The notes beneath the pieces are model-generated. The model was not told the origin of the DNA and ran no database searches. It saw nothing but the letters and a program-made list of their open reading frames with translations. Positions 1 through 35,554 of a stretch of DNA of 35,554 nt are shown here, piece after piece (the first letter of the stretch is position 1; the number at the start of each line of letters is the position of its first letter). The stretch is taken from IMG/VR virus record IMGVR_UViG_3300033417_000034, positions 1 to 35,554 of that record. One strand, written 5' to 3'. Source of the stretch: a virus. Its lineage: Duplodnaviria > Caudoviricetes. Made by a program: the position numbers and the translations under genes.

Positions 1-47
1 TGAGGACGTGAATTTTTGCGTAATAATGTTTCAAGGAATTGAATTTG

Positions 48-434
48 ATGGCGACGAGAGGGCGAAAGCCAAAGCCGGTTGAGTTGCACGTTGTGGGGGG
101 GACGCTGAACGCGACCCGCCACGCGGCTGCGCTCGCCGCGCCCGATGCTGGCGGTTCACCTGTGCGTCCGGCAAAACTGAAAAAGCGCGAGGCCGAGTTA
201 TGGGATCAGTACATCGAAACCGCATTCTGGCTGTCGTCGCACGATTCCGCGAAAGCACATCAATGGTGTGTGCTATTTGCGCAATGGGAAAAGAAGCCGT
301 CGGAGATGACGGCCGCGTATTTCGGGCAACTCCGGTATCTGGGTTCCGAATTGGGGCTCGACCCGGCCTCGCGGGCGCGGCTGGGTGGTAATGGCAAAAA
401 AGAAAAGCCGAAAAAAGCCTCCTACTTCACCTGA
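48..434 (+). CDS. terS: Terminase small subunit (P27-like)
   Basis: N-terminal RGRKPKP, C-terminal ELGLDPASRARL motif, directly upstream of terL. ATG at 48 preferred over TTG at 39. Confidence 0.88.
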   Translation: MATRGRKPKPVELHVVGGTLNATRHAAALAAPDAGGSPVRPAKLKKREAELWDQYIETAFWLSSHDSAKAHQWCVLFAQWEKKPSEMTAAYFGQLRYLGSELGLDPASRARLGGNGKKEKPKKASYFT

Positions 435-3207
435 TCGTGCCACGGCCTTCGCGCGTGGTGTAGTTGCCGATAGGATTGTTGCCGGGCCGGATGTTTACAA
501 TTCTTGTGTCCGCCATCTGGACGATCTGGAAAACGGGCCGAAACGCGGGCTTGTCTGGGATATCAAAGCGGCAAACCGGGTCATTGAGTATTTCCCAGAT
601 GTGCTAGTGGTCGACCGGGTGGCCGGCGACAATTTTAGTGGCGATACCAAGCCGTTCGATCTGATTGACTGGCAAGCCTTCGTTGTTGGGTCGTTGTTCG
701 GGTGGAAAGCGCCGGATGAATCGCGACGTTTCCGGATGGCCTTTGTCGAGACGGGCAAGGGACCGCTCGCGCTGGATACCCCTGTTCCGACTCTGGGCGG
801 CTGGACGATGATGGGCGATATCCAGCCGGGGGATCGTGTGTTTGACGAGCGGGGCCTACCCTGCAATGTGACGGCGGTAAGCCCCGTGTTACATGATCGG
901 CAATGCTACCGCCTCCGCTTTTCCGACGGGTGTGAGATCGTGGCGGACGCCGCGCATGAATGGCGAGTGGCGTCTTTGCGCACGGGTGGCAAGCCCGGGC
1001 CGAAACCGGCCGGCGCTCCGCGCAAGGGCGGCTACGCGACCCGCAATACTGCGGAGATCGCGCGCACTCTGGTTATGGGCCCGACGACGAGCGCGCACCC
1101 GCAGGCGAAGTGGAACCACCGAGTAGACGTGAGCGGGCCGCTCAATCTGCCGGATGCGGAGATCCCGGTGCCGCCCTACACGTTCGGAGCATGGCTCGGG
1201 GACGGGGACTCCGATTGCGCACGGCTGACGGTCGCATACGCTGACTGGGGCATTGTGGAGGAGGTCCGGAGCGAGGGCGTCCCGGTTGCGGAGCAGAAGA
1301 AGCATTCCGATACGACGGCGCGCGTGGTGCTCGGTGGCGACCGTAGCCAGGTGGCGCGGAACGGGAGCGTGCAGGCGCGGCTTCGCGCGCTTAACGTGCT
1401 AGGAAACAAACACATCCCGGCAGTCTATCTCCGGGCGTCTGACGGGCAGCGTCTCGCGCTTCTACAGGGATTGATGGACACGGACGGATCGGCTCTGAAG
1501 GAGGGCGCGGCCGAGCTGACGATCTGTCGCGAGCCGCTTGTGCGCGACGCGCTGGAGCTGATGCGTTCGCTCGGCTTCAAGCCGACCGTCACTGAGTCTG
1601 CGGCGATGCTGAATGGGCGCGAGGTTGGCCGGCGCTGGCGCATCCGGCTCCATGCCTATCGCGACCGGCCGATATTCCGACTCCATCGCAAGGCGGCGCG
1701 ATTGAGGGGGCGCCCCTCGACGCGTTCATTGAGCGAAGGGCGGATGATTGTCGGGTGCGATCCGGTGCCGTCAGTACCGGTGCGGTGCCTGACGGTAGAT
1801 AGTCCATCACACCTGTTCCTCGCGGGCGAGGGCATGATCCCGACGCACAACAGCGGCAAGTCGCCGATGGCCGCTGGGGTTGGCCTCTACATGCTGACGG
1901 CAGACGGAGAGTCCCGCGCGGAGGTGTACGCTGCGGCGACCAAAAGAGATCAGGCCAAGGTGTTGTTTCGGGACGCTGTGGCGATGGTCAATGCCTCGCC
2001 AGAGCTTGATGAACTTTTGCATATGTCCGGCGGCACCGAAAAACATAACATCGCCTATCTGCGCAAGGGTTCTTTCTTCAGGCCGATATCGACGGATGAC
2101 CGGGGGAAGGGCCAGTCCGGTCCGCGCCCTCACTGTGCGTTGCTGGATGAGATTCACGAACACCCGACCAACGCCATGGTTGAGATCATGCGCGCCGGCA
2201 CGAAGGGGCGGCGGCAGGCACTGATCTTCATGATCACGAACAGCGGTTCGGATCGGGAGTCGGTCTGCTATAACTATCACGACTACGCGGTAAAGGTCTG
2301 CGCTGGCGATATCGAGGATGATTCGTTCTTCGCGTTCGTGTGCTCGCTTGATGAAGATGATGATCCCTTGCACGACCCGAGTTGCTGGCCCAAGGCCAAC
2401 CCGTCGCTGGGGATCACGTTCCAGCCCAAGTACCTGGAGGAACAGGTCCGTCACGCGCTGGGGATGCCGTCGAAACAGAATCTCGTGCTACGGCTCAATT
2501 TCTGTCGGTGGACGGACGCCGAGTCCGCATGGATCGGTCATGACGCATGGGTCGCGTGCGAACGCGAGCTGGACCGGGAGGCGTTCCGGGGCAGGAAGTG
2601 CTACGGCGCGCTGGACCTGTCCGGTAGGCGGGACTTGACTGCCTATGCCGAGGTCTTCCCCAACGATGACGGCACGCTTGACGCCTTTGTCGAGTTCTGG
2701 ACTCCCAAGGACACGCTGAAGGAACGCGAAGATCAAGACCGGGCGCCGTATCTGAAATGGGCTCAAGATGGTCATCTGCACGCGATACCGGGCAAGGTCA
2801 TCGATTACGCGCACGTCGTGAAGCGCCTGGGTGAGCGATCAGCAGAAGTCGAGATCGCCGAAACGGCCTATGACCGCTGGCGCATCGAAAACCTGAAAGC
2901 CGATCTCGACGAGCAGGGGGTAGACCTGAACCTTGTCGAATGCGGGCAGGGGTTCAAGGACATGAGCCCGGCCGTCGAGGCTATCGAGGAAGTAATTCTG
3001 AACGGGACGCTGAGGGTCCACATCAATCCGGTGCTGCGCTGGAACGTCGCGAGTGCGGTGTTGGAAGAGGATGCTGCAGGCAACCGCAAGTTCACCAAGC
3101 GCAAGGCGACGGGGCGGATTGATGGCGTCGTTGCATTGGCTATGGCCGTGCGGCTGGCGATGTTGAATCAGGAAAAGCCGATAGAGCCCTTCGTGATGTG
3201 GGCCTGA
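391..3207 (+). CDS. terL: Terminase large subunit, intein-containing
   Basis: Walker A GKG/SGKS split by an intein, Walker B LLDEIHEH, ITNSG, nuclease motifs GALDLS and RIDGVVA. Confidence 0.97.
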   Translation: MAKKKSRKKPPTSPDRATAFARGVVADRIVAGPDVYNSCVRHLDDLENGPKRGLVWDIKAANRVIEYFPDVLVVDRVAGDNFSGDTKPFDLIDWQAFVVGSLFGWKAPDESRRFRMAFVETGKGPLALDTPVPTLGGWTMMGDIQPGDRVFDERGLPCNVTAVSPVLHDRQCYRLRFSDGCEIVADAAHEWRVASLRTGGKPGPKPAGAPRKGGYATRNTAEIARTLVMGPTTSAHPQAKWNHRVDVSGPLNLPDAEIPVPPYTFGAWLGDGDSDCARLTVAYADWGIVEEVRSEGVPVAEQKKHSDTTARVVLGGDRSQVARNGSVQARLRALNVLGNKHIPAVYLRASDGQRLALLQGLMDTDGSALKEGAAELTICREPLVRDALELMRSLGFKPTVTESAAMLNGREVGRRWRIRLHAYRDRPIFRLHRKAARLRGRPSTRSLSEGRMIVGCDPVPSVPVRCLTVDSPSHLFLAGEGMIPTHNSGKSPMAAGVGLYMLTADGESRAEVYAAATKRDQAKVLFRDAVAMVNASPELDELLHMSGGTEKHNIAYLRKGSFFRPISTDDRGKGQSGPRPHCALLDEIHEHPTNAMVEIMRAGTKGRRQALIFMITNSGSDRESVCYNYHDYAVKVCAGDIEDDSFFAFVCSLDEDDDPLHDPSCWPKANPSLGITFQPKYLEEQVRHALGMPSKQNLVLRLNFCRWTDAESAWIGHDAWVACERELDREAFRGRKCYGALDLSGRRDLTAYAEVFPNDDGTLDAFVEFWTPKDTLKEREDQDRAPYLKWAQDGHLHAIPGKVIDYAHVVKRLGERSAEVEIAETAYDRWRIENLKADLDEQGVDLNLVECGQGFKDMSPAVEAIEEVILNGTLRVHINPVLRWNVASAVLEEDAAGNRKFTKRKATGRIDGVVALAMAVRLAMLNQEKPIEPFVMWA
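763..1851 (+). mobile_element. Class 3 intein (363 aa) with LAGLIDADG homing endonuclease, inserted in the terminase Walker A motif
   Basis: Starts PLALDTPVPT and ends IPTHN followed by Ser. Block B ADAAHEW, block F VRCLTVD, block G PTHN. Endonuclease motifs GAWLGDG and LQGLMDTDG. Confidence 0.93.
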
Positions 3208-3221
3208 ACCGGAGGATATGA

Positions 3222-4766
3222 ATGGGGCTCTTGTCCGGCCTTCGTACATTGCTTGCCGCGCGCCGGACGCAGCCCAACCCGGAATTTTCCGGCGAGCGCG
3301 TAATCTGGCTGCCGAGCAAGCATCTCGGCGGTATCCGTATGACGCCGGACGATGCCCTGCAACTCTCGGCCGTTTGGGCGTGCGTGACCGTCATATCGAA
3401 GGCGCTGGCCTCGTGCGATTGGGAAGTCTTTCTAGAGCGCGACAATGGAGATCGTATCCCGCGCCGGCAACTGACGACATATCGGTTGCTGAACGACAGT
3501 CCGAATACGGAAACGGGCGCCTTCAATTTCATGGAGGCCATGTACATTCAGGCGTTGGTCTGGGGTAACTTTTACGCGGAGATAGAGAAGGATCGTGGCG
3601 GCAGGCCGGTTGCGTTGTGGCCGTTGGCGCCGGAGCGATGCACGCTGGAACGTGAAAGCGATAACCGCCTTGTCCTGGTGGTGAGAAACCGAGCCGACGG
3701 CGAGACGGTTCTGGACTATAGCGAAGAGGTCTTCCATGTCCATGGCCCCGGCGTGGATGGGCTATCTGGATTCGATACCGTAACAATGGCCGCGCGGACG
3801 CTGGCCCACTCCGCCGCCGCGGAAAGATTCGGGCAGTCGTTCTACCACAACAACACGCAGCTTGGCGGGATGCTGTCGTTCGATCAAAACCTAAACAAAG
3901 AGACCCGCACGTCGGTGAAGGAAGCTATCGAAGGTGGCCATAAAGGATCGGACAAGGCGTGGGGCCTGCTGGTTCTCGATAATGGGCCGAAGTATCATAG
4001 CTTCGGCACCGAGCCGGAGAAGGCCCAGTTCATCGAGACGAGGTTCCTGCTCATCGAGGAAGTGTGCCGGATCTTCGGAGTCCCGCCGCACAAGGTGGCG
4101 CATCTGCTGCGCGCGACATTCAGCAATATTGAAGAACAATCCATTGAATTTGTCCGCGATGCGCTGACGCCGTGGGCGGAGCGGGCGGCACAAGAGGTCA
4201 ACCGGAAACTGTTGCGCCCATGGCCCGCCATTCGCGCCCGTCTCGATCTCGACTGGGCGGCGGAAGGCAATGCCAAGTCCAAGGCCGAAACGGATTCCAT
4301 CCTTGTGCAGAACGGCATCATCAACCGTAACGAGGCGAGAAAGCGTCGCGGCTTCAACACCATCGGCCCAGACGGCGACAAGTACACCGTCCAGGTCAAC
4401 ATGACGACTCTTGAGAAGATCGGCACTGATGCTCCCGTTGCCGAACCCGCCGACGATGCAGCTTTTGCTTTGTTCCGCATGGCGGCTCTCAAGGCGCAAA
4501 GACGAAGGGCTATCAAAGCGGAGCCGTTAGAGGACCGCGCCGAGATACTCGCGGCCGATGGCGAAAGACATGGTCGATATGTTGGAACCTTGATTACGGA
4601 TGTACTCAAGACGCTGAAGGTCAAGGCTGACAATGTAATTCTTGCTGGGGCGCTGAAAACGTGGCTCGACGAGGAAACTGCACTACTGATCGCGGGAGAA
4701 TCATTCGATCCAGAGTCGCGCGCCGATGAAATCGCGAAAACACTGACAACATTGATCAGGAGGTGA
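3222..4766 (+). CDS. HK97-family portal protein with C-terminal extension
   Basis: AVWACV..IS, WGNFY, LWPLAPER, QFIETR, EEVCRIFGVPP, TFSNIEEQ, NEARK motifs. GGAGG RBS at 3211. Confidence 0.96.
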   Translation: MGLLSGLRTLLAARRTQPNPEFSGERVIWLPSKHLGGIRMTPDDALQLSAVWACVTVISKALASCDWEVFLERDNGDRIPRRQLTTYRLLNDSPNTETGAFNFMEAMYIQALVWGNFYAEIEKDRGGRPVALWPLAPERCTLERESDNRLVLVVRNRADGETVLDYSEEVFHVHGPGVDGLSGFDTVTMAARTLAHSAAAERFGQSFYHNNTQLGGMLSFDQNLNKETRTSVKEAIEGGHKGSDKAWGLLVLDNGPKYHSFGTEPEKAQFIETRFLLIEEVCRIFGVPPHKVAHLLRATFSNIEEQSIEFVRDALTPWAERAAQEVNRKLLRPWPAIRARLDLDWAAEGNAKSKAETDSILVQNGIINRNEARKRRGFNTIGPDGDKYTVQVNMTTLEKIGTDAPVAEPADDAAFALFRMAALKAQRRRAIKAEPLEDRAEILAADGERHGRYVGTLITDVLKTLKVKADNVILAGALKTWLDEETALLIAGESFDPESRADEIAKTLTTLIRR

Positions 4767-4771
4767 CCGCC

Positions 4772-5530
4772 ATGTTCAACGGTCCCGTCATTCCGCTCCG
4801 CCCCGCGAACCGGGAGCGGCCCTATGAAATCAAGGCCCAGGACAAGACCGGAGAGGTCTACTTGTACGACGTTATCGGCGATGGATGGGATGGCACGACG
4901 GCCAGTCAGTTCAAGGATGACCTGAAAGCCATCGGCAATGTGACCACGCTCAATATCTTTATCAACTCGCCCGGCGGCGCCGTGGTTGATGGCGTGGGGA
5001 TATTTAACGTCCTGAAGCGCCACAAGGCACGGAAGGTGGTCCAGATCGACGGTCTTGCTGCCTCGATCGCGTCGGTGATCGCTATGGCCGGCGATGAAAT
5101 CCATATCGCCGGCAACGCGCTGATGATGATCCACCGTCCGTGGGGCTTGACCATCGGCGATGAAGATGACCACCGCAAGGCGATTGAATTGCTGGTTCGG
5201 TACAAGGAAAGCATTCTGTCGGCTTACGTGGACCGATCTTCTTCGTCGGAAGAGCAGCTTCGCGAATGGATGGACAATGAGACGTGGTTTGACGCCAAGG
5301 AGGCAGTCGATGCCGGTCTCGCCGATGTAATCACAGAACAGGTCGAAATGGCCGCACTCGCCAGACACGACCTGTTGGCAATGAAGGCAAATTTCCGCCA
5401 CGTGCCAGAATCTCTTATTCAGGCGGCGGAACAAGCCGAATCAGAATACCAGGAGGGGCATGCCCACCCGGCTGTATCCCTCATGGAAACGCGCCTGTTA
5501 AAGCGCAATCACGGGCGCGAAACCGCCTGA
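4772..5530 (+). CDS. ClpP-type (S14) head maturation protease
   Basis: INSPGG, DGLAASIASVIAMAGD, MMIHRPW, ETWFDAKEA. AGGAGG RBS favours the ATG at 4772. Confidence 0.95.
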   Translation: MFNGPVIPLRPANRERPYEIKAQDKTGEVYLYDVIGDGWDGTTASQFKDDLKAIGNVTTLNIFINSPGGAVVDGVGIFNVLKRHKARKVVQIDGLAASIASVIAMAGDEIHIAGNALMMIHRPWGLTIGDEDDHRKAIELLVRYKESILSAYVDRSSSSEEQLREWMDNETWFDAKEAVDAGLADVITEQVEMAALARHDLLAMKANFRHVPESLIQAAEQAESEYQEGHAHPAVSLMETRLLKRNHGRETA

Positions 5531-5539
5531 ACATACGAC

Positions 5540-5576
5540 GCCCGCGCTGTGAAGCGCCGGCTATCCTTAGATGGAG
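5540..5576 (+). promoter_or_regulatory. GUGA-loop hairpin plus CCTTAGATGGAG element upstream of the capsid gene (copy 1)
   Basis: GCC-C-GCGCT GTGA AGCGC-C-GGC, then CCTTAGATGGAG containing the RBS. Second copy lies upstream of the tail tube gene. Confidence 0.65.
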
Positions 5577-5582
5577 ATTGTC

Positions 5583-7028
5583 ATGACTATCACCAACAAA
5601 ATGGTGGAGCTTGAGGCGTATCTGCTTGAGAACGCCAGCATCCGCACCCTGATTTTCAACGACGGCTCCCGGATCGAGGAACTGCGCGACGAGCTTGTCA
5701 CGCTCTCCGTCCAGGCCAAGACATTGCAGGCCACGGCCGATGCCGAGAAGCGCGGCTTGTCCGAGGAAGAGGACGCGGAGATCGAGAAGATTTTCGCGCG
5801 CTTTGAATTCGTGGAAGCGGAGATCGATCGCCGCGAGAAGATCGCGGAGACCGAGGCCCGAGTCGCGGACCCGCAGGGCAGGAAAACCGATCCCGATGAT
5901 ATCGTGGATCAGGGTGACGGCGGCGCGGGAAATCGTCCGCCCCGGCGTCGCAAGATCGCGCCGACACCACGTGATCCAAGCACTGCCGGCACCCATGGCT
6001 TCCGGTCGTTTGGGGAGTTCGCCCAGTCCGTCAAGAACGCTGTTCGTGCGGCTCCGGGGAGCATCGATCCCCGCCTCACGATGAATGCGCCGACCACGAC
6101 TTCGACCGAGGGGACGGGGGCGGACGGTGGATTTGCGGTTCCGCCGGATTTCCGTACCGCGATTACGGCAAAGGTCATGGGCGTCGATAGCCTGCTGGCC
6201 CGTACCGACCAACTCACGTCCGCGTCCAACTCGATTACGTTGCCGAAGGACGAAACAACGCCGTGGCAATCGACCGGCGGTATCCAGGCGTTCTGGGAAG
6301 GTGAAGGATCGCAGATCGCGCAGTCCAAGGTCGCCTTGGATCAAACCACGATCCGCCTGAACAAGCTCACGGCACTGGTTCCAGTCACCGAGGAACTGAT
6401 GGAAGATGCGTCGGCGCTTTCCACCTACATCAACCGGAAGGCGCCCGAGAAGTTCGATTACAAGATCCAGAACGCCATCATCAATGGCACTGGCGCCGGC
6501 CAGCCGAAGGGCATTCTTGCGTCCGATGCCTTGGTGGAAGTTGCCAAGGAATCAGGCCAGGTGGCCGATACCGTTCTGGCGCAGAACATTACGAACATGT
6601 GGGCGCGCATGTATGCGCCCAGCCGTTCGAATGCGATCTGGCTGATCAACCAGGACGTCGAGCCGCAACTCGATTATCTGCAAATGCCGGGAACCAACCC
6701 GACGGCGCCTCTCTACATGCCGGCGGGCGGTTTGTCGGCCTCACCGTTCGCGACTCTCAAGGGCCGCCCGGTCGTTCCGGTCGAAGCTTGTAAGACGCTC
6801 GGCGATGCCGGCGATATCATCCTCGCCGATCTGACCAAGTACATGACCGCCATGAAGACCGGAGGCATTCGGCAGGACGTGTCCATGCACCTGTGGTTCG
6901 ATTACGACACGCTGGCCTTCCGGTTTATCATGCGGATGGCGGGCTTGCCGTGGTGGGGCTCGGCGATCACGCCGGCGAACGGGTCCAATACCCTGTCGTG
7001 CTTCGTCAGTTTGGCAGCGCGCGGCTAG
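5583..7028 (+). CDS. HK97-fold major capsid protein with N-terminal coiled-coil delta domain
   Basis: DGGFAVPPDF, WEGEG, KLTALVPVTEELMED, INGTGAGQPKGI, LKGRPVV. GGAG RBS at 5573-5576 puts the start at ATG 5583. Confidence 0.96.
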   Translation: MTITNKMVELEAYLLENASIRTLIFNDGSRIEELRDELVTLSVQAKTLQATADAEKRGLSEEEDAEIEKIFARFEFVEAEIDRREKIAETEARVADPQGRKTDPDDIVDQGDGGAGNRPPRRRKIAPTPRDPSTAGTHGFRSFGEFAQSVKNAVRAAPGSIDPRLTMNAPTTTSTEGTGADGGFAVPPDFRTAITAKVMGVDSLLARTDQLTSASNSITLPKDETTPWQSTGGIQAFWEGEGSQIAQSKVALDQTTIRLNKLTALVPVTEELMEDASALSTYINRKAPEKFDYKIQNAIINGTGAGQPKGILASDALVEVAKESGQVADTVLAQNITNMWARMYAPSRSNAIWLINQDVEPQLDYLQMPGTNPTAPLYMPAGGLSASPFATLKGRPVVPVEACKTLGDAGDIILADLTKYMTAMKTGGIRQDVSMHLWFDYDTLAFRFIMRMAGLPWWGSAITPANGSNTLSCFVSLAARG

Positions 7029-7039
7029 CGTTAGGCAGT

Positions 7040-7070
7040 GGGGCGGCCTTTCGGGGCTGCCCCCTTTCCT
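7040..7070 (+). terminator. Probable leaky rho-independent terminator or stabilising hairpin after the capsid gene
   Basis: GGGGCGGCCT-TTCG-GGGCTGCCCC stem-loop followed by a short pyrimidine tract CTTTCCT. Confidence 0.65.
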
Positions 7071-7085
7071 TGAAAGGAGAAATCT

Positions 7086-7946
7086 ATGTTCACGAATCTA
7101 CTGCCGAGCGAGGTCATCGATTGCGTCGCTGCTATCGATCCCGACGCTTATACCGCTGCCGGGGTGTCGAGCGGTTATGCCGACATGTCCGATTACGAGT
7201 CCTTGCTTGCCGTCGGCCTGGTCGGCACCATCGTCTCCACCGGCAAGTACGATCTCAAGCTTCAGTCCAACACGGCGGCGTCCGGCGGCTCGGATATCGT
7301 CGGCAAGGCGATTACCCAGCTTACCGAAGCGTCACCCGATGACAGCGACAAGCAAGCGCTGATCAATCTCCGGCGTTCGGAACTGACGGAAGGCCATCGC
7401 TACGTCAAGATGGTGCGGACGCTGACCACGGCCGGCGCCGACTCGGCATCGTTGCTGCTGGGCTTCAAGGGCGTCCTTGTCGCCAACATGCTGCCCTCGG
7501 AAGTCGTCGGCCTCGTTGGGACTGTGGACCCGGATGCTTACGCGCCGGGCGCGCAGTTGAGCGATGCGATCGACATGTCAAAATGGCATTGCGCCATGGG
7601 CGTGTTGATGATCGGCGATCTCGGGACCGATGGAAGCGTGGTCATGAAGTGGACGCAGGCCACGACCGCCGGTGGCATCTACAAGGATGTATCCGGGGCG
7701 ACCACGGCGACATTCGCCCAGGCGAACTCGCCCGCCGAGTCCAACCAGCAGGTTAAGCTGGATCTTCGGGCCGATGATCTCGACGCCGCCAACGGCTACC
7801 GTTTCGTCAAGCTGTCGGTGACGATTGCCGATTCGTCGTCGCCGGAGAATGCGACTTCGGACGTTGGAGCCGTGGCGTTCGGCGTGTTTCCGAAGATCGG
7901 CGTCGGTTCCGCTCACAATCTGGCATCGGTCGCGGAGGTGGTGTGA
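7086..7946 (+). CDS. Putative capsid decoration/cement protein with two tandem ~140-aa domains
   Basis: Follows the capsid gene, strong AAAGGAG RBS. Internal duplication NLLPSEV..IDPDAY..DMS / NMLPSEV..VDPDAY..DMS and RYVK / RFVK. Confidence 0.6.
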   Translation: MFTNLLPSEVIDCVAAIDPDAYTAAGVSSGYADMSDYESLLAVGLVGTIVSTGKYDLKLQSNTAASGGSDIVGKAITQLTEASPDDSDKQALINLRRSELTEGHRYVKMVRTLTTAGADSASLLLGFKGVLVANMLPSEVVGLVGTVDPDAYAPGAQLSDAIDMSKWHCAMGVLMIGDLGTDGSVVMKWTQATTAGGIYKDVSGATTATFAQANSPAESNQQVKLDLRADDLDAANGYRFVKLSVTIADSSSPENATSDVGAVAFGVFPKIGVGSAHNLASVAEVV

Positions 7947-8374
7947 TGAAAGTCATGTTCGCCGAGGACACGGAGATTCGCGATCATCTCGGCCGCGTCG
8001 AACAGTCCTTCCGGGCCGGGGAGGTGGTGGAGCTATCCACCGCCTCCGCCCGGCGCTGGATCAGGCGCAACAGGGCGACCGAGTTCGTTGGTGCCCCGAA
8101 GATCGTTCTCAAGGCCCCGCCAGCCCCTCCTACAAAGGGGGGCCATGGCGCGTCCCCCGACTCTGGGAAGGGCAAACCGCCGTCTGCATGGCCTCCGGCC
8201 CCAGCCTCAGTGACAGAGACGTTGAGTACGTCCGACGCGCCCGAGACGAAGGAAGATGCCGAGTCATCGTCGTCAACCGGACCTTCGAGCGAGCCAAGTG
8301 GGCCGACGCCCTCTACGGGGCCGACGCCACATGGTGGCGGGAGGCGCAGAACGCCCCCGGGTTCAGGGGGCTAA
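7946..8374 (+). CDS. Small hypothetical protein with Ser/Pro/Thr/Gly-rich tail overlapping the next gene
   Basis: TGATG coupling with GGAGG RBS. Globular N-terminus (FRAGEVVEL..ARRWIRR..A) resembles small post-capsid proteins. Confidence 0.6.
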   Translation: MKVMFAEDTEIRDHLGRVEQSFRAGEVVELSTASARRWIRRNRATEFVGAPKIVLKAPPAPPTKGGHGASPDSGKGKPPSAWPPAPASVTETLSTSDAPETKEDAESSSSTGPSSEPSGPTPSTGPTPHGGGRRRTPPGSGG

Positions 8375-8760
8375 AGGTCTGCCTGGAGGCAATCGAATTC
8401 CGCGATGTTCACGTCCTGAAGTACCATCATGATGGGACCAACACCGGGCTGAGCTTCGATCCCGAGTACCTATGCACGGGGTCCAACTCAGGCTACCAGG
8501 GCGTGAACCTCGCGGTGCTTCTAGGGGCCAGTCGCATTATCCTGCTCGGCTACGATATGAAGTTCGGGCCGAACGGAGAAAAGCACTGGCACGAGGATCA
8601 TGCCGGCCGGAATCCGGGTGAGGTCCAGCTGCAGGAATGGCGGGCGAAGTTCGCGACCATGGTTCCCGATCTTGCGAAGGCTGGCGTTGAGGTCATAAAC
8701 TGTAGCAGGGACACGGCCTTGGACATGTTTCCTAAGTTAAAGCTGGAAGAGGCTTTGTGA
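8146..8760 (+). CDS. Maf/DUF115-like (sialyltransferase-like fold) glycosyltransferase domain; start uncertain (frameshift fusion or ATG 8188)
   Basis: WRVPRLWEGQTAVCMASGPSL, IVVN, YGADATWW, NSGYQGVNLAVLLGASRIILLGYDM, HWH, VINCS. Confidence 0.7.
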   Translation, partial: WRVPRLWEGQTAVCMASGPSLSDRDVEYVRRARDEGRCRVIVVNRTFERAKWADALYGADATWWREAQNAPGFRGLKVCLEAIEFRDVHVLKYHHDGTNTGLSFDPEYLCTGSNSGYQGVNLAVLLGASRIILLGYDMKFGPNGEKHWHEDHAGRNPGEVQLQEWRAKFATMVPDLAKAGVEVINCSRDTALDMFPKLKLEEAL

Positions 8761-9041
8761 TGGCGATGACAATAAATGCGGCCAAGTTGTCACGTGAATA
8801 TGTGACGATCACCGTGACTGGCCTTCGAGCGCTGAACTTCCGCCATTGGCTAGCAGCCAAGATATTCGTGCTCGGGGCATGGGCTGCATCGACAGGACTA
8901 GAAATCGCAATGGATGATACGGACGTTCCAAGGCGGCCGGGTGAAGGCTACCACCCGCGCGCCGATGGCCGTCCACCGTCAAGCCCGCCGCCCAACCCGC
9001 CGAATATGGGAAGCGGTGGGCGGAAGCCATCGAATAGTTGA
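8760..9041 (+). CDS. Small hypothetical protein with Pro-rich C-terminus
   Basis: Overlapping stop/start codons on both sides and fills the gap exactly. Confidence 0.6.
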   Translation: MAMTINAAKLSREYVTITVTGLRALNFRHWLAAKIFVLGAWAASTGLEIAMDDTDVPRRPGEGYHPRADGRPPSSPPPNPPNMGSGGRKPSNS

Positions 9042-9790
9042 TGTTTTCCTTCGTCCACATCCGCGATCCCCGCAACACGGGCGACATGGCGGCCTGTCCC
9101 GCCAACTACTTCGACTTCGGCCAGCATGAGGTGTTGGACTATAGCGACCGGCCAGCGGGCTCCGTGGTGGTCTACGGGGGCGGCGCGATGGTGAACTGGC
9201 TTCATGGCCGGGCCGGCCTGCCCGACGTGCCCAAGGTCATCTGGGGGGCGGGGTCGAGTCGTCACGGCGAAACAGAGCCTTGGACTGATCCGGAAGGCGT
9301 GGATATTATGGGGGTGCGGGACTGGTCTCCGGAACGCGAGGCGGCTGGGCTCTATGCGCCGTGTTCTTCCTGCATGTCGCCGTTACTCGATGATCCGCCG
9401 CCCCCGACGCGCGAGGCGGTGCTATTCTTGAATGCCAACCCGTCGATCCGGTCGCGGTATCCGGTTGGCGTTTCTGGTTTGCCGACGATGATGAACGATC
9501 AGCCGATGGCGGCAATTGTCGAGTTTCTGGCGAGCGCCGAGACAATTGTTACCGACAGTTATCACGGATGCTTCTGGGCCATCCTGCTCGGTCGCCGCGT
9601 AGTGGCTGTGCCGTACAGCAGCAAGTTCTACGGGTTTCGCCATCCGCCAGCGATGAGCGTCAGGCGCGGAGGCGACTGGGAGCGATTGGCGCGGGGCGCT
9701 ACGGTGTACCAGGGTGCGCTTCGGGAGTGCCGAGCGGCGACCCTGGTGTTTCATGAGCGTGTAGTGAATGTGATCAGGGATAACGCATGA
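9041..9790 (+). CDS. Polysaccharide pyruvyltransferase-like protein
   Basis: NTGD, YGGGA, IWGAG, GVRD, IVTDSYHG..WAILLGR motifs. Confidence 0.8.
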   Translation: MFSFVHIRDPRNTGDMAACPANYFDFGQHEVLDYSDRPAGSVVVYGGGAMVNWLHGRAGLPDVPKVIWGAGSSRHGETEPWTDPEGVDIMGVRDWSPEREAAGLYAPCSSCMSPLLDDPPPPTREAVLFLNANPSIRSRYPVGVSGLPTMMNDQPMAAIVEFLASAETIVTDSYHGCFWAILLGRRVVAVPYSSKFYGFRHPPAMSVRRGGDWERLARGATVYQGALRECRAATLVFHERVVNVIRDNA

Positions 9791-10689
9791 GCGGTAATGC
9801 GATTTTCTACGTGTATGAGCACCATCGGCCAGATACCGGAGAGTGTTTCTATGTCGGCAAAGGCCACGGGAACCGCTCGGCAGTGTTCCCCAGGAATAGG
9901 CTGCACGAGAAAATTCTGAACAAATTGACCGGGCTTGGCCGGGAAGCCGAAGTGAGAATTGCGAAGGGCGGGTTGTCGGAGGCGGAGGCATTCGCACTGG
10001 AAGTGGAACTGATTGCGAAGTATGGGCGGAAGGACCTGGGCACCGGGTCTCTTGCTAATCTGACAGATGGCGGCGAGGGGCCGAGTGGCATGAGCGAGGA
10101 AGCGCGTGCCAAGGTCGGCGCTGCTCAGAAGGGTAAGGCCATCTCGCTTGAGCACCGCGCGAAGATCAGTGCCGCTCATAAGGGTAAGACCCTCTTGCCC
10201 GAGCATTGCGCCAAGATGAGCACCGCCATGAAGGGCCGGACCATATCGCCTGAGCACCGCGCTAAATTGAGCGTTGCGCAGAAGGGCAAGATTCACAGTG
10301 AGGAAACACGCGCTAAGATGAGCGCTGCCACTAAAGCATGGCACGTCGCTAATCCGGGCACGACCCACAGTGAACTGGCCCGCGCCAAAATGAGTGCTGC
10401 CGGGATGGGCAACCAACATCGGCTCGGCAAGTCCTTTTCGCCGGAAACGCGTGCAAAAATCAGTGCGGCACTAAAGGGCCGTGTTCTCTCGCCGGAAACG
10501 CGGGCCAAGATGAGCGCCGCCCTGGAGGGTAATCAAAGAACGCTCGGGTACCGTCATACGGACGAGGCGCGGGCCAAAATCAGCGCCGTCTTGGAGGGCA
10601 AGACTCCCTCGCCGGAAACTTGCGCCAAAATCAGTGCAACCCTGAAGGCGCGTCATGCCGCCACGACAGAGCAAGTTTCACCGACATAA
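9787..10689 (+). CDS. Free-standing GIY-YIG homing endonuclease with a NUMOD3 repeat array
   Basis: FYVYEH..FYVGKG..R, EAFALE..LI, LANLTDGGEG, then about 11 repeats of (H/L)SxExRAK(I/M)SAA. Confidence 0.9.
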   Translation: MSGNAIFYVYEHHRPDTGECFYVGKGHGNRSAVFPRNRLHEKILNKLTGLGREAEVRIAKGGLSEAEAFALEVELIAKYGRKDLGTGSLANLTDGGEGPSGMSEEARAKVGAAQKGKAISLEHRAKISAAHKGKTLLPEHCAKMSTAMKGRTISPEHRAKLSVAQKGKIHSEETRAKMSAATKAWHVANPGTTHSELARAKMSAAGMGNQHRLGKSFSPETRAKISAALKGRVLSPETRAKMSAALEGNQRTLGYRHTDEARAKISAVLEGKTPSPETCAKISATLKARHAATTEQVSPT

Positions 10690-11423
10690 TGGCACAGCGC
10701 ATACCCGGCCTCTCCGGTCTCGTTCGCCTGCGCAATGAAGAGGTCTGGTGTGTATTGGCGCTGGACTCCTTCGTCGGCTGGTGTGACGAATTGATTGTGG
10801 TGACCAACTGTTGTTCCGACCGTACACCGCAGATCGTCGCGAAGTTTGCAAGCGAACATCCCGACATGGTGCGGGTGTATCGCTACGACTACGAAATTTA
10901 TCCGATGGGACCGGGTCATGACGCGATCAGCGCGCATGATCCAAGATCGAGCGCGGCTTACTACAATTTCACGCAGGACAAAGCAACATTCTCGCATGCC
11001 GTGAAGCTCGACGGCGACATGATCATGATGGACTGGCCCGGCTTGGCAATCCGCAAGCTGATGAACGAAGGCCGCGACCGCATCCGCTTTGAGGGTCGGG
11101 ATATTGTGGGCGACGATCTGATGCATGTCGGCTGCCATCCGCTGTGCCGGACAAACGGTGTTTACAGGGTCGGTCCCGGCGTAGGCTACAGGCAGGGACC
11201 ACTGACGCAGAATTTGCAGGGCGTGCCCGATGCAGACGACGCCTTCGATCACCGGCCGGCATTCCTGCATTTCAAATGGGCGAGGAAGTCGTTGGAGTCG
11301 GCGACTTGCCAATGGCCGTCAGACTGGCAGTCGATCCCGCATTTCCAGCGCATCTACCAGCGCCGGATTCCGGTGGCTAGGTACGAGGGCGAGTATCCAT
11401 CGTCGGTGCGGGCGCTGTTGTGA
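10689..11423 (+). CDS. GT2-like glycosyltransferase
   Basis: RLRNEE, DELIVV..CSDRT, KLDGD (DxD), LHFKW. TAATG coupling. Confidence 0.8.
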   Translation: MAQRIPGLSGLVRLRNEEVWCVLALDSFVGWCDELIVVTNCCSDRTPQIVAKFASEHPDMVRVYRYDYEIYPMGPGHDAISAHDPRSSAAYYNFTQDKATFSHAVKLDGDMIMMDWPGLAIRKLMNEGRDRIRFEGRDIVGDDLMHVGCHPLCRTNGVYRVGPGVGYRQGPLTQNLQGVPDADDAFDHRPAFLHFKWARKSLESATCQWPSDWQSIPHFQRIYQRRIPVARYEGEYPSSVRALL

Positions 11424-12313
11424 CGCCTGGCGTGTTCCTGCTCTGGTCGGCAGTGCGGCAACACTGGGGCGCGATGGAGGCGATGATCGCCGAGCGGTTC
11501 GAGATCGACCGGCGCATAGACCTGGCCTTTGCGAGTCATGAGACGTTCTGGTCGTTCAACTGCGACGTCTACATGCTCAAATCGATTGCGATGCATCCTG
11601 ATGCTCGGGAGCGGAGTTACATCAACCCCAACCGTGACCGGCTCCGACTACTGGAGCCGCATGGGTTTCGCCTACGAGCCATTATCGCACGCCCGCGCAA
11701 CGGAGCGCTCGGCCAAGCGTGCGATGCGATGAAGGTGGCTCTGCGGGAGGCTTACCCGGCGCGGGTAGTCGGAACGAAGATGTACCTCAACGTTCATGCG
11801 GCGGACGGCGAGGCTGAGGCGGCTTATCTGCTCGATCTGCTCCAACCGGTGAGTCTTGCGCACGTCCACCGGCGGCCGTTCCCATTGCGCCCGGCCTATT
11901 ATGACAGATTACACAGGCTGCGGGCCTGGTGCGCCGAGAACGGTATCGACCGGCGGCAAGCGTGCGTGATCTCGGGCGGGGTGTTCGAAGCCTGCGGGCT
12001 CCGCGAGTCGAACGATATAGATATCATCCTCGATAGTGCCGCGCGCCGGAAGTTCGGCGCCGCTGGCATCAAAGACATTGTGCCGGGCATCGACCTCGCG
12101 GCGGCGGGCTATCACCGCACTGTCCGCCCGGTCGCGCTGACCGACGACCAGATCATTGGCGATCCGCGTTACCACTTTACCATGCTGGGCGTGCGCTTCG
12201 CGGCGCTGCCTCTTGTGGCCGAGACGAAGCTGAACGGCGGACGCAGTAAGGACAGGTCGGACGTGGCGCTGCTCAACGGGTCGCATGCATCTTTTTTGAT
12301 GGTGCCGCTGTGA
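11420..12313 (+). CDS. Two-domain protein: NDK-like N-terminus and nucleotidyltransferase-like C-terminus
   Basis: NVHAADGEAEA resembles the NDK phospho-His motif. CVISGGVFEACGLRESNDIDII is a polbeta-type NTase signature, with C-terminal RSKDRSD. Confidence 0.55.
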   Translation: MTPGVFLLWSAVRQHWGAMEAMIAERFEIDRRIDLAFASHETFWSFNCDVYMLKSIAMHPDARERSYINPNRDRLRLLEPHGFRLRAIIARPRNGALGQACDAMKVALREAYPARVVGTKMYLNVHAADGEAEAAYLLDLLQPVSLAHVHRRPFPLRPAYYDRLHRLRAWCAENGIDRRQACVISGGVFEACGLRESNDIDIILDSAARRKFGAAGIKDIVPGIDLAAAGYHRTVRPVALTDDQIIGDPRYHFTMLGVRFAALPLVAETKLNGGRSKDRSDVALLNGSHASFLMVPL

Positions 12314-12843
12314 ACTGGGACGGGCGAGCCCTGATCTCGCATTCCTACGTCGAGCAGAATCGGCTGATGCACAGGGCCGCGGACTTCGGCGCGGAATCGT
12401 TTCGATGGGCGCAGAAAGCGGCCAAGCTCATCGCTGAGCATGGCTGCAAGGATGCGCTCGACTACGGTTGCGGCAAGGGCACGTTCGCGGTGGCCTTGGC
12501 GAAGTTTACCGATATCTCGGTAGCCGAGTACGACCCCGCGATCCAGGGTAAGGACGGGTTGCCAGTGGCGGCTGATTTCGTGATCTGCAATGACGTGCTG
12601 GAGCATGTCGAGCCGGATTTTGTCGATAATGTGCTGGATCATCTCGCCTCGCTGGTACGCCGGGTTGGATTGATCGGGATCGCTACGAAGTACGCGCTTA
12701 GCCACCGGTTGCCGGACGGGCGCAATCCGCACCTGTCCGTGCATGGCGGCGAGTGGTGGCAAGACAAACTGGAGTCGCGATTCGCGATCAAGCCATTTGC
12801 CACACGCCCGAAGGAGTATGCCTGCGTGGTGACCTGTAGGTGA
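12310..12843 (+). CDS. Class I SAM-dependent methyltransferase
   Basis: LDYGCGKG, EYDP, CNDVLEHVEP. Confidence 0.88.
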   Translation: MNWDGRALISHSYVEQNRLMHRAADFGAESFRWAQKAAKLIAEHGCKDALDYGCGKGTFAVALAKFTDISVAEYDPAIQGKDGLPVAADFVICNDVLEHVEPDFVDNVLDHLASLVRRVGLIGIATKYALSHRLPDGRNPHLSVHGGEWWQDKLESRFAIKPFATRPKEYACVVTCR

Positions 12844-13361
12844 AGCTGGCTCAGGTCTGCGGCGCGCCGGGCGTCGGTAAAACGACACTGCTCGAAGCGC
12901 TCGGCTCCCGCGTGTTGCAAGGCGGGGCGCTGCGGTCACTGGCAGAGTCGAACAAGGCGGCCGCCGATACTGGGTGGCTCGATGATCTAGACGGCTCGCC
13001 TCAGTGGCGGGAGGTGGTTAAGATATCGCTGCGCCGTGCGACCGCCATTCAGTCGATCTGCTCGATCGGCCTTGCGGTCGATGCACACATGCCGCTGCAA
13101 CGGGCGATTGGTGCGCCTTGCGGTTATATCGAGCGAGCCCCTTTGCCGGATGTTTGCGTGTTTTGCTTGGCCCCGGTCGAGGTCATAGAGCAACGGCTAG
13201 CAGAGCGACCCCACAAGCCGGGGCGGGTTTATGACACGCTGGCTGCGATTGACGACGTGAATCGCGCGCTTGACGTGATGACGCGCCGCAGTGCGCCGGT
13301 GCTCGTATTGGACATGACGCAGGCGGTTGAGTTTAACGCAACGACGGTGCTGGCATGCTGA
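12840..13361 (+). CDS. P-loop small-molecule/nucleotide kinase-like protein
   Basis: GAPGVGKTT Walker A and lid motif APVEVIEQRLAER. Confidence 0.7.
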   Translation: MKLAQVCGAPGVGKTTLLEALGSRVLQGGALRSLAESNKAAADTGWLDDLDGSPQWREVVKISLRRATAIQSICSIGLAVDAHMPLQRAIGAPCGYIERAPLPDVCVFCLAPVEVIEQRLAERPHKPGRVYDTLAAIDDVNRALDVMTRRSAPVLVLDMTQAVEFNATTVLAC

Positions 13362-14062
13362 CGGTGGTGACGTTTTTGTGGCATGAGAAAGACGGCCGCC
13401 ACAACCACCTGTTCGTTTATTCAGCGGATTACGTCAACCGGCTGCGTTCGATGTTGGAGCGGCACCTGAAGCAGCCGCATGAACTGGTCTGCGTGACGGA
13501 TATGCCGGACGGGATCGACCCGCGCGTGCGTGTCGTGCCTCAGCCGCACGCGGATGTGGTGCTGCGCGATGACGTTCCAGGCTGGTTTCGACGCCTCGTG
13601 ATCTTTCACCCGGAAGCGGGCGCGTGGCTGGGGAACCGGATATTGCTGATGGATCTCGACTGCGTGATCTTGCGCGACCTGGACCCGCTGCTAGAAGGCG
13701 CCGGAGACTTCAAGTCCTGGGAGCCGCGCCTGTACCACCAGGCGGGCAGGCCATACAGCCGCTACAACATGTCGTTCGTGCTGCTCGATGCCGGCGCCCG
13801 GCCGCAAGTATGGGAGCAATTCGATCTGGACGCGTCGCCCGGGCAGTTCGCTGCGGTGGGCCTTGCCGTAGACGATCAATCCTGGCTGACACTTGTGCTC
13901 GGCAATGGTGAATCCGTGTGGCCGTGGGGTGGCGACATAGTGTCCGTTCGTGCCGTGCCTGATCCGGGACGGGCGCGCGTCGTGTTTTTCAACGGTCCGC
14001 GCTCGCCCGCCATGCCGCAGATGCAGAAAGAATATCCGTTCATCGGGGAGTACTGGCATTGA
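13355..14062 (+). CDS. GT-A fold glycosyltransferase (GT8-like)
   Basis: YVNRLRSM, CVTD, MDLDCVI (DxD), YNMS, DQSW, VFFNGPRSP. Confidence 0.82.
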   Translation: MLTVVTFLWHEKDGRHNHLFVYSADYVNRLRSMLERHLKQPHELVCVTDMPDGIDPRVRVVPQPHADVVLRDDVPGWFRRLVIFHPEAGAWLGNRILLMDLDCVILRDLDPLLEGAGDFKSWEPRLYHQAGRPYSRYNMSFVLLDAGARPQVWEQFDLDASPGQFAAVGLAVDDQSWLTLVLGNGESVWPWGGDIVSVRAVPDPGRARVVFFNGPRSPAMPQMQKEYPFIGEYWH

Positions 14063-14631
14063 CCAACACGCTTCCGGACGGACGGAAATCCGGTCAATGG
14101 GAACTCGACGAGCTTGTAAGCGAATTCCGGCAGGCGGGCGTCAAGCGCTATCTGGAAATCGGCGCACGGAGCGGCGTCTTTTTTGCTCACGTCATGGCCG
14201 GACTTGGGCCTGGATCGTTTGGGGTCGCCGTTGATATGCCGGGCGCGGCATGGGGGCAGCTAGACTCGGCGGAAAAGCTGAAAAGCGTCGTCGAGAAATT
14301 CGGTGGGCACGTTATATTTGGCGACAGTCATTCGGCCAGTGTCCGTGCCGCTATTTTGACGCTGACACCCTTCGACGCCTGTGTCATCGACGCCGATCAT
14401 AGATACGAGGCGGTGCGGTTGGATTGGGAATTCTACCGGCTGTTGGCGCCGATCATTGCGTTTCACGATATCGACTGGGAGGCCGGAACAAAGCCAGCCT
14501 ATCGGTATCAGGTTGAAGTGCCCCGGCTTTGGAATGAAATTCGGGACCGCTATAAAACACGAGAGATCGTTGGGCCTAAGCGCGGGTTTGGGTTCGGTCT
14601 GGTCTTTCAATTGCAGCACAAATGTCCCTAG
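14059..14631 (+). CDS. Class I SAM methyltransferase (Methyltransf_24-like)
   Basis: YLEIGARSG, GDS, IDADHRYEAVRLD, IAFHD. Confidence 0.85.
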   Translation: MTNTLPDGRKSGQWELDELVSEFRQAGVKRYLEIGARSGVFFAHVMAGLGPGSFGVAVDMPGAAWGQLDSAEKLKSVVEKFGGHVIFGDSHSASVRAAILTLTPFDACVIDADHRYEAVRLDWEFYRLLAPIIAFHDIDWEAGTKPAYRYQVEVPRLWNEIRDRYKTREIVGPKRGFGFGLVFQLQHKCP

Positions 14632-15470
14632 ACATCGTTCTCTACCGAGCCGACACGCCATGGGCGGCGCCGGTTGAAGATGCCATGCTGGCCGGGCTGC
14701 GTGCCCACGGGTTGGCGCCCGAGGAACGGCGCAAGGGCGACTGGCGGGTTTCCGATCTAGCTATTGTCTGGAACCACCGCGACACGGAACTGCACGCGAT
14801 GCAGCGCGAGGCCGGTGCACACTACCTTGTCATGGAGCGCGGCTATATCGGCGATATCGCGATGCGCCGCGAGTGGACTTCACTAGGCTTCGACGGGCTC
14901 AATGGTCGCGCCAAGTTCCCGGATGCGCGGGACGGCGGTGGACGCTGGCAAAAGCACTTCGGCCACATGATGAAGCCGTGGCGCAATGGGCGCAAAGACG
15001 GCGATTATGCGTTGCTGATGGGACAAGTTCGCGGCGATGCCAGCTTGGCTGGCGTGAACATGGACGACTTCTATCTGACGGCGGTGCTGAACTGTTGCTT
15101 CGATTGGAAACTGCCGGTGATGTTCCGGCCGCACCCGCGAGATGCAGATCAGCCTTTGCCGCATGGTGCCGTGCCACTCGGCGGAACGCTCGAAGATGCG
15201 CTGAAGAGGGCGGCTTTGGCCGTGACGTTCAACAGTGGGGCCGGGGTTGATTCGGTTCTGGCGGGGGTGCCGACCATCGCGCGGGATCGCGGCTCGATGG
15301 TTTGGGGTATCGCTGCATACGATTGGGATGAATGTGCGCGGCCGGATCGCATGGCGTGGGCAAGAAAGCTGGCGTGGTGCCAGTACACGACCGACGAAAT
15401 ATCAGGCGGGTTTGCCTGGGAGTGCCTGCGCGAGGTTCGCCGTATGCAGAACATGGCGGCGGTTTCGTAA
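14622..15470 (+). CDS. KpsS/KpsC-like (Capsule_synth) GT-B transferase
   Basis: MERGY, GQVRGDASL, FRPHP, VTFNSGAGVDSVLAGVP. Confidence 0.72.
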   Translation: MSLDIVLYRADTPWAAPVEDAMLAGLRAHGLAPEERRKGDWRVSDLAIVWNHRDTELHAMQREAGAHYLVMERGYIGDIAMRREWTSLGFDGLNGRAKFPDARDGGGRWQKHFGHMMKPWRNGRKDGDYALLMGQVRGDASLAGVNMDDFYLTAVLNCCFDWKLPVMFRPHPRDADQPLPHGAVPLGGTLEDALKRAALAVTFNSGAGVDSVLAGVPTIARDRGSMVWGIAAYDWDECARPDRMAWARKLAWCQYTTDEISGGFAWECLREVRRMQNMAAVS

Positions 15471-17945
15471 ATGCCCGCGCTGCAGAAATCCATCGAGCAC
15501 GTCACGCTGACGCTCTCGGCGGGGACGAATCCGGCGGCGGTCAATCTGACCAAGGGCCAGGACCCGGCCGCCTGCACGCATTCCTTTTCCATCCGTGAGG
15601 CGGGCGCAGCGGTCGCCGCGGTCAACGGCAATATCCTGCCGGAAGTCTGGTTCGACGACAACGCGGGCACGGCGCGGGTCAATGCCCAGCTTCTGAACGG
15701 CGACGACGTCCAGGTTGAGATATTTGTCGTCGAATGGGACTTGACCAAGGTCAACGTCCAGCAGGGCACCTATACCATCACCTCCGGCCAGGTGAGCGGC
15801 ACGGCGGCGATCTCCGCCGTCGATCAGGCCAAGGCATTCATCGTCCATTCCGAACGGATGGCCACGACCAGCGGCTTCTGGTTCGACCGGGCCTGCATCA
15901 GCGCCAGGTTCACGTCCGATACGGAAATCACGTTCGGACGATTCTTGTCCTCGACCATCCAGACGACGACCGGGCGGTTCTACGTGGTCGAGTGCATCGG
16001 CACGGAGTTCTCGGTTCAAGCCGTCGATCTGGTCAACGACGCCATCTCGCAGGGCTCCACTGCGCACAATCAGACGATCAGCTCCGTCGATATGGCCAAG
16101 ACGTTCATCGTCGGCGGCTACGCGGCGGGCAACAACGACGACGATCCGGTCGACGGCGCCATGTGGTGGGCGCTGACCAGTTCGACGAATCTGCAATTCC
16201 AGCGGGTCGGCGGCGGAGCGCCGGGCGTACACTTCATGAATACCAGGATGTTCGTCGTCACGTGCGCCAACGACGAGTGGACCGTGCAGCGGGCGCAGCC
16301 GACGATCGGCAGCGGCGAGACGGCCGACGACACGACGATCACGGCCATCGACCAGGCGCGCTCGGTGATCAATCCAGGCTCGAACATGAGCCTGACCATG
16401 GGCCACGCGAATACGACGACGGGCGGCGACGCCCCCGGCCTGCTTCTCGGCTTCACCTTCGCCGCCGATACGACGGTGCGGGCTTCCCGGCGCATCACCG
16501 GATCGCTGGCGAGCGCCTATGCCTTCGAGGTTGTCCAGTTCGCTGAGCCGGAAGCACCCGGCGTAAGCATAGTCGTTCCGCTGGCCTCCACCGAGGCTGG
16601 CGCCCTGGCACCCGGCATTGCGGCGGGCGCGAAAATAACAATTCCTCTGGCCGGGACCAAAGCCGAGGCACTCGCGCCGTCTATCGCAACAGGCGCCAGT
16701 ACTACCGTGCCACTAGCCGCGACGGAAACGTCTGCGCTTGCTCCGGCGGTGGCGGCAGGCGCCGCTGTTGCCGTGCCGTTGGCGCAAACCGAAGCATCGG
16801 CCCTAGCGCCTGCTGTAGCGGCTGGTTCCGCTGTCAATATTGCGGTGCCGCTCGCAGCGACGGTGACAAGTGCGCTAGCGCCAGCGGTTGAAATGATTGC
16901 CGCCGGCGCCATCATTGAGTTCTTCGATGGCGGCACAATCGAGTTTTTCGATGGCGGCGCGTTCGAGTTCTTCGATGCGGGCCCCCTTGTCACTGTCCCT
17001 ATAGCAAGAACGGAGACATCGGCTTTAGCGCCAGCAGTGGCGGCTGGCGTGAACGTGGCGGCGCCACTGGCCGGGACGGTGGTGGATGCGCTGGCGCCAA
17101 TGGTTGCGGCCGGGGCCAGTATTGCAGTTGCCTTGGCCGAAACCGTGGCACAGGCTCTTGCGCCTGCCATCGTGGTAGGGGCCAACGTTGCAGTCCCGTT
17201 GGCGCAAACCGCCACGAGTGCGCTGGCGCCCACGGTCGAAGCCGGCGCCGGGGCGGTTATCGCTGTGCCGCTTGCGGAGACGGAAACAAGCGCACTGGCG
17301 CCAAGTGTATCGGCTGGCGCCAGCATTGTCGTCCCGCTGGCCGCTACCGAGGCGGACGCTCTTGTACCAGCGGTGGTGGTAGGCGCTCGTATCGCCGTAC
17401 CACTGGGGGAAACCGAGGCTGGTGCCTTGGCACCTGCGGTTGCCGCCGGGGCAGCCGTCACGGTGCCTCTTGCCGCTACACAGGCGGATGCGCTTGCCCC
17501 GAATATCGTGGCGGGCTCCGGCATTGCTGTGCCTTTGGCTGCAACGGTGGCGGCTGCATTTGCACCGTCAGTCGCGGCGGGTGTCCGCGTGGTGGCTCCG
17601 CTGGCCGAAACGGTGGCGGCCGCTTTCGCGCCTACGGTCGAGATACTTGCCGGTGCGAACATTGCCGTTCCGCTGGCGGAAACAGAAACGGCTTCTATCG
17701 CGCCGTCTGTCGCGGCCGGGTCCAGGATTGTCATTCCGCTCGCGGAAACGGAAACCATTGCGTTCGCGCCTACCTTACTCGCGATAACAATGGGCACGGC
17801 GGCTGAAAGCGGTCGGCTCTCTGCCGCGGTCATGGCCGGTGCATCATCTGGCGCGGTCACGGGTGGCCGGAAGGCGAATGCAAGCCTGGGCGGCAGGACG
17901 ACAGGCGCGGTGGAAAGCGGGCGACTTAGCGGAGAAGCGGCATGA
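15471..17945 (+). CDS. Putative virion fibre protein: repeated beta-rich N-terminal domains plus 17 x ~22-aa repeats
   Basis: N-terminal repeats AISAVDQAKAFIV / TISSVDMAKTFIV / TITAIDQARSVI. C-terminal half is an xVxVPLAxTxxxALAPxVxAGA array. Confidence 0.7.
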   Translation: MPALQKSIEHVTLTLSAGTNPAAVNLTKGQDPAACTHSFSIREAGAAVAAVNGNILPEVWFDDNAGTARVNAQLLNGDDVQVEIFVVEWDLTKVNVQQGTYTITSGQVSGTAAISAVDQAKAFIVHSERMATTSGFWFDRACISARFTSDTEITFGRFLSSTIQTTTGRFYVVECIGTEFSVQAVDLVNDAISQGSTAHNQTISSVDMAKTFIVGGYAAGNNDDDPVDGAMWWALTSSTNLQFQRVGGGAPGVHFMNTRMFVVTCANDEWTVQRAQPTIGSGETADDTTITAIDQARSVINPGSNMSLTMGHANTTTGGDAPGLLLGFTFAADTTVRASRRITGSLASAYAFEVVQFAEPEAPGVSIVVPLASTEAGALAPGIAAGAKITIPLAGTKAEALAPSIATGASTTVPLAATETSALAPAVAAGAAVAVPLAQTEASALAPAVAAGSAVNIAVPLAATVTSALAPAVEMIAAGAIIEFFDGGTIEFFDGGAFEFFDAGPLVTVPIARTETSALAPAVAAGVNVAAPLAGTVVDALAPMVAAGASIAVALAETVAQALAPAIVVGANVAVPLAQTATSALAPTVEAGAGAVIAVPLAETETSALAPSVSAGASIVVPLAATEADALVPAVVVGARIAVPLGETEAGALAPAVAAGAAVTVPLAATQADALAPNIVAGSGIAVPLAATVAAAFAPSVAAGVRVVAPLAETVAAAFAPTVEILAGANIAVPLAETETASIAPSVAAGSRIVIPLAETETIAFAPTLLAITMGTAAESGRLSAAVMAGASSGAVTGGRKANASLGGRTTGAVESGRLSGEAA
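16563..17790 (+). repeat. Degenerate ~66-bp coding tandem repeat (17 units) interrupted by 3x EFFD(G/A)G
   Basis: Counted from the translation. Synonymous divergence between units shows protein-level conservation. Confidence 0.9.
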
Positions 17946-18250
17946 CCACTGAGTTACGCGATATCGGCGACGGCGAGACGTTGAAGGCGAACTTCACGAA
18001 CAACGACAGTCCTGCCGTCGCGGCCAATCCGACCACGGTAACACTGAAAATCAGGCAGCCGAACGGCACGGTGGTCACGCGCAGTACAGCGGATAGCCCG
18101 GCCACGATAACCAACGATGTTACGGGCACCTTCGAGTCCGACTTCACCTATGCCCAGGAAGGCCGTCACTTCATTGAGTGGGTTGGAACCGGCACGGTTG
18201 TCGCGGCGGTATCCGGGGAACGCTACGTCTTGAGGTCAAACGTCGCATGA
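17942..18250 (+). CDS. Small Ig-like virion protein
   Basis: ATGA coupling on both sides. NPTTVTLKIRQPNG..GTF...GRHFIEWVGTG beta-sandwich pattern. Confidence 0.65.
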   Translation: MTTELRDIGDGETLKANFTNNDSPAVAANPTTVTLKIRQPNGTVVTRSTADSPATITNDVTGTFESDFTYAQEGRHFIEWVGTGTVVAAVSGERYVLRSNVA

Positions 18251-18834
18251 CACTCTCTCTCGTTACCGCACCGGGCATAGAGCCGATCTCGCTGCAGGAA
18301 GCAAAAGATCACCTGCGCGTTACGCACGCCGTTGAAGATGCCCTCATTGACCAGTTGATCGTCGCCGCGCGCCAGCATATCGATGGGCGAGACGGCTGGC
18401 TTGGCAGGCAGTTGATAACCGCCATTTGGGATCTGACGTTGGATCGATTCCCCGCCGCCGATTACATTTCTCTGCCATTGCCGCCGGTCCAGTCTATTAC
18501 GTCCATCACCTATATCGACGACAACGGCACACAACAAACCCTGTCGTCCGCCAAGTATGTCTTGAGCGCCGGCAAGCACTGGCGCCCTCGCGCCGATCTG
18601 GCCTATGACGAGATATGGCCTACCACGCGGGATCAGCCCGGCGCCGTGACAGTGAGGATCGTTTGCGGCTACGGCAGCAACCCGGCCGACGTGCCGGCCT
18701 CGATTACGGCGGCGCTGAAGATCATGATCGGCGATCTGTACGAAAACAGGCAATCGGTTGTGATCGGGCAGTCCGTTGCGGAAATACCGAGGGCGGCAGA
18801 TGCGCTGCTCGCTCCGTATCGCGTGTGGGTCTGA
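18247..18834 (+). CDS. Head-tail connector (HK97 gp6 / phiE125 gp8-like)
   Basis: EPISLQEAKDHLRV..EDALI..LI.AAR, LPLPPVQSITSI, VPASI, LYENR, LLAPYR. Confidence 0.92.
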   Translation: MTLSLVTAPGIEPISLQEAKDHLRVTHAVEDALIDQLIVAARQHIDGRDGWLGRQLITAIWDLTLDRFPAADYISLPLPPVQSITSITYIDDNGTQQTLSSAKYVLSAGKHWRPRADLAYDEIWPTTRDQPGAVTVRIVCGYGSNPADVPASITAALKIMIGDLYENRQSVVIGQSVAEIPRAADALLAPYRVWV

Positions 18835-18836
18835 GC

Positions 18837-19166
18837 ATGCGTATCGGCACGCTGGATCATTCAATCGTTATCCAATCCGCCACGACGACGCAGGATGCGT
18901 CCGGACAGCCGATCCAAAGTTGGTTGACGTTTGCCTCTGTTTTGGCGGCACGCCGGGATGTTCGCGGTTCCGAGCGGTTCACATCCGAGCAAACGCTCGC
19001 CACGCGCACGGCGGTTTACCGCATGCGTTGGCTTTCCGGGATCAATGAAAAAATGCGCGTCGTTGATGATGGCGTCACTTACGGGGTCATGGGTATCGCT
19101 GACAACTATCGTCAGGGATGGCTGGAATTGTCGGTTGAAGCTCTCAACCCGGCGGATATCACGTAA
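18837..19166 (+). CDS. Head closure protein (SPP1 gp16-like)
   Basis: MRIGTLDHSI.IQ, QDASGQPI..W, MRW..GI...MRV. Confidence 0.88.
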   Translation: MRIGTLDHSIVIQSATTTQDASGQPIQSWLTFASVLAARRDVRGSERFTSEQTLATRTAVYRMRWLSGINEKMRVVDDGVTYGVMGIADNYRQGWLELSVEALNPADIT

Positions 19167-19573
19167 TGACGGTCGAGGCTGAATTACGCGCCCGGCTTGT
19201 GGCGAATGGCGCGGTCAATGGGCTGGTCGGAACGCGTATCTATCCGTTGATGGCGCCGCAGAACCCGACGAAACCATACGTGACGTTTCAGCGGATATCC
19301 GGCCCGCGTTTGCAGGCGCTGGGCGGTGCGGCCGGTTTCGGCATGGCCCGCATTCAATACGATTCGTGGGCGGATACTTACACGACTGCTCAGGCCCTGG
19401 CCGCTGCGATCCGTAATTCGTTCAACGGCTTTATCGGCAAGTTGTCGGATGGAAATTCGCCGGCATCGCTGCGCACCGTCGTTGTCCGGCTCGACAACGA
19501 GCGCGATCTGTTCGAGGAAGATACCGAACTGTTCCGCGTGACCCAGGATTATCGACTTACCCATTCGGAGTGA
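19166..19573 (+). CDS. Tail terminator (DUF3168-like)
   Basis: LVGTRIYP..APQ...PYVTFQRISG, RIQYDSWA. Confidence 0.85.
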   Translation: MTVEAELRARLVANGAVNGLVGTRIYPLMAPQNPTKPYVTFQRISGPRLQALGGAAGFGMARIQYDSWADTYTTAQALAAAIRNSFNGFIGKLSDGNSPASLRTVVVRLDNERDLFEEDTELFRVTQDYRLTHSE

Positions 19574-19577
19574 TCCC

Positions 19578-19910
19578 ATGGCCCTTTATTTCGTATCGTC
19601 CACCGGCACACCGCCGGAGACCGTGCTGCTGATCCGTGCAAAGAACGGGCACCGTGCGCTGGAATTATCCGGCCTGGACGGCGCTAACATTTCGCGCGTC
19701 AGCGAGGATGGGCCGGAAGGCGTGATCACGGCGAATGGTTCCGTGATGGGTGCGTCCGATCCGGCGGCGACAGACCAAGCGGAGCCGGAGAAAAGCGCGC
19801 CGCGCGAGGTCGATATAACCACGCTCGCCGACAAAGGCCGCCGCCGCTACCGCAATCTCGACACCGGCACGGAGCGCACCGAAAAGCGGACGCCCATTAC
19901 CCGCACCTGA
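19578..19910 (+). CDS. Hypothetical protein
   Basis: ORF with GGAG RBS between the tail terminator and tail tube genes. Confidence 0.55.
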   Translation: MALYFVSSTGTPPETVLLIRAKNGHRALELSGLDGANISRVSEDGPEGVITANGSVMGASDPAATDQAEPEKSAPREVDITTLADKGRRRYRNLDTGTERTEKRTPITRT

Positions 19911-19962
19911 ATTCCCGCAAGGGAACGGCCACAGAAATCAGCGTCTGGCCAGCGCTTTGATC

Positions 19963-19997
19963 GCAACGCAGTGATGCGTCGCAGCCCTTAGATGGAG
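19963..19997 (+). promoter_or_regulatory. GUGA-loop hairpin plus CCTTAGATGGAG element upstream of the tail tube gene (copy 2)
   Basis: GC-A-ACGCA GTGA TGCGT-C-GC, then CCTTAGATGGAG identical to the copy at 5565-5576. Confidence 0.65.
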
Positions 19998-20007
19998 GCC
20001 CTTGAAA

Positions 20008-20424
20008 ATGAGTGTCTATGTAGCCGATGGCACAACCATTGCCCGCAGCAATGAGGACTCGCCGCTCACCTACACCAATTTTCCGCAAGTCGTCAGCATC
20101 GGGACGGTTGGTCAGGATCGCGGCCTGATCGACATCACGAACCTATCCAGCACCGCCCGAGAGTACAAGAAAGCGATCAAGGACGGCCAAGAAATCGAGG
20201 TCGTCATGCAGTACGATCCGGACGACACCACGCAGGCGGCCCTCAAGACGGACAAAGATTCCGAGGATGCCCGCAGCTACCGCGTCACCTTGTCGGACAG
20301 TCCGGCCCAGACCATCACCTTCAATGCGCTGGTGACCAACTGGTCTATCACGGATATCGCGATCGACAACGTGCTCGGGCTGCGCTGCGTGTTGAAGCCC
20401 AGTGGCGACCTCGTTTTTGCATGA
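20008..20424 (+). CDS. Major tail tube protein
   Basis: IDITNLSSTAREY....KDG, TFNALV, LKPSG. GGAGG RBS and expected position. Confidence 0.88.
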   Translation: MSVYVADGTTIARSNEDSPLTYTNFPQVVSIGTVGQDRGLIDITNLSSTAREYKKAIKDGQEIEVVMQYDPDDTTQAALKTDKDSEDARSYRVTLSDSPAQTITFNALVTNWSITDIAIDNVLGLRCVLKPSGDLVFA

Positions 20425-20529
20425 GTTAACTGAAACGATGCGTGCCAGACGAGTCGCAAGGGCCGCGTCGATCAGCGCTTAGAGCAACAGCATCGCCGCG
20501 AGGCGCTTCATTCTAAAGAAAGATCAATC

Positions 20530-20982
20530 ATGGCAAAGAAAGCACTGCTGACTCGTGACGCCATCATGGAGGCGCGGGATATTCCCGACGAGATAGTCCC
20601 GGTTCCTGAATGGGGCGGTTCCGTCCGCGTCGTCGGCATGACGGCGAAGGAGCGCGGAGAGTATGAATCGGCCTTCATGATGGAGGTTAAGGGGCGCCGT
20701 GGCGAACCGGAGTTGAAGCGGAATCGGGCCGCGATCAAACAGGTTCGCGAGCGCCTTGTCGTTCATACGGTCGTCGACGAGAACGGCAATCGCCTGTTCA
20801 CGGATGAAGACGTGGCGGCATTGTCGAAAAAATCGGCTGCGGCCATGGAGCGCATCGTCACCGTGGCGCAACGGTTGTCCGGGCTTACCCAAGGCGATAT
20901 CGAGGAACTGGAAAAAAACTTCGCAGCGACGGACGCCGAAGATTCTGCTTCCGTCTCGCCCTCGCCCTCGGACGAACAGTAG
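20530..20982 (+). CDS. Tail assembly chaperone (gpG-like)
   Basis: VPVPEWGGSVRV.GMT..ER..YE, VDENGNRLFT.EDV..L..KS, EELEKN. Confidence 0.9.
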   Translation: MAKKALLTRDAIMEARDIPDEIVPVPEWGGSVRVVGMTAKERGEYESAFMMEVKGRRGEPELKRNRAAIKQVRERLVVHTVVDENGNRLFTDEDVAALSKKSAAAMERIVTVAQRLSGLTQGDIEELEKNFAATDAEDSASVSPSPSDEQ

Positions 20983-21302
20983 CCGAACTTGAAGACACGA
21001 TCTCCGAGCGCGAACTGAACGAATGGATGATCTACACGACCATTGAGCCGTTCGGAGAGGAAGCCGCTTTCTACCGTGCCGGTATCGTCGCCTCTACCAT
21101 CGCCAACGTTCATCGTGACCAGAAGAAGCGCAGAGAACCATTCGCGCCAACCGACTTCATGCCCAGGCCGGTCAGCGAGCAACGCGGTGGTTTGAAGGAA
21201 GTCCCGGAAGGGCTCGATCCCAGGCGGGTCAAGGCAGAGTTGTTCGCCGCGTTCGGAAATCGGATCAAGCGGAAGGGCAAGAGCGATGGTGGGCAAGGTT
21301 GA
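20530..21302 (+). CDS. Tail assembly chaperone gpGT-like product via -1 frameshift at A AAA AAC (20913-20919)
   Basis: Canonical slippery heptamer. The -1 frame reads LRSDGRRRFCFRLALALGRTVAELE...ELNEWMIY..IEPFG and continues into ORF 21027-21302. Confidence 0.88.
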
Positions 21303-21711
21303 ATTCTCGATCAAAGGCGCCAGGGAAATGGAGGTGCTGTTGAAGAAGCTTGGACCTGTACTTGCCTCGAAGGTCGGGGATCAGGCGTTGCGCGCTGGCG
21401 CCAAGGTGATCGTCGCAGAAGCTAAGAGGCTGGTCCCTGTGCGAACCGGCAAGCTTAGGGACAGCATCGCCATCAAGGTTGAGAGCAAACGCAAGTTCGG
21501 CGTTCCAGCGCGTCTTGTGCTGATTGGATTCGAGCGGCCGACCAGCTTCAGGGCTCACTTTGTGGAGTTCGGCACATCGCATTCCGCCGCCAAGCCGTTC
21601 ATGCGCCCGGCGATGGATGCCAAGGCTGGCGAGGCGCTGGAAGAAATGGGCCGGGTGCTGGCGCGGGGGCTCGCGCGGGAAGCCGCAAAACTGGCTAAGC
21701 CGGGCCGCTAA
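21286..21711 (+). CDS. HK97 gp10-like tail completion protein
   Basis: ALRAGAK.I..EAK..VPVRTGKLRDSI, HFVEFGT, AKPFMRPA. Confidence 0.9.
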   Translation: MVGKVEFSIKGAREMEVLLKKLGPVLASKVGDQALRAGAKVIVAEAKRLVPVRTGKLRDSIAIKVESKRKFGVPARLVLIGFERPTSFRAHFVEFGTSHSAAKPFMRPAMDAKAGEALEEMGRVLARGLAREAAKLAKPGR

Positions 21712-21748
21712 AGATTGTGTCATGAATTTCAATAGAGGCCGTTAGCTT

Positions 21749-23968
21749 ATGGCAACAATCGGTTCTCTCACGGCCAGCATGTCACTGGAATCAGCGGCAT
21801 TCCAGCGCGATCTTGGAGCGGTCACGCGCGCGATAAATTCGCAGACGGCACAGCAGCGCCGTGCCATGCAGCGGGTTGAGCAGGCTGCGCGACGGGTGCA
21901 GCGCCAGTTCAGCCAGCTTCGCGGTGCCGTCGCCGCGCTGGCCGGTGCGTTTGCCGTGCGTCAGTTCGCCAAATTCGCGCAGGCAGCTATCGACACCGGC
22001 GATGCCATTGCCAAGCAATCGAAGCAGCTTCAAATATCTACCGAGGCGTTCCAAAGATTCAGGATCGAAGGCGATCTGGCGGGCGTCTCGACAGAGAAGG
22101 TTGGAAGCGGCCTTGGCGCGTTCACGAAGCGCGTCGGTGAATTGCGGGCCGGCACGGGCACGCTCATAACGATCCTCGACAAGTCCAATAAGGCATTGAA
22201 AACCCAATTGCTCGCGGCCGGAAGCACGGAAGAGGGCTTTCGGATCATGCTGGACGCCATCAACAATGCCGGGTCCGCCTTCGACAAGCAGGCGTTGTCC
22301 GCAGCCGCGTTCGGGCGGCAGGCCGGGCAGGCGATGGTCCTGTTGGCGGAAGAGGCCGGTAAGCTCGATCCTAGAATGGTGGCGCTGGTCACGCGCAGTG
22401 ACGAAATGCTCGCCGCGTCCGAACATCTTGGCGATCAACTCACCCTGTTGAGGGCCGCGTTCTCCAAGGGTTTCGATAGCGCGATCATCGATGGACTCAC
22501 GGGCTCGGTCGAGGCCAGTGTCGAGTCGATGGAAGAAGCGGGCCGTATCGGCAAGGAGTTTGGCCAGGCAGTCGGCGCCGCCATGCGCGGTGTTGCTGCG
22601 GCGGCCCGGTTTGTGGCCGATAACATGCGGCTGATCGGCACGGCTATCGTGACGCTGATCGCGTTGAAGGCCGCCAGCTTCTTTGTTGGCCTTGCTCTCG
22701 CAATTGTGCATTTTACCACTGCGACCCTTGCCGCCGCCCGCGCTACGAATCTGCTCAATGCAATACTCAGTAGATCAGTGCTGGGCGTGGTCGCCAAGCT
22801 CGCCATCACGCTCGGAGCCGCCGCCCTGACATGGGAGGCGTTCGGAGATGAAGCGCTCGCGGCGACAGATGCAATTGAGGCTGCAACAAAAAATCTCTTC
22901 GGCACGCTGACATCAGGCGCCGGCGATGCTACGGATGCACTCAATACCACCACGTCGTCTCTCGCTCAGCAATTCTCGGAAGTCAACGGCCTTCGTCTGG
23001 CGACAGAACAGGGCGCAGACGCCGTGCGCCGTCATACTATCGAGTTGGAGACACACAAGGCTCTCATCGACTCCGAATTGATCCCGACGACACAGACGCT
23101 CATCGAGACGCAGAAGCTTCTTTCGAAGACGGGCGATGAGCGAGTCCTGTCAATCCTCGCCATTGTCGAGGCGACGGAACGGCAGAGGAATGCAATTCAA
23201 TCTCTGGCAGAAGCCGAGTCGCTGCTGCAATCCGTGCAAACGGGTCATGAAGAACGGGTTGAGTTGCAGCAACGTCTGAACGAATTGGTGGAGCAAGGCG
23301 CGCTCACGCAAGCCCAGGCGACAATGATCTGGTTCCGCACCTTGGAACGCGCGAAACAAACATTGTCCGATGTTGGCAACGAGACGCGGCGGGCCAAGGA
23401 CTTCGCGCGCGACTTCGGCCTTACCATGTCGTCCGCCTTCGAGGACGCAATAGTTAGCGGCAAGGGACTGCGTGAGACGCTGCGCGGCCTGGAACAGGAT
23501 ATCCTGCGCATCCTCACGCGCTCGATCATCACCGAACCGGCCGGAAACCTGTTCTCAGACTTCATCGGCAAGGCGGTCGGTTCGCTCGGCAGCATGTTCG
23601 GCGGCGCACCTATGACGCCTAGCGGCTTCGCGCAGGGTGGCGGCAGTTCATTCGCCAGTGGCGGTTCATTTATGGTGGGCGGTGCGGGCGGCACGGATAG
23701 CCAGCCCGTGAATTTCTGGGCAACGCCCGGCGAGCGCGTGACTATCGAGACGCCCGGACAACAGGCGCGCGGCGGCGTGCAAGTAACGATCATCAACAAT
23801 GCCGGTGCCGAGGTCGGCGTGCGCGAATCGTCCACGACGGGCGGCGGCGTATCCCTGGAGGTCACTCTCGACAAGGCGGTTGCCCGTCAGGTGCGCAGGC
23901 CGGGCAGCGATACGGCGGCTGCGCTATCCGAGACTTTCGGCGCGCGCCGCGCCCTGGCGTTGAGATAG
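21749..23968 (+). CDS. Tape measure protein (739 aa)
   Basis: MATIGSL start, helical Ala-rich body, C-terminal FASGGSF.VGG.GGTDSQ..F.ATPGERV. Confidence 0.93.
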   Translation: MATIGSLTASMSLESAAFQRDLGAVTRAINSQTAQQRRAMQRVEQAARRVQRQFSQLRGAVAALAGAFAVRQFAKFAQAAIDTGDAIAKQSKQLQISTEAFQRFRIEGDLAGVSTEKVGSGLGAFTKRVGELRAGTGTLITILDKSNKALKTQLLAAGSTEEGFRIMLDAINNAGSAFDKQALSAAAFGRQAGQAMVLLAEEAGKLDPRMVALVTRSDEMLAASEHLGDQLTLLRAAFSKGFDSAIIDGLTGSVEASVESMEEAGRIGKEFGQAVGAAMRGVAAAARFVADNMRLIGTAIVTLIALKAASFFVGLALAIVHFTTATLAAARATNLLNAILSRSVLGVVAKLAITLGAAALTWEAFGDEALAATDAIEAATKNLFGTLTSGAGDATDALNTTTSSLAQQFSEVNGLRLATEQGADAVRRHTIELETHKALIDSELIPTTQTLIETQKLLSKTGDERVLSILAIVEATERQRNAIQSLAEAESLLQSVQTGHEERVELQQRLNELVEQGALTQAQATMIWFRTLERAKQTLSDVGNETRRAKDFARDFGLTMSSAFEDAIVSGKGLRETLRGLEQDILRILTRSIITEPAGNLFSDFIGKAVGSLGSMFGGAPMTPSGFAQGGGSSFASGGSFMVGGAGGTDSQPVNFWATPGERVTIETPGQQARGGVQVTIINNAGAEVGVRESSTTGGGVSLEVTLDKAVARQVRRPGSDTAAALSETFGARRALALR

Positions 23969-23971
23969 AAC

Positions 23972-24331
23972 ATGGCCGCGTGGCCGGTAAGCTTGCCGCA
24001 ATCGCCGCTCGTGAACGGTTACAGCGAACAGATGCGCAAGATGGGTCTGCGTTCATCGATGGACGCAGGCCCGGCAAAACAGCGCCGCCGCTTTACATCC
24101 GCAGTCATCCCGATTGGCGTGCGCATGGCGCTCACCAACGCTCAGGTTGAGACGCTGGTTACATTCTGGGATACGACGACAAGCGGTGGTGTCCTGTCGT
24201 TTACCTGGCTACACCCGCGCACCGGATCAGCCGTCACGATGCGATTCATCGCCGATCAGCCGCCCGATATCCAGCCGCTCGATTCGGAGGATTTGTACTC
24301 CGTCAGCTTCCCGCTGGAAATTCTGCCTTAA
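23972..24331 (+). CDS. Distal tail protein (lambda gpM-like)
   Basis: WP.SLPQ, RSSMDAGPAKQRRRFT, F.W.HPRTG, directly after the tape measure gene. Confidence 0.8.
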   Translation: MAAWPVSLPQSPLVNGYSEQMRKMGLRSSMDAGPAKQRRRFTSAVIPIGVRMALTNAQVETLVTFWDTTTSGGVLSFTWLHPRTGSAVTMRFIADQPPDIQPLDSEDLYSVSFPLEILP

Positions 24332-24352
24332 CTCTGAAGAAGGACTTACACC

Positions 24353-24811
24353 ATGGCCGTGACCATCACGTTCTATAACCATACCCGAAAGCTGTTTGCC
24401 AACGGCGAAGTCAACCTCGCCAACCTTAAGTTGATGTTGCTTGATCTCGGCCTAACATCGCCAGCGGCGGTTTTCGATGCCACGGACACTACCATCGACG
24501 CATTAAGTGCGAATGAAGTAGACGGCGGCGGCTGGACGACCGGCGGCGAGGCGCTTGCCAGCGCCGCTGTCACGGTGGTCAACACCAATGAAGCCAAGCT
24601 TGACGCCGCGGATATCTCTGTCACGGCGACTGGCGTAGCCATCGGCCCGGCGACGCATGGCGTGATCTACGACGATGACCAGAGTTCGCCGGCAGTCAAG
24701 AACTTGCTTTTCTTCGTCGACTTCGACGGTGCCAAGACGGCGGATGTAGGTGCGGACTTCGACGTTACCTTCGACGCCAATGGCATCCATCTGTGGAGCG
24801 CGCCGGCGTAA
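24353..24811 (+). CDS. Small beta-rich virion structural protein
   Basis: GAAGGA RBS. NEV.GGGWT.GG..L, LDAAD, VIYDD, DFDG pattern seen in phage tail-region proteins. Confidence 0.7.
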   Translation: MAVTITFYNHTRKLFANGEVNLANLKLMLLDLGLTSPAAVFDATDTTIDALSANEVDGGGWTTGGEALASAAVTVVNTNEAKLDAADISVTATGVAIGPATHGVIYDDDQSSPAVKNLLFFVDFDGAKTADVGADFDVTFDANGIHLWSAPA

Positions 24812-24826
24812 GAGAGGATTTGAATC

Positions 24827-26848
24827 GTGCCACGGTTCAATCAACCGCCGGCGGCGGAGGCGGAACAGATTCTCCGCCGCTATATCATGCCGCTGGCGGA
24901 CCCGGCGGCGGCGGATGCAGACGCGGACCTGTGGGCGGACCTGGGCCGGATCATCCCATCCTCGATTAACGTTAAGGAGGAACACGGCGCGGTCGGCGAC
25001 GGTGTGGCCGACGACACTGCGGCGCTGATCAGCCTGCGGACGGCGCTGCTGGCAGCGCCGGAGAAGCACCACACGGTCATCTTCCCGCCGGGCCATTACA
25101 TCTACGACAACAACCGCTGGCTGCTCGGCGTCGGCTCGGTCACCATCCTGATGGACGGGGCGCAGCTGCAAAACGTCAGCAACGACGCCTGGGATGCGAA
25201 CAAGCGGTTTTTGAACACCTACGATTTCTGGGACGACAGCGGCGATGTGCCGGTTTCAGCAACGCGAACGCTGCACAATGGATATATCATCGGAGATTCG
25301 GCGATTGGCGATCTCACAATCCCGATGGATACCAGCGGCGAGGAAGATAATTTCTCTATCGGGAACCGGGTTTTGCTCGCCGGGTTCAACCAGCAGGACG
25401 GCGGCTATCCGCCTAATCAGAGGTTTTACCAATGGAACGTGGTCGCCGGCATCGGCGATGGCACGCTGACCTTCGTCTATCCCCTGATTTATGACTTCCG
25501 GTCGTCGGACTGGAAGGATTTTTCAATTTCGATATTCAGCACCACGCTGGAATACGGCAAGGCGCGGGTGATGAACCTGGACCGCGCCAATTGGACCTAT
25601 CCGCGCCTGATCGAGTTCGTCGGCGGCGAGATATTGCAAAATCCGAATTCGACGGCGGACGCCATCATCATCGCAGCGGATACGCTGGTTTTTCGCCAGG
25701 TCAAGTCGAATATCATCACGACCCCGGCCTTTAACCGGAATTTCCTGGCTGACGAATGCGTGTTCCATCATCCGTCCGGCCCGGATGTTAATTCATTCAC
25801 GCCCGACAAATATTGCGACCTGATCGACGTGCGCCGAAGCAAGCTGTTGGGGCCATGCACCGAATCGCCCGGCACGGGGCTGTTGCGGTTCTCCGAATGC
25901 GACCTTCTGAACTTCACCATCAAGGCCGGTCCGAAGCGGCTGATCATGGAGCGGAATCACATTAAGCCGCCGGCCGGGACGCAGTTCGGCGTCGTCCAGT
26001 CCAAGGAAGCATGGCCGGTCGAACTGCTCATCTTCGAGGATAACGTCATCAGCCACGATGGCGCCCTGCTGCATGTTCTCAATACGGATATCGAGCACAC
26101 CTTCACGGTCGGTTCCGTTGGGGCCAACAATGAGATTGAGGTTGCCGACAGCGGGACGATCATTTCTACCACGATTGCCAAGATCACCATCGGCTCGCAC
26201 CTCTACGCCACCGATTTCAGCGACAGCGGGATTGTCTCTAACATATCCTATAGCGATGAATCTCCAAGTGTGTGGCGCATCTCAGGCACGTGGAAGGGCA
26301 CGCCGAGCGGCACCTGGGCGTTCTACGATCTGCTCCGCTACGAGGAACGGGGCACGGTTTTCTATGGCGGCAAGCGGTTCATCGACCGGCAGGCCCGGCC
26401 GCAGCAGATGGCGAGCTGCCAGGAACGCGGGCCGGTCATCTTGAAGATCGGCGACGTGGACCAGGCGCTCGACTGGACCGCCAAGTTCCACCGCCGCGAA
26501 GTGGCCATGGGAATCGTCAAGAAGATTTCCGTCTCCATCCAGAAAGAGTACACGGGATCGACGGAAACGGCCTTTCTCGGGATCGCGCTTTGGAAAACAA
26601 GCGGGCGAACGGACTACGTTAAGATGGATTTGCTCGCCGTCGGATACGCGGAGACGCGGCTGGACGGAACCTACAGCAGCCCGGCGGCGGCGACATTGGT
26701 ACAGCTTCCGGTGAACACCCCGATCAAGGATTTGACGATCAGCTACACGCACACCGGCGCCAGCAACGGCGACGTGCTGGCCTACGCGGACCCGACCGAG
26801 CGGCCGAAGTTCGCCGTGCAATTCGAGATGGAACCGTTGGAGGGGTGA
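24827..26848 (+). CDS. Tailspike-like protein with pectate-lyase-3-type beta-helix N-cap
   Basis: INVKEEHGAVGDGVADDTAAL....VIFPPGHY. GAGGA RBS before GTG. Confidence 0.75.
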   Translation: MPRFNQPPAAEAEQILRRYIMPLADPAAADADADLWADLGRIIPSSINVKEEHGAVGDGVADDTAALISLRTALLAAPEKHHTVIFPPGHYIYDNNRWLLGVGSVTILMDGAQLQNVSNDAWDANKRFLNTYDFWDDSGDVPVSATRTLHNGYIIGDSAIGDLTIPMDTSGEEDNFSIGNRVLLAGFNQQDGGYPPNQRFYQWNVVAGIGDGTLTFVYPLIYDFRSSDWKDFSISIFSTTLEYGKARVMNLDRANWTYPRLIEFVGGEILQNPNSTADAIIIAADTLVFRQVKSNIITTPAFNRNFLADECVFHHPSGPDVNSFTPDKYCDLIDVRRSKLLGPCTESPGTGLLRFSECDLLNFTIKAGPKRLIMERNHIKPPAGTQFGVVQSKEAWPVELLIFEDNVISHDGALLHVLNTDIEHTFTVGSVGANNEIEVADSGTIISTTIAKITIGSHLYATDFSDSGIVSNISYSDESPSVWRISGTWKGTPSGTWAFYDLLRYEERGTVFYGGKRFIDRQARPQQMASCQERGPVILKIGDVDQALDWTAKFHRREVAMGIVKKISVSIQKEYTGSTETAFLGIALWKTSGRTDYVKMDLLAVGYAETRLDGTYSSPAAATLVQLPVNTPIKDLTISYTHTGASNGDVLAYADPTERPKFAVQFEMEPLEG

Positions 26849-26851
26849 TCC

Positions 26852-28081
26852 GTGGCGTTCAACGAAGGCTTCAATTTCCGCGCCACCCTGGCCTTTGTGA
26901 CGGACCCTGCGGACACGCAGCATTGCCCGCTTGAGTCGGCATACCCGACGACCGCTGGCGGTGTGACATTCGGCTGGGAGTACACAAATTCGACGGCGAA
27001 CGACCGCGACAGAAGCGATAGCGTTGACGCACGCTTGGCCGGTATTGTTTTTCACACGAACAATCGTGATGGCGTGCCACAACAGGCGGTCTTCCGCGTT
27101 GATCTGCCTGCGACGGGAGACTATGAAATCGCGGCGGCGTTCGGTGACATGGGCGGCGCTACAACAAATCATTACGCGCAGTTCCAGGACACGACAACGG
27201 AGATATCCACGGTCACGGACGCGTCCATAGCCTCCGGTGCTTTCGTGGACGCCTCAGGTGTCGAGCGCACGAGCGCGGCGGATTGGGTGTCGAACAACGT
27301 CAAGATCGAGCACACGTTCGCCAGCACCATTTTCCGGCTGGCGCTCGGCCAACCGACAACGACATCCGGCAATAGCATCGTTGCCCATCTGTCCATCAAC
27401 GATGTGGCGGCGGGCGCCGTTGTCGCCGTTCCCCTGGCCGAAACGGTGGCGCAGGCGTTTGCGCCTGCCGTTGCGGCTGGAGCTTTCGCCGTCATTCCCC
27501 TGGCCACGACAGAGACGACGGCTCTTGCGCCTACGGTGGCGGAAGCTGCTGCCGTTGCCGTGCCGCTGGCTGAGACTGTGGCGCGGGCATTTGCACCGGC
27601 AGTACAGGGAAACATCGGGGTATCCGCCACAACCAGGGCGGCGGTGTTCGCCTCGGAAACAGCCGAGGCATTCATTGTGCTGGTAACTATCGACCATGAT
27701 GATCTGTCCCTGCCCATTCGCGTGTGCAGCGATGCGGTTGATATGGAGAGCCGGGGCAATACGTTCACGGCCATGCCCTTCGAGCGCGAACTGCCGGGCG
27801 AGGATGACACTGGCGTATCCGCCGGCACGCTGGCCATCCAGAATGTGAGCCTGGAAATTACCGAGGCGATCCGCTCGATCAATACTCCGCCCAGCGTGCT
27901 GCTGGAGGTGGTGCGGGCGGCGGACCCGGATACGGTGGAAATGTCCTTCGATAACATGCGCATTGCCGAAGTGCGCTGGGATGCGCTGATTGTGAGCGCC
28001 ACCGTCGATGACGAGAATTTTCTCTCCGAGCCCTACCCGAAGGACTCTTTCACGCCTGGGCTTTTCCCTGGCGTCTTCTGA
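26852..28081 (+). CDS. Fusion of a beta-sandwich domain, 3 x 22-aa repeats and a DUF1833 (gpL-like) tail tip domain
   Basis: C-terminal LVTIDH.DL..PIRV, PF...LP.ED, EVVRAADPDTVE, EPYP...FTP..FPG, directly upstream of NlpC/P60. Confidence 0.75.
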   Translation: MAFNEGFNFRATLAFVTDPADTQHCPLESAYPTTAGGVTFGWEYTNSTANDRDRSDSVDARLAGIVFHTNNRDGVPQQAVFRVDLPATGDYEIAAAFGDMGGATTNHYAQFQDTTTEISTVTDASIASGAFVDASGVERTSAADWVSNNVKIEHTFASTIFRLALGQPTTTSGNSIVAHLSINDVAAGAVVAVPLAETVAQAFAPAVAAGAFAVIPLATTETTALAPTVAEAAAVAVPLAETVARAFAPAVQGNIGVSATTRAAVFASETAEAFIVLVTIDHDDLSLPIRVCSDAVDMESRGNTFTAMPFERELPGEDDTGVSAGTLAIQNVSLEITEAIRSINTPPSVLLEVVRAADPDTVEMSFDNMRIAEVRWDALIVSATVDDENFLSEPYPKDSFTPGLFPGVF

Positions 28082-28503
28082 TGATCGCCCGCCAGCCGCC
28101 GACGTGGGTTGGTGAGTACGTCGGCCTGCCTTTCGCTTCTCTGGGCCGGGACCGCGCCGGGTGCGATTGCTGGGGGCTTGTCCGCCTCGTACTGGCCGAA
28201 CAATTCAGCATTGATCTGCCAAGCTACGCCGAGGATTACGAAGACGCAAACTCGGGCAGCAAAGTGGCACCGCTGATCGCCGCGCATAAGGATGACTGGC
28301 GGCAAGTCGATCAGGCGGACGTGTGCTTGGGCGATGTGGCCTTGCTGCGCACCAAGGGCTGGCCGATGCACGTGGGCCTGATCGTGGCGCGCGGGCGCAT
28401 GCTGCACATCGAGGCGGGGATCAATGCGGTGATCGAGCGCCTGGACTCGCCGATCTGGAGGCAGCGGATCGTCGGGATATTCCGGCACCCGGCGGTGGGA
28501 TAG
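28081..28503 (+). CDS. NlpC/P60 tail tip protein (gpK-like)
   Basis: YVGLPF...GRD..GCDCWGLV, HVGL, MLH. Confidence 0.92.
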   Translation: MIARQPPTWVGEYVGLPFASLGRDRAGCDCWGLVRLVLAEQFSIDLPSYAEDYEDANSGSKVAPLIAAHKDDWRQVDQADVCLGDVALLRTKGWPMHVGLIVARGRMLHIEAGINAVIERLDSPIWRQRIVGIFRHPAVG

Positions 28504-28509
28504 CTCAGG

Positions 28510-28878
28510 CTAAATTGAAGAGGTTGCACAGGGCGCAATGGCGTTCTGCAATTTCGCGGTCCATGCCACGGAACTATTCAGGTCAAGCCTTGTTGCCGCA
28601 GGGGACAGAACCGTGAGCGTGACATAATACAATTCGGCTCCAACCGTGAGTACCTGTTGAGGGGCCACCTCCAACACCCGATCCGGCTCGATGATTTGGG
28701 CGCTATGAGTGATGCGGCCCGGCGCAACCGTGTTTAGTCCGGTAATGACGCATGAAACCGTGGTGTTGAGCGGTTTGTTGCTAGTGCCCGTCCAAACAGG
28801 CGGCTGACCGCGAGCGCTTAAAAGGCTGCAACCGGCCAGGGCCGCCGCAAGCAAAAAGACAACGAGTAGGGTGCGCAT
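28510..28878 (-). CDS. Small lipoprotein on the opposite strand (moron-like)
   Basis: MRTLLVVFLLAAALAG-C lipobox, GGAGG RBS, two further Cys. Fills the gap between NlpC/P60 and TipJ. Confidence 0.8.
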   Translation of the reverse strand: MRTLLVVFLLAAALAGCSLLSARGQPPVWTGTSNKPLNTTVSCVITGLNTVAPGRITHSAQIIEPDRVLEVAPQQVLTVGAELYYVTLTVLSPAATRLDLNSSVAWTAKLQNAIAPCATSSI

Positions 28879-31800
28879 GGAAGGTTCCCTCCTGGAGATC
28901 GGGCCGCCGCAAGTGGGGCGTGGCAGCATAGGCGAAATCCTGGCGCCAGGCCAAGGTCTGGTTCGGGTCTCCGCCTGCCCGCATCCGTTCAGCATGGCGC
29001 GGGTGGACCTGTCCGTTGAGGCGGGCGCGACCATTGCCGAGATATTCGCCCGGGCACAGCCCGACGCGGTTCTGCGAAGGCATGCCCATGTCTTTGTCGG
29101 GGATCACTACATCCCGCGCGAGAACTGGCACCGGGTGCGGCCCAAGCCCGGCACAACGGTCAGCATTCGGGTGGTGCCGTCCGGCGGGGGTGGCGGCGGC
29201 AAGAATCCGCTGCGGACCATCCTGATGATCGCGGTTTTGGTTGGGGCGGCAGCAATTTCCGGCGGCGCTCTGGCGGGCGTATTTGGGGCAGGCACTCTGC
29301 TGGCGGGCTCGACCGGGGCGACAATCGTCGCGGCTGGGGTTGGCCTCGTCGGCAGTCTGCTGGTCAATGCCATTGCCCCTCCGCCGCGACCCGATCTCGG
29401 GCAACTGGCGGGTCCAAGCCGGGAAAGCCCGGTCTTCGGCATTGCAGGGGGCCGGAATGAGCTGCGTCCGTTTCAGCCGGTACCGCGCGTCCTTGGCAAG
29501 CACCGGCTCTGGGGGCCGAAGGGCGCCCGCGAATACACCGAGATCGTCGGCGACGACCAATACCTTCGCACCCTGATCGTCTGGGGATACGGCCCGCTGC
29601 TGCTAGAGGATTTCAAGATCGGCGAGACGCCGCTCGATCTCTTTGAAGACGTTGAGGTCGAACATCGGCAGGGTTTCGACGACGACGATCCGATCAGCCT
29701 GTTTCCGGATGATGTGTTCGAAGAGGGTTTAGCCATCGCGTTGCTTGCCGCCGATAGCTGGCAAGTGCGCACGACTCAGCCCGACGCCGATGAGATCAGC
29801 ATCGACGTGACGTTCTTGCAAGGACTTGTGGAATTCGATTCGCAAGGCGCCAAGAAGAGCCGCAGCGTCAGCCTGGAGGTGCAAACGGCGGTGGCCGGCA
29901 GCGGCTCTTGGTCGGCTTCCACGGCGATCAATGTTTCTGCAGCACGGTCTTCGGTTGTGCGCAAATCGGTGCGCCTGACCGTGACTCGCGGCCAATACGA
30001 CGTGCGCATTCGACGGGTCACGGCGGACACGACGTCGAGCAGCATTTTCGATGTGGCGACATGGACCTCGCTGCGGACGTTCACCAACGAGCCGCCGGTC
30101 AACATGGCCGGCGTGGCGATGACGGCATTGCGCATCCGGGCGACCAACCAACTGTCCGGTGTGGTCGATGCGCTCAACTGCGTCGCCACCTCTATCCTGG
30201 CGGACTGGGATGGTTCGGATTGGGAAACGGTGCAGGCGACCGCCAACCCAGCATCGATCTATCGGGAGGTCTTGCAAGGCACGGCGAACGCAAACCCCGT
30301 GGCCGATGCGCGGATCGACTTGGCGACCCTGGAGGCTTGGCACGAGATCAACACCGCTGCGGGGCGCGAATTCAATGCGGTCATCGATACACCGATCTCT
30401 GTGCGCGACCTGCTCGCTGCGGTTGCCGCCGCCGGACGTGCCAGCCTACGCCGCCGGGACAATAAACGGAGCGTCGTTTTCGACGAAGCGCAGAGTACGG
30501 TTGTTCAGCATTTCACGCCGCGCAATTCGCTCAACTTCAATGCCACGCGCGTCTACGCCGACATGCCGCACGCTCTGCGCGTTACGTTCTTCAATCGCGA
30601 ACAGGGCTGGCAGGCGGATGAGCGGATCGTCTACCGCGACGGATACGATGCAGGGACCGCAACGAAATTCGAGGGCTATCGTCCGTTCGGCATTACCGAC
30701 CCGGCGCATATCTGGAGCGACACCCGTTATCACATGGCGGTCGCCGAATTGCGCCCGGAACGCTACGAGTTCGAAACCGATATCGAGCACATCGTTTGCA
30801 CCCGTGGCGATCTGATCGAGATCACTCACGACGTGCTGTTGGTTGGCCGGGCCAGCGGGCGGATCAAGTCGACGATCACCGACGGCGGCGGCAACATCAC
30901 CGGAATTGTCAGCGATGAAGTGCTGCCCATGGAGGCAGACAAGGACTATGCGTTGATCGTGCGGGCGCCGGGCGGGCGGGTGAGCGCGTCGGTGACCACC
31001 GACGCGGGGGAGCAAACCACGGTCACCCTGTCTCCGGCCTTGGCGCCTGGCGCGGTAGCCGCTGGCGATCTATTTGGTTTCGGCGAGGCCGGATTGGAGA
31101 CGATCCGGTCTCTGGTCTATTCGATCCGGCGGCTTAACGATGAGGCGGCGATCATCGCGGCGGTGCCGGAATCCGCCGCGGTCTATACTGCCGATACGGG
31201 GGCGATCCCGGCCTTCGATTCCAAGCTCTCACCGCTGGTCAGCCAGAACAAACCTTTCGTCATTTCGGCGCGGTCGGACGATACGGTGATGGTGCGCGCC
31301 GCCGACGGCACGCTCGACTCACGTATCCTGATCGCCTTGGGCGCGCCTGGGTCGCTGGCGCTATCGCGTATCTCTGCAATCGAAGCGCAGTTCAAGCCGA
31401 GCACCTCGGACGGAGCGTGGCTGCCGCTGGGCCCGTTTCCCCGCGATACCCGCGAGATATCCGTGGCCCCGGTGGAAGACGGCGTGTCTTACGATATACG
31501 CCTTCGCTATGCCTTCACCGGCGCGCCACCCGGCCAATGGACGCTGATCGTTGGACATGTCGTGCTGGGCAAGCTGACGCCGCCGCCGGCTGTGGACGAA
31601 TTCGCGATCACCCGGCTGGCCGATGGGACGCGGCGGTTTTCCTGGTCCGCACTCACCATCCCGCCGGATGTGGTTTTGGGCGGTGGCTTTGTAATCCGCT
31701 ACAAGGCGGGAGGCGGCGGGGCCTGGGCGGACATGACGCCGCTGTTCACACAAGGGTTGTTGCAGACCAGCCCGGTTGAAACCAATGAGCTTGCTGCCGG

Positions 31801-32629
31801 TAGCTATACCTTCGGCATCAAGATGGTCGATGCGTTCGGCAATGAATCGCTGAATGCAAATCTGATCGAGGCGACCATCGGCGACCAGCGTCTGCGCGGG
31901 GTGATTCACCAGCGCGTGGAATTCGATCTCGGGTTTCCAGGCACCCTGGTGGATTGCTTCTTGAATACCTCCGGCCATGTGGAGGCGATGGGCGACGCCA
32001 CGACCGGAACCTGGGACGATCTGCCGGCCACCTGGGACGATCTGCCCGATACCTGGCGCGGCATCGTGGCAAACCGTTCACCGATCACCTACACCACCGA
32101 GGTAATCGATCTGGGCGCCGATATCCGTTTTACTCCGTCCGTTACCTTCGACGGCCTGGGCACGGCAACGATCACCATGGAGACCGGCACCGATGCCGAT
32201 GGAGAGCCGACGGGCGGCTTCGTCGCGCTGACCAGCGTCACGGCCCGCTACATCCACATCAAGGCGAGCGTTGCCGGGACCACGCCGCTGATCCGCAACC
32301 TGGTGACCCTGCTCGACGGCGAGACGGTGATCCAGGATGTCGAGGATCTGGATACATCCGGGGCCAGCGCCGGGCCGTTCGAGAGCATCGCCACCGGACA
32401 CTTCAAGTACGAGAGCGACGGGCGGCTGGCATCGATCATCACGGCGCAAATCGTCGCCTTCCAGAACGATGGGGAGGGGGGGCGCAAGGTGGATTTGCTC
32501 AGCAAAGCCACGACGATCACCGGCGGCAGCCTGCCGGCCGCCGAGTTCAAGATCTACAAGGACGTGGCCGGCACCTGGACGCTGACCGACGCGACGGTCG
32601 ATTTGGAATTGAAGGGGTTCAAAGTTTAG
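28877..32629 (+). CDS. Central tail fibre / host specificity protein J (TipJ) with gpI-like N-terminus and FN3-like domains; start uncertain
   Basis: PVPRVLGKHR, GQYDVRIRR.T, ALRIRATNQLSG, NPA, RGDLI, YDIRLRY. Confidence 0.9.
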   Translation: MEGSLLEIGPPQVGRGSIGEILAPGQGLVRVSACPHPFSMARVDLSVEAGATIAEIFARAQPDAVLRRHAHVFVGDHYIPRENWHRVRPKPGTTVSIRVVPSGGGGGGKNPLRTILMIAVLVGAAAISGGALAGVFGAGTLLAGSTGATIVAAGVGLVGSLLVNAIAPPPRPDLGQLAGPSRESPVFGIAGGRNELRPFQPVPRVLGKHRLWGPKGAREYTEIVGDDQYLRTLIVWGYGPLLLEDFKIGETPLDLFEDVEVEHRQGFDDDDPISLFPDDVFEEGLAIALLAADSWQVRTTQPDADEISIDVTFLQGLVEFDSQGAKKSRSVSLEVQTAVAGSGSWSASTAINVSAARSSVVRKSVRLTVTRGQYDVRIRRVTADTTSSSIFDVATWTSLRTFTNEPPVNMAGVAMTALRIRATNQLSGVVDALNCVATSILADWDGSDWETVQATANPASIYREVLQGTANANPVADARIDLATLEAWHEINTAAGREFNAVIDTPISVRDLLAAVAAAGRASLRRRDNKRSVVFDEAQSTVVQHFTPRNSLNFNATRVYADMPHALRVTFFNREQGWQADERIVYRDGYDAGTATKFEGYRPFGITDPAHIWSDTRYHMAVAELRPERYEFETDIEHIVCTRGDLIEITHDVLLVGRASGRIKSTITDGGGNITGIVSDEVLPMEADKDYALIVRAPGGRVSASVTTDAGEQTTVTLSPALAPGAVAAGDLFGFGEAGLETIRSLVYSIRRLNDEAAIIAAVPESAAVYTADTGAIPAFDSKLSPLVSQNKPFVISARSDDTVMVRAADGTLDSRILIALGAPGSLALSRISAIEAQFKPSTSDGAWLPLGPFPRDTREISVAPVEDGVSYDIRLRYAFTGAPPGQWTLIVGHVVLGKLTPPPAVDEFAITRLADGTRRFSWSALTIPPDVVLGGGFVIRYKAGGGGAWADMTPLFTQGLLQTSPVETNELAAGSYTFGIKMVDAFGNESLNANLIEATIGDQRLRGVIHQRVEFDLGFPGTLVDCFLNTSGHVEAMGDATTGTWDDLPATWDDLPDTWRGIVANRSPITYTTEVIDLGADIRFTPSVTFDGLGTATITMETGTDADGEPTGGFVALTSVTARYIHIKASVAGTTPLIRNLVTLLDGETVIQDVEDLDTSGASAGPFESIATGHFKYESDGRLASIITAQIVAFQNDGEGGRKVDLLSKATTITGGSLPAAEFKIYKDVAGTWTLTDATVDLELKGFKV

Positions 32630-33580
32630 ATGGCTAAATCATTTCCGGCCGACGCCGGCAAGACAAACATTGACCAAGGGACGGACGATCCCAAGCAGGC
32701 GCGCAGCGAGTTGGCCGATCTGGTCGACAAATTCAACACGACGAAGGGTGTCCTCGCTCCACTGGCGGCGATGGTGGTGGGCGATGGCCTGACCGTCACC
32801 GATGAGGGCGCTGGCAACGCCGATACGCTGAGCGTCACTCCGGCGCCGAGTGCAACACTGCCGCGCGGCCATCTGACTGGGCTGAAACTCAGCAATAACA
32901 CAACCGACGCAACCAATGACATTGACATAGCGGAGGGGCAGTGCCGGTCAGAGGACAATGTCGAAGACATTATCCTGGCAAGCACCTTGACGAAACGACT
33001 CGACGCATCTTGGGTGGTTGGAACCAATCAGGGAGGTCTGGATACGGGCGCGGTCAGCAGCACCGGTACATATCACGTCCACGCCATCCTTCGCAGCGAT
33101 ACGGGCGTCGTAGATGCGCTGTTCTCGCTCAGCCCTACCGCTCCAACCCTGCCGGCAAGCTACGATTACAGCCGCCGGATCGGCAGCTTCATGCGCCAAA
33201 GCGGTGTGAACGTGCCGTTCGTGCAGGACGGCGATCTGTTCCAGCGCGCGCCGGTCTATCAAAGCAATACGACATCGACGACTGCTGTTTCGCGCACCTT
33301 GGGGGTGCCCACGGGCCTCAACGTGCTGGCCCGGTTCCGGGCGAATGGCGGATTTTCGACGGTGGACGATGGCGCGCTGTTCACGGATCTGGCCATGGCG
33401 GACGTGGCGCCCAGCGCCGCCGCAGCGCCGGGCATTTCGACCCCATTCAATACGCGCGGTTGGGGCGATTTCGAGGTGCGCACCAACACCAGCGCGCAAA
33501 TCCGCGAACGGTCCACGGAGGCCGCCACCGTGGAGATCGTCACCTACGCCTGGATCGACCGGCGCGGCCGGGATGACTGA
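32630..33580 (+). CDS. Putative tail fibre / receptor-binding protein
   Basis: Follows TipJ. GLKLSNNTTDATNDIDIAEG, TKRLDA.W..G...GGLD.G, PTLP..Y...RRIGS. Confidence 0.7.
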   Translation: MAKSFPADAGKTNIDQGTDDPKQARSELADLVDKFNTTKGVLAPLAAMVVGDGLTVTDEGAGNADTLSVTPAPSATLPRGHLTGLKLSNNTTDATNDIDIAEGQCRSEDNVEDIILASTLTKRLDASWVVGTNQGGLDTGAVSSTGTYHVHAILRSDTGVVDALFSLSPTAPTLPASYDYSRRIGSFMRQSGVNVPFVQDGDLFQRAPVYQSNTTSTTAVSRTLGVPTGLNVLARFRANGGFSTVDDGALFTDLAMADVAPSAAAAPGISTPFNTRGWGDFEVRTNTSAQIRERSTEAATVEIVTYAWIDRRGRDD

Positions 33581-33589
33581 GAGGGGACA

Positions 33590-33904
33590 ATGAGAAACAT
33601 GCCCCCGGCCGTTCTGGCGGCGGCACTCTTCATGGCGCAGATGGCAGGCAGCGCGCCGGCCGTCGGGCAAGTTTTCCAATGCGACGAGCGCGCCAAGGTG
33701 CTCGACCATCTCGCCGACAAGTACCAGGAAATACCCGTGGCCATCGGCGTGACCAGCTCGGGCGGCCTGGTGGAAGTGCTGTCCACGGGCGACGGCAACA
33801 CCTGGACCATTATCATGACAAGCCCACAGGGCCTGTCGTGCCTGATCGCGGCGGGGGAGGGCTGGCGCGGAGTGACGGCCGTGCCCATGGGGCCGGACAC
33901 ATGA
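33590..33904 (+). CDS. Small secreted protein of alphaproteobacterial type
   Basis: Signal peptide. C..R..VL..LA.KY.E.P...G, TWTII.T.P.G.SCL.AAG..W. Confidence 0.75.
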   Translation: MRNMPPAVLAAALFMAQMAGSAPAVGQVFQCDERAKVLDHLADKYQEIPVAIGVTSSGGLVEVLSTGDGNTWTIIMTSPQGLSCLIAAGEGWRGVTAVPMGPDT

Positions 33905-34128
33905 CAGATCACCATGACGCCGGGCTCGAAGCCGACTTGGCGGTGTCGCTTACGGAAATGAGAAAGACCGCAGGGCTGACACAAGACTTCGTGGCGCAAA
34001 GGATTGGCACCACGGACGCCTGCGTTTCGCAGTGGGAATTGGGCACCAATTTCCCAAAGAGCATGCGCCAGTGGCAAGGTTGGGCGCGCGCTGTGGGGGC
34101 CGATCTGCTGATCAGATTGGAGGCATAA
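33901..34128 (+). CDS. XRE/Cro-type helix-turn-helix protein
   Basis: L..MRKTAGLTQ..VAQRIGTT...VSQWELG...P. ATGA coupling. Confidence 0.82.
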   Translation: MTDHHDAGLEADLAVSLTEMRKTAGLTQDFVAQRIGTTDACVSQWELGTNFPKSMRQWQGWARAVGADLLIRLEA

Positions 34129-34146
34129 TGAGCGACAACCAACAGG

Positions 34147-34554
34147 ATGGCTGAAGAACCGGGCGACCGCATTGACCGGCTGATCCGGGGCCAGGCGCGC
34201 ACGGAAGCATACCTGGCGGCGCAGGAGCGGACCCTGGGCGATCTGCGTGTCGATCTGCGCGAGGCGGTGAAGGTGATCCACGAGCGGATCAGCGGCGTCG
34301 CCAAGAAGAGCGAGGAAGTAGCGACAGCCAACTTGGGCGAAACCAAAGCCATGATCGACGCGCACGTGGCCCGCGACATGGCCCGTTTTGGAAAGAGCGA
34401 AGATCGGATCGAGGGCCTCGAAAAACGGTGGGCTGGTGAGGATGCGGTAGACCGGCATTCCGAGCGGCGCAGCAAGATCGCGCTGGCCCTTGGCGGCGGC
34501 GTGATCGGCGCAGCGGCAAGTTGGCTTGTGCAATATCTTGGCGGCCTGCGATGA
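34147..34554 (+). CDS. Coiled-coil protein with C-terminal TM helix (possible holin/lysis-associated)
   Basis: Heptad-rich body followed by IALALGGGVIGAAASWLV. Confidence 0.55.
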   Translation: MAEEPGDRIDRLIRGQARTEAYLAAQERTLGDLRVDLREAVKVIHERISGVAKKSEEVATANLGETKAMIDAHVARDMARFGKSEDRIEGLEKRWAGEDAVDRHSERRSKIALALGGGVIGAAASWLVQYLGGLR

Positions 34555-34585
34555 GCGTTAATTTTCTTAACAGAAAGGACTAGCC

Positions 34586-34864
34586 ATGCCCTTAACATAT
34601 TATGTGGTTCACGTGCGCGGCTGGGGGCCGACCACGGAGAAGTCGAACAAGGCGGCCCTGAAGCGGTTGGCGCAATTCAACGACGATGCGCAGGCCGGCC
34701 GGCAGTCCGTGCATCCCGGCATTGCCTACCGTGTCGAGGAACCGGGCAACGGCGGGCCTTGCGGGCCGGTATCCATCCGCATGCAGGACTTTCCCTATCT
34801 GATCGCCATTGAGGATTTGCCCGAATACCAAGACGCAAATCCGCCGCCCAAGCCGAGGCGCTGA
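34586..34864 (+). CDS. Hypothetical protein
   Basis: AAAGGA RBS after an AT-rich spacer. Confidence 0.6.
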   Translation: MPLTYYVVHVRGWGPTTEKSNKAALKRLAQFNDDAQAGRQSVHPGIAYRVEEPGNGGPCGPVSIRMQDFPYLIAIEDLPEYQDANPPPKPRR

Positions 34865-34866
34865 TC

Positions 34867-35520
34867 ATGCTGGGCGCCCTGGCCGGTAGCCCAGCCACAT
34901 ATTTCCTGGCGTTGATCATCGCCGTGTCCGCCGCCCTGCCGTCGCTGGGGCAGCGGGTGCTGCGCCTGGGGCCGATGGCTTTGGCAGCCGTGGCCATGTA
35001 TGTCGTATCGACCGGAATCGTGACTTCGTACCGCTACGTTCCGGGCGACTGGCAGGTGAATTGGTGGACCGCCAGTCTGTTGATCGTGAGCTTATGCTAT
35101 CTGGGCATTCTGTCGTTTCGCGGCGAGCGCAACGAAATGGCGGCCATGATCCTGGCTGTTGCCGCGTTGGCGATGTTCACCGGCGCGGCCATGACCAACG
35201 AGCCGCTTTTGCAAAAGACGTTCTGGTTCCTGCAATTCGCGGCCATAACAGGGATAGCATTCGCCTGTTACCTGACCGTGGCGCGGGATGACACAATCGG
35301 CCAGATGACCTGGGGCGTGCTGTTCATTGCCGAGGGCATCAGTGCGGTGCAGATCGTGGATTGCCAGTTTCTACATGGGATGTTCAGCAGGTCAATTTCG
35401 GAAGGATCGGCTTGCGAACAGGTGTATGGCTGGGTGGGCGCTTCGTACATGCCCATGGCGCTGCCTACCCTGCTTCTCATCTGGATAGTGTACCGATGTC
35501 TCAAATCGAGGAAAAGCTGA
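34867..35520 (+). CDS. Polytopic membrane protein (about 7 TM segments)
   Basis: Multiple hydrophobic segments. TGATG coupling to a following partial ORF. Confidence 0.7.
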   Translation: MLGALAGSPATYFLALIIAVSAALPSLGQRVLRLGPMALAAVAMYVVSTGIVTSYRYVPGDWQVNWWTASLLIVSLCYLGILSFRGERNEMAAMILAVAALAMFTGAAMTNEPLLQKTFWFLQFAAITGIAFACYLTVARDDTIGQMTWGVLFIAEGISAVQIVDCQFLHGMFSRSISEGSACEQVYGWVGASYMPMALPTLLLIWIVYRCLKSRKS

Positions 35521-35554
35521 TGCTGTCACCTGATGATGACAAGTTTGCCCCAGC

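Follow-up and report, generated by a model that had tools for sequence, protein, structure and literature searches.

Why should one short Ser-Pro motif recur in virion proteins of several families that flank a block of sugar-transferase genes? The window, by which we mean the whole stretch of Caudoviricetes virus DNA analysed here (35,554 nucleotides), carries a cassette of phage-encoded glycosyltransferases (8146-15470) between its head and neck genes, within the virion gene region. The original prediction had read a recurrent [DNST]SPA motif in the small virion proteins as an acceptor tag for serine O-glycosylation, or phosphorylation, by this cassette, and that glycosylation-tag interpretation is partly supported by our findings.

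Ser-Pro motifs in the small virion proteins

All 12 sites originally listed have their serine codon and flanking residues exactly where they had been placed. Ten of them lie in five small proteins, each encoded on the plus strand. A two-domain post-capsid protein, presumed to decorate the head (7086..7946; SP at 7332, 7728 and 7839), matches PHROG 28483 over two stretches. It is joined by a pre-adaptor protein of 102 aa (17942..18250; SPA at 18008 and 18095), by the tail terminator (19166..19573; PF11367), whose SPA at 19457 is within an insertion of about seven residues, by the tail tube protein (20008..20424; SP at 20059 and 20299) and by a virion-type protein of 152 aa (24353..24811; PHROG 644 and 24741; SPA at 24458 and 24686). 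The labels 'decoration' and 'Ig-like' for the first two are those of the original prediction; the profile matches are to PHROG 28483 and 17896, in which function is unassigned. The tube has a lambda gpV-like fold, and both of its sites fall in inter-strand loops of a low-confidence model (pLDDT 57). Sequence searches of the PDB with the tube, post-capsid and 13355 (glycosyltransferase, see below) families gave nothing useful, a search of genome contigs with the tube alignment gave no match, and a metagenome search returned the window's own contig alone.

Together the five proteins (813 aa) contain 10 SP and 7 SPA, the counts given originally. Shuffling each protein yields 2.05 and 0.25, in keeping with the earlier rough estimate of fewer than one SPA, and neither observed value was reached in any of 5000 shuffles. 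The objection that these proteins were chosen post hoc is largely answered by a set of 10 small virion-type ORFs (1487 aa), selected by size and class and reaching beyond the five: in a formal k-mer test SPA is the top tripeptide, with 7 occurrences for 0.54 expected (Poisson 1.5e-6; 0.012 after multiplication by 8000), and TP occurs twice for 5.7 expected. Across the full set of 19 virion-type proteins no enrichment of SP is seen (23 vs 21.05), though SPA is enriched at 9 vs 2.78, a value that 14 of 5000 shuffles attain. The 21 non-virion ORFs hold 22 SP (12.85 expected, p 0.013) and 3 SPA (1.44 expected); five of those 22 SP fall in NUMOD3 endonuclease repeats.

The tape measure protein is indeed free of SP, as had been noted, but this zero is uninformative because its composition (S 7.2%, P 1.2%) predicts about 0.6, and we rejected it as a control. 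The two tailspike sites on the list lose their standing because that protein's three SP in 673 aa are at chance level (about 2.4 expected from composition). A DNA-repeat origin of the sites was rejected because, in agreement with the earlier observation, their serine codons mix the TCN and AGY classes. As a candidate sequon, [DNST]SPA is too narrow, and the sites conform roughly to [GATS][ADGN]-S-P-[AE].

Inserted loops and their association with the cassette

Are these motifs additions to the proteins that bear them? Alignment with homologues reveals the SP sites as insertions in several proteins. In the terminator, SP is present in 14 of 14 long loops vs 3 of 106 short ones. In the 152-aa protein, one SPA segment is 15 aa long, against 10 aa in 81/104 homologues, and the other 14 aa, against 9-11. 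SP-bearing loops are inserted in the adaptor of relatives too, and six non-homologous protein families gain such loops. At sites 7332 and 7839 of the post-capsid protein, some homologues have a shorter segment or no SP; at site 7728, SP is present in 5/5 homologue rows, and the pre-adaptor protein has SP in 3/6 group representatives. Of 121 tube homologues, 110 and 112 retain the serine at the two sites, with threonine once at each, figures that are inflated because the homologue search words contain the motifs. At the first tube site, SP is found in 16/16 aligned groups with a KpsC-like gene, down to 16% identity, vs 1/17 cassette-free groups; at the second, aligned homologues use TCN codons in 8 cases and AGY codons in 10. 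Of the convergent acquisition originally proposed, the insertion of the loops is borne out, and their independent origin is conjectural: an AU test does not reject a one-time gain of the terminator insert (p 0.2), and the adaptor tree, an underpowered control, offers one supported independent pair for tag versus cassette.

From a broader perspective, we compared 144 groups of relatives (147 in total, less three GenBank records), 61 of which were too incomplete to classify and five of which, having other cassettes, were held separate; 'cassette-free' here denotes no cassette seen between capsid and tail genes, over at most 20 kb rather than the whole genome. In surface proteins the observed/expected ratio of SPA is 6.2 in the 27 groups with a KpsC-like gene vs 1.4 in 45 cassette-free groups; the corresponding ratios are 1.3 and 0.9 in control proteins, and 0.66 and 0.87 for TP. 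Co-occurrence of motif and cassette is likewise seen with [DNST]SPA, which 12/20 KpsC-like groups carry vs 3/43 cassette-free ones (p 1e-5), and with groups found via motif-free anchors (5/11 vs 3/43, p 0.006); dropping the alanine in the latter comparison leaves no significant difference (6/11 vs 16/43, p 0.32). A broadened tag pattern separates the groups further (17/21 vs 1/43), but because it was defined after the data had been seen, we used the prior motif. Where both core enzymes occur without three other profiled transferases, 9 of 11 groups carry at least two tags. Nine pairs on unsupported branches split 8:1 for the post-hoc tag (161/200 pairings); for SP density the usual split is weaker, at 7:2 or 6:3.

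The association has exceptions. Two groups have the KpsC-like gene without a tag (L051, L090), and three are tagged with no cassette in the stretch examined (L041, L144, L060). In D3-family phages tube SP does not follow from the presence of a Maf-like gene: PAJU2 and Psp6 lack it, and HK022 has SP in tube and terminator and no Maf-like match in the 7.5 kb examined. The 16 tail and neck ORFs counted in Caulobacter phage CcrBL9, which encodes enzymes of both types, show no excess of SP. The major capsid protein (40 SP in 17 cassette groups vs 37 in 45 cassette-free) was left out of the tag set because many of its SP sites are lineage motifs that also occur in cassette-free groups.

Core enzymes of the cassette

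Which genes of the cassette might act on the loops? Two transferase-like families, Maf-like and KpsC-like, are the sole genes common to minimal tagged cassettes; their profiles are unrelated to each other, and both enzymes resemble CMP-ulosonate transferases. The KpsC/WbbB-like retaining beta-Kdo-transferase-like enzyme (14622..15470, plus strand) has profile matches to 5fa0 and 6mgd, and its QxxxD and HP motifs align with those of WbbB. Judged from its model (pLDDT 93.8; Foldseek ranks 1-14 all KpsC/WbbB, E 5.5e-9), it has the KpsC/WbbB fold. Within the family Q135 (19/19), D139 (16/19) and H171-P172 (19/19) are conserved, and the accessible text on KpsC describes QxxxD and HP as catalytic motifs (PMC10148158). 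Fold and motifs are shared with KpsC/KpsS (GT107), WbbB (GT99) and KrkA, as far as the available sections describe them (PMC10148158; PMC9587256), whereas identity to known beta-Kdo transferases is 13-15%, TM is about 0.5-0.6, and these enzymes are known to act on glycolipid or O-antigen sugars rather than on phage glycoproteins. The window holds no capsule export genes.

The Maf/DUF115/GT42-like domain (8146..8760, plus strand; PHROG 4603, E 1.6e-44) is the candidate initiating serine O-transferase. Its PF01973 match is below cut-off and its CstII and Maf matches are weak (E 0.075-0.49); structure atlas models of PF01973 clusters match it with TM 0.82-0.84, and on these models it has a DUF115/GT42-like catalytic domain. 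Its conserved N-terminus has no start codon nearby. A small post-capsid ORF (7943..8374, plus strand), which overlaps the Maf-like frame with its 3' half, has two candidate sites for a -1 slip, at 8125 (C CCT CCT) and 8134 (A AAG GGG). Changes in the overlap are 13 synonymous to 5 in the Maf-like frame. The enzyme probably arises through a -1 frameshift that joins it to the small post-capsid domain. On the 3' side of the slip site in the window the RNA shows no special structure (z 0.08), and 2 of 5 tested reach z -1.7 or lower.

Other cassette genes, all on the plus strand, comprise a polysaccharide pyruvyl-transferase-like variable member (9041..9790; PF04230, E 1e-4, below cut-off), an unannotated protein that recurs in cassettes and looks GT-A-like by eye only, with no match in family and profile searches (10689..11423), two SAM methyltransferases (12310..12843, PF13489, E 9e-9; 14059..14631, PF13578, E 1e-5) and a glycosyltransferase of the P1 PmgQ family (13355..14062; PHROG 1962, E 2e-10). 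A 173-aa P-loop nucleotide-kinase-like protein (12840..13361; PHROG 761; TIGR02173 (d)CMP kinase, E 7e-5, below cut-off) belongs to a family found in the window's own group only and possibly recycles CMP.

A candidate acceptor tag, its rivals and its relatives

How might the loops be used? They are likely spots of sugar attachment, because relatives with the cassette usually have them and cassette-free relatives mostly lack them. The data directly support that the loops are inserted, that their serine is conserved, that they co-occur with the cassette and that the two core enzymes have the folds described; from this we infer the attachment itself: we think it rather probable that the SP loops are acceptor tags on whose serine a phage enzyme places Kdo or a related ulosonic acid. 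We picture this in the cytoplasm of an infected cell of a probably Gram-negative host, with host CMP-Kdo as donor. The Maf-like enzyme (8146-8760) would move the first sugar onto an exposed x-x-S-P-A/E turn, its extension or capping would fall to the KpsC-like enzyme (14622-15470), and the variable transferases and methyltransferases would elaborate the glycan, resulting in a non-essential negative coat over head, neck and tail that might alter surface interactions.

Alternatively, the loops may be ordinary beta-turns inherited in the cassette-bearing lineage, with the cassette acting elsewhere, on host glycans or another virion protein. Consistently, there is one supported independent pair only, the terminator insert is compatible with a single gain, HK022 has SP, many cassette-free groups have it at background rate, and homologous enzymes exist without tags in D3-family and Caulobacter phages. 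Mere inheritance is nevertheless unlikely in view of the six non-homologous families that gained SP-bearing loops, the SP in every long terminator loop, the two separate insertions of the 152-aa protein that are both SPA, the near absence of Ser-to-Thr replacement and the lack of a comparable shift in TP and control proteins. To a use of the loops for docking of an accessory virion protein, or for modification by a host enzyme or a cassette methyltransferase, we assign a smaller chance still: a strictly kept short motif would fit any ligand, and three tagged groups have no cassette in the stretch examined, but two transferase-like families are all that minimal tagged cassettes share, and the 824-aa repeat protein family is restricted to few groups.

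Ser-Pro is also a classic kinase motif in eukaryotes, and the cassette includes a kinase-like gene, so that the loops might be proline-directed phosphorylation sites of the 173-aa P-loop protein. This variant of the original prediction found little support and appears very improbable, for the best matches of that protein are nucleotide kinases, its family is confined to the window's own group whereas tags span many groups, and no cassette gene matches a protein-kinase family.

The preferred reading, serine-linked ulosonic acid on SP loops, has partial precedents. Mycobacteriophage glycans reportedly are neutral and hexose-type and occupy capsid or tube subunit extensions. As here, phage glycosyltransferases and methyltransferases are proposed, in the accessible parts of the mycobacteriophage reports (Freeman et al. 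2023; PMC12582341, PMC13313380, PMC12894461), to act on the phage's own structural proteins; unlike there, the host here is probably Gram-negative, the core enzymes are CMP-ulosonate-transferase-like and the putative acceptor is a short internal Ser-Pro insertion that recurs in many proteins. Maf flagellin glycosyltransferases, whose predicted fold is alike, attach Kdo or Neu5Ac directly to Ser/Thr in E. coli according to the available text, so that ulosonic acids, Kdo among them, become O-linked to a protein that self-assembles; the terms 'sequon' and 'consensus' are absent from that text (10.1101/2020.06.03.131540). The likeness is one of working only: 8146-8760 spans some 200 aa, lies among phage head genes in one operon, and has neither the full multidomain Maf architecture (666 aa in 5mu5) nor a flagellin locus around it.

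For tailed bacterial phages, the openly readable literature cites virion glycosylation mainly for mycobacteriophages, and a search of it, with subscription papers outside its scope, found no published sequon or Kdo-type virion coat. A readable tag would allow glycosylated phages and their sites to be predicted from sequence. More tentatively, a portable SP tag of 3-7 residues, glycosylated in the cytoplasm from host CMP-Kdo by a minimal pair of enzymes, may be widespread among Gram-negative siphophages; the pair would be a compact Maf-like O-Kdo transferase, guided to the particle by its frameshift-fused domain, and a KpsC-like extender. If this two-enzyme CMP-Kdo reading is true, phage glycosylation would have a defined sequon, and tag and enzyme together would make a compact tool: a very small acceptor tag and a soluble enzyme with which proteins could be glycosylated at chosen sites. 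A testable role would also emerge for the unexplained 'sialyltransferase' genes of D3 and P1. The D3 stretch, and those proteins of P1, PAJU2 and phiNP that were tested, gave no KpsC-like match; D3 orf7 shows the same post-capsid overlap as the window, and in P1 the Maf-like profile is matched by pmgO and pmgP, and pmgQ falls in the 13355 family, genes that the accessible annotation lists as putative morphogenetic only and as non-essential in P1 (PMC10695390).

Ser-Pro motifs in small virion proteins

The excess of Ser-Pro words in small virion proteins is real and more than chance would produce. All 12 SP sites named in the original prediction were located correctly, and the five small proteins concerned (post-capsid, 7086-7946; pre-adaptor, 17942-18250; terminator, 19166-19573; tube, 20008-20424; 152-aa protein, 24353-24811) hold 10 SP and 7 SPA as claimed, where 2.05 and 0.25 are expected. 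When all 10 small virion-type ORFs were considered, SPA was the top tripeptide (7 versus 0.54 expected; 0.012 once corrected for 8000 words), and the TP control gave 2 versus 5.7 expected. Over all 19 virion-type proteins, SP stands at chance level (23 versus 21 expected), and the signal is thus limited to the small proteins of head, neck and tube. Neither the tailspike sites nor the supposed contrast with an SP-free tape measure, both offered as support, carries any weight.

Do these sites represent acquired loops? Comparison with homologues places the terminator and 152-aa protein sites within insertions, as had been proposed. Of 120 terminator homologues, 14 have a loop segment of at least 21 residues, and every one of these carries SP there; of the 106 with shorter segments, 3 do. 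On a tree built from 118 rows the long loops require 7 changes, and a single origin of the insert is compatible with the data (AU p 0.2). For the 152-aa protein, 104 homologues were compared: the segment with the first SPA measures 15 residues here and 10 in 81 of them, and the segment with the second measures 14 here and usually 9-11 in the homologues; SP is found at these segments in 2 and 9 of the 104, respectively. The adaptor of this phage has no SP, and the adaptors of relatives carry it in two inserted loops. At the tube sites (20059 and 20299), Ser is conserved in 110 of 121 rows at one and 112 at the other, in an alignment whose word-based search favours such rows; Thr appears in one row per site, and the Ser codons at the second site comprise 8 TCN and 10 AGY. 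A lambda gpV-like tube model of low confidence (pLDDT 57) places both sites between strands.

Association with an enzyme cassette

The window is an entire 35.5-kb contig from an HK97-type siphophage, in which terminase, portal, protease and capsid genes precede a cassette (8146-15470), followed by adaptor, closure, terminator, tube, tape measure and tail tip. Sited between head and neck genes, the cassette comprises about ten enzyme-like genes; inserted within it is a homing endonuclease-like gene with NUMOD3 repeats (9787-10689) that themselves supply 5 SP. The sole match to the cassette in the genome collection, a 9-kb contig bearing the title Propylenella sp., encodes the two core enzymes as well as a tube whose SP loop is the same, and hints that the host may be alphaproteobacterial. 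Elsewhere, the terminase large subunit (385-3207) is interrupted by an intein-like sequence that matches LAGLIDADG and is absent from a homologous 575-aa ORF (locus L015), and the two tail-chaperone ORFs, the second at 21027-21302, are ordered as in a typical G/GT pair. Throughout an 824-aa protein (15471-17945) runs an Ala/Val-rich repeat about 36 residues long, which recurs in the middle of a 409-aa tail protein (26852-28081); it contains no SP in either.

Loci were collected via tube, post-capsid, adaptor, neck and KpsC-like anchors, with genes called by script, and those with a common core protein at 80% or more were merged into 147 groups, 3 GenBank records being excluded. The KpsC-like gene is present in 27 groups, another core transferase only in 6 and other cassettes in 5; in 45 the capsid-to-tail interval contains no cassette, and the remaining 61 are too truncated for classification. 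In surface-type proteins, observed/expected ratios in KpsC-like-gene versus cassette-free groups are 6.2 versus 1.4 for SPA and 1.92 versus 0.89 for SP; for SPA in control proteins they are 1.3 versus 0.9. The motif [DNST]SPA, set before the searches, tracks the cassette as predicted (12 of 20 KpsC-like-gene groups versus 3 of 43 cassette-free groups), also among groups found via motif-free anchors (5 of 11 versus 3 of 43). The same comparison gave no signal for TPA, and [DNST]SP without Ala showed no significant difference in the motif-free-anchor set. The tag context in cassette groups approximates [GATS][ADGN]-S-P-[AE]. A phylogenetic control is weak, with one independent pair on supported branches; 9 pairs on unsupported branches split 8:1 for this post-hoc tag and mostly 7:2 or 6:3 for SP density.

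A possible glycosylation route and its exceptions

How might the cassette act on such loops? The 14622-15470 (+) protein has a predicted fold like that of the KpsC/WbbB retaining beta-Kdo transferases and keeps the QxxxD and HP motifs described for KpsC-type enzymes in PMC10148158. The 8146-8760 (+) domain matches PHROG 4603, and its predicted structure resembles PF01973/DUF115; its direct sequence matches to CstII and Maf are weak. Maf enzymes, whose catalytic domain is DUF115, put Neu5Ac or Kdo directly on flagellin Ser/Thr in E. coli (10.1101/2020.06.03.131540). Two CMP-ulosonate-type enzymes and a CMP-kinase-like neighbour (match below cut-off) outline a coherent putative route: the Maf-like enzyme would start on Ser, the KpsC-like enzyme would extend, and variable decoration would follow. 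We infer the sugar donor, the enzyme order and the identity of the tag-reading enzyme. Minimal tagged cassettes (e.g., L043, L100, L141) contain hardly more than the two genes. Some related cassettes (L019:18207-19484, L099:535-2531, L032:3142-7049) additionally encode a fused cytidylyltransferase-aldolase, or else an epimerase and an aminotransferase, which suggests that they may make their own nucleotide sugar.

The SP loops probably serve as glycosylation tags, a reading favoured by the insertions and by the tracking of the motif with the cassette, but the tag does not accompany the enzymes everywhere. The Maf-like family has 78 cultured-phage records; the tubes of PAJU2 and Psp6 lack SP, the loop SP of D3 is absent from PP9W2, and HK022 has SP with no Maf-like gene in the stretch viewed. 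Behind the tail-fibre genes of the cultured giant Caulobacter phage CcrBL9 (L207:12028-14301) lie a Maf-like gene and then a pair of KpsC-like genes, and despite both enzyme types the 16 tail and neck ORFs counted show no SP excess. Phage P1 (L209:3944-6502) has two genes that match the Maf-like profile, pmgO and pmgP, and one, pmgQ, that matches the transferase family of 13355-14062; these homologues are non-essential according to PMC10695390, and the three genes flank a Ser/Thr phosphatase gene. The tag, if real, therefore belongs to a subfamily.

Alternatively, the loops might be an inherited structural turn, which we regard as unlikely, though it ranks next. Service to another ligand is less probable again, and phosphorylation, which the original prediction had also entertained, is very improbable. 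With respect to glycosylation, modified virions have been described in mycobacteriophages (Freeman et al. 2023, as cited in PMC12582341, PMC13313380 and PMC12894461); the papers searched revealed neither a Ser-Pro sequon nor a virion coat of Kdo type.

A candidate frameshift upstream of the Maf-like domain

Sequence comparison across 7943-8760 points to a probable -1 programmed frameshift that would join the small post-capsid domain and the Maf-like one. The Maf-like frame has no start codon near its conserved N-terminus: where this phage has ATG at 8188, a relative with 94% identity has TGT, and its frame remains open. Within the overlap, silent changes relate to the others as 13 to 5 in the transferase frame and as 3 to 16 in the upstream frame. 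Of 11 overlapped loci, 7 have a slippery heptamer in the correct phase versus 0.48 expected; possible in-frame starts also occur close upstream in L020, L100, L104 and D3. In the related locus L197, a related small domain is fused in frame.
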